This document shows positions 1 through 64,000 of a stretch of DNA of 64,000 bases, one piece after another. Within the stretch, counting starts at the first letter, position 1; every line of letters begins with the position of its first letter. A program made the position numbers and the translations under genes. The notes beneath the pieces were generated by a model, which searched no databases, had not been told where the DNA came from, and saw nothing but the letters and a program-made list of their open reading frames with translations. The DNA lies in NCBI GenBank assembly GCA_032718475.1, contig JAUCBJ010002774.1, positions 1-64,000 of the forward strand, written 5' to 3'. The DNA comes from Nemertoderma westbladi. Its lineage: Eukaryota; Animalia; Xenacoelomorpha.

Positions 1-789
1 ATCTCCAAATCTCCCCATTTTAGCTTAACTTACGAACTAATAATTCTCTCATCGCCTCAACTCATATACTCACGTTTACATTACCTGTGTTCACTGTTCC
101 ATATGTATATTTACTTCGACCTTATCTCTTCGTTTTACTAACCTTTTATTACTTTATACTTACCAACTAATAATATGTTTAAGAAAATAAACTGAAATAA
201 TTAATCTCATTAATTCCTGGAAATTAACAAATGATTAAATCACAATCATATAAAGTTATTTATAGTCCTGTAAAATAATAATATACCTAGAGTTATATAA
301 ATGTCCAATACATAATAAATCTTTTATTATGTTCAAGGTTTATTTCTTATAAAATATTTTTTATCGTAAGTATCATTCACTATATAGGAATGTCGTAGGT
401 ACGGTAGTTATAAAATATATATGCGGTCCTGTTTGCTGTTGTCATAATTATCTGCACTCCTACTTCTATAATTTCGTATCCCTTGTCGAAAACACCAACT
501 ACATAGTCCATTATGCCTAATATAATTCCATTGGTCGTCTCGCGTTAATCCTTTCCATGTTACACTTTCCTTCAACGAATGATTACCCGTTACCGGGATG
601 TAAGTAGCACCTTGAATGTAAGTTGGATGTTCGGATTATTCCTTTATTTGTGTTTCCATATTGTTCTACCGGCTCTATAAATCTAACTGCTAGTTTTTCA
701 GGTCTCCCTGGTGATTGAATTGCCGATCCTGATGTTGAGTCAAACATTTTTTATAATCTTGCTTCTTCTCCATAACCTCTTCCTTCTCC

Positions 790-1100
790 TTCGTCTCCTT
801 AGGTTTTTATTACTGGGTAATAATTCTTCTTCATATACAGTGCTTGTAGTATCTTTCCTGGATTTCCGAACCTTCTTTCTAACGCTTTCCAGGCTTGTGT
901 TAATCCGTTTGTCAATCCCACATATTGTTTCGCCACTTCGTGTGCTGTGGATGCCGTATATGCTAGTAAATATCTCATTTTCTGTTGGTCGGGATTATTT
1001 CTACTGTATATTTCCGTCATAAATATTTGTTTAAATTGTATATAGTTGGCATTTCATGATCTATTTTTCCATTGACCGATTGATGGATACCTGATTAGGC
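790..1100 (-). mobile_element. Degenerate BEL/Pao-type LTR retrotransposon gag relic (DUF1759-like)
   Basis: ORF 799-1020(-) reads KMRYLLAYTASTAHEVAKQYVGLTNGLTQAWKALERRFGNPGKIL, resembling the K-x-x-YL...AW-x-x-L-x-x-RFG-x-P pattern of Pao gag. The flanks are frameshifted and Q/P-rich. Recognised by eye only. Confidence 0.5.
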
Positions 1101-3480
1101 CAGCTCCCATTATACTTTGATTAATCTCTGGTCGCTTTGGAATTGGGGTACTACTCCTAACTGTTGCTGGCTGTCTTTGTTCATCTCTATGGCTATTAAA
1201 TCCATTGTTCTTGTACTTGGTCTCTGTTGTAGGGTTGCCGTAATACTTTATCTTGCCAATTTATTATATTTATTCCACTTAGCTGTTTGTTTCTTGCCGC
1301 ATTTAGGGCTGCTATTGGGTGGTTCCTCCCATTCGCCGCTATAAGGGCCTCCTGTTGGCTAACCACTCTATAGGGTTCTGGTTGGCTGATTGGTGCTGCA
1401 TAGATTGGCTGCGGGTTGTACTGTTGTTCCATTGGTACTGTGCTGTATTGCGCTGCGATATATTATGGTACTCTGCTCCCATCCTGCACGTTTAAGGGCT
1501 GTTCTATTATGTGTGCTCTCCCTACAGTTCTGGGATAATACTCGTATATGTCTACATTTGGGTTTAGTGCTATACGCCCGGGTTGTGCCGCGACTTCTGG
1601 GTGTACGACCCGATTCTATTCTATCTGAGGTGGTGCTCCCGTTTCATTCCCATGGAATGCTGGTCCACTCTTGCAGATCATGCGAAGCATAATTTTCGGC
1701 CTTATATGGTCCAACATCCTGGTTTGCCTTCCCATAGTTTGCCGCGCGTTCTCTGGATTACAAATATATAAAAATTATAATAAAAATATGTATGGTACAA
1801 AAATACATTATTGCGTTTTTCCTTCATCTCTGCGTTTTTCCTCCCTCCCTGGTCATTTTTCCCCGTAATTGTTTTCCCCCCTTGTTTACAGTCTGTTTTA
1901 CCCCAGCCCCTATATGCTCGGATATATATCGGACTACATATGGTCCTGGTACCGGGTTTTTATGTATATCTCCTGTTATATATAGTATACAGTCAATGGT
2001 AAAGGTAAATATAATTATATAGGCCTAGTCAATTACAAAATAATGTTAAATATATGGAAGTGCAGCGGCCTAAGATAAAACATAGTTCCATTTTATTTTT
2101 ATTTATAATTTTTAATATATTTTGATAACTCCTATTTGTGCAACCGATAGCCCACGGTATTTTTCGTTGAAAAATCAAGAAATTATCTATATCGGAACGG
2201 TGGTTAAATATATTGCAGTATAAAATGATAATAAGTAATCTACTGTTATGGGTGCCATTGGCGAGTTGTCTGTCGTCGTCTGTCGTCGTAAATTTTTGAT
2301 CGCTAATAACTCAGTTATTCCTTGATGAAATTAAACAAAACTTGGTACATATGTAGTCCGTCAAAAGTTGAGAAAGAATCGGAAGTTTTATCAAAAACGA
2401 ACGAACGCAACGAGGCACATGAGGAGGACGAGTATTGTGTTGAAGAAACTCGTTAATGGTACCCATATGCTAAAGGCTTTGCTCACTTCGTGCTGTGCGA
2501 AGACCCCACGAATGTGTTATTCCTATGTGAATAATAGTGCATAGAAATAATATAATAGGGATGACAAATGACATAGTAAAGATTAATCGGTATGTATCGT
2601 TTCCTATTTGTGAAATCGGAGTTTCGGTTTTTATTTTTATAGTTTTTTACTAAGTTAATATCGTATTTACCATTTTCCGGAAAAAACATTATTTATACGT
2701 TTTGATTTTAAACTCTCATCGTAATACAATAAGTTTGGTAAGTGAGATTCAAAAAGAGATTTAAAATTATCCGAAGTACGGATTGAATGTGAGCAGTGAT
2801 TATTTTATTACGATAATTATTGTTACCTGTGATTGCATTATTGATATATATAAACCCACCCACACTTGTAGTAAAAATTATTAAATATTTAGCATCAATA
2901 ATTAATTTGTTTGGTATTTGAATTATTAATTATCTTCATACTTAATAGAGATCCACAGATTATTCCATCAGCGGCGGTGCTGTCCCGATAAATCATATCT
3001 AACCAAGTGAGCCACACCATACCAGCTGCACTCCTGCACGCACTGTTAATAATTATATAAATATATTTGGATATATACAATATATACAATATATACAATA
3101 TATATATACTGAAAATAATAATATTGCGTTGTTATATATCGAACTGTAATAATAATAAAACGGTTAGTAAAATATAACACCGTTATTGAGATGTGTAACA
3201 TAATATTATTTAGTTTATTTACAATGTAAACAATATAATACAATACTAATAATCTATAATTAATATTATATTATTTTTATTGGCTGCTTAGCGATTGAAT
3301 GAAAGAAGCGCTGAAGTGTGATACTAAAAAGCTGTTACCAACTTAGTAGCTTTATAACAAAGCAGCTCTTTTATTGTAAATAATCACTGCACTGATTTTA
3401 ATTTCATTGAAATTCATTATAATGCTGATAATGAAACTAGTTTGTTAATTTATTTACTTATTGACCTTCTAATAGTACAA

Positions 3481-4373
3481 CCCTTAATACAACAACAATT
3501 TTTAGGGGGTCGGAGCCCCCCCCCCCCCCCCCCCCTAATTTTTTTCAAATTTCAATAAAATGCTACGAAATTCGGTATGATGATAGATCGACACCTTTTC
3601 TTACTGGTGGTCTGGCCGGATTTATCAATTTCTCAGTTATTTCCATACAACAAGCCCTTAAAAATGTCTATTTAGCAATGTTTAACCACCTCCGTAGACT
3701 TTATTTTACGTCTTTGAAATGTAATCTACAGTAGATATCATTCGAAGCGCCTTTGTCTGTAGATTCCGAATCTGAAAACCGTTTTAAATTTAACCGAAAA
3801 TTGGTAAAGATATTATCAAAATTCTAAGGTGTAAATTTAGAGACATAAATCGCTATAATTCTGATGTTTTGTTGTCTTTATTCTAGAATATTAATTATTA
3901 TTTAGCTCAGCGTTTAAAACTTTCCATCTTGTTTTTTCATTATCCATAATTAATATTCTAGAATTGAATAAAAAACACATTAGAATTATAGCGATTTACG
4001 TCACAAAATGTACACCTTAGTTTTTTGATAATATCTTTACCAATTTTGGTTAAATTTAAAACGGTTTTCAGATTCGGAATCTACAGACGAAGGCGGTTCT
4101 AATGATATCTAGATTACATTTCAAAGACGAAAAATAAATCCGACGGAGATGGTTAAACATTGCGAAATAGACAATTTTTAACGGCTTGTTGTATCGAAAT
4201 AGCTCATAAATTAAAAAATCCGGCCAGGCCACCTGTAATAAAAGGTGTTGATCTATCATCCATACCAAATTTCGTAGCATTTTATTGAAATTTGAAAAAA
4301 ATAGGGGGAGGAGGGGGGGGGGGGGGGGGGGGGAGGAGCTCCGACCCCGTAAAAATGGTTGTTGTATTAAGGG
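3481..4373. mobile_element. Foldback/MITE-like element with long (~400 bp) inverted arms
   Basis: Starts CCCTTAATACAACAAC (3481) and ends GTTGTTGTATTAAGGG (4373). Inner sequence is mirrored, e.g. AGATTCCGAATCTGAAAACCGTTTTAAATTTAACC vs GGTTAAATTTAAAACGGTTTTCAGATTCGGAATCT, and polyC vs polyG. CCCT..AGGG ends are piggyBac-like, but the TTAA TSD is not intact. Confidence 0.8.
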
Positions 4374-4539
4374 TTATGGTGTATTGAAATTTTATAATAA
4401 ATATTTACAGCTACCGTTAATTCCTTTGTTTGTATGGGAACAATACATATTTATGTTAAAATAAGTCGTTTTCGTTAGGACGTAGTAGTAAGCACTAAAC
4501 AGTACCCCTACAACTAAACATTTTAATGCTAACCTTATT

Positions 4540-5265
4540 AGGTGCTAGTGTGTTATAGGTACACCCCCCTAAAAAAAATTTTACTAGCTAGTTTTTGCTA
4601 TTTCTTCTTATGAACATTTTCCAGAACATGTTAGCTAATTTATAAAAAATTCATGAATGTTCTAGAACAAATATTTCAATTAAAAAAAAAAAGAAAAAAA
4701 GAAAAAAAATGTTCTAGAACAAATAATTTTTGTTCTAAAACATTTTTTTGAAAAATATAAATATATATATTTTTTTTTAATTTTTGTAAAATTTGATTAA
4801 TCTAATTTTTATCGTTGCTGGCAAGGTGAGTGGGTGGGTGGGGTGTAGCTAGTATTTTTTTAATAGCTAATTTTAAAAGAAGGATTTCACTGTATTGAGG
4901 TCATATATTCAGAAATTAATTACATAGAAGACTTATAGGCCTACTGCATAAGACTTATTAATTCCTCTGAACTCAAATCAGTCATTTTTACAACATGCAA
5001 TTATTATTCTTAGCTATAGAAATTAAAATAATCTTGAAAATATAATTACCTTGATATCAAATACAACATCACTAATAAAAAATATAATATGTAAGTTTTT
5101 TAAAAATTGGTTCTAGAACAAAGAATATTTGTTCTAGAATATTTTATTATATAAATTATTAAATATATGACATGTTCTAGAATATTTACAAAAAAGTCGG
5201 CAAAAATTTGCTACAGTATAATAAAAAATTGAGGGGGGTGTATACCTATAACACACTAGTACCCT
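4540..5265. mobile_element. MITE with terminal inverted repeats
   Basis: AGGTGCTAGTGTGTTATAGGTACACCCCCCT ... GAGGGGGGTGTATACCTATAACACACTAGTACCCT, flanked by TTATT on both sides. Internal repeated TGTTCTAGAA palindromes. Confidence 0.75.
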
Positions 5266-5516
5266 TTATTAATTATTATTACGTAATTACTGATATAGAA
5301 TAAATAATGCGAAATCAACACATTTATCTTTTAGATCGTTGATTTGATTAATATTATATTATCAGCATTATTTTTGGAAGATTTATTGGTTTAATTACTA
5401 TTATTGTCCGCGAACATTAAAGTCTTTATTGTCGGCACCTTTGCGGACAATACAGGGGATATTTTGAAAAAATATACCTGTATGTAGTGGCCACTATTCG
5501 CTAAACTCAACTTAAA

Positions 5517-6719
5517 ATGAAATTACTGAAAGTGTTGCTATGTATACTGGTTACCTTAACAACAATATCAACTATATATTATACCTCTTTTGGAAAGACA
5601 ATGGATAGTTTTTATATAAATAATTTAATATATAAATACAGTCCCAACCCTTCACCGAACAATGCAATATATAAAACTAATCCCAACACTACTACTCCAG
5701 CAAACTATGACATCACTAACATTGATAACTCTACGCCTCTCAACCGTTCCAATGTTATATATTTCTTGAAGCAACACAAATGTGGCAGCGAGACAGTTAG
5801 CACGGTTCTCACGTGGTTCGCTATTCGGAATCATCTGAGGATAGGAGTCCCGAAACCATGGCATCTTCATTTCGTGATATGGACATCTCGTTTTTTGCCT
5901 CAACTATTGATGGGCAACGGGAAAGGTTACACAGCAACATCCTCCAGCAACAAAGTCGACGTTATCTACCTTCACACGGTATACAACGCAACCACAGTGG
6001 AGCGAGTAATGAAACCGGGTTGCAAACGTGTCTCTATCGTAAGGGAGTCGGCTCGCCAATTCGACTCCATTATGGCCCATTTCTGTGTGTTTTTTCCTCC
6101 ATGTCTGAATGTTTTTAAGAACCGCAGCAATGTTTTGGCTTATTTTGTAGCCAATCCAGACGAATTTTATATTAATGGAAACAAACAATTTCCTCTGAGA
6201 GACCCAATGATGTTGAATTTCGGTTTTCAGTTTAGTAAAAATGCCGAAGTCGGTGAAATTAAAGCCGCCATTAACTACATTGATAAGGAATTCGACTTAA
6301 TAATGGTCCTGGAGCGTTTCGATGAATCGATGGTTTTATTAAAGAAGTTGATGGGCTGGACGTTCGACGATATAATATATATTTCCATTAACGCCAGGCA
6401 GAAAATAGTTGTACATCCTCTATCCGCAAACCTAACGGAACAACTCAAAACGATCAACAAGGCGGACGCCATGCTTCACGACTACTTCAGCAGTAAACTC
6501 GAGGACCACATAAAGGTCTATGGTGTGGAAGAAATGGAGGCGGATGTTACCGAGTTCCGTCGACTTAGGGGAGAATTCATCGGTGGTTGTCCGCGAAGAG
6601 GAATGAGGGATATATTTACGGCTTCGGATATCAACGACAGATGTAAGGTACTTCAACAAGCGAACCCCGCAATAGTTCGACTTATACAACAAGGCAAATA
6701 CAAATATGATCCAGAATAG
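5517..6719 (+). CDS. Galactose-3-O-sulfotransferase (GAL3ST family)-like type II Golgi membrane protein, single coding exon
   Basis: 400-aa ORF with an N-terminal signal anchor and Thr/Asn-rich stem. 5'-PAPS motif YFLKQHKCGSETV, 3'-PAPS motif SIVRESARQFDS, and family segment FDLIMVLERFDESMVLLKKLMGW. Confidence 0.88.
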   Translation: MKLLKVLLCILVTLTTISTIYYTSFGKTMDSFYINNLIYKYSPNPSPNNAIYKTNPNTTTPANYDITNIDNSTPLNRSNVIYFLKQHKCGSETVSTVLTWFAIRNHLRIGVPKPWHLHFVIWTSRFLPQLLMGNGKGYTATSSSNKVDVIYLHTVYNATTVERVMKPGCKRVSIVRESARQFDSIMAHFCVFFPPCLNVFKNRSNVLAYFVANPDEFYINGNKQFPLRDPMMLNFGFQFSKNAEVGEIKAAINYIDKEFDLIMVLERFDESMVLLKKLMGWTFDDIIYISINARQKIVVHPLSANLTEQLKTINKADAMLHDYFSSKLEDHIKVYGVEEMEADVTEFRRLRGEFIGGCPRRGMRDIFTASDINDRCKVLQQANPAIVRLIQQGKYKYDPE

Positions 6720-6829
6720 TTAAATAATAGTTTCGTTAAAATAATGGCTTAAAAGTTTTTTTTACGAAACTTTATTTCAATAAAAATTGCGGTGAATTTG
6801 GGCTGCAAATCAGTTTTCACTTGCGTATA

Positions 6830-7719
6830 GCGGCAGACCGATTAAATCTCCCCCCCCCCCCCCCCCCCCCCACAAAGACGCAGCATGTGGTCCAGAATAT
6901 ATGGCAAGATTCAGCTTAAACTGATTAAAATCAATGAGACGGGAGAATCTATTCACTTTCAGGCATAAAGTAGTAAATATATATATATATATATAAATAG
7001 CGGGTGACTGTTGAACTGTTTTTCAACAAAACAAATTTTCAACTTGGCAGCTTTAAATTCGACAAAGTTATAAGCATGTCAATATCATAACGACGACAAC
7101 GATTTCACTTTCAGACATTTGGCCCTCTAGCGGCAGACTGGAGAACTGCAGATGGATTCGCCTCCTTTGAAAGTCACAGCTAATGGTCTAATACATATCT
7201 GCCAAGTTTCAGCTTAAACGGATTAAAAGCAAAGAAATGGGAGGGCATTTAATGTTTAGACATGTGGCCCTCTAGCGGGAGACCATTGCACTGATGGTGT
7301 CTGAAAGTCTCTCAAAAATCTCAACTTTAGCTCATATTGATACCTACAAATTTTCAACTTGGCAGCTTTAAATCCGACAAAGTTATTAGCATGTCAAAAT
7401 CGTAACGACGACAACGATTTCACTTTCAGACCTTTGGCCCTTTAGCGGCAGACTGGAGAACTGCAGATGGATTCGCCTCCTTTGAAAGTCACAGCTAATG
7501 GTCTAATACATATCTGCCAAGTTTCAGCTTAAACGGATTAAAAGCAAAGAAATGGGAGGGCATTTAATGTTTAGACATGTGGCCCTCTAGCGGGAGACCA
7601 TTGCACTGATGGTGTCTGAAAGTCTCTCAAAAATCTCAACTTTTGCTCATATTGATACCTACAAATTTTCAACTTGGCAGCTTTAAATCCGACAAAGTTA
7701 TTAGCATGTCAAAATCGTA

Positions 7720-7760
<41 letters not shown>

Positions 7761-7857
7761 AACGACGACGACGACGACAACTATTTGCATAAATTGACCC
7801 ACCCCCTAACAGTGTCAATTCGCTAAGGCTCCGCCAACTTCGTGGCTCGCCCCACAT
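6830..7857 (-). mobile_element. Helentron/HINE (DINE-1)-like non-autonomous element with internal ~315-bp tandem repeat and (GAC)n microsatellite
   Basis: AAATTTTCAACTTGGCAGCTTTAAAT recurs at ~7033, ~7348 and ~7663. (CGA)n tract at 7720-7780. The end motif GTGGGGCGAGCCACG (minus strand) recurs at ~23190, 24808, 45504, ~45965 and ~57967. Family assignment is an inference. Confidence 0.55.
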
Positions 7858-7909
7858 TCGATTTAAATGATTACCTTAATTCCTTTTACAAGTTTGTATT
7901 TTGCCAGTC

Positions 7910-8012
7910 GCTCTGACCAATGAGGCTTTTCTCTGTGCATCAATATTTCTTATTGGCGGGAATTTTCAAGATAGATTTCTGGGCTTTATTTGCTGGCGGG
8001 GATTTCAAATAG
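7910..8012 (+). promoter_or_regulatory. Possible promoter module (CCAAT plus two E2F/CDE-CHR-like sites) upstream of SF3B3
   Basis: CCAAT at 7917, TTGGCGGGAATTTTCAAG at 7953 and CTGGCGGGGATTTCAAA at 7993, about 1.4 kb before the SF3B3 ATG. Motif match only. Confidence 0.3.
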
Positions 8013-9362
8013 GCCTACTGTAATACTCAAAGGTGTGGTAATACTGCAAAGTCTAGCTAGAGTCAGAGAGTAGATGCAACTTACAGACTTACATTGCTGC
8101 CGATACCTATTTCAGTATAATTTGGCGTTCCCATTCCCTCTGCCCGACTGGCTAGCCCAGTAGCCTATATTACAGTCCTGCAGTATTACTGCTGTACTGT
8201 ATTGCACCAGTCAGCCGGTAGGAGGTCAGGCTTTTTTAAATACCGGTACATCCTTGTGGTGTGGCTTGCCTTACAGCTGTACAGGTTGCAGCCTTGATAT
8301 GAGTACGACAGTACGGTACATCGTACTACAGTCAGACAGTACTACACTTACCTGCTTACACTACCAGACTACAGGTACAAGGTACAGACAGCACTACCGT
8401 CTGACCGTCACGTTTCACTGTCAGATTGTTGCAGTTATCAGACTGTCAGAGATTGGCATTGACACGCAGCCGCAGCGGTTCCCTGGTTGCCATGCCAATA
8501 CTGACTGACTGAATACTGTAATAGGTGTCGTTCAGTCGTTGTCAGTTACCGCAGTACCGGTACAGCGGTAGGTCTATCAGTTGCAGTTAGTCATTCCAGT
8601 TCAGGCTGATCCGGATCCGTGCTCTCCCTGTCTCGTGTCTCCTACCACCTCTGCACCTGTACGGTACCGGTACCTGCCTTAGGCTGTTAGGACACAGTAG
8701 GCCTAGTCTGTTAATATTATGATGTATCGTACAGTCAGACAGTTGTACTATAAGTAGTGTAATCGTAATGCGTAATGCAGCACCGGTACCGGTAGGCCTA
8801 CCTAATAAATGAATGATTAATTGTAATGTAATTAAAACTGTCATGTTACCCTGTACTGCTTTAACCCTACCGGTAACAAAAAATGCCTAATTAAATACCC
8901 CCAAAACCACAATATAGTGCGCTAGGATCAGGATGGCTGTCGTCGGCTGCTGAGCTGTGTCTGGTACACTGGATGACTGGTACTATATATTAAATACATG
9001 CACCCAGTCAGCCGAATGTGGAATGTGTGGAAGCTGGAAGGAGGGCCTTGAAGCCGCATTGTAGACTTTGTTCTTGGCTTTGTTCAAGATTGGCAGATTG
9101 GTGTTGAGTTATTTTACTGTTATTTTTAGCTATTTGATGGTATACAGACAAACTGACCGAGAGTAACTAAGTCGATACAACTACCGGTGGGCCGTAGGTT
9201 TAATCCTATTATTAATTATTGATCATCCTAAATTTAGATTAAAATGTTATTAAAAGTAGGCCGATTGATAATTCGAGCTAAACCTATCGATCTATATAAT
9301 ATTTTGTAATATATTCAATTCCTCATTCATATCCGCAAGATCATTTATCAACATTAAGTGAA

Positions 9363-9588
9363 ATGTATTTATATAACCTGACTCTGCAACGGGCAACTGG
9401 AATAACTCATGCAATTCATGGAAACTTTAGTGGAACTAAACACCAGGAGATTGTCATTTCCCGGGGAAAAATCATCGAGTTGTTGAAACCGGACACAAAC
9501 ACTGGTAAACTGTATACACTGCTGAGTGTAGAAGTGTTCGGAATAATTCGTACTTTAATGCCATTCCGACTGACAGGGGCAAACAAAG
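9363..9588 (+). CDS. SF3B3: Splicing factor 3B subunit 3 (SAP130/Rse1), coding exon 1
   Basis: MYLYNLTLQRATGITHAIHGNFSGTKHQEIV...FRLTGANK matches the SF3B3 N-terminus. Donor AAG|GTAAAC, phase 1. Confidence 0.95.
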
Positions 9589-10509
9589 GTAAACTCTATT
9601 TTGGAACTGTTATTAAATAAATCTATATTTTTCTAAAATACGACAAGAAAAAATAACAAACAAATTAATTAAATACAATAATAACGTACACTGATGTGTA
9701 CCGGTACCAAACAAGAAAAAATATGAATATATGATGAATGAATATAATAGTTGTTGTTAGCTGTATCAATATTATTATTCACAGTGGTTCTTGAAATCAT
9801 TAAAACGTTTTGAATTTAAATTTTAGTCCTTGAATTAATGTATTCTAATTATTATTTTAAATATTGTCACTGTGTAATAATATTAATAATCACTGCTAAC
9901 ACTACTTGCAGAGACGAAGAAGAGTAAATGGGTTGCACAACATGAATGGGCATACAATCCTTCCTGGCTTCTACACGGCTATTTCTGCGTTTACTATTAA
10001 TGAATAGTAATAATACTCCAATTTATATATTTCAAATTGAATTTAAAATATATATTTTCATATTTTTTTTTATTGTTTAGCTTCTTGCTCCGTTTCCAGT
10101 TTGAGTATATTTTTTTGACCAACATATTCGATTTTGTTGCCAAATAGGGTACTATGAATAATTATTGGACCTATTGAAAATTGTGAGTTAAATTTTCGTT
10201 TTTTTTTTTCAATTTATTTTACAGCTAAATGTTAAGTCAAGGAATTCCTCTCATAAAATATAATAATAATACGGTGTAAACTAACTTTATACCGGTTCGC
10301 AAATCCCACCTTGGAGAATTAGTATCTCTCCTCAATGTTAACTTGTCAATAATATTGTCAATAATTAACATATTGCAATACCTAGATATTACTTAAACAC
10401 TATATTAATTATTATTATTATTACTATTATTAATTATCTGTTGTTATTAACTACAACACGTATTATTCAATAATACAATCCTAATTGAAGAAGCTTTTAA
10501 TTATTTTAG

Positions 10510-10680
10510 ATTACATTGTATGCGGTACCGATTCAGGACGAATATCTATTCTAGAATACGACGCTAAAAAGAATGTGTTTGAAAAAGTTCATCAAGAAAC
10601 TTTCGGGAAAAGTGGCTGTCGACGAATTATTCCGGGACAACATCTGGCGGTCGATCCTAAAGGGAGAGCCTTGATGCTTG
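10510..10680 (+). CDS. SF3B3: SF3B3 coding exon 2
   Basis: TTTTAG acceptor; [17 protein letters not shown]...[30 protein letters not shown]; donor TTG|GTAGGT. 171 nt, phase 1-1. Confidence 0.95.
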
Positions 10681-12620
10681 GTAGGTGGGGTAACTGGAAG
10701 GTGTGGTACATGGTAGGTGTGGTACATGGTAGGTGTGGTACCTGGTATGTGTGGTACCTGGTAGGTTTGGTACATGGTAGGTGTGGTACATGGCAGGTGT
10801 GGTACATGGTAGGTGTGGTACCTGGTATGTGTGGTACCTGGTAGGTTTGGTACTTGGTAGGTGTGGTACATGGTAGGTGTGGTACCTGGTAGGTTTGGTA
10901 CATGGTAGGTGTGGTACATGGTAGGTGTGGTACATGGTAGGTGTGGTACCTGGTAGGTTTGGTACATGGTAGGTGTGGTACATGGTAGGTGTGGTACATG
11001 GTAGGTGTGGTACATGGTAGGTGTGGTACATGGTAGGTGTGGTACATGGTAGGTGTGGTACCTGGTATGTGTGGTACCTGGTAGGTTTGGTACATGGTAG
11101 GTTTGGTACATGGCAGGTGTGGTACATGGTAGGTGTGGTACCTGGTATGTGTGGTACCTGGTAGGTTTGGTACATGGTAGGTGTGGTACATGGTAGGTGT
11201 GGTACATGGCAGGTGTGGTACCTGGTAGGTGTGGTACATGGTAGGTGTGGTACATGGTAGGTGTGGTACATGGTAGGTGTGGTACATGGTAGGTGTGGTA
11301 CATGGTAGGTGTGGTACATGGTATGTGTGGTACAGGGTAGGTGTGGTACATGGTAGGTGTGGTACATGGTAGGTGTGGTACATGGTAGGTGTGGTACATG
11401 GTAGGTGTGGTACCTGGTATGTGTGGTACCTGGTAGGTTTGGTACATGGTAGGTGTGGTACATGGTAGGTGTGGTACATGGTAGGTGTGGTACTTGGTAG
11501 GTGTGGTACCTGGTATGTGTGGTACCTAGTAGGTTTGGTACATGGTAGGTTTGGTACATGGTAGGTTTGGTACCTGGTAGGTGTGGTACATGGTAGGTGG
11601 GGTAATTGGTATGTGTGGTACATGGTAGGTGTGGTACCTGGTATGTGTGGTACCTGGTAGGTTTGGTACATGGTAGGTTTGGTACATGGCAGGTGTGGTA
11701 CATGGTAGGTGTGGTACCTGGTATGTGTGGTACCTGGTAGGTGTGGTACCTGGTATGTGTGGTACCAGGTAGGTGTGGTACCTGTAAGTGGTACCAGGTA
11801 GGTGTGGTACATGGTAGGTGTGGTACAGGGTAGGTGTGGTACATGGTAGGTGTGGTACATGGTAGGTTTGGTACATGGTAGGTGTGGTACATGGTAGGTG
11901 TGGTACCTGGTAGGTGTGGTACCTGGTAGGTGTGGTACATGGTAGGTGTGGTACCTGGTAGGTGTGGTACATGGTAGGTGTGGTACATAGTAGGTGTGGT
12001 ACATGGTAGGTGTGGTACATGGTAGGTGTGGTACCTGTAAGTGGTACCAGGTAGGTGTGGTACCTGGTAGGTGTGATACATGGTAGGTGTGGTACATGGT
12101 AGGTGTGGTACCTGGTATGTGTGGTACCAGGTAGGTGTGGTACATGGTAGGTGTGGTACATGGTAGGTGTGGTACATGGTAGGGTTGGTACATGGTAGGT
12201 GTGGTACCTGGTAGGTGTGGTACATGGTAGGTGTGGTACATGGTAGGTGTGGTACATGGTAGGTGTGGTACATGGTAGGTGTGGTACCTGGTAGGTGTGG
12301 TACCTGGTAGGTGTGGTACATGGTAGTTGTGGTACCAGGTAGGTGTGGTACAGGTACCTGGTAGGTGTGGTACATGGTAGGTGTGGTACATGGTATGTGT
12401 GGTACATGGTAGGTGTGGTACTTGGTAGGTGTGGTACATGGTAGGTGTGCTACCTGGTAGGTGTGGTACATGGTAGGTGTGGTACATGGTAGGTGTGGTA
12501 CATGGCAGGTGTGGTACCTGGTAGGTGTGGTACCTGGTAGGTGTGGTACATGGTAGGTGTGGTACATGGTAGGTGTGGTACCAGGTAGGTGTGGTACATG
12601 GTATGTGTGGTACCGGGTAG
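10672..12620 (+). repeat. 16-bp satellite (TGGTACATG|GTAGGTG)n, block 1, starting at the SF3B3 exon 2 donor
   Basis: About 120 units with variants (CCTG, CTTG, GTATGT, GTTT). The first unit overlaps the exon end TGATGCTTG|GTAGGTG. Confidence 0.95.
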
Positions 12621-12723
12621 ATGAGTGTGTAGATTTCTTAAGCCCAGTGCTGACTGACTGCTTGGCCTACTGCTTGCCTACCGCTGTTACTGCTACTGAC
12701 CACAGGCTACTTTGATTTTGCAT

Positions 12724-15700
12724 ATGGGAAGGTGTTGTGGCTGCAATTTTACGTCGGGCAAATGCAAGACATGCGTTTGCGTTCGCGCAAAACGGGCCTG
12801 CGAAAACTGCGGTCCTGGTACAGCAGGGCGGTGCGAAAATCTATTCAGGAATGGTCATTCCTGTTCGCAGCCGACATCGTCGTCAACTGCTGACAACCAG
12901 GTGGCGCCGGCGCGCATATCTTCATCGCAACCGTTGGATCTTGACGTTAGGTCTCCAGATGAAACTCTAATTGATCTAGACTCGACCCTTGTTCCCAATG
13001 GGGCTGATCAAACAGACATCACAGCGTCTGACGTTGTGGTGAGCGAGGTCGTGGGATTCACAGCGGAGTTGAATGGCGCCGCAACGTCTACTGCACCCCC
13101 GTCAGGCGCCACCACGCCTTCGACGCCCCCATCAGTTGCCGCCATGTTTACGGCGCCCGCGTCAGGCGCCGCCATGTCTACGGCGCCCGCGTCAGGCGCC
13201 GCCGTGTCTACGGCGCCCGCGTCAGGCGCCGCCATGTCTACAACGCCCCCGTCGGACGCCGCCATGTCTACGACGCCCCCGTCAAGCGCCGCCATGTCTA
13301 CGGCGCCCGCGTCAGGTGTCGCCATGTCTACGACGCCCCCGTCAAGCGCCACCATGTCTACGACGCCCGCGTCAGGTGCCGCCATGTCTACGACGCCCCC
13401 GTCAAGCGCCGCCATGTCTACGACGCCCGCGTCAGGTGCCGCCATGTCTACGACGCCCCCGTCAAGCGCCGCCATGTCTACGACGCCCCCGTCAGGCGCC
13501 GCCATGTCTACGACGCCCCCGTCAGGCGCCGTCGCCGTCATGCCTACGACTCCCCCGTCTCGCGCCGTCCCCGACCTACCAGGATATCAACCCCGCGGCC
13601 TGGCGTTTAGTTGGAACGGAATACCCGGCGAGTTATTTGAAAGTCAATTAAAGGATGCGTATGACGAGGTTGTCCACTGGAAGCCGCATCTCTTCAATAT
13701 TCCTCGTACACAGGTCGGTCGGCAATTTATTTGCTCAATTACCAAACTTTTAAAGGCCTTCAGCGAGAAATCCAATCTAGAAGGGGTTGCTTTGCTAGCA
13801 GTTATGACAGCACCTAAACTACTATTACATGCCGCAGTCAAGGAACCAGATGGACATGGTGCCTTGGGTAGTATCAGCCAAACCCTTCGGAGACGACTCG
13901 AACTTTGGAACGAGGGCGACATTGGCGCTCTCTTAGACGAAGGGAGAGCACTCCAGGCCCGGAGTGTAGGAAATGGTGCTGTTAGGGTGGACTCTGATAA
14001 ACCCAGGAGGGACTTCGTGTCTCGGATGAACACGGGACGGATTTCCGCTGCAATGGATATACTAACGGATGGTAAGGGCGGTTCGGTTATGGGATTAACG
14101 GAATTGGTTGGGAATAAAACCGTTAAGGAGATCCTAAGGGAGAAACATCCAGCGCCTGCAAGTGTCGATCCGTCACTAATCGAATCAGCATGGGGGGACA
14201 CTGTCAGTTTTCACCCGGCAATTTTCGACGCGATTAGGGGTGAGGCAATTCTGTCCGCATCCCTCCACACTCGGGGAACACCTGGTCCATCTGGCATCGA
14301 CGCCGATGGATGGAGACGCATGCTTACGGCATTTGGATCCACATCAAACGACCTGCGAAACGCGGTGGCCGCGGTTACGAGACGCCTTTGTACCGAATAC
14401 GTTGACCCCAAGAGTATTTCCCCACTCAATGCATGTCGACTGGTGCCCCTGGATAAAACACCCGGCGTCCGACCGATTGGTGTAGGAGAAGTACTGAGAA
14501 GGATAATAGGGAAGTCGATAATGACATGTACCAGGGTAGACCTGGAAGCAGTGGCCGGTAATACCCAGTTGTGCGTGGGGCAGCTTGGAGGAATCGAGCA
14601 TGCCATTCATGCTTTGCGTGACCAATACAACACCACCGAGTGCGAAGGAATCCTATCGATAGATGCAACAAACGCATTCAATGCATTGAACAGACAACTC
14701 GCGTTGTTAAACATTAAACATGTATGTCCTGCATTGTCAACAGTCCTGGTGAACACCTATCGAGAACCAACCCCACTGTTCGTGGACAAAGAGATCATGT
14801 GGTCTGAGGAGGGTACCACCCAGGGAGATCCGCTCGCCATGGCAATGTATGGCTCTGGTACACTGCCAATGGTAAAGAACCTCGTAATGATAGGCGCACA
14901 GACCGTATCAGCGGAGAACGAGGGCAAGCAGTCCATGGAAACAATGGGTGCGGTTGGAGACCCAGGGGACAGACAGGCGGACCATGACTACCCATGCGGT
15001 GGAGACCAACAAAATGCCAATCGAAGGGGTGGTTCTCTCATCCAAAAATGGTTCGCAGACGATGGGAATGTCGCCGGCGGACTCATAAGGCTAAGAGAGT
15101 ACTGGGAGAAGGTCAATGAAATCGGTCCAGGGTATGGCTACTTCCCCAACCCGGTAAAATCCTATCTGATTGTAAAGGACGAGCACAGAGAGCAGGCTGA
15201 GAAGATATTTGCAGGAACCGGCATAAAATTGACTGATGGTCACAGGGTGCTAGGATCAGTTATTGGTTCAGAGAACGCATGCAACAAATTCATATTGGAG
15301 CGTGTTGACAAACTGTGTGAGCAATTGGCGCGATTAAACGAGTTCGCAGTTACTGCTCCCCATCCAGCATATAGTTGCCTCATAAATGGTCTACAGTCAA
15401 AGTCTACTTACCTCTCCCGAACCACCCCACATTTCGTAGATAACTTGGACAACGTGGAGAAATACATAGTGGACCACCTCATACCTACACTGACCGGACG
15501 GGCCCCTCCAGGCGAAATCGAGAGGAAGTTGCTCGCTCTTCCTGTAAGGGAGGGCGGCCTTGCAATATACCAACCACAGGACCTGCGGGAGAGTTACCAT
15601 TCATCGAGGAGGATCTGTGAACCTCTCGATTCCATCGGGGTCGGAACGGCCCGACCACGCGAGGCACAGAGGCTTATTGTACGTGAAGTGGTGGGGGAAA

Positions 15701-16569
15701 GGGAGGAGTACGTGAAAGCGAAGACGGCGGATGTAAACAGACAGTTGTCAGACGACTCCAAGTACCTCCGGGCACTAACACAGGAGAAAGGTGCTTCATC
15801 GTGGCTAACAGCCTTACCAATCCTCAAGTACGGGTTCGCCCTACACAAAACAGCATTTCGGGATGCCCTGTGCTTGAGGTATGGTTGGTTGCCACCAAAG
15901 CTCCCCTCCCACTGTGTATGTGGAGTTGCATTCTCCATCTCGCATTCGCTGCACTGTCCGACAGGGGGATACCCCAGTATTCGCCATAACGAGGTACGGG
16001 ACTATTTAGCTGAGTTGCTCAACGAGGTGGCCCATGACGTGGAGAGTGAACCCGGTCTACAACAAGTAGAGAGCGAGGAATTTCGGCTGGCGAGCACCTC
16101 AAGGGACCCGGATGCGCGGCTGGATGTAGCAGCGTGCGGGGTCTGGGGCGGGAGGTTCGAGAAAGTATACGTGGACGTAAAGATATTCAACCCGCTGTGC
16201 TCCTCTAACCCCCGTTCCATTTCGTCCGCGTATCAGAAGCACGAGAGGGAGAAACGACGAAAATACGAGGAGAGGATAAATGAGATCGAGCATGGAGGTT
16301 TCTGCCCGTTCATCATGGCTACCACAGGGGGCGCTAGCAGAAGCGCGCATGCGCTCATAAATCGAATATCGCTCCTCTCAGTCAAGCGGGATTCTCCCTA
16401 TTCGCAGACCGTGTCTCTCGTGCGGACGAAGTTAAACTTTGCCCTGCTGCGGTCCGCTCTAATGTGTCTGAGGGGCGCCCGCACACCAAAGACCCGGCGG
16501 TCCACACAATCGCTGAGGGAAACCGGTATCCTCTGCGCGGTAGCCGAAGGTCTGGAGGTGCGGGCGTAG
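12724..16569 (+). CDS. CRE-like ORF: Cys-rich N-terminus, 10-aa repeat linker, reverse transcriptase, zinc knuckle, restriction-like endonuclease
   Basis: GVRPIGVGEVLRR, IDATNAFN, GTTQGDPLAM, WFADD, LPVREGGL, ASSWLTALP, CVCG...HSLHC..GG...RHN, and RLDV...YVDVK...HEREKRRKY. No stop codons. First ATG at 12724. Confidence 0.9.
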   Translation: MGRCCGCNFTSGKCKTCVCVRAKRACENCGPGTAGRCENLFRNGHSCSQPTSSSTADNQVAPARISSSQPLDLDVRSPDETLIDLDSTLVPNGADQTDITASDVVVSEVVGFTAELNGAATSTAPPSGATTPSTPPSVAAMFTAPASGAAMSTAPASGAAVSTAPASGAAMSTTPPSDAAMSTTPPSSAAMSTAPASGVAMSTTPPSSATMSTTPASGAAMSTTPPSSAAMSTTPASGAAMSTTPPSSAAMSTTPPSGAAMSTTPPSGAVAVMPTTPPSRAVPDLPGYQPRGLAFSWNGIPGELFESQLKDAYDEVVHWKPHLFNIPRTQVGRQFICSITKLLKAFSEKSNLEGVALLAVMTAPKLLLHAAVKEPDGHGALGSISQTLRRRLELWNEGDIGALLDEGRALQARSVGNGAVRVDSDKPRRDFVSRMNTGRISAAMDILTDGKGGSVMGLTELVGNKTVKEILREKHPAPASVDPSLIESAWGDTVSFHPAIFDAIRGEAILSASLHTRGTPGPSGIDADGWRRMLTAFGSTSNDLRNAVAAVTRRLCTEYVDPKSISPLNACRLVPLDKTPGVRPIGVGEVLRRIIGKSIMTCTRVDLEAVAGNTQLCVGQLGGIEHAIHALRDQYNTTECEGILSIDATNAFNALNRQLALLNIKHVCPALSTVLVNTYREPTPLFVDKEIMWSEEGTTQGDPLAMAMYGSGTLPMVKNLVMIGAQTVSAENEGKQSMETMGAVGDPGDRQADHDYPCGGDQQNANRRGGSLIQKWFADDGNVAGGLIRLREYWEKVNEIGPGYGYFPNPVKSYLIVKDEHREQAEKIFAGTGIKLTDGHRVLGSVIGSENACNKFILERVDKLCEQLARLNEFAVTAPHPAYSCLINGLQSKSTYLSRTTPHFVDNLDNVEKYIVDHLIPTLTGRAPPGEIERKLLALPVREGGLAIYQPQDLRESYHSSRRICEPLDSIGVGTARPREAQRLIVREVVGEREEYVKAKTADVNRQLSDDSKYLRALTQEKGASSWLTALPILKYGFALHKTAFRDALCLRYGWLPPKLPSHCVCGVAFSISHSLHCPTGGYPSIRHNEVRDYLAELLNEVAHDVESEPGLQQVESEEFRLASTSRDPDARLDVAACGVWGGRFEKVYVDVKIFNPLCSSNPRSISSAYQKHEREKRRKYEERINEIEHGGFCPFIMATTGGASRSAHALINRISLLSVKRDSPYSQTVSLVRTKLNFALLRSALMCLRGARTPKTRRSTQSLRETGILCAVAEGLEVRA
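13075..13560 (+). repeat. 30-bp coding minisatellite inside the CRE ORF (AMSTTPPSGA)n
   Basis: GCCATGTCTACGACGCCCCCGTCAGGCGCC units, about 15 copies, in frame. Confidence 0.9.
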
Positions 16570-16720
16570 GCGAATGTGGGACTGGCTTACTTTTTTTTTA
16601 TTGGTGGAGGGTACTACACAATTCGATGGCCTAGTAAATTTATCTATCTTATGTCCAATGTGCAGAGCAGTATTATTGATATGAAAATATAAATAAACGT
16701 ACGATGTGTAAAAAAAAAAA

Positions 16721-19295
16721 ACCGGGTAGGTTTGGTACAGGGTAGGTGTGGTACCTGGTAGGTGTGGTACATGGTAGGTGTGGTACCTGGTAGGTGTGGT
16801 ACATGATAGGTGTGGTACCTGGTAGGTGTGGTACATGTTAGGTGTGGTACATGGTAGGTGTGGTACAGGGTAGGTGTGGTACCTGGTAGGTGTGGTACAT
16901 GGTAGGTTTGGTACATGGTAGGTGTGGTACATGGTAGGTGTGGTACCTGGTAGGTTTGGTACATGGTAGGTGTGGTACAGGGTAGGTGTGGTACATGGTA
17001 GGTGTGGTACCTGGTATGTGTGGTACCTGGTAGGTGTGGTACCTGGTAGGTGTGGTACATGGTAGGTATGGTACCGGGTAGGTGTGGTACCTGGTAGGTG
17101 TGGTACATGGTAGGTGTGGTACATGGTGGTAGGTGTGGTACTTGGTAGGTGTGGTACATGGTAGGTGTGGTACATGGTAGGTGTGGTACTTAGTAGGTGT
17201 GGTACATGGTAGGTGTGGTACCTGGTATGTGTGGTACTTCGTAGGTATGGTACATGGTAGGTGTGGTACATGGTAGGTGTGGTACCTGGTATGTGTGGTA
17301 CTTCGTAGGTGTGGTACATGGTAGGTGTGGTACATGGTAGGTGTGGTACATTGTAGGTGTGGTACCTGGTAGGTGTGGTACATGATAGGTGTGGTACATG
17401 GTAGGTGTCGTACATGGTAGGTGTGGTACATGGTAGGTGTGGTACATGGTGGTAGGTGTGGTACTTGGTAGGTGTGGTACATGGTAGGTGTGGTACATGG
17501 TAGGTGTGGTACTTGGTAGGTGTGGTACATGGTAGGTGTGGTGCATGGTAGGTGTGGTACCTGGTATGTGTGGTGCATGGTAGGTGTGGTACCTGGTATG
17601 TGTGGTACTTGGTAGGTGTGGTACATGGTAGGTGTGGTACATGGTAGGTGTGGTACATTGTAGGTGTGGTACCTGGTAGGTGTGGTACATGATAGGTGTG
17701 GTACATGGTAGGTGTCGTACATGGTAGGTGTGGTACCTGGTAGGCGTGGGACCTGGTAGGTGTGGTGCATGGTAGGTGTGGTATATGGTAGGTGCGGTAC
17801 ATGGTAGGTGTGGTACATGGTAGGTGTGGTACCAGGTAGGTGTGGTACATGGTATGTGTGGTACCGGGTAGGTGTGGTACCTGGTAGGTGTGGTACCTGG
17901 TATGTGTGGTACATGGTATGTGTGGTACCGGGTAGGTGTGGTACCTGGTAGGTGTGGTACATGGTAGGTGTGGTACATGGTGGTAGGTGTGGTACTTGGT
18001 AGGTGTGGTACATGGTAGGTGTGGTACATGGTAGGTGTGGTACTTGGTAGGTGTGGTACATGGTAGGTGTGGTACCTGGTATGTGTGGTACTTCGTAGGT
18101 GTGGTACATGGTAGGTGTGGTACCTGGTATGTGTGGTACTTCGTAGGTGTGGTACATGGTAGGTGTGGTACATGGTAGGTGTGGTACATTGTAGGTGTGG
18201 TACCTGGTAGGTGTGGTACATGATAGGTGTGGTACATGGTAGGTGTCGTACATGGTAGGTGTGGTACCTGGTAGATGTGGTACCTGGTAGGTGTGGTACA
18301 TGGTAGGCGTGGGACCTGGTAGGTGTGGTGCATGGTAGGTGTAGGTGTCCTGCCTGCCAAGTACCTAACTGATCTAGACTTTGCTGATGACTTAGGAGTA
18401 CTCTCAGAATCACTAGAGGGAGCCCAACGGCTCCTCAGCTCATTAGAACATGCTGCTTCTAGTGTTGGTCTTTTTATTAACTCCAGAAAGACCAAAATTT
18501 TGACAGTTAACTTTGAAAGTCCTCAGCAAGTCTCTGATCGGATGAGCATAAGCTCAAAGGATGGTATGCTTGAGCATGTGGATGACTTCTGTTACCTGGG
18601 ATCATGGATCCGGAAAGTCAGGCGAGGACCTTCGAATACGTAAGGGAAAGGCATGGGCAGCCTTAAATAGGCTTTCCAGGATTTGGAAGTCACCGAGAAT
18701 TAATCGGAAACTTAAGGTCCGGTTATTTAGAGCAGCAGTAGTTCCAGTACTCCTCTATGGGAGTCTATGCTGGGCTCTAACTGCTGAGGACACCAAATCT
18801 CTGGATGGCACATTCACAAGAATGCTACGCCGGGTTCATTGTGCCAAGTTCAATGCACACATCTCCAACATGGTGGGGTACATGCACATGGCAGGTGTGG
18901 TACGTGTTAGATGTGGTACCTGGTAGGTGTGGTACATGGTAGGTGTGGTACTTGGTAGGTGTAGTACATGGTAGGTGTGGTACATGGTAGGTGTGGTACC
19001 TGGTAGGTGTGGTACATGGTAGGTGTGGTACATGGTAGGTGTGGTACATGGTAGGTGTGGTACATTGTAGGTGTGGTACCTGGTATATAGGTGTGGTACA
19101 TGGTTGGTGTGGTACATGGTAGGTGTGGTACTTGATAGGTGTGGTACTTGATAGGTGTGGTACTTGGTAGGTGTGGTACATAGCTGTGGTACAAAGATGT
19201 AGTACAGCTGGTAGGTGTTGTACCTTGTAGGTGTGGTATATGTAAGGTGTGGTACGTGTTGTTAGATGTGGTACCTGCCTGGTAGGTGTGATACA
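16721..19295 (+). repeat. 16-bp satellite, blocks 2-3 (interrupted by an RT fragment; degenerates after ~19100)
   Basis: Same GTAGGTGTGGTACATG unit resumes after the CRE poly(A). Confidence 0.93.
18353..18869 (+). mobile_element. Internal fragment of the RTE-like LINE, near-identical to 33960-34474(-), with one frameshift
   Basis: PAKYLTDLDFADDLGVLSESLEGAQ...YLGSWIRK / RKGKAWAALNRL...HISN. Extra A in CGGAAAGTCA (~18614). No tail and no TSD seen. Confidence 0.88.
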
Positions 19296-19599
19296 TGTTA
19301 TATGTGTTATATCAAAAGTCAGTATATATTTAATGATTTCAAGATAACTGGCAACATATAAGAAACTTAGCAAACCAATGTGCTTCAAACCGCAACAAAT
19401 TCTGTAATACACTGAAAGCAGAAGATAGGATGGAAATTCCTATGTCAAATGGGGACAATCTAGTTGGTCATTATAAAAACCGTTTCAGTCTCTTAGATTA
19501 TTGGGCCTTGGATAGGACTCTTAGATTGAATGATTTGAGAGATCTCCAATGTGTTTCAATGCAAAAAGTTTCGATGTATAAAGTGCTATACTCACACCT

Positions 19600-20280
19600 C
19601 ACTTCACAATGGGAAGGCGGCTGACAGTGACTGTCTTACATCTGAACACTTATCATTCACTTTCGGATGTTCGTCAGGGTGGGGTACTCTCCCCGTATCT
19701 CTTCAATATTAATTTATTGGAACTCTTTAGCACCTTAGAAAAATCCGGGCTGGGTTTACATAGGACGAGAGGGATACCCTGCACTATGCTATGGCGATGA
19801 CATTTTATTAATGGCGAACCTCAGGAGTAACATTGAAGAACAATTGAGGATATGCCAAAAATATTTTGGAGAATTTAACCTACTTCTTAGGTTAGAAAGG
19901 TCACGATTTGTGATCTGTACCGCGCAGTCAGCTGGGAGCACCAGTGAAGCAAATGACGGCCTGAAGTTCAACGATGATAAAGCCGCGATTCTGTCGGTTT
20001 TTCGGTCTGCCATTTCCGGCGACAAAGCAAAACATCATGGACCACTTTTTGCACAAAATCCCGTCGAACGTAGCCAAAGTTAATACACGTGGCGAGAGTG
20101 TTGATTCTGTTCCTCTATCGATCTCATCATTAATCTGGCGTAAAGTCTGTGCTCCTTCAATTCTATATGGGGTCCCATTTTTATTATTAGAAACGTTGAG
20201 TAAGAAATGGCGCAAATCGATGCGATCATTATTGGTTGTTGGTAATTTTGTATCTAATGAAACACTTTCCAATTTTTAAG
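19600..20280 (+). pseudogene. Highly degenerate non-LTR reverse transcriptase remnant
   Basis: SDVRQGGVLSPYLFNI..LFSTLEKSGLG, a frameshifted GDDILL, and downstream IWRKVCAPSILYG. Confidence 0.55.
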
Positions 20281-20872
20281 ACTCGCAATTTCGATACACT
20301 CATATACATCATACCTATATGCGGACCATATACTCAGCTTTCAACTCTTCAAATAGAAAGATGACATTTGTATTCAGCTATCTACTTGTGCGACATATAT
20401 AGCAGGTGTAATAAAAGATGAAAATGTTGGATGACTATGAGATTGGCGCTTTCAAACTCGGAGCGCCATGTTTACTCTCATTAGCAAACAATAGAAAATC
20501 TAATGTAAAATAAATTGTGAAAAATTTTCATCCACCAAGTTTATCTTTTCTAGATAACTTTAATTGTTCATAATTTAAATTTAGTCCTAAATTATAGGAC
20601 TCACTAAAAAATCTCACGAAATTCAAATATTGTTACAATTCTCAAAACTTTGATTTGATATTAAAATACAGACAGATATAGGTTTTTGTAGAAAGATTCT
20701 CTGATTAACGCATTTCATAGGGAGTAAAACCCTTTGAAAGGTTGATGTTATTGTGTTTTTCGGTTAAACACAATATTCGGACATTTCGTCATAATTTACA
20801 ACGTAGTTTCTAAACAATCTTTGAATAATAATTTATAAAAATAGTATATTGTATTAACAATAATCATGTATA

Positions 20873-21772
20873 CCGACCCGTAATATAGTGTCATTTTCTG
20901 ATGACACGGACACCCCCTAAATTTTTCTACAGATCTTTATCATATTGCATGAAATTTGAAACACCACTAGTTCAACTCACCGTGGTTGTTACCATGAAGC
21001 CGGAATTTTCGATTTCGCCTTTAAATTTTTTTATATAAGCGTTTTAAAAAAGTGTCTTTTGCGAAATTGCACATCTCCTATCATCGCCATTCTTCACATT
21101 AACCTCGCTTTATAGATATCATCAGAAAGCTTTCGTTACAAGGATTCCAAATATGTAACAATGTCTAAATTTCGTTGTGAAAGAGCTGAGATATAGGCGT
21201 TCAAAGATTGCAAGAAGTATTGTTCGCTGCAAGCCATTTATTCTATTTAATAAATATACGAAATTCTAGAACATGTTGTTTATTTTATGAGTTGGTTGGC
21301 AACAGCGGAATGCCTATACAATATATATATATTGTGTAGCTAATCATACATAAACAAATTGTTCCAGAACATCGTGTATTTGTTAAATAGAATAAATGGC
21401 CTGTAGCGAACAATAATTCTTGCAATCTTTGAACGCCTATATTTCATCTGTTTCTCAACGAAATTCAGACATTGTTACATATTTGGAATCCTTGGAACGC
21501 AAGCTTTCTAATGATATCTATAAAGTGAGGTTAATGTGAAGAATGGCTATGATAGAAGATGTGCAATTTCGCAAAAGACCTCTTTTTAAAACGCTTATAT
21601 AAAAAAAAATGTAAAGGCAAAATCGAAAATTCCGGCTTCATGTTAACAACCACGGTGAGTGGAACTAGTTGGGTTTCTAATTTCAAGCAATATGATAAAG
21701 ATTTGTAGAAAAATCTGGGGGGGGGGGTGGTCCGTGTCATCAGAAAATGACACTATATTACGGGTCGGTCGG
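20873..21772. mobile_element. Foldback MITE with ~430-bp inverted arms and TA flanks (Tc1/mariner-like TSD)
   Basis: TA|CCGACCCGTAATATAGTGTCATTTTCTGATGACACGGAC ... GTCCGTGTCATCAGAAAATGACACTATATTACGGGTCGGTCGG|TA. A degenerate partial copy lies at ~23225-23440. Confidence 0.85.
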
Positions 21773-22611
21773 TATACAACCTGCAATTCATACAACGTTA
21801 CTACAGTTAGGCGTACTGAAAGTTAAAGAATTGACTGAATTTCAGATATACTGCCCTCGTGTATGCCTTTTGAGTTTTGCACTCAGTGGCATTTTAAAAT
21901 AACTATTTAACAGTAAAATAACTGGTAATAATTATTTACATACTTGTGTGTAAAGTAGCACTTTACAGTGTGATGATCCGAGTAGCTTTGTTACAAGAAC
22001 GAACGTTAGTGAGTGAGTGAAAATAAAGCAACGAGGATCAGAACACTGTAAAGTACTTTGCAACACGTATGTATGTAGTTTTATTCCAAAATTTTAACAT
22101 TACGAAATGATTGTACATATACATTATAAGTGATAGAAACTGCACAAATTATATTAGTTGCTGTATAAATAAATGTAAAAATGACATAAATTATGTTATA
22201 AATAAGTTAGCTTATATTTATGGTGGCGTTTGGAGCCATGTTATAATAATATAGCTAGGCCCTACTGGTTATTAATAGCTATATCCCGCCTACCGGTAGG
22301 TAATGTAGTAGGCCTATCTGGCTGTCAGTCAAATTTCCACCTATTGTTTACGTGGTATCAAATGACGGCGTTAAGTAATGTCCCCTTAGTGGATATTACT
22401 TAACGCCGTCATGGGTTACCACGTAAACAATAACACCAAATACAATACTAAATGAACAGGCCAATACAATGCTGTAATTTCCTCTAAAGTTGTAAAGTCT
22501 CTTTGTTTTCATTTTTATAATTAATTATGCCAGTCATTAATGTTGTTTTATATTTAATTCGCGCTCTACCTGTGTTTAGTGTTTTGATTATAATCAACGT
22601 TGTCTCTGTAG

Positions 22612-22784
22612 GCGCAGTTGAGAAACAGAAACTCGTCTACATATTGAATCGCGATAGCGAGGCGAGATTGACAATCTCCTCGCCCCTGGAGGCCCATAAA
22701 GCCAATACCATCATCTACTTTACTCTGGGGGTAGATGTTGGGTTCGACAATCCAACGTTCGCCACTCTCGAGATGGACTATGAG
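22612..22784 (+). CDS. SF3B3: SF3B3 coding exon 3
   Basis: CTGTAG acceptor; [30 protein letters not shown]...[19 protein letters not shown]; donor GAG|GTGAGT. 173 nt. Confidence 0.95.
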
Positions 22785-25299
22785 GTGAGTTCTGTATTTC
22801 ACTTTTCACTTTATGTGCATTCGTTTTAGTATCTGGCTCTCTCACTCGCTTTGTTTCAATCCGGCATCATTCCTGTTCGAGAATGTGTAAAATGTACGGT
22901 AATGTCGTTATTATTACAACAAAACACTATTTTAAATACGTTCGTGAGGTCTTCGCGCAGCACGATACTCCATACGTACCATGTTTGGTTTAATTTCCGC
23001 AATGATTGACCGACTTATTTTGGATTTTATCAAAAGCCTGAACTACCAGTTCCGACGGACAGACTGTCTGACTATGACTGTCACGGACTACATACACAAA
23101 GTTTGGTTTGAATGACTGGTTTATTGGCGCTATCCAAAAGTAGACCGTTAATGGTACTCCTATGCTAAGACTGCGCTCACTTCGTGGCTCGCCCCACAAT
23201 CTTTACTAATCGTTTGTATACCCATGGATTTAAATGAGACATAATGCCTCGCACAGAATGAAACTTTCGAACACCAATATCTCAGCTGTCTTTCAAAGAA
23301 ATTCAGATTGTGTTACATATGTGGAATCCTTGCACGGTCAGCTTTCTAATAGTGCCAACAAATCACTAATTAAGTTTAAGAATACCGGCGCTGTAACTAT
23401 GGTACAATATCGACGGAGACACTTTTTTAAACGCTTGTAGCTAAAGAATGAAAGCAAAAATATAAATTCTGGCTCACCAATGTCACACTAATGAATGATT
23501 CAAACTATATTTTGCTTCTTTTTCATTAAAAAGTTGGCATTGTATTCAACTCGTAGATTGTATTACTGTACGATACTTTGGTATCTAAGAACTTTTAGGG
23601 TTTTATTTAGTTGGTAATAGTGAACGTGACATTCTGCTGCCCCCATAATCTAATGACTGTCCTGGGCGAAATCATATTAATGCCGTCCATTAGCAGACAA
23701 TAATACATCATTAATAATAATATTGTAAACCAAGGAATATTATCGAATATATTATTTATTACACGTCAAGGTTGTCTCTTTCGTGCACTCACTACTCCTC
23801 TCAACAGAACACCATGGTTTAATAAAATTACATCAAGCCGCTCTTGATGGAAACCGGTCTTGGGGGGGGGGGGGGGGGGGGGGTCACACAGATTGAGTTT
23901 AACGTAATTATAAAATTTTGATGCAATCTTCGGAGAAGTTTAACACTTTAACTCTTTTGTGGTTTGACATAAGGGTTTACTTTGTCGTGGCTTGTGGTGA
24001 CAGCGGTTATAAACCATTAGTATTTTGCCATATTACATTCCGATGCATAACCGCAGAATTTGAAAATGTGGAATTTTGTAAAACAAAATATTATCACTTT
24101 TTTATTTTAATTTTGAAAATTGAAATTCCTTTATTATTGTAGAAAAATGAAGAATGGATGGAAAAATTAACCGCATTTCTCGACCGCGTAGTCGAAAAAA
24201 TCTTCATTTTATTTGTACATCGCGTTTATTATATACACCTTTTAGTCTCCGGTGCGTATAATATAAAAAAAACTAAAATTATGTCCCTTTAATATAAAAA
24301 ACCTGACGCGTCCAAAAAGTAGCATCAAAAAATGAAACGCCTCAGAATAACAAATGCTAACAAAAATCCGGCTGAATCAACAAAATGATTCGCCAATTGG
24401 CAGGTGTTTACGGTTTAATTCACGGAATCTGACGTCTGTATGCGATAGAACAACGCCTGACAATGAACATGTTGTCCCTCGTGAGATTCTATTTTCTGTA
24501 ACAACATGTTATCAGTTAGTATCGATCATCCTTCAGTAATTTTTACAACCCAAATATGATGATATACAGCCTCGAAGCAACCATCGCGGTTCGCGGCACC
24601 GCCCAATTACCCCAAATTCCAAAGAGAATCTGTCAAGCAGAAGTCGCTTGTCAAATCAATTCTACATCCGCGTAAATAATCGAACTACCAAACCCCTTCA
24701 GTAATATTAATTACGGTGATACTGCTTTCGGGCACTTGATGAATAAAACACGGTTTAATGTTAATTCCTGAAATCATAACACCTGATGTTGTGGATATGT
24801 GAACGTATGGGGCGAGCCACGATTGGGGAGTGGGTGGGCCTTTAGCGTAGCGGTATCATTAGTAAACCGTGTGTCGTTGTCATTGTGTCATCTGCGTCAT
24901 TGTCGGAAATTTGTTAACACGATTTACTCTGTCAACTTTTAACGAAATTAAATAAGGGAAAGTTTATATTTATATTAAAATTATATTGGGCGGACGAATA
25001 CGAGTTTGCACGTCTCGTGTTGCGCGATGGCCCCACGAACGTGTTGGATTGATAAATGTATCCGAGACTCCGGATCAATAATTTGTTTAAGTCGTTTAAC
25101 ATTTTTCGATATATTCAATACTAAAGATATCTTTTCTTAACAAAATATTTTATTTTGGCGTAATTTGTTGTTGGTTATATATTTAGTGTATTTTAATGTT
25201 AACTAACATTATTTTAGCTCCTAGAGTCAATTTTTTTTAATTTTAAACTATTTAATTAAATAATTACTGACTGGATTATTTCTTTATTTGATTATTCAG

Positions 25300-25447
25300 G
25301 AAGCTGATAACGATCCATCTGGTGACGCAGCCCAGGTCAGCCAACAGAGTCTAACTTTCTACGAGTTAGATCTCGGACTCAATCACGTAGTCAGAAAGTA
25401 CAGCGAGTTGTTGGAAGAACGGGGGAATATGTTGATAGCAGTACCAG
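25300..25447 (+). CDS. SF3B3: SF3B3 coding exon 4 (not in the ORF track)
   Basis: TTCAG acceptor; EADNDPSGDAAQVSQQSLTFYELDLGLNHVVRKYSELLEERGNMLIAVP; donor CAG|GTGAGT. 148 nt, frame consistent with exons 3 and 5. Confidence 0.95.
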
Positions 25448-28400
25448 GTGAGTGAGTGTGGGAGAACGGGGGAATATGTTGGTAGCAGTACCAGGTGAGT
25501 GAGTGAGTGTGGGAGAACGGGGGAATAAGTTGGTAGCAGTACCAGGTGAGTGATTGTGGGAGAACGGGGGAATATGTTGGTAGCAGTACCAGGTGAGTGA
25601 TTGTGGGAGAACGGGGGAATATGTTGGTAGCAGTACCAGGTGAGTGAGTGTGGGAGAACGGGGGAATATGTTGGTAGCAGTACCAGGTGAGTGATTGTGG
25701 GAGAACGGGGGAATATGTTGATAGCAGTACCGGGTGAGTGAGTGTGGGAGATGGGGGAATATGTTGATAGCAGTACCAGGTGAGTGATTGTGGGAGAACG
25801 GGGGAATATGTTGGTAGCAGTACCGGGTGAGTGAGTGTGGGAGAACGGGGGAATATGTTGATAGTAGTACCAGGTGAGTGAGTGTGGGAGACGGGGGAAT
25901 ATGTTGGTAGCAGTACCGGGTGAGTGAGTGTGGGAGAACGGGGGAATATGTTGATAGCCAGTACCAGGTGAGTGAGTGTGGGAGAACGGGGTAATATGTT
26001 GATAGCAGTACCAGGTGAGTGAGTGAGTGTGGGAGAACGGGGGAATATGTTAGGTAGCAGTACCAGGTGAGTGAGTGTGGGAGAACGGGGTAATATGTTG
26101 ATAGCAGTACCAGGTGAGTGAGTGAGTGTGGGAGAACGGGGGAATATGTTAGATAGCAGTACCGGGTGAGTGAGTGTGGGAGACGGGGGAATATGTTGGT
26201 AGCAGTACCAGGTGAGTGATTGTGGGAGAACGGGGGAATATGTTGATAGCCAGTACCAGGTGAGTGAGTGTGGGAGAACGGGGGAATATGTTGATAGCAG
26301 TACCGGGTGAGTGAGTGTGGGAGATGGGGGAATATGTTGATAGCAGTACCAGGTGAGTGATTGTGGGAGAACGGGGGAATATGTTGGTAGCAGTACCAGG
26401 TGAGTGATTGTGGGAGAACGGGGGAATATGTTGATAGCAGTACCGGGTGAGTGAGTGTGGGAGATGGGGGAATATGTTGATAGCAGTACCAGGTGAGTGA
26501 GTGAGTGTGGGAGAACGGGGGAATATGTTAGGTAGCAGTACCAGGTGAGTGAGTGTGGGAGAACGGGGTAATATGTTGATAGCAGTACCAGGTGAGTGAG
26601 TGTGGGAGAACGGGGGAATATGTTGATAGCAGTACCGGGTGAGTGAGTGTGGGAGATGGGGGAATATGTTGATAGCAGTACCAGGTGAGTGAGTGAGTGT
26701 GGGAGAACGGGGGAATATGTTAGGTAGCAGTACCAGGTGAGTGAGTGTGGGAGAACGGGGTAATATGTTGATAGCAGTACCAGGTGAGTGAGTGAGTGTG
26801 GGAGAACGGGGGAATATGTTAGATAGCAGTACCGGGTGAGTGAGTGTGGGAGACGGGGGAATATGTTGGTAGCAGTACCAGGTGAGTGATTGTGGGAGAA
26901 CGGGGGAATATGTTGATAGCCAGTACCAGGTGAGTGAGTGTGGGAGAACGGGGTAATATGTTGATAGCAGTACCAGGTGAGTGAGTGAGTGTGGGAGAAC
27001 GGGGGAATATGTTAGATAGCAGTACCGGGTGAGTGAGTGTGGGAGAACGGGGGAATATGTTAGATAGCAGTACCAGGTGAGTGAGTGTGGGAGAACGGGG
27101 GAATATGTTAGGTAGCAGTACCAGGTGAGTGAGTGTGGGAGAACGGGGGAATATGTTGGTAGCAGTACCGGGTGAGTGAGTGTGGGAGAACGGGGGAATA
27201 TGTTGTAGCAGTACCAGGTGAGTGAGTGTGGGAGAACGGGGGAATATGTTAGGTAGCAGTACCAGGTGAGTGAGTGTGGGAGAACGGGGGAATATGTTGG
27301 TAGCAGTACCGGGTGAGTGAGTGTGGGAGAACGGGGGAATATGTTAGATAGCAGTACCAGGTGAGTGAGTGTGGGAGAACGGGGGAATATGTTAGATAGC
27401 AGTACCAGGTGAGTGAGTGTGGGAGAACGGGGGAATATGTTAGGTAGCAGTACCAGGTGAGTGAGTGTGGGAGAACGGGGGAATATGTTGGTAGCAGTAC
27501 CGGGTGAGTGAGTGTGGGAGAACGGGGGAATATGTTGTAGCAGTACCAGGTGAGTGAGTGTGGGAGACGGGGGAATATGTTGGTAGCAGTGCCAGGTGAG
27601 TGAGTGTGGGAGAACGGGGTAATATGTTGATAGCAGTACCAGGTGAGTGAGTGAGTGTGGGAGAACGGGGTAATATGTTGATAGTAGTACCAGGTGAGTG
27701 AGTGAGTGTGGGAGAACGGGGGAATATGTTAGGTAGCAGTACCAGGTGAGTGAGTGTGGGAGAACGGGGTAATATGTTGATAGCAGTACCAGGTGAGTGA
27801 GTGAGTGTGGGAGAACGGGGGAATATGTTGATAGCAGTGCCAGGTGAGTGAGTGTGGGAGAACGGGGAATATGTTGGTAGCAGTACCAGGTGAGTGATTG
27901 TGGGAGAACGGGGGAATATGTTGGTAGCAGTACCAGGTGAGTGATTGTGGGAGAACGGGGGAATATGTTGGTAGCAGTACCAGGTGAGTGATTGTGGGAG
28001 AACGGGGGAATATGTTGATAGCAGTACCGGGTGAGTGAGTGTGGGAGATGGGGGAATATGTTGATAGCAGTACCAGGTGAGTGAGTGAGTGTGGGAGAAC
28101 GGGGGAATATGTTAGGTAGCAGTACCAGGTGAGTGAGTGTGGGAGAACGGGGTAATATGTTGATAGCAGTACCAGGTGAGTGAGTGAGTGTGGGAGAACG
28201 GGGGAATATGTTAGATAGCAGTACCGGGTGAGTGAGTGTGGGAGACGGGGGAATATGTTGGTAGCAGTACCAGGTGAGTGATTGTGGGAGAACGGGGGAA
28301 TATGTTGATAGCCAGTACCAGGTGAGTGAGTGTGGGAGAACGGGGTAATATGTTGATAGCAGTACCAGGTGAGTGAGTGAGTGTGGGAGAACGGGGGAAT

Positions 28401-31400
28401 ATGTTAGATAGCAGTACCGGGTGAGTGAGTGTGGGAGAACGGGGGAATATGTTAGATAGCAGTACCAGGTGAGTGAGTGTGGGAGAACGGGGGAATATGT
28501 TAGGTAGCAGTACCAGGTGAGTGAGTGTGGGAGAACGGGGGAATATGTTGGTAGCAGTACCGGGTGAGTGAGTGTGGGAGAACGGGGGAATATGTTGTAG
28601 CAGTCCAGGTGAGTGAGTGTGGGAGACGGGGGAATATGTTGGTAGCAGTGCCAGGTGAGTGAGTGTGGGAGACGGGGGAATATGTTAGATAGCAGTACCA
28701 GGTGAGTGAGTGTGGGAGGCGGGGGAATATGTTAGGTAGCAGTACCGGGTGAGTGAGTGTGGGAGAGCGGGGAATATGTTGGTAGCAGTACCGGGTGAGT
28801 GAGTGTGGGAGAACGGGGGAATATGTTAAGTAGCAGTACCGGGTGAGTGAGTGTGGGAGAACGGGGGAATATGTTAGGTAGCAGTACCGGGTGAGTGAGT
28901 GTGGGAGAACGGGGAATATGTTGGTAGCAGTACCGGGTGAGTGAGTGTGGGAGAACGGGGGAATATGTTAAGTAGCAGTACCGGGTGAGTGAGTGTGGGA
29001 GAACGGGGGAATATGTTAGGTAGCAGTACCGGGTGAGTGAGTGTGGGAGAACGGGGAATATGTTGGTAGCAGTACCGGGTGAGTGAGTGTGGGAGACGGG
29101 GGAATATGTTGATAGCGGTACCAGGTGGGTGAGTGTGGGAGACGGGGGAATATGTTGGTAGCAGTACCAGGTGAGTGAGTGTGGGAGACGGGGGAATATG
29201 TTGATAGCAATACCGGGTGAGTGAGTGTGGGAGAACGGGGGAATATGTTAGATAGCAATACCAGGTGAGTGAGTGTGGGAGACGGGGGAATATGTTGGTA
29301 GCAGTACCAGGTGAGTGAGTGTGGGAGATGGGGGAATATGTTAGATAGCAGTACCGGGTGAGTGAGTGTGGGAGACGGGGGAATATGTTAGGTAGCAGTA
29401 CCGGGTGAGTGAGTGTGGGAGAACGGGGGAATATGTTAGATAGCAGTACCAGGTGAGTGAGTGTGGGAGAACGGGGGAATATGTTGATAGCAGTGCCAGG
29501 TGAGTGAGTGTGGGAGAACGGGGGAATATGTTAGGTAGCAGTACCGGGTGAGTGAGTGTGGGAGAACGGGGGAATATGTTAGATAGCAGTACCAGGTGAG
29601 TGAGTGTGGGAGAACGGGGGAATATGTTGATAGCAGTGCCAGGTGAGTGAGTGTGGGAGGACGGGGGAATATGTTAGATAGCAATACCAGGTGAGTGAGT
29701 GTGGGGGACGGGGGAATATGTTGGTAGCAGTACCGGGTGAGTGAGTGTGGGAGAACGGGGGAATATGTTAGATAGCAATACCAGGTGAGTGAGTGTGGGA
29801 GACGGGGGAATATGTTGGTAGCAGTACCAGGTGAGTGAGTGTGGGAGATGGGGGAATATGTTAGATAGCAGTACCGGGTGAGTGAGTGTGGGAGACGGGG
29901 GAATATGTTAGGTAGCAGTACCGGGTGAGTGAGTGTGGGAGAACGGGGGAATATGTTAGATAGCAGTACCAGGTGAGTGAGTGTGGGAGAACGGGGGAAT
30001 ATGTTGATAGCAGTGCCAGGTGAGTGAGTGTGGGAGAACGGGGGAATATGTTAGGTAGCAGTACCGGGTGAGTGAGTGTGGGAGAACGGGGGAATATGTT
30101 AGATAGCAGTACCAGGTGAGTGAGTGTGGGAGAACGGGGGAATATGTTGATAGCAGTACCAGGTGAGTGAGTGAGTGTGGGAGAACGGGGTAATATGTTG
30201 ATAGCAGTACCAGGTGAGTGAGTGAGTGTGGGAGAACGGGGGAATATGTTAGGTAGCAGTACCAGGTGAGTGAGTGTGGGAGAACGGGGTAATATGTTGA
30301 TAGCAGTACCAGGTGAGTGAGTGAGTGTGGGAGAACGGGGGAATATGTTAGATAGCAGTACCGGGTGAGTGAGTGTGGGAGAACGGGGGAATATGTTGGT
30401 AGCAGTACCAGGTGAGTGATTGTGGGAGAACGGGGGAATATGTTGGTAGCAGTACCAGGTGAGTGATTGTGGGAGAACGGGGGAATATGTTGATAGCAGT
30501 ACCGGGTGAGTGAGTGTGGGAGATGGGGGAATATGTTGATAGCAGTACCAGGTGAGTGAGTGAGTGTGGGAGAACGGGGGAATATGTTAGGTAGCAGTAC
30601 CAGGTGAGTGAGTGTGGGAGAACGGGGTAATATGTTGATAGCAGTACCAGGTGAGTGAGTGAGTGTGGGAGAACGGGGGAATATGTTAGATAGCAGTACC
30701 GGGTGAGTGAGTGTGGGAGAACGGGGGAATATGTTAGATAGCAGTACCAGGTGAGTGAGTGTGGGAGAACGGGGGAATATGTTAGGTAGCAGTACCAGGT
30801 GAGTGAGTGTGGGAGAACGGGGGAATATGTTGGTAGCAGTACCGGGTGAGTGAGTGTGGGAGAACGGGGGAATATGTTGTAGCAGTCCAGGTGAGTGAGT
30901 GTGGGAGACGGGGGAATATGTTGGTAGCAGTGCCAGGTGAGTGAGTGTGGGAGACGGGGGAATATGTTAGATAGCAGTACCAGGTGAGTGAGTGTGGGAG
31001 GCGGGGGAATATGTTAGGTAGCAGTACCGGGTGAGTGAGTGTGGGAGAACGGGGAATATGTTGGTAGCAGTACCGGGTGAGTGAGTGTGGGAGAACGGGG
31101 GAATATGTTAAGTAGCAGTACCGGGTGAGTGAGTGTGGGAGAACGGGGGAATATGTTAGGTAGCAGTACCGGGTGAGTGAGTGTGGGAGAACGGGGAATA
31201 TGTTGGTAGCAGTACCGGGTGAGTGAGTGTGGGAGAACGGGGGAATATGTTAAGTAGCAGTACCGGGTGAGTGAGTGTGGGAGAACGGGGGAATATGTTA
31301 GGTAGCAGTACCGGGTGAGTGAGTGTGGGAGAACGGGGAATATGTTGGTAGCAGTACCGGGTGAGTGAGTGTGGGAGACGGGGGAATATGTTGGTAGCAG

Positions 31401-33626
31401 TACCAGGTGAGTGAGTGTGGGAGACGGGGGAATATGTTGATAGCAATACCGGGTGAGTGAGTGTGGGAGAACGGGGGAATATGTTAGATAGCAATACCAG
31501 GTGAGTGAGTGTGGGATACGGGGGAATATGTTGGTAGCAGTACCAGGTGAGTGAGTGTGGGAGATGGGGGAATATGTTAGATAGCAGTACCGGGTGAGTG
31601 AGTGTGGGAGACGGGGGAATATGTTAGGTAGCAGTACCGGGTGAGTGAGTGTGGGAGAACGGGGGAATATGTTAGATAGCAGTACCAGGTGAGTGAGTGT
31701 GGGAGAACGGGGGAATATGTTGATAGCAGTGCCAGGTGAGTGAGTGTGGGAGAACGGGGGAATATGTTAGGTAGCAGTACCGGGTGAGTGAGTGTGGGAG
31801 AACGGGGGAATATGTTAGATAGCAGTACCAGGTGAGTGAGTGTGGGAGAACGGGGGAATATGTTGATAGCAGTGCCAGGTGAGTGAGTGTGGGAGGACGG
31901 GGGAATATGTTAGATAGCAATACCAGGTGAGTGAGTGTGGGGGACGGGGGAATATGTTGGTAGCAGTACCGGGTGAGTGAGTGTGGGAGAACGGGGGAAT
32001 ATGTTAGATAGCAATACCAGGTGAGTGAGTGTGTGAGAACGGGGGAATATGTTGATAGCAGTGCCAGGTGAGTGAGTGTGGGAGATGGGGGAATATGTTA
32101 GATAGCAGTACCGGGTGAGTGAGTGTGGGAGACGGGGGAATATGTTAGGTAGCAGTACCGGGTGAGTGAGTGTGGGAGAACGGGGGAATATGTTAGATAG
32201 CAGTACCGGGTGAGTGAGTGTGGGAGACGGGGGAATATGTTAGGTAGCAGTACCGGGTGAGTGAGTGTGGGAGAACGGGGGAATATGTTAGATAGCAGTA
32301 CCAGGTGAGTGAGTGTGGGAGAACGGGGGAATATGTTGATAGCAGTGCCAGGTGAGTGAGTGTGGGAGAACGGGGGAATATGTTAGGTAGCAGTACCGGG
32401 TGAGTGAGTGTGGGAGAACGGGGGAATATGTTAGATAGCAGTACCAGGTGAGTGAGTGTGGGAGAACGGGGGAATATGTTGATAGCAGTGCCAGGTGAGT
32501 GAGTGTGGGAGGACGGGGGAATATGTTAGATAGCAATACCAGGTGAGTGAGTGTGGGGGACGGGGGAATATGTTGGTAGCAGTACCAGGTGAGTGAGTGT
32601 GGGAGACGGGGGAATATGTTGATAGCAGTACCAGGTGAGTGAGTGTGGGAGAACGGGGGAATATGTTGGTAGCAGTACCATGTGAGTGAGTGTGGGAGAA
32701 CGGGGGAATATGTTGATAGCAGTACCAGGTGGGTGAGTGTGGGAGAACGGGGTAATATGTTGATAGCAGCACCAGGTGAGTGAGTGAGTGTGGGAGAACG
32801 GGGGAATATGTTAGATAGCAGTACCGGGTGAGTGAGTGTGGGAGAACGGGGGAATATGTTAGATAGCAGTACCAGGTGAGTGAGTGTGGGAGAACGGGGG
32901 AATATGTTGATAGCAGTACCAGGTGAGTGAGTGTGGGAGAACGGGGTAATATGTTGATAGCAGTACCAGGTGAGTGAGTGAGGGTGGGAGAACGGGGGAA
33001 TATGTTAGATAGCAGTACCGGGTGAGTGAGTGTGGGAGAACGGGGGAATATGTTAGATAGCAGTACCAGGTGAGGGAGAACGGGGGAATATGTTGATATC
33101 AGTACCAGGTGAGTGAGTGTGGGAGAACGGGGGAATATGTTAGGTAGCAGTACCGGGTGAGTGAGTGTGGGAGAACGGGGGAATATGTTAGATAGCAGTA
33201 CCAGGTGAGTGAGTGTGGGAGAACGGGTGAATATGTTGATAGCAGTACCAGGTGAGTGAGTGTGGGAGGACGGGGGAATATGTTAGATAGCAATACCAGG
33301 TGAGTGAGTGTGGGGGACGGGGGAATATGTTGGTAGCAGTACCAGGTGAGTGAGTGTGGGAGATGGGGGAATATGTTGGTAGCAGTACCAGGTGAGTGAG
33401 TGTGGGAGAACGGGGGAATATGTTGGTAGCAGTACCAGGTGAGTGAGTGTGAGAGAACGGGGGAATATGTTGATAGCAGTACCAGGTGAGTGAGTGTGGG
33501 AGACGGGGGAATATGTTGGTAGCAGTACCAGGTGAGTGAGTGAGTGTGGGAGAACGGGGGAATATGTTGGTAGCAGTACCGGGTGAGTGAGTGTGGGAGA
33601 ACGGGGGAATATGTTGGTAGCAGTAC
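25413..33626 (+). repeat. 47-bp satellite GGAGAACGGGGGAATATGTTGRTAGCAGTACCAG|GTGAGTGAGTGTG, block 1
   Basis: About 175 units of 46-52 bp. The first unit is the last ~34 nt of exon 4 plus its donor. Confidence 0.96.
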
Positions 33627-35626
33627 TACTACTACTAGGATCGGCATGCTGCATTGCAGCTGCATTTTTAAGAATGCTGTGCCGGCTTGTCAACAAAATT
33701 GCACCGCCACAACTCCCTATCACCCATGACATTTGCTAGATCATCCGCATCTTTAAGGCCAGTGTCCTTTAAGATGCGTCTCAAGAAAGTCATGGGCTGT
33801 CCACCATGCTTATTCACTCCATGAGGCTGCCAAAGTACAAGATTATGCACTGGCTGGTCCTCACGGCGAAAGCAATGTCCTGCAAAGCGGAGGCGATTTT
33901 GTTCTAGTGTCAAGCTTGGGGGAACCAATGAGACACCTCCAATGTTATATAGTGTCTGGTTGGAGATGTGTGCATTGTACTTGACACAATGTACCCGGCG
34001 TAGCATTCTTGTGAATGTGCCATCCAGAGATTTGGTGTCCTCAGCAGTTAGAGCCCAGCATGGACTCCCGTAGAGGAGTACTGGAACTACTGCTGCTCTA
34101 AATAATCGGACCTTAAGTTTCCGATTAATTCTAGGTGACTTCCAAATCCTGGAAAGCCTATTCAAGGCTGCCCATGCCTTTCCCTTACGTATTCGAAGGT
34201 CCTCACCTGACTTCCGGATCCATGATCCCAGGTAACAGAAGTCGTCCACATGCTCAAGCATACCATCCTTTGAGCTTATGCTCATCCGATCAGAGACTTG
34301 CTGAGGACTTTCAAAGTTAACTGTCAGAATTTTGGTCTTTCTGGAGTTAATAAAAAGACCAACACTAGAAGCAGCATGTTCTAATGAGCTGAGGAGCCGC
34401 TGGGCTCCCTCTAATGATTCTGAGAGTACTCCTAAGTCATCAGCAAAGTCTAGATCAGTTAGGTACTTGGCAGGATTTCCTCGACTTCTGGAGCCAGTAG
34501 GTGGAGTTATCATCACCCCATCATCATTATGATGATCTAAGGACATGCGTAGAACATAGTCAACCACAATAATGAACAAGAATGGTGCAAGTGTGTCTCC
34601 TTGGAGGACGCCCCATAACACTTCAAATGGTTCTGTGTCACCGTCAACAGTAGACACAAATGTTGTCGAACCATCGTATACTGATCTGATTGCTGCAATA
34701 ATTTCATCAGGAATCCCATATAATGAAAGTATGCTGAACATACGTGAGCGAGAGACTGAATCAAAGGCCTTGAAGAAGTCAACAAAGATAACAGCCAGAT
34801 GCCTGTCTTTCTTTTTTGATAACTCTTCAATTATCCTTCTAAGTGCCAAAATGGGCTCCATGGTCCCACGACCTTTACGGAACCCATTCTGATTTCCACG
34901 TAGCAGTCTCTCAATGGGATCTCTGATGCGATTTAATAGAATTCTATTGTATAGTTTTGCAGCAATCGAGATCAATGAGATTCCCCGAAAAGAACCATAG
35001 AGTGTTAGGTTGCCCTTCTTGGGAACTGGCACCAACTTATTTGTTTTCATTTCTTGTGGGACTCTTGTTGTACGGTACATGTCTACTATGATGGGATAGA
35101 TGAGCTTTAAACACTCAGGTATTTTAAAGACCTCAGGGGGAACACCATCTACTCCACTGGCACGATTGGTCTTAATGCTCTTTGCAGCAGCCTTCACTTC
35201 TGCAAAGGAGATATCGCCAATGGGAATATCTGGGAGTACAGACTCAGACACTTTTACTTCTATAAAGTTATCAGGCAATACCCTGTCATTATTGAGGAGC
35301 TTTTCAAAGTGGGCTTTCCAACCATTAAGGCGATCGGCTGGTGATTCAGCCTTAACCTTGGTGGTTGGTTGGCTTTTCCGCCCAGTAAGCAGATTGATCG
35401 ATTTCCATGCCTGGGATGATTGCCTGCTGTCGTCAGCATCATTGATGGCATCAACCTGTTGGTTTATTAGCTCCTGTAGATTAACAGAGTACTGCCTGTT
35501 CAGGGACCTAGATGCAGCTTTAACTGTATTCTTGGCCGCTGTAGTCTGTTTGAGTCGGGACTCTTTCTGCGCCTTATGAAGGTCATTTCGGCACTTCTGA
35601 ATTTTTTTTTGAATTTTTGGAATAAC
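33627..35626 (-). mobile_element. 5'-truncated RTE-like LINE with an uninterrupted RT frame, inserted in the 47-bp satellite
   Basis: 13-bp TSD TTGGTAGCAGTAC at 33614-33626 and 35627-35639; (TAG)n 3' tail. ORF to 33668 has FRGISLISIAAKLYNRILLNR, QNGFRKGR, FVDFFKAFDSV, GVLQGDTLAPFLF, LDFADD, FCYLGS and RLRFAGHC. No endonuclease domain present. Confidence 0.9.
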
Positions 35627-36808
35627 TTGGTAGCAGTACCAGGTGAGTGAGTGTGGGAGATGGGGGAATATGTTGGTAGCAGTACCAGGTGAGTGAGTGT
35701 GGGAGACGGGGGAATATGTTGGTAGCAGTACCAGGTGAGTGAGTGTGGGAGAACGGGGGAATATGTTGATAGCAGTACCGGGTGAGTGAGTGTGGGAGAT
35801 GGGGGAATATGTTGGTAGCAGTACCAGGTGAGTGAGTGTGGGAGAACGGGGGAATATGTTGATAGCAGTACCAGGTGAGTGAGTGTGGGAGACGGGGGAA
35901 TATGTTGGTAGCAGTACCAGATGAGTGAGTGTGGGAGATGGGGGAATATGTTGGTAGCAGTAGCAGGTGAGTGAGTGTGGGAGAACGGGGGAATATGTTG
36001 ATAGCAGTACCAGGTGAGTGAGTGTGGGAGAACGGGGGAATATGTTGATAGCAATACCGGGTGAGTGAGTGTGGGAGAACGGGGGAATATGTTGGTACCA
36101 GTACCGGGTGAGTGAGTGTGGGAGAACGGGGGAATATGTTGGTAGCAATACCGGGTGAGTGAGTGTGGGAGAACGGGGGAATATGTTGGTAGCAATACCG
36201 GGTGAGTGAGTGTGGGAGAACGGGGGAATATGTTGGTAGCAATACCGGGTGAGTGAGTGTGGGAGAACGGGGGAATATGTTGGTAGCAATACCGGGTGAG
36301 TGAGTGTGGGAGAACGTGGGAATATGTTGGTAGCAGTACCAGGTGAGTGAGTGTGGGAGACGGGGGAATATGTTAGATAGCAGTACCAGGTGAGTGAGTG
36401 TGGGAGAACGGGGGAATATGTTAGATAGCAGTACCAGGTGAGTGAGTGTGGGAGAACGTGGGAATATGTTGGTAGCAGTACCAGGTGAGTGAGTGTGGGA
36501 GAACGGAGGAATATGTTGATAGCAGTACCAGGTGAGTGAGTGTGGGAGACGGGGGAATATGTTAGATAGCAGTACCAGGTGAGTGAGTGTGGTAGAACGG
36601 AGGAATATGTTGATAGCAGTACCAGGTGAGTGAGTGTGGGAGAACGGGGGAATATGTTAGATAGCAGTACCAGGTGAGTGAGTGTGGGAGAACGGGGGAA
36701 TATGTTGGTAGCAGTACCGGGTGAGTGAGTGTGGGAGAACGGGGGAATATGTTGATAGCAGTACCGGGTGAGTGAGTGTGGGAGAACGGGGGAATATGTT
36801 GATAGCAG
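35627..36808 (+). repeat. 47-bp satellite, block 2
   Basis: About 25 further units, ending ~330 bp before the exon 5 acceptor. Confidence 0.95.
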
Positions 36809-37142
36809 CCGTAACGGGAAAAATTGAATTTACGCAATGACTATCATTTATTTAAATAGTTTGTTAACTATGTTTTATAATTTGATGTAATAATGTTCAT
36901 TATAACTGTTGTTATCGAGAAGGTAAATAAAGTGTTTTATTTACTGTAAAATATGCAATTTTATTGGTAAATTTTAAATAACCTTGGTTCCCCCCGTTAA
37001 ACAACTATGAGTTACAGAGTCAGCGATAAATTAAATTATATAATTTTCAGTCTATCTTATATTAAGTCTGTATAATTTCGCGCTGTGCCATAAGGTCAGC
37101 GGTAAATTCGGTATATTTGATCATTTTTTTTCACCGATTTAG

Positions 37143-37249
37143 GCGGAGGCGATGGTCCCAGTGGGGTTCTTATCGGAGCGGAGAACTACATCACTTACAA
37201 AAACTTTGGCGACCAGCCAGATATCCGGATGCCAATACCTAGACGGCGG
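37143..37249 (+). CDS. SF3B3: SF3B3 coding exon 5 (not in the ORF track)
   Basis: TTTAG acceptor; GGGDGPSGVLIGAENYITYKNFGDQPDIRMPIPRRR; donor CGG|GTTAGT. 107 nt. Confidence 0.95.
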
Positions 37250-37295
37250 GTTAGTTTGTAGTTAAATACCTGGACGATGGATTAGTTTGTAGTTA
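37234..37295 (+). repeat. Two-copy 31-bp tandem duplication spanning the exon 5 donor
   Basis: AATACCTAGACGGCGG|GTTAGTTTGTAGTTA followed by AATACCTGGACGATGGATTAGTTTGTAGTTA (27/31 identical). Confidence 0.9.
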
Positions 37296-37440
37296 GATTC
37301 TTATTATACAAAATAGCTTGAAAGTCTCAAAAGTTCTTTACATTAAATTTATTTACCGTATACAGTTGCGCGTGATCCTATATTTTGACCACCACAAATA
37401 AAATGACGTCATCTATTTGATTTTTTTTTCTACCGTCCAG

Positions 37441-37537
37441 AATGATTTGGATGACCCCGACAGAGGAATGCTATTCGTTTCCTCGGCAACCCATAAAACC
37501 AAAGCCATGTTCTTTCTTCTGCTGCAAACTGAGCAAG
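37441..37537 (+). CDS. SF3B3: SF3B3 coding exon 6 (not in the ORF track)
   Basis: T-rich tract then CCAG acceptor; NDLDDPDRGMLFVSSATHKTKAMFFLLLQTEQ(G); donor AAG|GTTAGT. 97 nt. Confidence 0.95.
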
Positions 37538-38327
37538 GTTAGTTACATTATTGAGCTGCAAATTCAGTCTGGATTCTAAAATGTTTGATGGTTTGAGTTT
37601 TTGTTGAATCAAAATGATTTCGCCCTTGAAATAATTTATTATATTCCTGTAACACACGGCAGAGCCGAATATTTACACGAACGAGCGAAGCGAGTTGATT
37701 CTCGCAATGTTTTTCGCGAACTCTGATTGAATATTATAATATCTTATACGTTAAGAAGAAACTACTCTGGTCATTTTATGCCAATCACAATTAAGCTAAA
37801 TTATGAAAGTGAATAACGTAATAGTTAGTTACTTTAAGCAACAAGTTCTCATTAACTGCAAGCCGTTAATAAATATGGTGAGAGCTCAAGGGAATGCATG
37901 GATCACTTCACTATAGAGTCGCGTTCATAAATCGAGAAATTTATCGTAAAAAATTAATTATTCTTTGATAATTGCTACATTTATTAATATGATATTTACA
38001 CATCCCGCGCGAGCTTATACTTTATAAATACAAAAAATACACAAATTAGGAAATTCAAATTATATATCAGGAAGAAATATTAAGCCTACTTTACATTTGA
38101 TGGCACACAATGCAGAAATCCCTAGAGGTTAATAAATTAATTGTAATTAAATTAATGAAAATTTAAATCATAACCAATAATTGTGTACAAAAACAGACTT
38201 TTCAAAACTAAGTGCTCCTTTATAGTAAAACCCATAAAACCACAGGCTTTTACCATGGAATTGTATACAAGTTTCTCCATGGCAACTGCCAACGACTGGG
38301 GGACTGGTAGCCTTGACGACCACCGCA

Positions 38328-38630
38328 TTACGATGGAGATATGAAAATGTAGTAAAGCAATGAAACTACTAGAATGCAGTAACGGTTGCTGTGAGTCTGG
38401 AGTGTGGGTGCGGCGCTGGGTTTGTTACACAACGTCGTCGCGCAACAGTTAGCCGAACAGATGTCGGCGTCGCCTCCCCCGTCGCCTAGGAACGGACCGT
38501 GTCCTTTGTTTTGTTCCACGCAACTGGTAACCAAGGAACACGGCGCTGGGGGTAGAGATGATTTCTCGCAATTCATCACGCTGACCACAGTTATCTCCCC
38601 GTTGGAGTTGCGTGAACGCATTGTTTGTTC
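38328..38630 (-). CDS. Ly6/uPAR (three-finger)-like GPI-anchored protein, last exon
   Basis: TTTCAG acceptor; EQTMRS...NCEKS...CSLVTSC...ICSANCCATTLCN (CCxxxxCN hallmark), then KPSAAP and a hydrophobic tail YCILVVSLLYYIFISPS* consistent with a GPI signal. Confidence 0.72.
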   Translation of the reverse strand, partial: EQTMRSRNSNGEITVVSVMNCEKSSLPPAPCSLVTSCVEQNKGHGPFLGDGGGDADICSANCCATTLCNKPSAAPTLQTHSNRYCILVVSLLYYIFISPS

Positions 38631-39034
38631 CTGAAATATAAATAACAATCGGTTGACCGAATGATACTAGTTATTATTTCAAATTTTATATTGATTTACT
38701 AATCTGTTTTTAAGGTCTTTTAAAAATGCCCTGAAAGACGCTATAAATTTTGATATTTTCTTTATAATTTTTCGAGCATAAAATTATAAAACAGACGTAC
38801 AAATAAATTATCGAGATTTATATTGTGCAACACCGGCGTTCTTGGTAGCAATACCCCCACACACGTGTCTGATACGTTAGTGAACAAAGTATCTTCGCAA
38901 ATCACGGGAAGGTTTTCACACTACATAATCAATAACTCCTATTTAAACCTTGTTATAACAATAACACGGTATGGTCGAAGATTTCTTGTGCCACGTGGGA
39001 GGCCCCAACAAGGTGTCCGTATGCTTAAGTCTAC

Positions 39035-42000
39035 TTACACTACTCTACACTTCATATTAACTCACTAACCACTACACTACACTTCATTTTAACTCACTAA
39101 CCACTATACTACATTTCATATTAACTCACTAACCACTACACTACACTTCATATTAACTCACTAACCACTATACTACACTTCAGATTAACTCACTAACCAC
39201 TACATTACACTTCATATTAACTCACTAACCACTACACTACACTTCATATTAACTCACTAACCACTATACTACACTTCAGATTAACTCACTAACCACTACA
39301 TTACACTTCATATTAACTCACTAACCACTACACTACACTTCATATTAACTCACTAACCACTATACTACACTTCAGATTAACTCACTAACCACTACATTAC
39401 ACTTCATATTAACTCACTAACCACTACATTACACTTCATATTAACTCACTAACCACTACACTACACTTCATATTAACTCACTAACCACTATACTACACTT
39501 CAGATTAACTCACTAACCACTACATTACACTTCATATTAACTCACTAACCACTACACTACACTTCATATTAACTCACTAACCACTATACTACACTTCAGA
39601 TTAACTCACTAACCACTACATTACACTTCATATTAACTCACTAACCACTACACTACACATCATATTAACTCACTAACCACTATACTACACTTCAGATTAA
39701 CTCACTAACCACTACATTACACTTCATATTAACTCACTAACCACTACACTACACTTCATATTAACTCACTAACCACTATACTACACTTCAGATTAACTCA
39801 CTAACCACTACATTACACTTCATATTAACTCACTAACCACTACACTACACTTCATATTAACTCACTAACCACTATACTACACTTCAGATTAACTCACTAA
39901 CCACTACATTACACTTCATATTAACTCACTAACCACTACACTACACTTCATATTAACTCACTAACCACTACACTACACTTCATATTAACTCACTAACCAC
40001 TATACTGCACTTCATATTAACTCACTAACCACTAGACTACACATTATATTAACTCACTAACCACGACACTACACTTCATATTAACTCACTAACCACTACA
40101 CTACACTTCATATTAACTCACTAACCACTACACTACACTTCATATTAACTCACTAACCATTACACTACACATCAGATTAACTCACTAACCACTACACTAC
40201 ACATCATATTAACTCACTAACCACTACACTACACTTCATATTAACTCACTAACCACTACACTACACTTCATATTAACTCACTAACCACTATACTGCACTT
40301 CATATTAACTCACTAACCACTAGACTACACATTATATTAACTCACTAACCACGACACTACACTTCATATTAACTCACTAACCAATACACTATACTTCATA
40401 TTAACTCACTAACCACTACACTGCACTTCATATTAACTCACTAACCACTACACTAGACTTCATATTAACTCACTAACCACTACACTTCAGATTAACTCAC
40501 TAACCACTGCATTACACTTCATATTAACTCACTAACCACTACACTACATTTCATATTAACTCACTAACCACTACACTAGACTTCATATTAACTCACTAAC
40601 CACTACACTACACTTCATATTAACTACTAACCACTACACTACACTTCATATTAACTCACTAACCACTACAACACTACATTTCATACTAACTCTCTAACCA
40701 CTACACTACACTTCATATTAACTCACTAACCACGACACTACACTTCATATTAACTCACTAACCAATACACTATACTTCATATTAACTCACTAACCACTAC
40801 ACTGCACTTCATATTAACTCACTAACCACTACACTAGACTTCATATTAACTCACTAACCACTACACTTCAGATTAACTCACTAACCACTGCATTACACTT
40901 CATATTAACTCACTAACCACTACACTACATTTCATATTAACTCACTAACCACTACACTAGACTTCATATTAACTCACTAACCACTACACTACACTTCATA
41001 TTAACTACTAACCACTACACTAGACTTCATATTAACTCACTAACCACTACACTACACTTCATATTAACTCACTAACCACTACACTACACTTCATATTAAC
41101 TCACTAACCACTACACTGCACTTCATATTAACTCACTAACCACTACACTACACATCATATTAACTCCCTAACCATTACACTACACATCAGATTAACTCAC
41201 GAACCACTACACCACACAACATATTAACTCACTAACCACTACACTACACTTCATATTAACTCACTAACCACTACACTACACTTCATATTAACTCACTTAC
41301 CATTACACTACACATCAGATTAACTCACTAACCACTACACTACGCATCATATTAACTCACTAACCATTACACTACACATCAGATTAATTCACTAACCACT
41401 ACACTACATATCATATTAACTCACTAACCACTACACTACACTTCATATTAACTCACTAACCACTACACTACACTTCATATTAACTCACTAACCATTACAC
41501 TACACATCAGATTAACTCACTAACCACTACACTACACATCATATTAACTCACTAACCACTACACTAGACTTCATATTAACTCACTAACCACTACACCACA
41601 CTTCATATTAACTCACTAACCGTTACACTACACATCAAATTAACTCACTAACCACTACACTACACATCATATTAACTCACTAACCACTACACTACACTTC
41701 ATATTAACTCACTAACCACTACACTACACATCAGATTAACTCACTAACCACTACAACACTACACTTCATACTAACTCTCTAACCACTACACTACACTTCA
41801 TATTAACCCAATAACCACTACACTACACTTCATATTAACTCACTAACCACTACAACACTACACTTCATATTAACTCACTAACCATTACACTACACATCAG
41901 ATTAACTCACTAACCACTACACTACACATCATATTAACTCACTAACCACTACACTACACTTCATATTAACTCACTAACCACTACACTACACGTCATATTA

Positions 42001-43236
42001 ACTCACTAACCACTATACTGCACTTCATATTAACTCACTAACCACTAGACTACACATTATATTAACTCACTAACCACTACACTACACTTCATATTAACTC
42101 ACTAACCACTACAACACTACATTTCATACTAACTCTCTAACCACTACACTACACTTCATATTAACTCACTAACCACTACACTACACTTCATATTAACTCA
42201 CTAACCACTACAACACTACACTTCATATTAACTCACTAACCACTACACTACACATTATATTAACTCACTAACCAACCACTACACTGCACGTCATATTAAC
42301 TCACTAACCACTACACTACACTTCATATTAACTCACTAACCACTACATTACACTTCATATTAACTCACTAACCACTACAACACTACACTTCATACTAACT
42401 CTCTAACCACTACACTACACTTCATATTAACCCAATAACCACTACACTACACTTCATATTAACTCACTAACCACTACAACACTACACTTCATATTAACTC
42501 ACTAACCACTACACTACACATTATATTAACTCACTAACCACTACAACACTACACTTCATACTAACTCTGTAACCACTACACTACACTTCATATTAACTCA
42601 CTAACCAACCACTACACTACACTTCATATTAACTCACTAACCAACCACTACACTACACTTCATATTAACTAACCAACCACTACACTACACTTCATATTAA
42701 CTCACTAACAAACCACTACACTACACTTCATATTAACTCACTAACCAACCACTACACTACGCGTCATATTAACTCACTAACCACTACACTACACTTCATA
42801 TTAACTCACTAACCAACCACTACACTACACGTCATATTAACTCACTAACCACTACACTACACATTATATTAACTCACTAACCACTACACTACACTTCATA
42901 TTAACTCACTAACCACTACAACACTACACTTCATATTAACTCACTAACCACTACACTACACATTATATTAACTCACTAACCACTACACTACACTTCATAT
43001 TAACTCACTAACCACTACACTTCATATTAACTCACTAACCATTACACTACACTTCATATTAACTCACTAACCAACCACTACACTACACTTCATATTAACT
43101 CACTAACCACTACACTACACATTATATTAACTCACTAACCACTAGACTACACATTATATTAACTCACTAACCACTACACTACACATTATATTAACTCACT
43201 AACCACTAGACTACACATTATATTAACTCACTAACC
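39035..43236 (-). repeat. 32-bp satellite (TTAATATGAAGTGTAGTGTAGTG|GTTAGTGAG)n starting at the donor of the Ly6-like gene
   Basis: About 130 units of CTCACTAACCACTACACTACACTTCATATTAA on the + strand. The array edge coincides with ACG|GTTAGTGAG at 43236/43235. Confidence 0.95.
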
Positions 43237-43336
43237 GTACAATGACCACAGTCGTATTTAATTTCAAGTTCGTCAACATTTATTTCTTCTATATTTTCAT
43301 CGAGGAATTTGTATGTTCCTTTGTAGCAAGTTACCC
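43236..43336 (-). CDS. Ly6/uPAR-like gene, upstream exon (5' end uncertain)
   Basis: TTTTTCAG then (G)VTCYKGTYKFLDENIEEINVDELEIKYDCGHCT, donor ACG|GTTAGT. The phase-0 end joins exon 38630 in frame, and the V-T-C-Y start is typical of LU domains. The signal-peptide exon was not identified; the in-frame MPKLRPLLVISFS is an alternative start. Confidence 0.6.
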
Positions 43337-43935
43337 CTGAAAAAGAAATTACCAACAAAGGGCGTAACTTTGGCATTTCAATGTAATATAATAGAGTATT
43401 ATTTGACATTTCAATGTGATTGGATTGCTTGGCAGGTTGCATTTCAATATAAAATTGCAGTATGAAATATTTGAAGTATTTGACTTACATCATTATTACT
43501 TTATAATAATCGAATCGTCATTTTTTTACTCAATTACCTCATGTAGTTGTCCTCCACTGCCTGGGGACTATCCATTCAACGAACCTTGTATTGTTCTATG
43601 CTAAAGAGTTTAATCGGATTTTAGTAAAATAATTGTAATTTAATTATTTCGGAGGGGATGTTGTTAATGGACGATGTTTTGTGCTGAGGAAACTTTCCCA
43701 AAAGCATTAGGAACTGGCTGCATTGGCTCCACCCTGATGGCCGCACCTGCTACTGCGGATGTACGCCGGTATACGAGGCCCGTGTGATTTACGCTGTTTA
43801 TAACGGCTGCCGGTGGATCTTATGGGAATTAATCCGCAGTTTGATGGACTACATTTATAATCGATAACGATGTAATTCTCCTACCCCCACTCCACCCCTG
43901 GTACGAACTATATCTCATCCGTTCAATAATTTATT

Positions 43936-44180
43936 GGAAGGGATCTAGGGGTCTTATTTTCGAATGATAAGTTTATTTTACCGAAAATAACTTATCTTTT
44001 ATTGGCGCAATTGTAGGATTAATCCCATCACATGCGTACTTTTTAACAGGGTAGTGTACAAATTTAGGAATCGCGTAATTTTTATTGAAATTAATATCTC
44101 ATATCTCTCCAAACCACGTACGCGTTTCTTTTGCTTCACGTAAACTTATCATTCGAGGTTAAGACCCCTAGATCCCTTCC
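43936..44180. mobile_element. Small MITE with ~40-bp TIRs
   Basis: GGAAGGGATCTAGGGGTCTTATTTTCGAATGATAAGTTTA ... TAAACTTATCATTCGAGGTTAAGACCCCTAGATCCCTTCC. Confidence 0.8.
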
Positions 44181-45269
44181 TACATATAAATGTATAATAA
44201 CAAACACATCGAAAAACACAGCTTGTCAACACATTGTTACCGTTCAATAATAACTCATTCTGTCAGACCTGTGTGTATTTTTGCAACTTTTTCCATAAAA
44301 CATTGATACCCTCCCTATATGAACTCTTTGTAAATTGATTCGAATGCCAGTTTTTGTCATCATAAATGACGATGAAATTTGGTTGAAATTTGGCAGTAAA
44401 TTCATTTTCAACATAAATAGTTATTGTGAAAAGAAAAGCAGAATATCGATGCAGATACAGAAATCAGAGAATACTTATTAAATTTAACGTGTATTTTTGA
44501 AAAGTTTGAGAAAAATTCCGCTAATATAGCTCACATTTACTTTATGACATTATAGAAACCGACTTTGCCTCCCACAAACCCGATGATATAAAGTTGATTC
44601 AATTTATGGATGTCACAATTTTGTATTAATTAACTCTGTTTTTGGACGACCAAACGCCTTCTGTATTCTAGCCCAGGGCCAACCAGGCCTTAATCCGCCC
44701 CTGTAGGCTGTTCAAGTCATGGTGATGGTGTCAATACCATATTGTGAGTTATTTCACTGAAAAAAATACTTACATTTACCACACCAAATTAACAAGCGGC
44801 TCAATTAGAACCTTAATGATTGATTTAGTGAGTGTATGTGCTGTGCAGTACCTTGAATATAAAAGCTGGGTAATTGGTGCTCGAGATATTTAACAATACC
44901 TGCATTGTAGTTACATCTAGGATAAATAGTTAGTATCAATGCCATTTCTTTTGTCTACTATCACGAAAACCAATGATGTTACTGTCTGATGTTTTTTTCA
45001 CAATATCGCTTTGTCTCGCAACCATTATTTCGACGATTTCAGATCGAATGAGCATATTATTATTATTAATATTATTGCGGTATGTGCAGTGTCGCGCTAG
45101 ACATAAACCGTCTCGCCGAATTGGTATAATTGTGAGAGTCTTTAGCTCAGCTTACAGTTTAATTTTTAAACGTAATCAGCTGTTATTTGCGTCAATTTTC
45201 CTACTGGAGAGGGATACATTTTGACCACCACACACCGCCCACCTATCTGGAATGGCGTGGACGATTCAC

Positions 45270-46450
45270 CGTACTTAGTTCCAATTTAAGCCTCATGCGA
45301 ATTTAGTTCCAATGGAAACGAATTTAGTTTCAATTTTGGCGAACTTAGTTCCAATAACTAGAGAAAAACGAAAACGAATTTAGTTCCAATGGATGCGAAT
45401 TTAGTTCCAATGGAAGCGAATTTAGTTCCAATGCAAGCGAATTTAGTTCCAATGCAAGCGAATTTAGTTCCAATGGAAGCGAACTTAGTTCCAATGTTTC
45501 AGGTGTGGGGCGAGCCACGTAGTTGGCGAAGAATCTGTTTAAGGACACCATTAGGTGGATGGTTAAATAATAATTGTAAATAACTAACCCAAACAACGCC
45601 CAACCTCCTAACCAAAACAATTTAATTAGATTCATTTCTATTTAATCATTTAAAATTATATTCATTGTAAAAAACAACGCCAAAGGTCTTAACCCAAACT
45701 ACGCCCAACCTCCTAGCCCAAACAACTGGTAAATATTGTATTTGGTGTGAAAATGGCACAATGTGTATGACTTGAGTATATAATACTACAGACTCAGTCA
45801 GTCAGTATCAGTATACTCGTGATTAATATATATTTCAAAATGTGCAATTATACATTTTAATTCATTAAATGACAGAAGGGTTTTACAATTATTTACAATT
45901 ATTGTTGACCCTGACCCACCCCAAATAGTGGCAATACGCAATAGGCTTCGCCTACTACGTGGCTATCCCCACGATTGAAACATTGGAACAAAGTTCGTAC
46001 CCATTGGAACTAAATTCGCTTCCATTGGAACTAAATTCGCATGCATTGGAACTAAATTCGCTTGCATTGGAACTAAATTCGCATGCATTGGAACTAAATT
46101 CGCTTGCATTGGAACTAAATTCGCTTGCATTGGAACTAAATTCGCATGCATTGGAACTAAATTCGCTTGCTTTGGAACTAAATTCACATGCATTGGAACT
46201 AAATTCGCATGCATTGGAACTAAGTTCGCATCCATTTGGAACTAAATTCGCTTCCATTGGAACTAATTTCGCATCCATTGGAACTAAATTCGCATCCATT
46301 GGAACTAAGTTCGTTTTGATATTCCGGGATTGGAACTAAGTTCGCCTTGATTGGAACTAAGTTCGCTTTGTAAAATTTATTTTGGAACTAAATTCGTTTC
46401 AATTGGAACTAAGTTCGCATTTGAAAATGTGCGATTGGAAATAAGTTCGT
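45270..46450. mobile_element. Head-to-head pair of Helentron-like ends carrying inverted 21-bp tandem arrays
   Basis: (GCGAATTTAGTTCCAATGCAA)n at 45270-45497 followed by GTGGGGCGAGCCACGTAGTTGGCGAAG. Mirror image CTTCGCCTACTACGTGGCTATCCCCAC followed by (TTGCATTGGAACTAAATTCGC)n at 45946-46450. Confidence 0.7.
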
Positions 46451-48428
46451 TCTACCGCGTGGACTCACCTTCGCATAATTGAGGTGTTAAAATTCCGCAG
46501 AACAATATGATAATGTCATATAACGTGGCTCGATTCATCCTTGTAGAGAAATCTTTCACCCATAAATCGACGGTATTTGTCATATATAATTATGAAATTA
46601 AATTCATAAAATGAATTCGTGAAACAATTCAGAAATATAAACTATTTATTATGCACTAATGTAAATATACTACAACGCATGTAAACGTAACTGCAAACAA
46701 AACATCATAAAAGCAAATGAGACAGAGTTTAGGGTAATGACTAACTCAATGATTTTAATAAAAGCGTTAGATGGAGGTGTACTTTCTATTTACTATATTA
46801 TACTCAAAGGATATATCAATTCTCACGAGGTTTATCTATTGAGTAGAATGTTGCATTATTTATAAAGGGAGGTTGGTATTGCACTAGTTAATGATGAAAT
46901 TAATGTTTTAACACCCACCTTCTTTTGGTCTCCTGTGGGGGCGGCTTCCTTTTAAACTATTTATGTGCATTTTTATTTAAAGGTGATTTCAGTGTTGACA
47001 TATATAGACGTTGAAATCATGTTGAATTTAATTTGTGTCGGTTAGGATTGTTTATTTTAGTCTGTGTAATTAGACAGACAATAATTATTAGTGATGCAAA
47101 ATCAAACTGAAATTGAACTGAAATATAAATCAAACTTAAATTTAACTGAAACATGAATCAAACTGAAATTGATACCATAAATTGAAATTGATATTTAAGG
47201 GTGTCAACGCTACGCCGACAACACAGCTATGAACAATTAGTGTTAATTAACGTGAATTATCAATTGAGGGAAAGGTACAGGTAGCAGTGGTAGGCTATTC
47301 TAACCAAAACAATAAACGGGAATTAATCACACAGGTTACAGAATAGATCTTGTTCGTAATAAAAGTTGTTAGTTGTTATCTTTGGATGAAATGCTGTCCA
47401 ATTTTTGATGAAGGTAAATGTAAAAGCAGCGTAAATGTTACTTTTAAAAAGTAAATGTTTGATTGATACGATAGGGGCGCCATAGCAACCGTTATTGCAG
47501 CAATTATTTAATGGACCATAGTATCGATCGCTAATGGCTGTTGTGTAATATTTCTTTGTGTAAGCTTATAAACACTAATACACTGTGTGTATGTGTAATC
47601 GCGTCGCTCCTATCTTATATCTCTATCACGGGCCGGCTCAGTGCTGTGTTTATCCAGTAGGGACTGAAACCCACAACCACGGATAGTTTGCCTGAGTCGA
47701 GACCACCTGCCCCTTCTACCTGTATCCGATGGCATTGCGAGCGCGTTTTCCAGTCCATAATTCCAGGCAATAACTAAACATACCCATACCGTGTTGTCAC
47801 CGCACCGATGATACTGTCACCAGTTCTTTATCTTTACTCCCAGCTCGAATTCCTACATCTACTCTATACTGAAATTTCAAGTGGCTCGCCTTGTATTTGT
47901 CTATTCTGTGGTACATGTTGCCGTTATTGGTTCGCTTGCCCCCATTCCTTCTTGGCGTGTAAGTCTTATCTTAAGATCGTTTGTCGTACTAATGTCTCTC
48001 TCTGTTCTTCTTACTTTTGCGTGTATTTGTGTTTACTTTATAGTGAACAAATTATGTAATATTAAAATACTTTTTTTTCGGAAATTGAAATATTATATCA
48101 TTACGTGATACATGCTATGCCGAAATGTATGAGTCGATTTACTATATGAGACCGGTGAGATGGGATGGTTTTATGAGACCGGTGAGACACACATCACCAC
48201 TATTGGGCCTGTCAAGGCATATAAATCATTGTAAAGCTCATTTGTCTCGTCTTACTTTTCGGTAGAAACTAAAAGTAAGATTTTTCGCAAAAATATGGGA
48301 ATAGTTGTTGTGTCTTTTTGGACAAAATTTAATTTTCGATCCTTTAATGTTATACATAATATATTATGATTATACTAATCATGGCTCAGCATTAAAATAC
48401 CGAATCCTAAAATACGGGGATTCAAATT

Positions 48429-49195
48429 CTGAAACAAACACACTGGTAACAGAATACTGAAACAAACAGACTGGTAACAGAATACTGAAACAAACAGACT
48501 GGTATCAGAATACTGAAACAAACAGACTGGTATCAGAATACTGAAACAAACACACTGGTATCAGAATACTGAAACAAACAGACTGCTTCAGAATACTGAA
48601 ACAAACTTACTGTTATCAGAATACTGAAACAAACAAACTGGTATCAGAATACTGAAACAAACAGACTGCTTCAGAATACTGAAACAAACTTACTGTTATC
48701 AGAATACTGAAACAAACAAACTGGTATCAGAATACTGAAACAAACAGACTGCTGTCAGAATACTATACTGGAACAAACTTACTGTTATCAGAATACTGAA
48801 ACAAACACACTGGTATCAGAATACTGAAACAAACAGACTGCTATCAGAATACTGAAACAAACTTACTGTTATCAGAATACTGAAACAAACACACTGGTAT
48901 CAGAATACTGAAACAAACAAACTGGTATCAGAATACTGAAACAAACATAATGGTATCAGAATCCCTGAAACAAACACAATGATTTCAGAATATTGAAACA
49001 TACACGCCGATATCAGAATACTGAAACAAACACCCCAGTATCGAGTATCAAAATACTGAAACAAACTCACCGGTATCAGAACAGACTGGTATCAGAATAC
49101 TGAAACAAACACACTGCTATCAGAATACTGAAACAAAGGCACCTGTATCCTAATGCTGAGACAAACATCACACCGGTATCAGATTACTGATACAA
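48429..49195. repeat. 28-bp minisatellite (CAGAATACTGAAACAAACACACTGGTAT)n
   Basis: About 27 units, degenerating towards 49195. Confidence 0.92.
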
Positions 49196-50815
49196 AGACA
49201 AAAAGCAAAAAGAACACTGAATTAATTTCTTCAGTTTCAGTGAGGGACTAAAGTATGATAGCGTATAATAGCTTAATAAATTACCTGTCCGAAATTAGAG
49301 AAAAAAATAATTGATTTATCCTTAAATTTAAGTATATTTAAATTTAAGTAATAATGAAGTAATTTAGTAAACAATTTATATATTAAGTAACACACAATTA
49401 ATTGTAATTATACGTCAAAAATTGTCATTTTTTATTTTTTTTTATTTAACAAATTTTTTATTTAATATATACCATGCTAAAAGAAATGATTAAACTCTGA
49501 AATGTAATTATATTGACTACATAAGTTATTATAAAATGTTATAAAACAAATGCCACATTTATCTACATAACTCAGCTATTTTGTTGGTAGGCTATGATGT
49601 GCCGTTACAGTATGAATTGGTATGTTGAATATTCCAGTGATTACTATGCCTCGGCACGTTCGCGTAACCACCACCTTCTGTCGGGACTCATACTTAGAAT
49701 AATTTATTTAACGAAATTCCCTAAGTTATGCCGACATATGGCAGCATCACAGCAGAAAAAATGCATAATTCTAGGCCTTGTTATTCACTGTATGGCTGTT
49801 TGACTTGACTTTTGCTGCATTTTAAGTACTTGCCATAATACACTACTATAATACAAGTACGCAAAATAAATTGTTGTGTCTCTATATATAAGAACTAAAT
49901 TGTTGTTGTACACCGTATTATTATACCTCCAGTAAATGTGTCTCAGTTTGTTCTGAGTCTCTGGAATAAGCAACCAATGGTTACATTTTCATCCTAAGAA
50001 ATGCCTGTTCCATTGATGATAGCATTCTCATCATCCTTTCCTAAACTTTTCAACCAATGCAATTCCTACAATCTGTCAGGTTATCCATGTAGGTAGAGAT
50101 TGCCATTTGTTACAAAGAGTAGTTATGTATATCATTGCACGATAATTTGCAATCACACACACACGGGTGGTACTGAGCATTCCCTTAAAATTCCATACCG
50201 TTCGCAAATTGAAGTTACAGGTTGGAGAGATATTGGCAAATACTCCAAAATTATATTTACATTGAGGAAATAGTGAATTGATTGGGTGGATTGAAAATTG
50301 TAACTAATTGAAATTGTGAAAAATACGTGCACCCCATTGACGCCTGCCGGCCCTTGTGAAGAATACCAGACCTGGTATTCTTCACATGGGCGCGCCTGCC
50401 TATGCACAGAACAAAAAGTTAGTGCTATTTGTTTTGTCTGCCCCTATTGTGAAATACGCATTATTCGCAAATATGCTTTTCATATTTTGTGAGCTATTTA
50501 TTATTTTATTTGATAAAAGTGTTGGAGTGGATACAGTCTCTTGTATAATTAGTTCAAATAGGGTTCTAATACTGACCTATACCATTTACCTCATATATCC
50601 GCACTATTAAAAATTAAATCACCGCAAATGGTGTCCAAGTTAACGTTGATGGGATGTTATGACAGACCTGTACCACACTTATTTATGTTCGTTCTTGCCG
50701 TCTCATACTCATATCGGTGGATCCCGTATATATATTGTTAAGTTTTTAAAGTAAATACGTTGTCTATATCCATACCATGCATATCTACACCTATATATGG
50801 TTATTTCACTCATAA

Positions 50816-53800
50816 GTGCTGTTTATTTTACCACTATGTACTATTATATTATTTCTCAGTGTTGTTTATTTTACCACTATGTACTATTATATTATTTATC
50901 AGTGTTGTTTATTTTACTCCTATGTACTATTATATTATTTCTCAGTGTTGTTTATTTTACCACTATGTACTATTATATTATTTCTCAGTGTTGTTTATTT
51001 TACTACTATGTACTATTATATTATTTCTCAGTGTTGTTTATTTTACCACTATGTACTATTATATTATTTCTCAGTGTTGTTTATTTTACCACTATGTACT
51101 ATTATATTATTTATCAGTGTTGTTTATTTTACCACTATGTACTATTATATTATTTCTCAGTGTTGTTTATTTTACCACTATATACTATTATATTATTTAT
51201 CAGTGTTGTTTATTTTACCACTATGTACTATTATATTATTTCTCAGTGTTGTTTATTTTACTACTATGTACTATTATATTATTTATCAGTGTTGTTTATT
51301 TTACCACTATGTACTATTATATTATTTCTCAGTGTTGTTTATTTTACCACTATGTACTAGTAGATTATTTCTCAGTGTTGTTTATTTTACCACTATGTAC
51401 TATTATATTATTTCTCAGTGTTGTTTATTTTACTACTATGTACTATTGTATTATTTATCAGTGTTGTTTATTTTACCACTATGTACTATTATATTATTTC
51501 TCAGTGTTGTTTATTTTACCACTATGTACTATTATATTATTTATCAGTGTTGTTTATTTTACCACTATGTACTATTATATTATTTCTCAGTGTTGTTTAT
51601 TTTACCACTATGTACTATTATATTATTTATCAGTGTTGTTTATTTTACCACTATGTACTATTATATTATTTCTCTATTTCTCATTGTTTTTATTTTACGA
51701 CTATGTACTATTATATTATTTCTCAGTGTTGTTTATTTTACTACTATGTACTATTATATTATTTATCAGTGTTGTTTATTTTACTACTATGTACTATTAT
51801 ATTATTTCTCAGTGTTGTTTATTTTACCACTATGTACTATTATATTATTTCTCAGTGTTGTTTATTTTACCACTATGTACTATTATATTATTTATCAGTG
51901 TTGTTTATTTTACCACTATGTACTATTATATTATTTCTCAGTGTTGTTTATTTTACCACTATGTACTATTATATTATTTCTCAGTGTTGTTTATTTTACT
52001 ACTACTATGTACTATTATATTATTTATCAGTGTTGTTTATTTTACCACTATGTACTATTATATTATTTCTCAGTGTTGTTTATTTTACCACTCTGTACTA
52101 TTATATTATTTATCAGTGTTGTTTATTTTACTACTATGTACTATTATATTATTTATCAGTGTTGTTTATTTTACCACTATGTACTATTATATTATTTATC
52201 AGTGTTGTTTATTTTACCACTATGTACTATTATATTATTTATCAGTGTTGTTTATTTTACCACTATGTACTATTATATTATTTATCTATTTCTCAGTGTT
52301 GTTTATTTTACGACTATGTACTATTATATTATTTCTCAGTGTTGTTTATTTTACTACTATGTAGTATTATATTATTTCTCAGTGTTGTTTATTTTACTAC
52401 TATGTACTATTATATTATTTCTCAGTGTTGTTTATTTTACCACTATGTACTATTATATTATTTCTCAGTGTTGTTTATTTTACCACTATGTACTATTATA
52501 TTATTTCTCAGTGTTGTTTATTTTACCACTATGTACTATTATATTATTTCTCAGTGTTGTTTATTTTACTACTATGTACTATTATATTATTTCTCAGTGT
52601 TGTTTATTTTACCACTATGTACTATTATATTATTTATCAGTGTTGTTTATTTTACCACTATGTACTATTATATTATTTCTCAGTGTTGTTTATTTTACCA
52701 CTATGTACTATTATATTATTTATCAGTGTTGTTTATTTTACCACTATGTACTATTATATTATTTCTCAGTGTTGTTTATTTTACTACTATGTACTATTAT
52801 ATTATTTCTCAGTGTTGTTTATTTTACCACTATGTACTATTATATTATTTATCAGTGTTGTTTATTTTACCACTATGTACTATTATATTATTTCTCAGTG
52901 TTGTTTATTTTACCACTATGTACTATTATATTATTTATCAGTGTTGTTTATTTTACCACTATGTACTATTATATTATTTATCAGTGTTGTTTATTTTACC
53001 ACTATGTACTATTATATTATTTCTCAGTGTTGTTTATTTTACCACTATGTACTATTATATTATTTATCAGTGTTGTTTATTTTACCACTATGTACTATTA
53101 TATTATTTCTCAGTGTTGTTTATTTTACCACTATGTACTATTATATTATTTCTCAGTGTTGTTTATTTTACTACTATGTACTATTATATTATTTCTCAGT
53201 GTTGTTTATTTTACCACTATGTACTATTATATTATTTATCAGTGTTGTTTATTTTACCACTATGTACCATTATATTATTTCTCAGTGTTGTTTATTTTAC
53301 TACTATGTACTATTAGATTATTTCTCAGTGTTGTTTATTTTACCACTATGTACCATTATATTATTTCACAGTGTTGTTTATTTTACCACTATGTACTATT
53401 ATATTATTTCTCAGTGTTGTTTATTTTACCAAATGTACTATTAGATTATTTCTCAGTGTTGTTTATTTTACCACTATGTACTATTATATTATTTCTCAGT
53501 GTTGTTTATTTTACCACTATGTACTATTATATTATTTCTCAGTGTTGTTTATTTTACCACTATGTACTATTATATTATTTCTCAGTGTTGTTTATTTTAC
53601 CACTATGTACTATTATATTATTTATCAGTGTTGTTTATTTTACCACTATGTACTATTATATTATTTCTCAGTGTTGTTTATTTTACCACTATGTACTATT
53701 ATATTATTTCTCAGTGTTGTTTATTTTACCACTATGTACTATTATATTATTTCTCAGTGTTGTTTATTTTACCACTATGTACTATTATATTATTTCTCAG

Positions 53801-55625
53801 TGTTGTTTATTTTACCACTATGTACTATTATATTATTTCTCAGTGTTGTTTATTTTACCACTATGTACTATTATATTATTTATCAGTGTTGTTTATTTTA
53901 CCACTATGTACTATTATATTATTTATCAGTGTTGTTTATTTTACCACTATGTACTATTAGATTATTTCTCAGTGTTGTTTATTTTACCACTATGTACTAT
54001 TATATTATTTCTCAGTGTTGTTTATTTTACCACTATGTACTATTATATTATTTCTCAGTGTTGTTTATTTTACCACTATGTACTATTATATTATTTATCA
54101 GTGTTGTTTATTTTACCACTATGTACTATTATATTATTTCTCAGTGTTGTTTATTTTACCACTATGTACTATTATATTATTTATCAGTGTTGTTTATTTT
54201 ACCACTATGTACTATTATATTATTTCTCAGTGTTGTTTATTTTACTACTATGTACTATTATATTATTTCTCAGTGTTGTTTATTTTACCACTATGTACTA
54301 TTATATTATTTCTCAGTGTTGTTTATTTTACTACTATGTACTATTATATTATTTCTCAGTGTTGTTTATTTTACCACTATGTACCATTATATTATTTCTC
54401 AGTGTTGTTTATTTTACTACTATGTACTATTATATTATTTCTCAGTGTTGTTTATTTTACCACTATGTACCATTATATTATTTCTCAGTGTTGTTTATTT
54501 TACTACTATGTACTATTAGATTATTTCTCAGTGTTGTTTATTTTACCACTATGTACTATTATATTATTTCTCAGTGTTGTTTATTTTACTACTATGTACT
54601 ATTATATTATTTCTCAGTGTTGTTTATTTTACCACTATGTACTATTATATTATTTCTCAGTGTTGTTTATTTTACCACTATGTACCATTATATTATTTCT
54701 CAGTGTTGTTTATTTTACTACTATGTACTATTAGATTATTTCTCAGTGTTGTTTATTTTACTACTATGTACTATTATATTATTTATCAGTGTTGTTTATT
54801 TTACTACTATGTACTATTAGATTATTTCTCAGTGTTGTTTATTTTACCACTATGTACTATTATATTATTTATCAGTGTTGTTTATTTTACTACTATGTAC
54901 TATTATATTATTTCTCAGTGTTGTTTATTTTACTACTATGTATTATTATATTATTTCTCAGTGTTGTTTATTTTACTACTATGTACTATTATATTATTTC
55001 TCAGTGTTGTTTATTTTACTACTATGTACTATTATATTATTTATCAGTGTTGTTTATTTTACCACTATGTACTATTATATTATTTCTCAGTGTTGTTTAT
55101 TTTACTACTATGTACTATTATATTATTTATCAGTGTTGTTTATTTTACTCCTATGTACTATTATATTATTTCTCAGTGTTGTTTATTTTACTACTATGTA
55201 CTATTATATTATTTCTCAGTGTTGTTTATTTTACTACTATGTACTATTATATTATTTCTCAGTGTTGTTTATTTTACCACTATGTACTATTAGATTATTT
55301 CTCAGTGTTGTTTATTTTACTACTATGTACTATTATATTATTTCTCAGTGTTGTTTATTTTACCACTATGTACTATTAGATTATTTCTCAGTGTTGTTTA
55401 TTTTACTACTATGTACTATTATATTATTTCTCAGTGTTGTTTATTTTACCACTATGTACTATTAGATTATTTCTCAGTGTTGTTTATTTTACTACTATGT
55501 ACTATTATATTATTTCTCAGTGTTGTTTATTTTACCACTATGTACTATTATATTATTTCTCAGTGTTGTTTATTTTACTACTATGTATGATTATTTTATT
55601 CGTCAGTGTTGTTTATGTTACTGCT
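50816..55625. repeat. 43-bp AT-rich satellite (TCAGTGTTGTTTATTTTACCACTATGTACTATTATATTATTTC)n
   Basis: About 110 highly homogeneous units; source of the spurious hydrophobic ORFs in the track. Confidence 0.96.
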
Positions 55626-57689
55626 ACGGTAATATAATATCGGCTTAACTGAGCGGCCTCTTCGAAACGAAATGAATAACGTGTTGGGTGGTTTCAAATT
55701 ATATATCTGTAACAATTATCTATTATTGTGCATCGCCATATATTTTGCTACCATTCACAATTTAACCTTATAATTATTACTTTTTTACGGCTATATATCT
55801 GTTTTTATTCGTGCTGTGCACTTTTTACTTCATAATTATATCAATTTAATTCAATTATAGATACAATGAATGAAAATCAGAGTATTTAATATTTTATAAA
55901 TAATTATTACCTTATAAATTTCAACTGTCGTGTCACACCTAGTGACACTCTTTAGACGTTAGTGTTACACAATTGTACAATGGGAACTTTGCTTCTACTG
56001 GGGGAGTAAAATAAGGGTTGGTTTTGTTTTTGCTACGGAGTTTTCAGCCTGCCCGCCTTTCATGCAACAGCCAAGAGAGAGGCGCCTTCGGTTTGACTCC
56101 GCTCTTTCTTGGTTCAGTTTCATTGTTAACTTTACCTAACTTAAACTCTAAAAAGCACAAAAATTCCTCATTACCTAATAATACATTTATTTTATTAATG
56201 GATTTGGTGGCGTGTGATCTTGGTTATTTTGAAGCAATCATGTTATTAATATCAAAGGCATGTGAATGTATATTATGTACGCTCAACTGCATCATGATTT
56301 ACGAAATCTATGCGGTTTACGATTTAAAACGGTTGCTTGTCAATGCAAGTAGGGAAATTCCCTTTGATGCAAAAACAGCTGAGAATACTATTTAGGTTTA
56401 GGTCGGCTTATTTGGCGGATGGAGGGAGTTAGCTTTGGCACAGTCCAGGCTGAGCTGAATTACTTGCAGATTTGCAAACACCTGTTTTTTGCACCTAATC
56501 TTTGCCTATTGTAACATAATGAATATAATCCCATTTAGTTTCAGCCACTTTGAATTTCTATTTATCTTTTTGTTTCTATTTATCTTTTTATTATTTATCT
56601 CATATGATCGAGTTGACAACTGGTCAAGATTCGAGCGCGGACCTTCAAGTTCTCAACTGAAATATCGAATTTCGTAGTCCTGGGCCTTAATCACATCAGT
56701 GCGATCATCGGAGTACTGAAGGGGCGCTTCGTGTAGCAGTATTGATTTCTCCCAAAAATATATCTGTAACCTAATCTATTGACTTTTGTTTATTGTTTTG
56801 TTTGGAATAACTTGCCACTGAAACCTCCGCCTTCCCTTAACTGCTAATTACACATTGTGACGAGATATTAATTGACCGATATGGGATTCCCCCCCCCCCC
56901 CCCTCCCCCCCTTCTCCCTCCAGGAAGGGACTCCTGATCCAAAGAAAATTGAACCTCCCATTTATGTTACCTCAAGGGGAAAGCGGTTCATTTTTTTGAA
57001 TCCTTTAATTTATAATTGTGGGTGGATTACCAATGTGAGATTTGGTGGGTCATTACCGCCCAATCCTCCTATCTCTACTCCTCATACTCGTGCCTCTCCC
57101 ACCCCCTGACCGGGGAGGGGAGGGGGGGGGGGGGGGGGGGTCACGAATAGGCCAACCAATACACCCAAAACCGGAAAATAAATGTCACCTGCAATAAAAT
57201 AAAAATTATTAATACCATATTTCATGTCAAAGTTCTGTAATTAGCCGACATTTTTTATGTCCCTGTACTTTACGCCAATTTTTATTGTGACAAACATGTT
57301 TATTGATACCAATGCAGTTAATGGAAAGAAATCTCATTATGTCCGCCGGAGCGATGCGAGATTAGATCCGACAGTTTCGGATTGTCCTTTCTCTTACTAA
57401 TCTTTGCAACAGTGAATCCGGGTTGTCAGATTTTAATTGTGAGATCTCAACACAACCGCGGTAACAATAAAATCCTCCCCCCGCCGCCACTTTAGTTCGG
57501 TTACACCGCCTAACATAAATATATTTGATAAGTAACAACCTCATGAATCTGACATTTTTAAGCTGACTGAATCGCTCATTTATATAGCCAACCAACCATG
57601 CTCGGAAGTTATTTTATAATTAAACATCTGAAATTCTTTCATTTGCACCGATACTGTAGTTGAGTTGAGGGTTTGTTGATGGCATGTTG

Positions 57690-57873
57690 GACTTTCGAGG
57701 ATTTGGAAGTCACACAGGATTCATCGGAAATTTAAGAATCATCGGAAACTTAAGGTCCGATTATTTAGAGCAGCAGTAGTTCCAGTACTCCTCTATGGGA
57801 GTCCATGCTTGGCTTTAACTGCTGAGGACACCAAATCTCTGGATAGCACATTCACAAGAATGACAAGCCGGCA
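57690..57873 (+). mobile_element. Short, internally deleted fragment of the same RTE-like LINE
   Basis: ATCGGAAACTTAAGGTCCGATTATTTAGAGCAGCAGTAGTTCCAGTACTCC...ACAAGAATG joined directly to ACAAGCCGGCA from the element's 3' end. Confidence 0.8.
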
Positions 57874-57959
57874 TTTAATGGTGGTTACAAAATGATTTTT
57901 TTGTTAAACCGGCATAGCATCTCAATGTGCCGTTTCTATGCAGCACGCGGATTATAGTG

Positions 57960-58380
57960 GATAAGTATGGCGAGCCACAAATTCTAGGTGAATCTTGGCA
58001 TAGCGCTGTAATTAATGGATGTCGTCGTTGGAAATGTTTGAACGCCAATAAGTCGGTCAATATTTGATGAAATTGAACCAAACTTGGTACAAGTGGTCAA
58101 AAGCTTTAAATTCTACACACGGATAGACTTCTATAGTCCCTTTGTCGGCCGCTAGGGGGCGAATGACCAGTGGAAAAACCTGCAGGGGAAACACATTATT
58201 TCTAACTCTATAAGGTCTCTTGATATGGGGGGTGGTGGGCAAGGTTCCTTTATTACTATTAACCTTTAATAATATTAGTACTATAGGTTGCCTTGGGGGG
58301 GGGGGGGGGGGGGGACCCGCTTGGCCGCCTGAACCAATACTATATGTTTCTGGGCGTGGTGTATGAATTAAAGTTGAAAA
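57960..58380 (+). mobile_element. Helentron/HINE-like fragment
   Basis: GGCGAGCCAC end motif, TTGATGAAATTGAACCAAACTTGGTACA (similar at ~2322-2350), and GCCGCTAGGGGGCG. Confidence 0.45.
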
Positions 58381-59250
58381 GGCGATTGTGAACCAACAGT
58401 ATTTATAATTATTTTACAAGATTGTTGCGATTCAGTTGTTCCGAAATTAGATTTGTTAATCCCTCTCACTCAATCGATATCTCCTTGTCATTTATTTACC
58501 AATTATCTGATTGTTCGCAAAATTGTTGCGAAATTGAATGTAATAATAACAAATTCTAGTATAGTCCTCATTAGTTTACAAATCGAGTGACAATGTCATA
58601 CCGGGCCTTGCAACATATCTCAGGTTGTCATTAGGTGTAGGATTACCGCACAAACTAATGTCTAATCATCGCAGTTTGCCTTCGGACTTCCTGCCCCGTA
58701 TATGAGACTCACACGCAGAGTTTCCCTTATCCCAACACACAACAACTAATCCTTCTCAAGTACAATACGCTTAGCCTAACCCCAACACGCTACATCCCCG
58801 GGGATATACAAGTCGAGATTACGTTTTTAACATTTTTCCATCATCGGCCATCTAACATTAATACTTGCCTTTTTCATGTATATCATATCCGTTTTACAAT
58901 GTTATTCTTTCATTATATGTAAAAATCTATGCATAATATTTGTTTCATCGAACTCAGGTCATTATAACTCAGATCTAATTGTTTGTTCGTCTTCTTCTGT
59001 GTGGATATATGGCATCCCCAAGTAGTTTGTATCAGCAGTATAGTTGCATCCATACGAATCAAGCAAGCTATCTCGTAAACTGCAGTTCCATATCATCCAA
59101 TTAATTTACATTCGAATAGCAGTTTAAATAAGAGAGGAAGTTGTCCTAATTGTCCTAACTAGTGACCGACCTAAAGTACCTGTTTTCTGGAAGGTATTTG
59201 TGTGGCTTTGCGCGTGCTCCGTATCTATCTTGGGAACTAACATCCGTTGT

Positions 59251-59800
59251 TTACTACTACTACTAGTAATATGTCCAACCAGCTTGGACAGTGCTTACGA
59301 GATTCTTCCAGGCTTCCCGATTCTCCATAGTTGTCGCAATTTCGTTTCTCTCAAGTTCAGTATCCCTTTCAAGTTGATCTATATATGTTATGGCCGGTCG
59401 TCCACGACTACGCTTTCCATGAGTTGGTTGCCAGAAAAGTAGATCTGGTATGACCTCGTCTTTACTTCGCCAGCAGTGCCCACTGAATCTTAATCTGCGT
59501 TCACGGAGGGTGGTTGATACAGGCGGTATTGTACCATAAAGCTCGGCGTTTGTCACGTGTTGTCTCCAGCTGATGTTTAGAACTGCCCGTAGTAAGTAGT
59601 CTTGTGTAGCAACCATCAATTCGGTGTTCAAGTGATTTCGTCAGTGCCCAAGCCTCACTCCCGTAGCACACTTGCCACTGTAGCTCGAAAGAGCTCTGAT
59701 TTTCGAATGGCATCCTTTTTTGATATAGTCCTACCCATGCCTTTGTTTTCCTAACTTCAATATTTTTCTGCCGCTCTCTATCCTACACCCAAAGTAAGTG
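59251..59800 (-). mobile_element. Degenerate 3' end of a second RTE-like LINE family
   Basis: YGSEAWALTKSLEHRIDGCYTR / LRAVLNISWRQHVTNAELYG...RRLRFSGHCWR...WQPTHGKRSRGRP, with frameshifts. (TAG)n tail at 59251-59265. Confidence 0.8.
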
Positions 59801-61739
59801 ATGAAGTGAATTTAGGACTAACAGCTTTAACGCGCCCCTTAACACAACTTTTCCGACCACCAGATACCTAATTTACAGTTTGCCAGGTAAGTCTCGACTA
59901 TTGCCGTATGTGAGGAGATGTAATTATTTAAATTTTGCCATCTATGTACTTCTCCTTGTCGGTGTTGTAAGCCTCTACTTTGTAGGCGGTCTTATGATCT
60001 TCGATCTTACAAGTAACATCAGTGTTCTACGTTATGGGATTGTTTTTTTGCAAATAATAGTTCTGTCATACTTTTTTTCCACCTTTCGCGCATGGATTTT
60101 ATAGTTTCTGACACCTAATTTCTGCCCAAACTTTTAATTTTTAACTTAACATGTAGCTTGGAAGATAATTAATAATTATTTTCAATTGTTTTAATATTAA
60201 ATCCACGAAAGTAAAAACAGGACTAACCCCAGCACCAGTTTTCACACCCCGTGAGAACAAACACCCCGTGTGGACTTTCTTTGAGAAAATTATGCATGAA
60301 GAAATTAGCTTCTAATTTCCAATGTTAAAAAAAAGTTCGACCCTTTGGCAGGGGGAGGGGGGGGGGGGATTTACTGTTGATATTCTGCACTAAATTCACT
60401 TGTAGCTCAAGTTACAAAAAATAGTATATATCTACATTGAGTTTCATTATTTGAATACTTCCTGTCCGCACCCTCCAGGGACCACGTCCTCCCACACTTT
60501 ACTTTCTTACTTAGGATTATCTTACCGCTAGTTCGAGTTGTGAGTATGGAGTTAACCCTTAGGTAAGGGAGGGCAAGGCGTTTCGCACTGCTTCACATTC
60601 AAGTTTATGTTTATCAACTAGAAGCTGAGGCACTCGTTTATTCGTAATTTGGGTAAAGTTTGTTGGGAGTGGATGAATTACATTATTAATCTCATGTATT
60701 TTGTATTGAGATTGTCAACAACTGCACTTCATCGCAGAAATCGTATTTATTGGTCAATTTTAAAGTGAAAAATAAATATTTGTTTTTTATTGCATCTAGA
60801 GCAATAAGAGTTTTTTACCCAAAAAACACTACTTCTGCGACATTTTTAACCGTTTTTTTTTTGTTATTTTTGCTTTATATGAAAGGTAATTTCATAAGCT
60901 TTTATAAATTTCGGATTGTTTTATTGATTTCATAATATTTCCCCATTTTTTTTATAGAATAAAATAGAAAAAAGTTTCGATTTTTTCATATTGTTGGCCA
61001 AATTATCAGATAAAAATACAAAAGGTGGCCGTAAATATTATGAAAATGAACAAGCTGGGTCCAAAAATAATGTCGAAAAATGGAAATGGAAAGTAAGGGG
61101 AGTATTGTTCTCAGTAACATTTTTAAAATCTCACGCAGGCCGCTAAGTGGCGCTATAAAAATTGTTTTACATCTTATGATGTTCTTTTTGGTGGTATATC
61201 GTTTTCTATGCATTTTTCATCCACATTGGGGAAATACTTTAAATACAAAAAATAATACTCTATATTCAATAGAGAAATAATATGATTTTTAACGATTAAA
61301 CACAATTGAAAGTTTTCATATCTGCAGAACTTGAATCCTTTACAAAGTAACTGAACAATCCCGGTGTCTTGGTTTCCCCAAAAAATTACTATTAATGTAT
61401 TTAAGACGAAAATAGGGAAATAGCAAAAACTTTAAATTACTTTAAATTTATAAAACCTATGGATTTTAAAAGGAATAAAAATATGATTACAAAAAAATAT
61501 TATAGAACTTTTACACTTTTATTGCTTAAAGAACAAAAATTTCGTATGTGAGATTTGATATTTTATATCGCTTTACGAAACTAGAAATTGGATGAAATTT
61601 TTAATAGATAGTAAATAATATGTATTATATTATATGATCTCTTTTGTTATTACATTCGTCGATACTTGAATCGAAAGAGCATTGAAGTGAAACCGTTTGG
61701 GGAAAAATCAACCACGCATTCAAAAAAGAACTATCTATC

Positions 61740-62836
61740 TGTCATATTCTACAGACACCTGCCTTATTAACTTAACTGATACAATTAGATGTAATAACGC
61801 AAAGGGTTTATATACTGGTATGGTAATGTTGGACCTACAAAAGGCTTTCGATACTGTAGATCACGAAATTCTGCTTGGTAAGTTAGGCCTGATGGGTGTA
61901 GGTTCTATAGACTGGTTCAAGTCCTACCTGTCAGACAGAGGTCAAACTGTAGTCATTAGCAAATCGCTGTCTACTGTACAAGAGATTACCTGTGGTGTCC
62001 CGCAAGGTAGTATATTAGGTCCTCTGCTTTTTGTATGCTATGTAAATGATATGATAAGTAGTATAGATCCCGATTTTAAACTCATTTTATATGCCGACGA
62101 CAGTGCTCTTATTTTCTCTCATAAAGATCCTATCCATATTTCCCAAAAGTTAAGTGCAGTTCTAGAATCCTGTAATGAGTGGTTGGTTGATAATAAGCTA
62201 TCCATTCACTACGGTAAAACTGAAAGTATTTTGTTTGGTTCCAAAAGAAAGTTAAAGAAGGTAACTAAGTTTGAAGTCACTAGTAATGGACATAAGATTG
62301 AAAATAAAAAGGAAGTTAAATATTTAGGCGCCACATTGGATAACTGCTTATCAGGAGAAAGTACAGTGAAAAATATTTTCTCGAAAGTTAACAGTAGGCT
62401 TAGGTTTCTATACAGAAATAAAAATAGTTTGAACACCGACTCCCGCAAGTTACTTTGCTCTTCTTTAATACAGTGTCACATGGACTATGCGTGCTCTTCC
62501 TGGTATGAAGGCTTAACCAAACAGCTTAAATGTAAATTACAAGTAGCTCAGAATAAAGTAGTACGATTTATTAAAGACTACAAACCTAGGCACCACCTAA
62601 CTCCAGATGACTTTTCTGAATCTGGACTACTTAACTTAGATAGTAGAGTTAAGCAGCTACGCCTTAACCATGTGCATAAAGTGTATAATGGTAAATGTCC
62701 CAATTACCTAAAACAAAAATTCAACAGAGTACGCGATACACACTCTTACACGTTCGTGGGGACTTCGCGCAGCACGAGGCCTAGTTATTATATACAAATT
62801 AAAATGCAGCGACTGTATCACAAAATCAGGTTTTGA
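61740..62836 (+). mobile_element. 5'-truncated CR1/L2-group (Crack-like) LINE reverse transcriptase
   Basis: [61 protein letters not shown] and KLQVAQNK in ORF 61697-62836. Confidence 0.88.
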
Positions 62837-64000
62837 GAAATTTACCCACACCACCAATCAATCAAAGAAAGGTGGACAGTACGTGTTCACCCCTTTTAAT
62901 CTCCCCCCCCCCCCCCCCACCCTTCCCAACCACCAATACATAACCGCGACATCTACCACCCACGGAAGGGTAGCACGAACTTATTTCCAATCGCACGTTA
63001 AATATGCAAAGCCAGGTGGTTTATAGGAATATAATAAACGCAGTACTCGTTTTCATTATAAGCCTCTTTGCGTTCGTCCTGTTTTGTATTTAAATATATT
63101 TCTTAAACGCAAGCTAGGACGATCTTTATAATAATAATAACTAGGGATGCGATCAATATGTGAAGCCAGGTGGTTTATATAATAATTTAGTCAACGCAGT
63201 ACTCGTCTTCATTATATGCCTCGTTGCGCTCGTCGCTTGTCCTGTTTTGTCATAAAATATTTTTCCTAAACGCAGACTGACGATCTTTATACAGTTATAA
63301 CTATGCGAAGTTTCGAAACTGTGCGAGTAACTGTTGATACATCTATGTGGAGATGTGTGATATGTGGAGATGTGTGATACAACGCCAACGCATCTTATGC
63401 CGATGTAGTAATATGGGTATTGAAATAATATTAAATCAATGTACACTCTTAAAGCTGCAGCGAAAAAATGTAGCTAATTTCCTAGGTTACATATAAAATA
63501 ATAATATTATTTTTAAGAACATTAATTTTACTACTTTGCAAAAATTCAATTAAAAAATAACCAGACATATACATTGTGGAATAAACTATTTCAGAAGCCT
63601 ACAACAGCCATGCCATGGATTGTATTTATGTTATTATATCTGTCATTTAACTGAGATAGCAATAGTAGTAATAGTCGAACGGTTATGCGGCCCGTCCAGC
63701 CTATAATAAACACAATTCAGTGATTGGGCTGGAATAGCAATACTGGTTGCCTCTATTACAATTCCTCTCAGGTTAGTCTACAGCCACAACTCCCAGCAGC
63801 TAGCTCCACACCAGCAGAGACTTGACCAATAATGGGAAGGATTAAATTTGTACTCAATAATTGTGCGGTTTAATTACGTTTAGATCAATTAAAGACACAT
63901 TTATTAAAGCAAATCACTTAAACTAATTAAAAACTATAATAGAATGGCGTATGGGGATTATATCTGTATAATTTTTAAGTATAATTATTTAAATCTTATA

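Follow-up and report, generated by a model that had tools for sequence, protein, structure and literature searches.

Tandem repeats at 5′ splice sites of SF3B3 and a nested Ly6-like gene in Nemertoderma westbladi, most likely a large and dense instance of a known repeat type

Gene models and splice sites

The window, i.e., the whole 64-kb stretch of DNA analysed here, contains six exons of SF3B3 on the plus strand and a nested Ly6-like gene on the minus strand. The SF3B3 exons have AG/GT ends throughout and form a single 307-codon frame without a stop: coding exon 1 (9363..9588), exon 2 (10510..10680), exon 3 (22612..22784), exon 4 (25300..25447), exon 5 (37143..37249) and exon 6 (37441..37537), with the following exon outside the window. 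Exons 2, 4 and 5 match residues 77–132, 191–239 and 241–275 of human SF3B3, respectively. The intron positions are old, as other eukaryotes share the donor positions.

The Ly6-like gene consists of a signal-peptide-like coding exon 1 (46469..46538), exon 2 (43236..43336) and a last coding exon (38328..38630), all on the minus strand. Its assignment to the Ly6/uPAR family is a lead only, based on Atlas matches with UPAR_LY6 at 0.86–0.87; Pfam searches with the single exons gave no match, and a homologue search with the last exon found none. A neighbouring gene encodes a sulfotransferase whose best match, at 31% identity, is from a brittle star. Altogether, eight donors and seven acceptors were examined in SF3B3 and the Ly6-like gene. 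Six of the donors belong to SF3B3 and two to the Ly6-like gene (46469 and 43236), which is one more than the seven given in a preliminary description of the locus.

Tandem repeats at exon ends

Tandem repeats start at four of the eight donors and at none of the seven acceptors. The four sites, at SF3B3 exons 2, 4 and 5 and at Ly6-like exon 2, are those named in the preliminary description. Decayed duplications were sought at the other four donors (SF3B3 exons 1, 3 and 6, Ly6-like exon 1) and at the seven acceptors, and none were found. As assembled, three of the four repeats extend 4–9 kb into the intron, with 130–245 units each and up to 91% of an intron occupied. These three are tandem satellites, as had been claimed for all four; the remaining one is a two-copy duplication.

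The first array, A16, has a 16-bp unit and opens at the exon 2 donor G|GTAGGT (10679..19297, plus strand; ~245 copies in blocks 10679–12613, 16725–18342 and 18886–19297), making up 33% of intron 2. A47 has a 47-bp unit and covers 80% of intron 4 (25412..36808, plus strand; ~198 copies in two blocks). Its unit comprises ~36 exon bases plus the donor GTGAGTGAGT, so that the final 36 bases of exon 4 constitute the first unit, and the exact 9-base donor is kept in 124 copies. A31 (37234..37295, plus strand) is a single duplication of 31 bp at the end of exon 5, composed of 16 exon and 15 intron bases; its second copy reads ATTAGT and, having lost the GT, is no donor. A32, with a 32-bp unit, opens at the Ly6-like exon 2 donor G|GTTAGT (43236..39038, minus strand) and fills 91% of the intron with 130 copies. 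Thus, the first unit spans the exon–intron boundary in A47 and A31, and the donor is repeated within the intron in A47, A16 and A32 but not in A31. Donor repeats form the bulk of two introns. In A16 and A32, more than 100 sites each score at least as high as the real donor in a crude consensus count.

Each unit had been described as containing exon-like sequence, which holds for two of the four. The A47 unit matches 33 of the 35 bases that precede the final exon base and the A31 unit 12 of 15 bases, scores equalled by none of 12,903 background positions. In contrast, A16 matches at 5 of 8 bases (P = 0.14) and A32 gave no exon match (P ≥ 0.14); both begin at the donor with 1–2 exon bases in register, and in A16 these 1–2 bases per unit are the only certain ones. 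The described G/T richness of the sense strand was found in all four units (G+T 61–74%, C 1–11%). G content is highest in the three units that expanded (33–44%) and lowest (27%) in the one that remained at two copies (n = 4). G-quadruplexes were considered as a shared cause and ruled out by a motif search, as no array has a 3-tier motif and A32 lacks even a 2-tier motif.

At least 14 distinct arrays are present in the window, and three of the four that exceed 1 kb start at donors. Two others (48425–49196 and 50815–55621) consist of acceptor-like units to which no exon could be assigned. Among background GT sites, 52 of 900 score as high as the donors with repeats, which gives P(≥4 of 8) = 6.6e-4; in a collapsed-seed model 0.16 of the 14 arrays are expected at donors, and P(≥4) = 6e-6, neither value being corrected for the choice of this window among many. 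Hence, within such a window, the data support an excess of repeats at donors over chance, in agreement with the earlier statement that random satellite birth is an unlikely cause. The contrast between donors and acceptors alone (4 of 8 vs 0 of 7) is not significant (Fisher P = 0.077).

For an orthologous comparison, 80 metagenome loci of SF3B3 were reduced to 13 with usable introns, leaving out those that were intronless, transcript-like or duplicates. None of the 30 distinct donors at these loci carries such a repeat, in a sample of short-read contigs that is biased against long arrays.

Retroelements and repeat turnover

Retroelement insertions split A16 and A47. A non-LTR retrotransposon in A16 (12614..16724, plus strand) has a poly(A) tail, a 9-bp target-site duplication and an ORF of 1285 amino acids (12712–16569), for which a Pfam search returned no match. 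A fragment of a second reverse transcriptase (RT) element in A16 (18343..18885, plus strand) is identical at 503 of 516 bases to the element in A47, which lies antisense (33627..35618, minus strand) and ends in a short (TAG)n tail beside the AGTAC of the unit. Since the RT elements interrupt the arrays, they arrived after them.

Within the arrays, repeated multi-unit blocks were found: one of 11 units in the left block of A47, against at most 4 after shuffling, and one of 8 units in A32, against at most 6. In A32, units also differ more the farther apart they lie, to a degree reached in none of 500 permutations, and A47 contains 52 unit variants among 166 units. Neither the first block of A16 (7 vs a shuffled maximum of 8) nor the right block of A47 showed significant block structure or a distance gradient. 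In exon 4, the bases directly before the duplicated stretch look like the junction itself, with a score that 48 of 2144 coding 20-mers reach. No microhomology was found at the A31 breakpoints.

Donor usage and presence in a second sample

That the four junctions are really in use had been assumed in the preliminary description, and we checked this in assembled contigs of run X4. At exon 4, exon 5 and Ly6-like exon 2, i.e., at three of the four sites, the spliced contigs take the first donor. A 3536-base contig joins exon 3 (record positions 2863–3034), exon 4 with a single copy of its end (2712–2862), exon 5 (2607–2714) and exon 6 (2507–2606), and in an 839-base contig the last Ly6-like exon directly adjoins the true end of exon 2. 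Outside these two contigs, no depth on array sequence was recorded in X4. Alternative junctions were not seen in the X4 contigs, which lose rare variants, so that low-level use of downstream donors may have gone unseen. At exon 2, protein and frame continuity suggest that the first donor of A16 is normally used as well. In A47 and A32, splicing from a donor further downstream would run into a stop within 2–5 codons.

A31, with two copies as in the first sample, also occurs in a second sample, S2 (runs X2 and X3), together with the beginning of A47 and the distal end of A32. Summed contig depth at the A47 start relative to that at the A32 end was 0.46 in X1, 0.15 in X2 and 0.06 in X3, where depth is not equivalent to copy number. 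X2 has cover gaps over exons 3–4, X1 depth is low, and a record filter applies.

Relation to known repeats

The arrangement itself is already known, whereas its size and density here are unusual. According to the available parts of two studies, amphioxus has ‘mirage’ minisatellites in Adh3, the globin genes BflGb6 and BflGb9, troponin C and, twice, PGBD5 (PMC3087553, PMC3902484); their origin was called unclear (PMC3087553). As here, their unit lies across the exon–intron boundary and several genes per genome are affected; units of 10–160 bp, splicing reported as normal and minisatellite-like turnover are further likenesses. The amphioxus clusters have, however, 3–7 units (BflGb6 and PGBD5) vs 130–245 units and 4–9 kb here, and they are found at donors and acceptors, whereas ours are confined to donors among the sites identified.

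In human, the sections available of PMC1557585 list donor-spanning VNTRs in F7 IVS7 (37 bp, 5–9 units), CBS IVS13 (15–20 units), 6-16 intron 2 (25 pseudo-sites), LMNB2 (10–15 units of 100 bp) and PDGF intron 4 (16–18 units of 81 bp). The identical downstream donors of F7 IVS7 are functional yet silent (PMC1557585). In these VNTRs, too, the first monomer crosses the boundary, the donor recurs within the intron and the most upstream donor is used, and the F7 unit, with 4 exon bases only, comes near A16 and A32. They differ in having about 10 times fewer units and one repeat per gene, and two pseudo-sites are also used in CBS and 6-16, whereas none was seen in our contigs. Boundary tandem repeats in human segmental duplications form new introns (PMC2812944, available part). 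Like those at our locus, they have minisatellite-sized units at exon–intron boundaries and lengthen introns, but they create new introns or isoforms, whereas here the introns are old and the coding sequence is unchanged. Contrary to the earlier statement, parallels are thus not restricted to tiny elements such as USSE. The available portions of PMC10078293 and PMC12783039 do not describe the arrangement. Within the literature covered (most subscription papers and supplements were outside its scope), neither a genome-wide test of donor bias nor an array of such size was found.

As the RNA seen uses the original donor, the locus is most likely a large, dense instance of the repeat type already described in lancelets and humans. 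It puts first-donor selection to an extreme test in nature: the real donor of exon 4 is followed by 124 exact copies, and the assembled transcript takes the first.

Origin and persistence of the arrays

We consider it probable (roughly 0.6) that these donor-anchored minisatellites, or mirages, arose by DNA slippage at the exon end, grew in blocks and were tolerated as nearly neutral. Slippage at the DNA level would duplicate a short stretch at or across the exon end, at a G/T-rich donor; arrays would then expand as multi-unit blocks were copied, and persist as near-neutral intron filler. Such tolerance is made likely by the spliced contigs, which use the first donor. A duplication of the type [exon end|donor]n presumably evades purifying selection because neither the first donor nor the exon is altered, while an equivalent duplication within an exon or at an acceptor would harm the mRNA more often. 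The excess over plain intron DNA may be attributed to sequence composition: in an AT-rich genome, donors and exon ends stand out as rich in G and T and contain short internal repeats, and so would seed and expand more easily. The dead second donor of A31, the retroelements in A16 and A47 and the unit variants of A47 are signs of weak constraint. The recurring blocks of A47 and A32, the junction-like bases before the exon 4 duplication and the higher G content of the expanded units favour this reading, as does the similar behaviour of F7 IVS7 and the amphioxus mirages. Against this reading, neutral tolerance alone accounts for survival but not for the excess (expected 0.16, seen 4), A31 lacks microhomology, and the first block of A16 and the right block of A47 lack block structure.

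A considerably less probable, though possible, explanation of the excess is a transcription- or splicing-coupled process (pausing, R-loops or the repair of breaks at the 5′ splice site) that preferentially duplicates donor DNA in this lineage. It would fit the distribution over donors and acceptors, the donor starts of three of the four arrays above 1 kb, and the start of A16 and A32 at most 1–2 bases from the junction. R-loops are favoured by a G-rich, C-poor sense strand, which is the polarity of all four repeats, and all four enter the intron. However, this is a single window selected for its pattern with a donor–acceptor contrast of P = 0.077, the two arrays of acceptor-like units lie in the same window, and the C-poor strand may reflect which units expand rather than where they are born. 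Amphioxus mirages, moreover, occur at both boundary types (PMC3087553, available part). Similarly tentative is the broader proposal that 5′ splice sites are hotspots of transcription- or splicing-coupled tandem duplication, in this lineage and perhaps in many animals, and that donor arrays are a main driver of intron growth, with hundreds of decoy donors, ignored by the spliceosome, in arrays that occupy 80–90% of some introns. Were a bias towards donors to hold across the genome after correction for base composition, splicing signals would be linked to mutation and the origin of mirages would be settled.

Selection of the arrays as U1 snRNP landing pads, which would protect a long intron from premature cleavage or tune SF3B3 output via unproductive splicing, had been proposed before and appears improbable; nothing in our results points there. 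The 124 exact exon 4 donor 9-mers, the more than 100 sites per large array that equal or exceed the real donor (crude consensus count), the early stops behind later A47 and A32 donors and the role of SF3B3 itself as a splicing factor would suit this idea. Yet the arrays themselves are most of the intron to be protected (80% and 91%), A31 has no working second donor, two arrays are broken up by retroelements, none of the 30 orthologous donors in the biased metagenome sample is duplicated and the X4 contigs contain no alternative junction. Tandem 5′ splice sites of the USSE type are conserved across species and activate an upstream acceptor, leading to an unproductive isoform; this locus showed neither feature, given the same metagenome sample and X4 contigs.

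That the pattern is a coincidence in a repeat-rich genome, made more striking by the choice of one window out of ~250,000, is similarly hard to credit. The presence of at least 14 arrays in 64 kb and the two-copy state of A31 would suit it, but two within-window nulls (P = 6.6e-4 and 6e-6) argue against it, as does the recurrence of a like arrangement in unrelated animals (amphioxus, PMC3087553, PMC3902484; human, PMC1557585; available parts).

One-step RNA-templated or reverse-transcriptase reiteration of a pre-mRNA junction, both templating routes having been suggested earlier, and assembly artefacts are very improbable and for A47 and A32 largely refuted: RT elements do lie within two arrays, but they came later, the units are unspliced exon-plus-intron DNA, the recurring multi-unit blocks of variant types imply stepwise DNA copying (A47 and A32 grew by block duplication), the second sample contains A31 and parts of A47 and A32, and a misassembly would not be expected to yield variant units or a target-site duplication. 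Arrays of this kind can mislead gene prediction and read mapping.

Donor arrays in SF3B3 and a nested Ly6-like gene

SF3B3 lies on the + strand, and the window carries its first six coding exons (9363–9588, 10510–10680, 22612–22784, 25300–25447, 37143–37249 and 37441–37537), all with AG/GT ends. Exons 2, 4 and 5 align with human SF3B3 residues 77–132, 191–239 and 241–275, respectively, and the six exons join into one frame of 307 codons free of stops. Five of the six match, in order, the first propeller of RSE1/DDB1 (Pfam), and the donor positions of exons 1, 2, 3 and 5 recur in other eukaryotes. Intron 6 spans at least 26 kb; the next exon is present in sequencing run X4, outside the window. 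Within this intron lies an expressed three-exon gene, antisense to SF3B3 (exons 46538–46469, 43336–43236 and 38630–38328; span 38117–46538, − strand), whose placement in the Ly6 family is a lead only. Upstream of SF3B3, a galactose-3-O-sulfotransferase gene occupies a single frame (5517–6719, +; Pfam PF06990, E=2.4e-45); its closest protein is from a brittle star (31% identity).

Together the SF3B3 and Ly6-like genes contribute 8 donors and 7 acceptors. Tandem Repeats Finder placed a repeat at four of the donors: 16 bp for SF3B3 exon 2 (10679–19297, +), 47 bp for exon 4 (25412–36808, +), 31 bp for exon 5 (37234–37295, +) and 32 bp for Ly6-like exon 2 (43236–39038, −). All four starts given in the preliminary description were thus confirmed, with eight rather than seven donors as the total, and when each of the 15 splice sites was scanned, only these four donors proved to touch a duplication. 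Copy numbers were about 245 for the 16-bp, about 198 for the 47-bp and 130 for the 32-bp array, which take up 33%, 80% and 91% of their introns, respectively. The 31-bp repeat is a single duplication, not the satellite first described: it has just two copies, and the second has no donor (ATTAGT).

Exon-like sequence, likewise attributed to every unit, was recovered in two. In donor register, the 47-bp unit consists of the donor and some 36 bases of exon, with 33 of 35 matching; the 31-bp unit comprises 15 bases of intron and 16 of exon, with 12 of 15 matching. Neither match was equalled at any of 12,903 background positions. The 16-bp (5 of 8 match, P=0.14, not significant) and 32-bp arrays (no match) simply begin at the donor. 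The sense strand is C-poor in all four units, with G content highest in the three that expanded; G-quadruplex motifs were not common to the arrays.

Support from sequencing runs

Four runs under one species label (X1–X4, compared as assembled contigs) cover the region. X2 and X3 represent one sample, which differs from X1, the possible source of the window; X4 is labelled as probable DNA, yet contains spliced contigs. Contigs of X2/X3 cross the 31-bp duplication without gaps and include tandem pieces from the far end of the 32-bp array. In X1, X2 and X3 alike, contigs end at 25445, where the exon end turns into repeat, followed by extra depth. In a 3536-base X4 contig, introns 3 and 5 are spliced out at GT..AG and exon 4 (record 2712–2862) directly adjoins exon 5 (record 2607–2714); hence one copy of the exon end is retained and the first donor is used. 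A second X4 contig (839 bases) joins the last Ly6-like exon to exon 2 at the latter's true end. The X4 contigs show the first donor in use at three of the four sites (SF3B3 exons 4 and 5 and Ly6-like exon 2); at SF3B3 exon 2 its use is predicted from the reading frame. At the start of the 47-bp array, the spliced contig explains all the depth that X4 has in that bin; at the end of the 32-bp array, X4 depth is zero. Contigs lose rare forms, and minor use of later donors may occur.

As a separate observation, X1 allele pairs at 36915–37041 and 37687–37835 have depths near 2:1 (25.3 vs 12 and 25.7 vs 12.8) rather than 1:1, which could stem from ploidy, pooling or a paralogous copy.

Origin of the arrays

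The donor arrays are real and locally non-random. Outside array interiors there are 4586 GT sites (the arrays' own edges included); of 900 sampled, 52 touched a duplication of equal strength, which puts four of eight donors at P=6.6e-4. With the 14 arrays in 33 kb collapsed to single seeds, 0.16 would be expected at donors (P=6e-6), and the contrast of donors vs acceptors gave P=0.077. As the window was chosen for this pattern, these values express local excess, not a genome-wide one.

Most likely, slippage would first have duplicated DNA at or across the exon end; the duplication would survive, as exon definition still rests with the first donor, and would then expand into the intron in the manner of an ordinary minisatellite. 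G/T-rich donors in an AT-rich genome may seed and expand more readily, which would account for the enrichment. Survival is supported by the X4 contigs and, by analogy, by experiments on human F7, in which identical downstream donors were functional yet silent (PMC1557585). Immediately before the part of exon 4 that was duplicated, a short imperfect junction copy (its score matched or beaten by 48 of 2144 coding 20-mers) is, judged by sequence, a plausible slippage seed for the 47-bp array; the 31-bp duplication has no comparable seed. Signs of block growth include a repeated 11-unit block in the left block of the 47-bp array (52 unit types among 166 units; shuffled maximum 4) and a repeated 8-unit block in the 32-bp array (shuffled maximum 6), where unit difference also rises with distance (0 of 500 permutations). 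Neither signal appeared in the first block of the 16-bp array or the right block of the 47-bp array.

The main rival to slippage followed by expansion is a transcription-coupled hotspot, a mutational process targeted at donors, to which we give a lower but appreciable probability. Selection for U1 landing pads, as initially suggested, finds little support, for the introns to be protected consist largely of the arrays themselves, the second 31-bp copy is dead as a donor, and duplication was seen at 0 of 30 orthologous SF3B3 donors (13 of 80 metagenome loci; short contigs biased against long arrays).

The arrays most likely belong to an already known repeat type. Five human genes are described in which a minisatellite has its first monomer lying across the donor (PMC1557585), and PMC3087553 and PMC3902484 report amphioxus "mirages", minisatellites spanning exon–intron boundaries, in Adh3, globins, troponin C and PGBD5. 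These occur at donors and acceptors alike, splicing is normal, and their origin is described as unclear. Such precedents replace the earlier view that known parallels were confined to much smaller elements. The largely open-access literature searched yielded neither a genome-wide test of donor bias nor an array this large. What is unusual about the present arrays is how large and dense they are.

Retroelements and other repeats

Retroelements entered the 16- and 47-bp arrays after these had formed. An apparently full-length non-LTR retrotransposon (12614–16724, +) within the 16-bp array has an intact 1285-aa frame, a poly(A) tail and a 9-bp target-site duplication, and includes a 30-bp coding repeat (13075–13531). 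The frame had no Pfam match at E<=0.001; we take its motifs to be RT-like and restriction-like endonuclease. Two of the three pieces of another RT-element family (18343–18885, +; 33627–35618, −; 57690–57870, +; 503/516 and 153/161 bases identical) lie inside donor arrays, and one piece has a terminal (TAG)n tail adjoining the AGTAC of an array unit.

SF3B3 intron 6 also holds 28-bp and 43-bp arrays (48425–49196 and 50815–55621) with acceptor-like units (pyrimidine run plus CAG) on the − and + strands, respectively, to which no exon was assignable. A foldback-like element with inverted arms of 21-bp repeats (45270–46450) stops some 20 bases downstream of the donor of Ly6-like exon 1, and a long inverted-repeat, MITE-like element was spotted by eye in SF3B3 intron 2 (20850–21770).

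Follow-up and report, generated by a model that had tools for sequence, protein, structure and literature searches.

Minisatellites that span an exon-intron junction have been described in several human genes. In F7, the first unit of the 37-bp VNTR of intron 7 (5-9 copies) covers the exon-intron boundary (Borensztajn et al. 2006, PMC1557585), and that report describes the most upstream donor as the only one used in mammalian cells, even when later copies were strengthened. Its Introduction lists further junction minisatellites with 10-25 donor copies in human IFI6 (6-16), CBS, LMNB2 and PDGF, among which IFI6 and CBS use the nearest two copies as extra donors. The amphioxus 'mirage' minisatellites of Adh3, globins, troponin C and PGBD5 are described as tandem copies of exon-intron boundaries with units of 10-160 bp (PMC3087553, PMC3902484); they are reported to leave splicing and mRNA undisturbed (PMC3087553) and have been suggested to be general among cephalochordates (PMC3087553, PMC3902484). 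In plants and green algae, tandem repeats, mostly microsatellites, are enriched near intron ends (PMC3887541).

We analyzed a 64,000-nucleotide stretch of the Nemertoderma westbladi assembly (hereafter the window), in which a 16-bp array begins at the exon 2 donor of SF3B3. This array is a very large case of the junction-spanning minisatellite known from human F7, IFI6 and CBS and from the amphioxus mirages. Its head-to-tail unit lies within the 10-160 bp range, its first unit sits on a genuine boundary and the splice signal is reiterated. Normal mRNA from the first donor is seen on one spliced contig from one run (X4). The 16-mer agrees with the exon at 6-7 of 9 exon-side positions, which is modest against chance, and exon-derived bases are clearly present in a neighbouring 47-mer (33 coding bases). 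As described for F7, the boundary lies in the first unit, the donor is reiterated along the intron and the most upstream donor is used; however, the 5-9 copies of F7 contrast with about 245 in SF3B3, and an off-consensus first unit, an array split by retroelements and duplicated neighbouring donors belong to SF3B3 only. Tests of the mechanism of upstream preference come from mammalian cells rather than from this animal. IFI6, CBS, LMNB2 and PDGF, as summarized in that Introduction, share the architecture at a roughly tenfold lower copy number; no counterpart of the two extra donors active in IFI6 and CBS was seen for SF3B3 in the X4 contigs. The mirages likewise place boundary copies at several invertebrate loci with mRNA undisturbed, but those of the globins comprise just 2-6 copies and extend to acceptors as well, whereas the window holds arrays of 130-245 copies over 4-9 kb, with donors only among 15 sites. 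The plant and algal repeats share the intron-end placement, while donor copies themselves are not described in the available portion of that report (PMC3887541). Our literature search, with most subscription papers outside its scope, found no report of this SF3B3 array or of a genome-wide survey of invertebrate donor-seeded arrays; the accessible parts of PMC10078293, PMC12783039 and bioRxiv 10.1101/2025.10.14.682431 had no bearing on donor copies.

The 16-bp array at the SF3B3 exon 2 donor

Six SF3B3 exons were placed in the window:

9363..9588, plus strand: exon 1, coding part (Pfam PF10433; GT..AG splice to exon 2 in the X4 contig)
10510..10680, plus strand: exon 2 (donor 10681 is unit 1 of the 16-bp array; the X4 contig exits at 10680/10681 to exon 3)
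22612..22784, plus strand: exon 3 (initial 30 bases joined to exon 2 in X4)
25300..25447, plus strand: exon 4 (homology)
37143..37249, plus strand: exon 5 (homology)
37441..37537, plus strand: exon 6 (homology), the final SF3B3 exon found within the window

Exon 1 is 75-83% identical to SF3B3 proteins. No SF3B3 exon 3' of 37537 was among the matches listed by tblastn with 7 full-length homologues (five queries complete). The end of exon 2 at 10680 and its donor GT at 10681 agree with an X4 contig of 3536 bases (depth 662), which joins exon 1 to exon 2 with GT..AG ends and then passes from 10680/10681 to exon 3. This single contig from a single run constitutes the transcript evidence. Run X4 had been labelled DNA by guess, and it was treated as RNA-derived solely because GT..AG joints occur in it. 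The first-donor form was the only one present in the X4 contigs, which drop rare variants and thus leave room for rare leakage to downstream copies. X4 has no contigs over 10700-10790 or, past the nested exon described below, in 43383-43879, and these gaps were not counted as evidence.

The array and its insertions are arranged as follows:

10679..12613, plus strand: block 1, about 121 units (Tandem Repeats Finder and register scan)
12621..16721, plus strand: non-LTR retroelement with a 1289-codon open frame and poly(A) tail
16725..18342, plus strand: block 2, about 101 units (Tandem Repeats Finder and register scan)
18353..18869, plus strand: retroelement fragment (97% identity across 517 bases with the element in the 47-bp array)
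18886..19297, plus strand: block 3, about 23 units, decaying (Tandem Repeats Finder and register scan)

Tandem Repeats Finder gave 120.9 + 100.6 + 23.1 head-to-tail copies with 84-90% matches, in agreement with the first-pass annotation of about 245 units in three blocks. The blocks are separated by the two retroelement insertions. The larger element lies on the sense strand directly downstream of block 1, carries a poly(A) signal and tail, and is flanked by an 8-9 bp target duplication (12613-12620 and 16722-16729); because of this duplication, it must be younger than the array. A Pfam search of its open frame gave no match, and its relatives carry PF00078.

The register scan identified 247 donor-position sites, the first of which is the real donor 10681, the one joined in the X4 contig, and GT is kept at 231 of the 246 downstream sites. 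When compared with the 246 other units, the junction 16-mer matched 16 of them at 14/16 positions, 126 at 13/16 and 85 at 12/16. The first intronic unit had been noticed to recur near 11593, and the copy there, inside the array, proved to be 15/16 identical. On the exon side the likeness is modest: 6/9 against the common unit tails and 7/9 against the CTTG tail. Among 914 exon 9-mers, 14 attain 6/9 against the CCTG tail, as do 7 of the 56 ending in TG. Support for a junction origin thus comes chiefly from the exact in-register start at the donor. Within the window, no good copy of the 16-mer was found outside the array (two weak 3-mismatch matches, both on the minus strand). The earlier proposal that this satellite was copied from the donor region of exon 2 is supported by the in-register start and the lack of a good copy elsewhere in the window.

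By Watson-Crick matches to the donor consensus, 213 of the 231 downstream GT copies beat the real donor and 18 tie with it; when G-U pairs are counted, the commonest copy ties with the real donor. Differences between samples near the array start are letter changes in the first two units, seen in short contigs that do not span the array. Summed contig depth at the array starts is about 40-170x that of the flanks, against at least 10,000x at a dispersed repeat near 44000, as would suit an array at one locus; since depth does not measure copy number, this was not counted as evidence.

In-frame donor copies and the open frame

Two features bear on the coding potential of the first units:

10698..10700, plus strand: unit 2 codon, polymorphic (the window has AAG, a +16 copy without GT and an open frame; sample S1 has TAG and a closed frame)
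10729..10830, plus strand: candidate in-frame donor copies at 10729 (+48), 10777 (+96) and 10825 (+144), by translation, with the read-through stop at 10842-10844

The first-pass annotation had the three copies adding 16, 32 or 48 residues in frame, with all the rest frameshifting or including the stop. This arithmetic is right: the three are in frame and stop-free, and every other copy translated (up to +416) frameshifts or takes in the stop. The accompanying idea that they are used as donors was not supported, as the X4 contig leaves at 10680, an in-frame stop interrupts unit 2 in sample S1 and the homologues show no length change. In S1, contigs anchored in exon 2 carry T at 10698, so all three in-frame options are closed there. 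Run X2, which may be the source of the window, carries the open allele as in the window.

The open frame from the real donor comprises 54 codons, the longest among the 243 unit starts in the array. A permutation against the whole of block 1 gave p = 0.004, and shuffling only the first nine units gave p of about 0.05 (hand estimate); the p value is post hoc, because the window was chosen for this feature. All three units able to place an in-frame stop are non-stop variants, and the spacing of two of them is that of a higher-order block found again at two places deeper in the array. At the other three duplicated donors of the window, the frame closes within 2-6 codons. The exon 2/3 junction has the same length in 82 of 82 pattern-matched homologues (120 in the set) and falls within a beta-propeller, inside Pfam PF10433. 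AlphaFold, run on 29 homologues, gave pLDDT below 50 across residues 108-165, the stretch containing the junction, and hence is unusable for placing an insert.

Duplicated donors elsewhere in the window

Across the 15 splice sites examined, duplicated junctions were found at 4 of 8 donors and at 0 of 7 acceptors. Apart from exon 2, they involve two further SF3B3 donors and a gene nested on the opposite strand:

25412..36808, plus strand: 47-bp array, about 195 units; unit made of the last 33 bases of exon 4 and the first 14 of intron 4
37234..37295, plus strand: 31-bp two-copy duplication over the exon 5 donor, GT lost in the second copy
38330..38630, minus strand: predicted last exon of the nested cysteine-rich (Ly6/three-finger-like) gene (open frame and acceptor; Pfam CD59 at E 0.83 only)
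39038..43235, minus strand: 32-bp array, about 130 units, beginning at the middle-exon donor of the nested gene
43236..43336, minus strand: middle exon of the nested gene (AG and GT ends; X4 contig match)
46469..46538, minus strand: predicted signal-peptide exon of the nested gene (scan)

The junction origin of the 47-bp array, which is interrupted by a minus-strand RT element (about 33627-35618), is proven because 33 coding bases from exon 4 form part of its unit. For the nested gene, an X4 contig of 839 bases aligns to 43235-43338 through its letters 221-324, and a Pfam search of this middle exon gave no match. The stretch 48260-48430 was dropped as its upstream exon, because the contig overlap calls for an exon there whose last letters are AG.

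The bulk of intron length is made up by the arrays themselves. Arrays of 28 bp (48425-49200) and 43 bp (50815-55621) end on acceptor-like letters and were not counted as junction arrays, since no exon is tied to either. The crude chance of three of five arrays touching a junction is 4e-4, a figure that overstates the case because it assumes present-day intron lengths.

Origin of the array and its meaning

We consider it likely (probability roughly 0.8) that the array of about 245 copies, in register from the SF3B3 exon 2 donor, grew from a short donor duplication, and that the later copies are silent passengers, as the first donor is the one spliced in the assembled transcript. A duplication over the donor would have been tolerated, because the first copy keeps the exon and the donor whole and the remainder is intronic. 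The G-rich unit would then have multiplied through ordinary minisatellite turnover, and the two retroelements would have inserted afterwards and split the array. The spliceosome would pick the most upstream donor, as in human F7, and any splicing that leaked further down the array would in most cases run into a stop codon, with the transcript likely degraded. The three further donors were probably affected by the same process, which would explain the greater part of the length of two adjacent introns. The exceptional open frame, the use of nearby copies in IFI6 and CBS and the modest exon-side match speak against this account.

The open frame would be accounted for if the +48, +96 and +144 copies were alternative donors giving SF3B3 isoforms longer by 16, 32 or 48 residues, with the frame kept by selection, perhaps restricted to the A allele of 10698. 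The three non-stop units, the record open run (p 0.004), downstream copies that equal or exceed the real donor in consensus match, the precedent of IFI6 and CBS (PMC1557585, Introduction) and the open allele of X2, possibly the window's own source, would fit such isoforms. We nevertheless judge them very unlikely, given the first donor in the X4 contig, the S1 stop, the uniform length of the 82 homologues at a site inside PF10433, the early frame closure at the other duplicated donors, the recurrent block spacing and the post hoc p value. That the A/T difference at 10698 switches these isoforms on and off by allele is even slightly less probable. It is just as improbable as the isoforms themselves that an ordinary G-rich satellite, either born within the intron or moved into it, gave rise to the 16-mer and that its likeness to the junction is due to chance. 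The exon-side match of only 6-7/9 would allow this, and on the intron side a match is given by definition, those bases being part of the array; yet the start is in register with the donor, the window has no other good copy, and three further donors are duplicated with unrelated units, one of which holds 33 coding bases.

U1 protects transcripts from premature cleavage and polyadenylation. The arrays might have been kept as hundreds of U1-binding sites that guard long, retroelement-laden introns, or might serve stepwise intron removal, which we regard as unlikely, if a little less so than the preceding two alternatives. The 231 GT copies with good consensus match and the position of block 1 directly upstream of a sense-strand element with a poly(A) signal and tail are consistent with a U1-site role. 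However, that element is younger than the array, and the arrays create the problem they would solve, because they make up most of the intron length; the literature search found nothing on the idea. As for stepwise removal, the units do hold AG-GT, yet no strong acceptor abutting a donor is evident, because at most 7 pyrimidines occur in the 14 bases before any AG of the units, against 9-12 at five real acceptors.

Taken alone, the locus is ordinary, as this repeat type and the first-donor rule are already known. Its contribution lies in size, with about 245 donor copies inside a gene of the core spliceosome, and in density, since a single 64-kb window has 4 of its 8 donors duplicated. Gene predictors can be led by such arrays to extend exons falsely, which matters for annotation. 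More tentatively, and with the odds somewhat against it, 5' splice donors, and donors only, may regularly seed kb-scale G-rich minisatellites gene after gene across this genome, the arrays and the retroelements they collect being a main source of intron length, from a few hundred bases to 5-12 kb. If the density holds genome-wide, it would bear on intron growth and on why donors rather than acceptors amplify, and would provide many natural substrates for measuring donor choice. If this donor-seeding reading is true, the genome would offer a natural experiment, on a large scale, in the spliceosome's choice of one donor among hundreds.

The 16-bp array at the SF3B3 exon 2 donor

The first six exons of SF3B3 were located on the plus strand and, when joined in silico, gave a single open frame of 307 residues.

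9363-9588, +, SF3B3 exon 1 (Pfam PF10433; 75-83% identity to most SF3B3 proteins listed)
10510-10680, +, SF3B3 exon 2 (PF10433)
22612-22784, +, SF3B3 exon 3 (PF10433)
25300-25447, +, SF3B3 exon 4 (PF10433)
37143-37249, +, SF3B3 exon 5
37441-37537, +, SF3B3 exon 6

No SF3B3 exon beyond exon 6 was found among the tblastn matches listed for the following 26 kb (37538-64000); either intron 6 would exceed 26 kb or the assembly would be broken there. Upstream of SF3B3, an open frame at 5505-6719 (+) matched galactose-3-O-sulfotransferase (PF06990, E 2e-45).

At its start, intron 2 carries a 16-bp array divided into three blocks (120.9, 100.6 and 23.1 copies). In a register scan, 247 sites fell at the donor position, the real donor at 10681 among them, and 232 of these keep GT. 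The first-pass annotation had read this array as a copy of the exon 2 junction. Its 14/16 identity between the junction 16-mer and the units was confirmed for 16 units, and the first intronic unit was met again, nearly unchanged, at 11593 (15/16 identity). The 14/16 value nevertheless overstates the likeness on the exon side, because seven of those bases belong to the array. Of the nine bases from the exon, 6-7 agreed with the unit tails; among exon 9-mers, 14 of 914 attained 6/9 to the CCTG tail, as did 7 of the 56 that end in TG. Good copies of the 16-mer outside the array were not found within the 64-kb window. The junction origin rests on this, on the register kept from 10681 and on the neighbouring duplicated donors. 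The array is a real feature of an already known repeat kind, and the annotation was partly supported.

Two retroelements separate the blocks.

12621-16721, +, apparently full-length 4.1-kb non-LTR retroelement (poly(A) tail, 8-9 bp target duplication, intact 1289-codon frame)
18353-18869, +, 517-base RT element fragment, 97% identical to an element within the 47-bp array of intron 4

The 4.1-kb element is shown by its target duplication, which takes in a donor copy, to be younger than the array; the 517-base fragment is probably younger as well. The latter belongs to an RT element family with three copies 94-97% alike, at 18353-18869 (+), 33627-35618 (-) and 57741-57871 (+), two of them inside donor arrays. 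The 4.1-kb frame gave no Pfam match of its own, while its relatives at 40-46% carry PF00078, and a 30-bp repeat lies within the element (13075-13531). A dispersed repeat at 43950-44250 was very high-copy by contig depth in all four sequencing runs.

Donor choice and the in-frame copies

The in-frame donors proposed earlier at 10729, 10777 and 10825, together with the stop at 10842-10844, are indeed present. Their use was not borne out by a 3536-base contig (depth 662) from run X4, taken as RNA-derived because of its GT..AG joints. This contig lacks intron 1, whose ends are GT..AG, and from 10681 its letters are those that open exon 3; this is the first-donor form. The evidence is a single contig of a single study, and rare forms are lost from contigs, so leakage to downstream copies would be compatible with it. 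When Watson-Crick matches to the usual donor consensus were counted, 213 of the 231 downstream GT copies exceeded the real donor and 18 tied; the commonest downstream copy ties once G-U pairs are counted.

Selection for in-frame SF3B3 isoforms from the copies at +48, +96 and +144 is very improbable. At 54 codons, the stretch left open past the real donor is the longest among 243 unit starts, and three non-stop units drawn at random from block 1 gave p = 0.004, or about 0.05 by hand estimate for the first nine units alone. However, exon 2-anchored contigs of sample S1 (X3 record 19, X1 record 2) carry T instead of A at 10698, which creates an in-frame stop in unit 2, and therefore the in-frame option is missing from that allele. 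Run X2 carries the window allele, yet it may be the window's source. With A at 10698, both this stop and the closest donor copy out of frame are lost, so selection for an open frame would not be required to account for that base. Furthermore, 82 of 120 homologues fit the pattern flanking the junction and all 82 were equal in length there, and past each of the three further duplicated donors the frame is shut within 2-6 codons.

Other duplicated junctions in the window

Donors were duplicated in 4 of the 8 cases examined in the window, versus 0 of 7 acceptors.

25412-36808, +, 47-bp array, 195 register copies; unit joins the final 33 coding bases of exon 4 to the opening 14 of intron 4
37234-37295, +, two-copy duplication of 31 bp that spans the exon 5 donor, the second copy without GT
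43336-43236, -, exon at whose donor a 32-bp array of 130 copies exactly starts
38330-46538, -, small cysteine-rich, Ly6/three-finger-like gene; middle exon backed by a spliced contig, neighbouring exons predicted

The 47-bp array reproduces its junction more clearly than the 16-mer does. A 45-base stretch of the true exon 4 junction has five exact occurrences in the window, one of them being that junction. Its read-through frame is shut two codons into intron 4. The exon 5 duplication is possibly the seed stage of such an array. The minus-strand exon is supported by an 839-base X4 contig, of which letters 221-324 align to 43235-43338. The predicted protein has a signal-like start and a hydrophobic end, with Pfam CD59 at E 0.83 only; we take it to be Ly6-like by motif, and its gene is presumably nested in SF3B3 intron 6.

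G-skew on the host sense strand was 0.66, 0.68 and 0.93 for the 16-bp, 47-bp and 32-bp arrays, which occupy 3963 of 11931, 9369 of 11695 and 4198 of 4605 bases of their own introns, respectively. Units of a 28-bp array (48425-49200) and a 43-bp array (50815-55621) end acceptor-like on the minus and plus strand, respectively; no exon attributable to either was found. Two 21-bp arrays lie in opposite orientation at 45297-45496 and 45981-46449, and the latter starts about 20 bases past a predicted donor at 46468, the donor itself not included.

Known systems and a possible route of growth

The SF3B3 array is laid out like the VNTR in intron 7 of human F7. There, the most upstream donor is the sole one in use, even with later copies strengthened up to a consensus value of 91, and perfect sites do compete; two extra donors serve in IFI6 and CBS, and the first only in LMNB2 and PDGF (PMC1557585). 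Two amphioxus papers describe 'mirages', exon-intron boundaries copied in tandem at several loci with normal mRNA, and propose them as general in cephalochordates (PMC3087553, PMC3902484). A literature search, with most subscription papers outside its reach, returned no report of the SF3B3 array and no invertebrate genome-wide survey.

A short duplication over or beside a donor would be tolerated because the first copy keeps exon and donor. The G-rich unit could then grow via minisatellite turnover, with the most upstream donor winning and leaks to later donors mostly running into a stop. As guesses, donors may be favoured over acceptors through tolerance of upstream choice, or through instability of G-rich non-template strands in transcription.

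In kind the locus is unremarkable; what merits pursuit is the array size and the local density. Quite tentatively, seeding of arrays at donors may be habitual throughout the genome and drive intron length.

Follow-up and report, generated by a model that had tools for sequence, protein, structure and literature searches.

Tandem repeats that straddle exon-intron boundaries have been described in lancelets and in humans. In lancelets, such repeats are known as mirages, minisatellites made of boundary duplications of 10–160 bp (PMC3087553). They have been reported for Adh3 and the globin genes BflGb6 and BflGb9 (PMC3087553), as well as for troponin C and PGBD5 (PMC3902484). In BflGb9, the 3′ boundary of exon 2 is said to have 'a duplicate', that is, a low-copy repeat on the donor side (PMC3087553). 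According to the same article, splicing is undisturbed by mirages, some copies have no splice signals, copies at the edges escape homogenisation, and the origin of boundary repeats is stated as unclear. Somatic instability has been reported for the Adh3 mirage, as relayed in PMC3087553 and PMC3902484.

In humans, donor-spanning minisatellites are listed for F7 IVS7 (37 bp, 5–9 copies), CBS IVS13, intron 2 of 6-16, lamin B2 and PDGF intron 4 (PMC1557585). Preference for the upstream donor was shown experimentally for F7, and the nearest pseudo-donors are used in 6-16 and CBS (both PMC1557585). A genome-wide survey of donor-spanning duplications was not found in the literature covered, which includes few subscription journals. 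Introns can also be gained by tandem genomic duplication of AGGT.

A two-copy duplication across donor 5 of SF3B3

The window, i.e. the whole 64,000-nt stretch of Nemertoderma westbladi DNA analysed, contains the first six coding exons of the splicing-factor gene SF3B3, on the plus strand. Exons 1–4 lie at 9363–9588, 10510–10680, 22612–22784 and 25300–25447, exon 5 (the fifth coding exon in the window) at 37143–37249 and exon 6 at 37441–37537; joined, they give 307 codons without a stop. A profile search matched exon 1 to the RSE1/DDB1/CPSF1 propeller. Exon 5 encodes 35 amino acids that match human SF3B3 residues 241–275 (E 3e-15), and the 32 amino acids of exon 6 correspond to residues 276–307 (E 7e-12). 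Since the first match ends at residue 275 and the second starts at 276, the two are contiguous and the authentic donor of the 191-nt intron 5 (37250–37440, plus strand) is the GT at 37250–37251 in the context GG|GTTAGT, with the frame open into exon 6. Exon 7 was not found in the window (best candidate 17/25), and the intron that begins at donor 6 is no shorter than 26 kb. Upstream of SF3B3, a galactose-3-O-sulfotransferase gene occupies a single frame at 5505–6719 (plus strand).

Contigs of four of the six available runs, X1 to X4, were compared with the window over positions 36830–38030. The X4 contig (3536 nt) contains exons 5 and 6 and skips exactly the 191 nt between them, which begin with GT and end with AG. 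Its loose ends correspond to the exon-4 end and to coding sequence that is new. X4 was guessed to be a DNA run, so the most likely identity of the contig is a transcript, a processed copy being the less likely alternative. The authentic site of donor 5 is therefore used in one spliced contig, minor isoforms being invisible in contigs.

A 31-bp unit is present at this donor in two head-to-tail copies. Copy 1 (37234–37264, plus strand) comprises the last 16 nt of exon 5 and the first 15 nt of intron 5; copy 2 (37265–37295, plus strand) is wholly intronic. The copies agree at 27 of 31 positions and so differ by 13%. From copy 1 to copy 2 the unit is changed at its positions 8 (A>G), 13 (G>A), 14 (C>T) and 17 (G>A); all four are transitions, and three of them change G/C to A/T in copy 2. 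One converts the duplicated GT to AT, leaving a dead donor, GG|ATTAGT, at 37281–37282 (plus strand). The anatomy given in the preliminary description, a 31-bp unit of 16 exonic and 15 intronic nt duplicated once with four mismatches, one of them turning GG|GTTAGT into GG|ATTAGT, was exact. The same 31-bp array was found by TRF. The 31 nt that splicing at copy 2 would add bring in a stop at the fourth codon and shift the frame.

An adjacent match of 27/31 is expected about 1e-5 times by chance anywhere in the window. In a GT-anchored test the score of donor 5 was reached by none of the 3793 unmasked GT sites and by none of 141 donor-like decoys. The 38 kb of unmasked window contains 14 low-copy duplications, donor 5 included, and the probability that one of the five array-free donors is covered by chance is 0.006–0.03, varying with the smallest period counted; the site having been chosen after the fact, this statistic is modest evidence. 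An assembly artefact was rejected, as DNA contigs of X2 and X3, from another sample with two haplotypes, cross the repeat with no indel. A hairpin as the cause was not supported, the region folding no better than its shuffles (z 0.25), and breakpoint microhomology was not found, identity ending at both unit ends.

The donor-5 repeat is thus a head-to-tail duplication whose first unit lies across a real exon-intron boundary, and it is a low-copy case of a known repeat type, the one seen in lancelet mirages and in human F7-type minisatellites. It resembles mirages in the duplication of an exon-intron boundary, in the presence of several such repeats per locus, in having a copy without a splice signal and in normal splicing. 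The unit of 31 bp is within the mirage range of 10–160 bp (PMC3087553), compared to 157 bp in BflGb9 (PMC3087553), and the neighbouring arrays described below reach 120–240 copies, compared to 3–6 for BflGb6 (PMC3087553). With the human repeats it shares a first unit spanning the exon end and donor and splicing from the donor that lies furthest upstream. In contrast, F7-type repeats are multi-copy VNTRs with intact, potentially functional pseudo-donors (at least five copies), whereas there are only two copies at donor 5, and copy 2 carries AT in place of GT. Like intron gain through AGGT, the event was a tandem duplication that included a splice signal; unlike it, no new intron or exon resulted and the copy is silent in an existing intron, with exons 5 and 6 joined and the protein colinear with human SF3B3.

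Age of the duplication

Three haplotypes from two samples were available: X1, possibly the window's own source, and X2 and X3, different haplotypes of one other sample. In the contigs of all three the repeat is crossed without an indel and the four copy differences are constant; X3 has one synonymous change at 37234. Differences from the window amount to 9/640 sites for X1, 7/710 for X2 and 9/358 for X3, i.e. 1.0–2.5%, and the divergence between copies is 4/31 (95% interval 3.6–30%). At the rates of haplotype difference, the probability of at least 4 changes in 31 positions is 0.0002–0.007. Because the copies differ by 13% and the haplotypes that share the two-copy state by 1–2.5%, the duplication is likely older than the split of the sampled alleles, although three haplotypes do not imply fixation. 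In a possible contrast to lancelet mirages, no length variation of the pair was seen among these three haplotypes from two samples, a small set in contigs prone to drop rare alleles.

This age bears on the two labels that the site had been given. An incipient duplication, or seed stage, is contradicted by copies that are more different from each other than the haplotypes carrying them. An aborted one fits: the state is likely old, limited to two copies and common to the three haplotypes.

Donor repeats elsewhere in the window

Eight donors and eight acceptors were mapped in the window, belonging to SF3B3 and to a nested gene on the minus strand. Donor 2 is spanned by a 16-bp array (8 + 8 nt; 10673–19297, plus strand) split by retrotransposon insertions, and donor 4 by a 47-bp array (36 + 11 nt; 25412–36808, plus strand) that keeps its GT and is split by a LINE piece. 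The nested gene has a 32-bp array that starts at one of its donors (39038–43236, minus strand); this array also keeps its GT, and its exonic part is unrecognisable. A possible older two-copy duplication is seen at donor 6 (37521–37588, plus strand), with a 34-bp unit of 17 exonic and 17 intronic nt; its copies are identical at 22/34 positions and GT is changed to GA (p 0.014 against the 3793 GT decoys, 0.056 after correction for four donors). No duplication was detected at donor 1 (p 0.46), donor 3 (p 0.58) or the first minus-strand donor (p 0.23), nor at the eight acceptors in either geometry (p at least 0.235). Donor-spanning repeats are thus present at 4/8 donors (perhaps 5/8) and 0/8 acceptors, in a sample of eight donors from a window picked for its arrays. 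Three of the six large non-coding arrays start at donors (P ~5e-5, the window not having been chosen blind); the large 43-bp and 28-bp arrays show no tie to any mappable donor. The 43-bp array is an AT-rich satellite at 50815–55621 with ~111 copies, flanked on neither side by a mapped splice site.

The nearby kilobase arrays and the donor-5 pair likely share their origin in one donor-biased process. Such a kinship, proposed in the preliminary description, is reasonable given the same anatomy and the counts at donors and acceptors, and it is unproven. C is scarce in the first units of the large arrays (1/16, 4/47 and 1/32), compared to 4/31 and 5/34 in the two pairs. G-skew was set aside as the cause of expansion, the comparison being three against two and the 43- and 28-bp arrays having expanded without such skew. 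The idea that long introns gain from carrying many U1 sites was rejected, since the intron of donor 6 is among the long ones and yet carries a relic only.

The nested gene lies in SF3B3 intron 6 and has three exons on the minus strand, at 46539–46469, 43336–43236 and 38630 to ~38330. It encodes 157 amino acids with a hydrophobic start and 13 Cys, and the 32-bp satellite begins at its second donor. The product may be Ly6/three-finger-like; the last exon had no Pfam match. An inverted, foldback-like pair of 21-bp arrays (45297–46449) ends ~20 nt downstream of the first coding donor of this gene. Upstream of the gene, two unrelated 28-bp repeats (47099–47172 and 48425–49196) both show, on the minus strand, a pyrimidine-rich run followed by TTTCAG; they could be repeats at the acceptors of untranslated exons.

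Mobile elements are also present. The 16-bp array contains a retrotransposon-like element at 12620–16722 (plus strand) with an open frame of 1289 amino acids, an A tail and ends marked by a short direct repeat; it is perhaps CRE-like and had no Pfam match. Pieces of one apparent LINE family with reverse transcriptase were seen at 18345–18880 (plus), 33627–35618 (minus) and ~57716–57850 (plus); they interrupt the 16-bp and 47-bp donor arrays, with one further piece outside them.

Loss of the second GT and the fate of the pair

Retention of GT was counted in the large donor arrays after exclusion of tiled copies with less than 75% ungapped identity. GT is present in 223/239 copies of the 16-bp array (5 of 244 tiled copies dropped), in 153/154 copies of the 47-bp array (40 of 194 dropped for indels; 194/195 in an anchor count) and in 126/126 copies of the 32-bp array (none dropped; 118/118 in another count). 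In the two main blocks of the 16-bp array the G and T positions are changed in 0–5% of copies, compared to a median of 2–4% elsewhere, and in a small third block GT is gone in 5/20 copies. Copy 2 of this array (10689–10704, plus strand) has GA for GT and is among its most diverged copies, yet the array grew to ~240 copies. On its own, then, a dead copy 2 is no mark of a small array, though the 16-bp array may have lost this GT after it had grown. The earlier proposal that loss of GT stopped expansion at donor 5 is thus left unsupported.

The chance that one of the four differences falls on GT is 0.245, or 0.27 with base-specific rates that allow for faster G/C change, so no selection is needed to account for the loss. 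At the five donor repeats, three of the nearest copies are without GT, against 1.6 expected from divergence (P 0.15). All four differences at donor 5 are in the exonic part or at the +1 G, the remaining 14 intronic positions being unchanged (P 0.076). This clustering and the three of five nearest copies lean weakly to selection, both being short of significance.

At the 47-bp array, the end of exon 4 in the X4 contig matches a 32-mer that has its next exact copy 4.7 kb downstream, at 30131, and the contig has 822 nt upstream, 716 of them coding. Given these distances, the first exon-4 donor is likely used ahead of the ~190 intact GTs of the array, an indirect conclusion.

The reading that we favour, and consider fairly probable, is that one head-to-tail duplication across donor 5, likely old and stalled, produced the pair, and that the GT of copy 2 was likely lost neutrally. 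A slip or break repair at the DNA level would have copied 31 bp. The duplication would have been tolerated since copy 1 preserves the exon end and the donor, the upstream donor winning. With two copies only there would be no homogenisation, so that copy 2 could gain its changes from G/C to A/T, one of them at +1. Mismatches between repeats damp repeat instability; at present those between the two copies would make further slippage or unequal exchange unlikely, and the pair would be stabilised. Copy 2 is then likely an old harmless leftover. It is likely, too, that the state of GT does not decide which seeds expand. The observed parts of this explanation are the anatomy, the use of the first donor in one contig and the state common to three haplotypes.

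Selection could instead have removed a competing donor: copy 2 would have leaked, adding 31 nt and a stop in an essential gene, and its G-to-A change would have been favoured. Read-through would give a stop at codon 4 and a frameshift, the nearest pseudo-donors are indeed used in human 6-16 and CBS (PMC1557585), and the excess of nearest copies without GT and the clustering of differences near the donor point the same way. Neither the nearest-copy count nor the fall of a difference on GT is significant, however, the two youngest arrays retain GT in copy 2, and the first donor of the 47-bp array probably works ahead of ~190 intact ones; we regard selection as unlikely here, and the preliminary suggestion of it stands as a possibility that the counts do not bear out. 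A different role for GT is that an intact one is needed for amplification, through splicing- or U1-coupled instability, with its loss aborting the array. GT is indeed kept in 93–100% of copies in all three large donor arrays, and both two-copy cases are without it in the second copy. High retention is nonetheless usual at most positions of homogenised arrays, the 16-bp array has ~240 copies in spite of a dead copy 2, the 43- and 28-bp arrays are large with no mapped donor, and one locus cannot give the order of GT loss and arrest, all of which makes this reading highly improbable.

Two further alternatives concern the origin of the pair rather than its GT. The 31 bp that follow copy 2 (37296–37326, plus strand) are a candidate for a heavily decayed third copy, in which case the site would be the remnant of a longer or earlier array, left from an earlier round of duplication. 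This 31-mer matches each copy at 14/31 positions and either copy at 16/31, the joint best score among all offsets in intron 5 (p ~0.008), and 8 of its 17 differences are transitions. The match was first spotted by eye, though, and the ungapped tests (p 0.008–0.025; 0.016–0.025 for single copies) disagree with the gapped ones (p 0.16–0.29); 31-mers beyond it score just 7–11, and a remnant seems to us quite unlikely. The pair could also be an ordinary, random short duplication that happens to lie across a donor and is unrelated to the large arrays. None of the 13 other low-copy duplications in the 38 kb of unmasked window (period at least 12, at least 80% identical) lies at a mapped donor, and with donor 5 left out the four other array-free donors together give a combined p of 0.079. 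Against coincidence stand the small probability of covering an array-free donor, a score unmatched among the GT decoys and the start of three of six large arrays at donors, and we hold it to be very unlikely.

More broadly, donors might be lineage-wide hot spots for tandem duplication, with about half of them affected, a joint reading that we consider doubtful. The repeats in the window would then form an age series, from the young 47-bp array through the stalled 31-bp pair and the old 16-bp array to the 34-bp relic, and selection would strip GT only from the copy beside the real donor, distant copies keeping theirs. If this were true, one genome would suffice to measure how donor repeats are born and die and how far donor competition reaches.

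Taken alone, the donor-5 pair is a small, probably neutral duplication, valuable as a dated data point; two-copy cases show the start and the end of the first duplication. Should donors in general be affected as densely as in the window (four, perhaps five, of eight), one genome would hold thousands of cases, and such cases could test mutation bias against selection and measure the downstream range over which a duplicate donor competes.

Follow-up and report, generated by a model that had tools for sequence, protein, structure and literature searches.

A 32-bp minisatellite that begins, to the base, at the predicted donor of a small gene raises the question of which sequence it was built from, and whether its many copies of a donor word serve any purpose. 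The locus lies in a window of 64,000 nt (the whole stretch of DNA analysed here), in which other repeats are similarly placed, and is probably to be read as a duplication across an exon–intron junction that has been amplified to an unusual size.

A donor-word minisatellite in a predicted intron

The array occupies positions 39038 to 43236 on the minus strand and comprises 130 units, each opening with the donor word GTTAGTGAG, within the predicted intron 2 of a Ly6-like gene. Tandem Repeats Finder returns a period of 32, 130.0 copies and 90 % matches for this interval, confirming that the array of about 130 units described in the initial annotation is real. Parsed on the minus strand, and as present in one haplotype, the 130 units resolve into 43 distinct strings, the most frequent of which accounts for 32 units, with a 35-bp TTG form occurring nine times. 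The hexamers GTTAGT and GTGAGT number 125 and 118, respectively, bearing out the earlier description of two donor-like hexamers per unit, and the donor-like words are confined to the minus strand, with none on the plus strand. The predicted intron itself (38631 to 43235, minus strand) is of GT–AG type and phase 0, and has a length of 4605 nt, of which 4201 bases (91 %) belong to the array, in agreement with the share of about 90 % of a 4.6-kb intron given originally. Its acceptor is situated in approximately 400 nt of unique sequence.

The first unit is at distance 0 from the first intron base behind 43236, and the edge of the array falls 0 nt from this predicted donor, so that the proposed anchoring of the array to the donor of the Ly6-like gene is upheld. 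Read-through from exon 2 into the array leads to a TAA after five codons, the same stop that had been noted before, and a coding repeat is rejected on account of it. GT is kept at +1/+2 in all 130 units. Turnover appears to have proceeded in blocks, as nine consecutive identical units recur at an offset of 12, compared with at most five in 300 shuffles, and the far end displays a three-unit higher-order repeat. The sense strand contains 589 AG dinucleotides, which should make poor acceptors because no pyrimidine run in the array exceeds 3 nt. As for hairpins in the RNA, the computed fold of a 320-nt piece of the array is less stable than that of its shuffles (−29 versus −36 ± 3 kcal/mol), and an exact search of metagenome contigs with the array unit returned no matches.

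The gene model surrounding this intron consists of three predicted coding exons, all on the minus strand. The first (46469 to 46538) encodes an ATG, a hydrophobic signal peptide and a phase-1 donor, GTGAGT; the second (43236 to 43336), the donor of which adjoins the start of the array, encodes the first half of an LU-like domain with three cysteines; the coding part of the third (38328 to 38630) provides the rest of the LU-like domain, the motif CCxxxxCN, a hydrophobic tail resembling a GPI signal, and the stop codon. A candidate poly(A) signal, AATAAA, is located 343 nt behind the stop codon (37980 to 37985, minus strand), and a second candidate starts at 37640. The three exons join in frame to give 157 aa with no internal stop, comprising a signal peptide and ten cysteines in the mature part, which ends in CCxxxxCN and the hydrophobic tail. 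Among the 989 GT sites of exon 2 and the array, just two allow reading to continue in frame as far as the C-terminal tail, and all cysteines, including Cys53 and Cys56, are retained solely with the donor at 43236; read-through, or the use of a later donor, would result in a 62-residue product ending at the stop. Judged by this reading frame, 43236 is presumably the donor in use.

Junction repeats in the adjacent SF3B3 gene

The same window harbours, on the plus strand, exons 1–6 of SF3B3, assigned by homology (9363–9588, 10510–10680, 22612–22784, 25300–25447, 37143–37249 and 37441–37537). Together these encode residues 1–307, which align without gaps and at 80–82 % identity to the best 25 of 120 homologues. 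In a tree of 38 rows that drew on 37 of those 120 homologues, the SF3B3 of the window stands by itself on a long branch, and a sulfotransferase has a best match of no more than 31 % identity, so that the source is assigned to the animals and no more finely. Exon 7 was not found in the window, using tblastn and a profile built from 30 of 39 full-length homologues; a weak candidate at 63279–63362 (E 0.34–1.8) was set aside, as a stop codon precedes it in frame and its position coincides with the margin of a local duplication. The Ly6-like gene sits behind SF3B3 exon 6 on the opposite strand. Should SF3B3 be complete, intron 6 would measure at least 26 kb, and the Ly6-like gene would be nested within it in antisense orientation.

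Three further repeats are found at SF3B3 donors, all on the plus strand. A 16-bp donor-word array runs from the first base of intron 2 (10679 to 19297), with a retroelement-like interruption and its edge 1 nt from the donor of exon 2; comparison with the end of exon 2 shows no resemblance (p 0.78–0.85). At exon 4, a 47-bp array of approximately 197 units (25412 to 36808), also bearing a retroelement-like interruption, has a unit composed of 34 nt of exon end and 13 nt of donor, with 32 of the 34 exon bases identical. The donor of exon 5 is spanned by a 31-bp duplication of two copies (37234 to 37295), in which 13 of 17 exon bases are kept and the GT of the second donor is lost (GTTAGT versus ATTAGT). 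The exon match scores of the 47-bp and 31-bp repeats were each reached by none of 2000 null sequences, and these two sister repeats clearly hold exonic as well as intronic sequence. SF3B3 introns 5 and 6, both fixed by homology, likewise have as their donor GTTAGT, the word repeated in the Ly6-like gene.

Across the window there are 14 merged arrays, five of which begin or end no more than 40 nt from any of the eight donors; four of these five contain the donor, the fifth being a 21-bp inverted element. Junction repeats are thus present at four of eight donors, compared with an expectation of 0.034 per donor (P ~9 × 10−5, calculated post hoc). As the array at the predicted Ly6-like donor lies on the strand opposite to SF3B3, the suggestion that the pattern extends beyond splicing-factor genes is sustained. 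The junction repeats of this window, present at every second donor and with copy numbers between 2 and about 200, lend themselves to a genome-wide count at donors and acceptors.

Proposed origin and known precedents

The reading favoured here, to which a probability of about 0.68 is assigned, is that the array is a ‘mirage’ minisatellite, in which a short duplication, probably taking in the end of the exon together with nine bases at the head of the intron, was amplified to 130 copies. A piece of approximately 32 nt across the junction would first have been tandemly duplicated, leaving the exon and the first donor intact. Unequal exchange or slippage may then have multiplied and homogenised the copies blockwise; traces of this are visible in the array, with the mechanism itself being conjectural. 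The exon's own copy, held under protein constraint, would meanwhile have drifted apart from the array, and such drift might account for the weak match between unit and exon today. Only the first donor would be used, to produce the full protein, with any later donor expected to give the 62-aa stop-truncated product, and decay of the stop-containing forms could serve as a back-up. Stages of such a process are represented in the window by the two-copy repeat at SF3B3 exon 5 and by the 47-bp array with its 32 of 34 exon bases. What the neutral model leaves unaccounted for is the frequent seeding of repeats at donors.

Such an origin also bears on polarity. The initial annotation held that the polarity of the array follows the Ly6-like gene and not SF3B3; this is correct insofar as donor words are restricted to the minus strand, but the array is not blank on the plus strand, where 125 ACTAAC words are read. 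The further claim, that polarity points to a link with the direction of transcription or splicing, is not supported, nor is it needed, as a unit derived from a donor takes over the strand of that donor. The copied junction sets the orientation of the array, and further copies can accumulate only within the intron, since in the exon they would disrupt the protein.

Minisatellites of this description are known from lancelets, where tandem repeats across exon–intron boundaries that keep the splice signals have been termed mirages, and have been reported for Adh3, the globins BflGb6 and BflGb9, troponin C and PGBD5 (PMC3087553, PMC3902484). In these accounts splicing is reportedly undisturbed, the repeats evolve in concert, and how they arise is said to be unclear (PMC3087553, PMC3902484). 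The array described here shares with them head-to-tail repeats at a boundary, a kept splice signal and block-wise unit turnover, and its 32-bp unit falls within the 10–72 bp given for Adh3 (PMC3087553, PMC3902484). It differs in copy number, with 130 units against the 3–6 stated for BflGb6, in filling 91 % of its intron, in the borderline exon share of its unit, and in belonging to another animal and to a gene that lies antisense behind SF3B3 exon 6.

A second precedent is the 37-bp VNTR in intron 7 of human F7, for which the most upstream of 5–9 identical donors is reported as the sole one used (PMC1557585). As in F7, the first unit of the array holds the predicted authentic donor and the downstream copies are of equal strength: the first of the 125 GTTAGT words stands at the exon end, and pseudo-sites of the same sequence follow. 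The two differ in scale (5–9 donors in F7 versus about 240 donor-like hexamers here) and in evidence, as use of the first site is described as experimental for F7, whilst in the Ly6-like gene it is deduced from the reading frame and from this mammalian case. Were the approximately 240 equal-strength words behind the weakest donor of the window to stay silent, the locus would exemplify first-site selection at about 25 times the scale of F7. The array would behave as a mirage or an F7-type donor repeat does, with strict mirage status resting on the exon share, and it probably represents a very large case of the kind of repeat known from lancelets and human F7. The openly accessible literature covered here offers reports on individual genes and surveys of the human genome (PMC2812944, PMC10078293), and no description of kilobase-long donor arrays on a genome-wide scale was found in it.

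Exonic or intronic ancestry of the unit

The initial annotation described the unit as loosely resembling the exon end. A resemblance is indeed present, yet it is weak, with p between about 0.004 and 0.12 depending on the unit, null and scoring applied, and is thus borderline. Four scoring schemes were used for this comparison. For the commonest unit, the score against the exon end was reached by 4–11 of 300 background, 1–3 of 255 coding and 3–24 of 300 shuffled sequences; for the best of all unit variants, the corresponding counts are 8–23 of 300, 2–6 of 150 and 11–37 of 300. The first copy in the array, when set against the end of exon 2, gives p 0.15–0.24 (2000 null sequences). At the far end, a donor-like piece attains a score reached by 365–536 of 5000 random segments, which is not significant. 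As the exon part is borderline and this far-end remnant not significant, the 32-bp unit may be purely intronic.

Such an origin would make the array an intron-head minisatellite, in which the opening 32 bases of the intron, themselves a degenerate TAGTG repeat that starts with the donor, were amplified by slippage. No exon sequence would then have been copied, and the array would consist of silent extra donors, yet strictly speaking it would be no mirage. The recurrence of TAGTG inside the unit speaks for this, as do the first copy, which is not significantly exon-like, and the 16-bp sister array, with its lack of an exon match. Conversely, the commonest unit outscores 96–99.6 % of background and coding nulls and 92–99 % of shuffles, and two of the sister repeats in the window are clear copies of exon sequence. 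An origin in the intron head is accordingly considered rather unlikely, although it fares best among the alternatives to a junction-spanning duplication.

Donor strength, conservation and possible function

Pairing with the U1 end gives −6.2 kcal/mol for the authentic donor, compared with −6.0 and −5.7 kcal/mol for the copies. With U1 pairing nearly equal for the copies and the authentic site, strength cannot pick out the right donor. The donor at 43236 is moreover the weakest of the eight in the window, the other seven ranging from −6.7 to −13.0 kcal/mol. This weakness is one of several observations that would suit a functional array of donors, the weak copies of which load U1 snRNP onto the nascent Ly6-like transcript, whether to back up the weak authentic donor, to block premature cleavage, or to divert transcripts into the stop-containing form.

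No excess conservation is apparent at the donor positions of the array, with 7 substitution types at 7 positions versus 25 at 25 (p 0.60), nor is there any in the two sister arrays (p 0.26 and 0.68, the test on the 47-bp array being made on an imperfect unit). Positions −1, +1 and +2 are, however, among the eight columns that are invariant over the 130 units (p 0.011, post hoc), which is a faint hint of selection. The 16-bp array displays no such invariance, with 12 substitutions at +1/+2 in 222 units. Also compatible with function are the absence of arrays at any of the seven acceptors, set against junction repeats at four of eight donors, a difference that is not significant (Fisher p 0.077), and the G-richness of the sense strand in all three large gene-anchored arrays (skew 0.66–0.93). 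Against it stand the lack of overall donor-position conservation in each of the three arrays, the loss of GT from the duplicate donor at SF3B3 exon 5, the retroelement-like insertions within two sister arrays, and the disuse of the downstream sites in F7. A donor-loading function for the array is therefore regarded as very unlikely.

Assessment of the Ly6-like gene model

A different objection would be that the predicted gene structure is incorrect, or the gene dead, in which case the array merely abuts a GT. The first exon emerged from a screen of the 20.6 kb upstream (43337–64000), on the minus strand, for an ATG followed by a hydrophobic stretch and a phase-1 donor; the exon at 46538–46469, with two nested ATGs and one donor, is the sole exon to pass. 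Signal peptide and tail were judged by hydrophobicity and by eye, and cysteine pairing was likewise assigned by eye. Ly6/uPAR (LU) genes are described as having one exon for the signal peptide, one for the first half of the LU domain, and one for the second half and the GPI signal (PMC4839075). In common with these, the model has three coding exons, a phase-1 first intron, a terminal CCxxxxCN and a GPI-like tail. Differences are a length of about 100 residues and, as judged by spacing, the seeming absence of the 2–3 cysteine pair and the presence of an extra pair. Loss of the 2–3 pair is reported to be common among LU genes, the second intron of which is placed at the tip of loop 2 (PMC6600238). 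Intron 2 of the present gene is instead in phase 0 and located at the base of the putative loop 2, one residue behind the putative fifth cysteine. This off-tip position weakens strict LU membership but leaves the gene model standing.

In homology comparisons, exon 3 yields CD59 in Pfam at E 0.84, below the cut-off, and lies at 0.86–0.90 to the QVR and UPAR/Ly6 clusters in the Atlas (recognition 2317), with no profile match of significance for the Ly6 label. Its predicted structure, for exon 3 alone, has a pLDDT of 45, the sole better-predicted element being a hairpin at its start, and exon 2 alone is uninformative in profile and fold comparison. A word-based protein search with exon 3 returned no candidate homologue, a PDB search gave one irrelevant match (E 0.7), and an exact search of metagenome contigs with a stretch of exon 2 gave no matches.

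The case for a wrong model thus draws on the absence of a homologue by word search, the Pfam score below cut-off and the departure of intron 2 from the position typical of LU genes. It is countered by three exons with good acceptors that together encode, in frame and with no stop, a signal peptide, a cysteine domain and a hydrophobic tail, by an exon order as described for Ly6 genes with a poly(A) signal behind it, and by three other donors, fixed by homology, that are anchored to repeats in the same manner. Taken with these, an erroneous model or a dead gene appears highly improbable.

The array as read on the SF3B3 strand

On the plus strand, the array (39038 to 43235) contains 125 ACTAAC words, of which 119 are ACTAACC and 7 TACTAAC, together with 17 CAG and no donor-like word. 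The rest of the plus strand holds 11 ACTAAC, and 119 of the motifs in the array have an upstream TAAY half site. On this strand, 13 of the 28 AGs within the array lie about 18 nt behind an ACTAAC, and are preceded by 8–9 pyrimidines in 14 positions, compared with 9–12 at the seven predicted acceptors. ACTAAC is the reverse complement of GTTAGT, and hence any repeat of a GTTAGT donor yields branch-point words; under the junction-spanning origin preferred here, these would be a by-product of the donor.

The array might nonetheless be two-faced, offering about 240 donor-like words to U1 on the minus strand and 125 branch-point words in the pre-mRNA of the U2 snRNP gene SF3B3, where it could, from within intron 6, serve as a decoy that diverts SF1 or Quaking-type proteins from branch points. 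Alternatively, its 13 branch-point-to-AG modules could provide cryptic 3′ splice sites and a poison route that cuts SF3B3 output. In either event, an array seeded at the donor of one gene would tune a branch-site factor encoded on the opposite strand. Tandem UACUAAC is reported to bind SF1 in Gomafu (PMC3116199), the ACTAACC found 119 times here is the repeat word given for MIAT/Gomafu (PMC10950597), and SF1 and QKI are described as competing for ACUAA (PMC13004596). These reports, the enrichment of ACTAAC, the half sites and the spacing of the AGs are the points in favour. However, the motif follows from the GTTAGT donor by complementarity, the array is anchored to a minus-strand donor and to no plus-strand feature, only seven of the words take the high-affinity form TACTAAC, the cryptic AGs are poorer in pyrimidines than the predicted acceptors, and transcription of SF3B3 across the array is presumed, exon 7 being outside what was found in the window; a function for the plus-strand words is thus unlikely, and a two-faced array the least probable reading of all. 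If true, a plus-strand function would amount to a novel mode of interaction between overlapping genes, an outcome of equally slight probability; nothing on an antisense branch-point reading was found in the openly accessible literature covered. Tandem ACUAAC(C) branch-point words are what the plus strand has in common with Gomafu/MIAT (PMC3116199, PMC10950597). The 3–7 repeats of Gomafu are described as part of a non-coding RNA that is stable and nuclear, with conservation between species (PMC3116199), whilst the words of the array are intronic, mostly CACTAAC, and derived from a donor on the opposite strand.

Arrays and divergence of SF3B3

Retroelement-like sequences, judged by eye from the sequence, lie within two of the plus-strand SF3B3 arrays, the 16-bp donor-word repeat of intron 2 (10679–19297) and the 47-bp array (25412–36808), whose unit joins 34 nt of the exon 4 end to 13 nt of donor. 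These insertions occupy about 12650–16720, 18345–18885 and 33630–35615 and are flanked on both sides by array units, such that the arrays either predate the insertions or grew around them. At its terminus (36790–36830), the 47-bp array breaks off in that portion of the unit which derives from the exon and lacks a final donor, and the original intron start therefore seems to have been lost or replaced.

The SF3B3 branch in the tree is long (0.38 versus a median of 0.059), despite which the reading frame (9363–37537) is intact across 307 residues. Eight large array segments account for 36 % of the window. A stretch of 28 codons at 63279–63362 (+) is roughly 40 % identical to the region of SF3B3 around residues 318–340 (E-values of 0.34–1.8); a stop lies upstream of it, and it is either a decayed remnant or a chance similarity.

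Repeats around predicted exon 1 of the Ly6-like gene

The predicted intron 1 of this minus-strand gene harbours, within 45256–46464, a 21-bp unit in two inverted arrays (45297–45496 and 45981–46449). An 8-bp direct repeat, GCGTGGAC, which occupies intron positions +5 to +12 at the exon 1 donor, is found on either side of the pair. Together, the inverted arrays and direct repeat look like a foldback-type insertion.

Upstream of exon 1, a 28-bp array (48425–49200), to which no exon is assigned, repeats the acceptor-like word TTTGTTTCAG on its minus strand. Further upstream, a 43-bp array (50815–55621, 111 copies) contains 112 donor-like GTAA words on the minus strand versus 0 on the plus, with a diverged first unit near 55640. 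If the Ly6-like gene had a further, non-coding exon upstream, this array could lie behind it, but none was assignable.

Other reading frames

Two further plus-strand frames are present: a single-exon frame of 400 aa (5517–6719), with a best match to galactose-3-O-sulfotransferase 2-like (31 % identity), and one of 381 aa (61691–62836) with motifs that, by eye, appear reverse-transcriptase-like.
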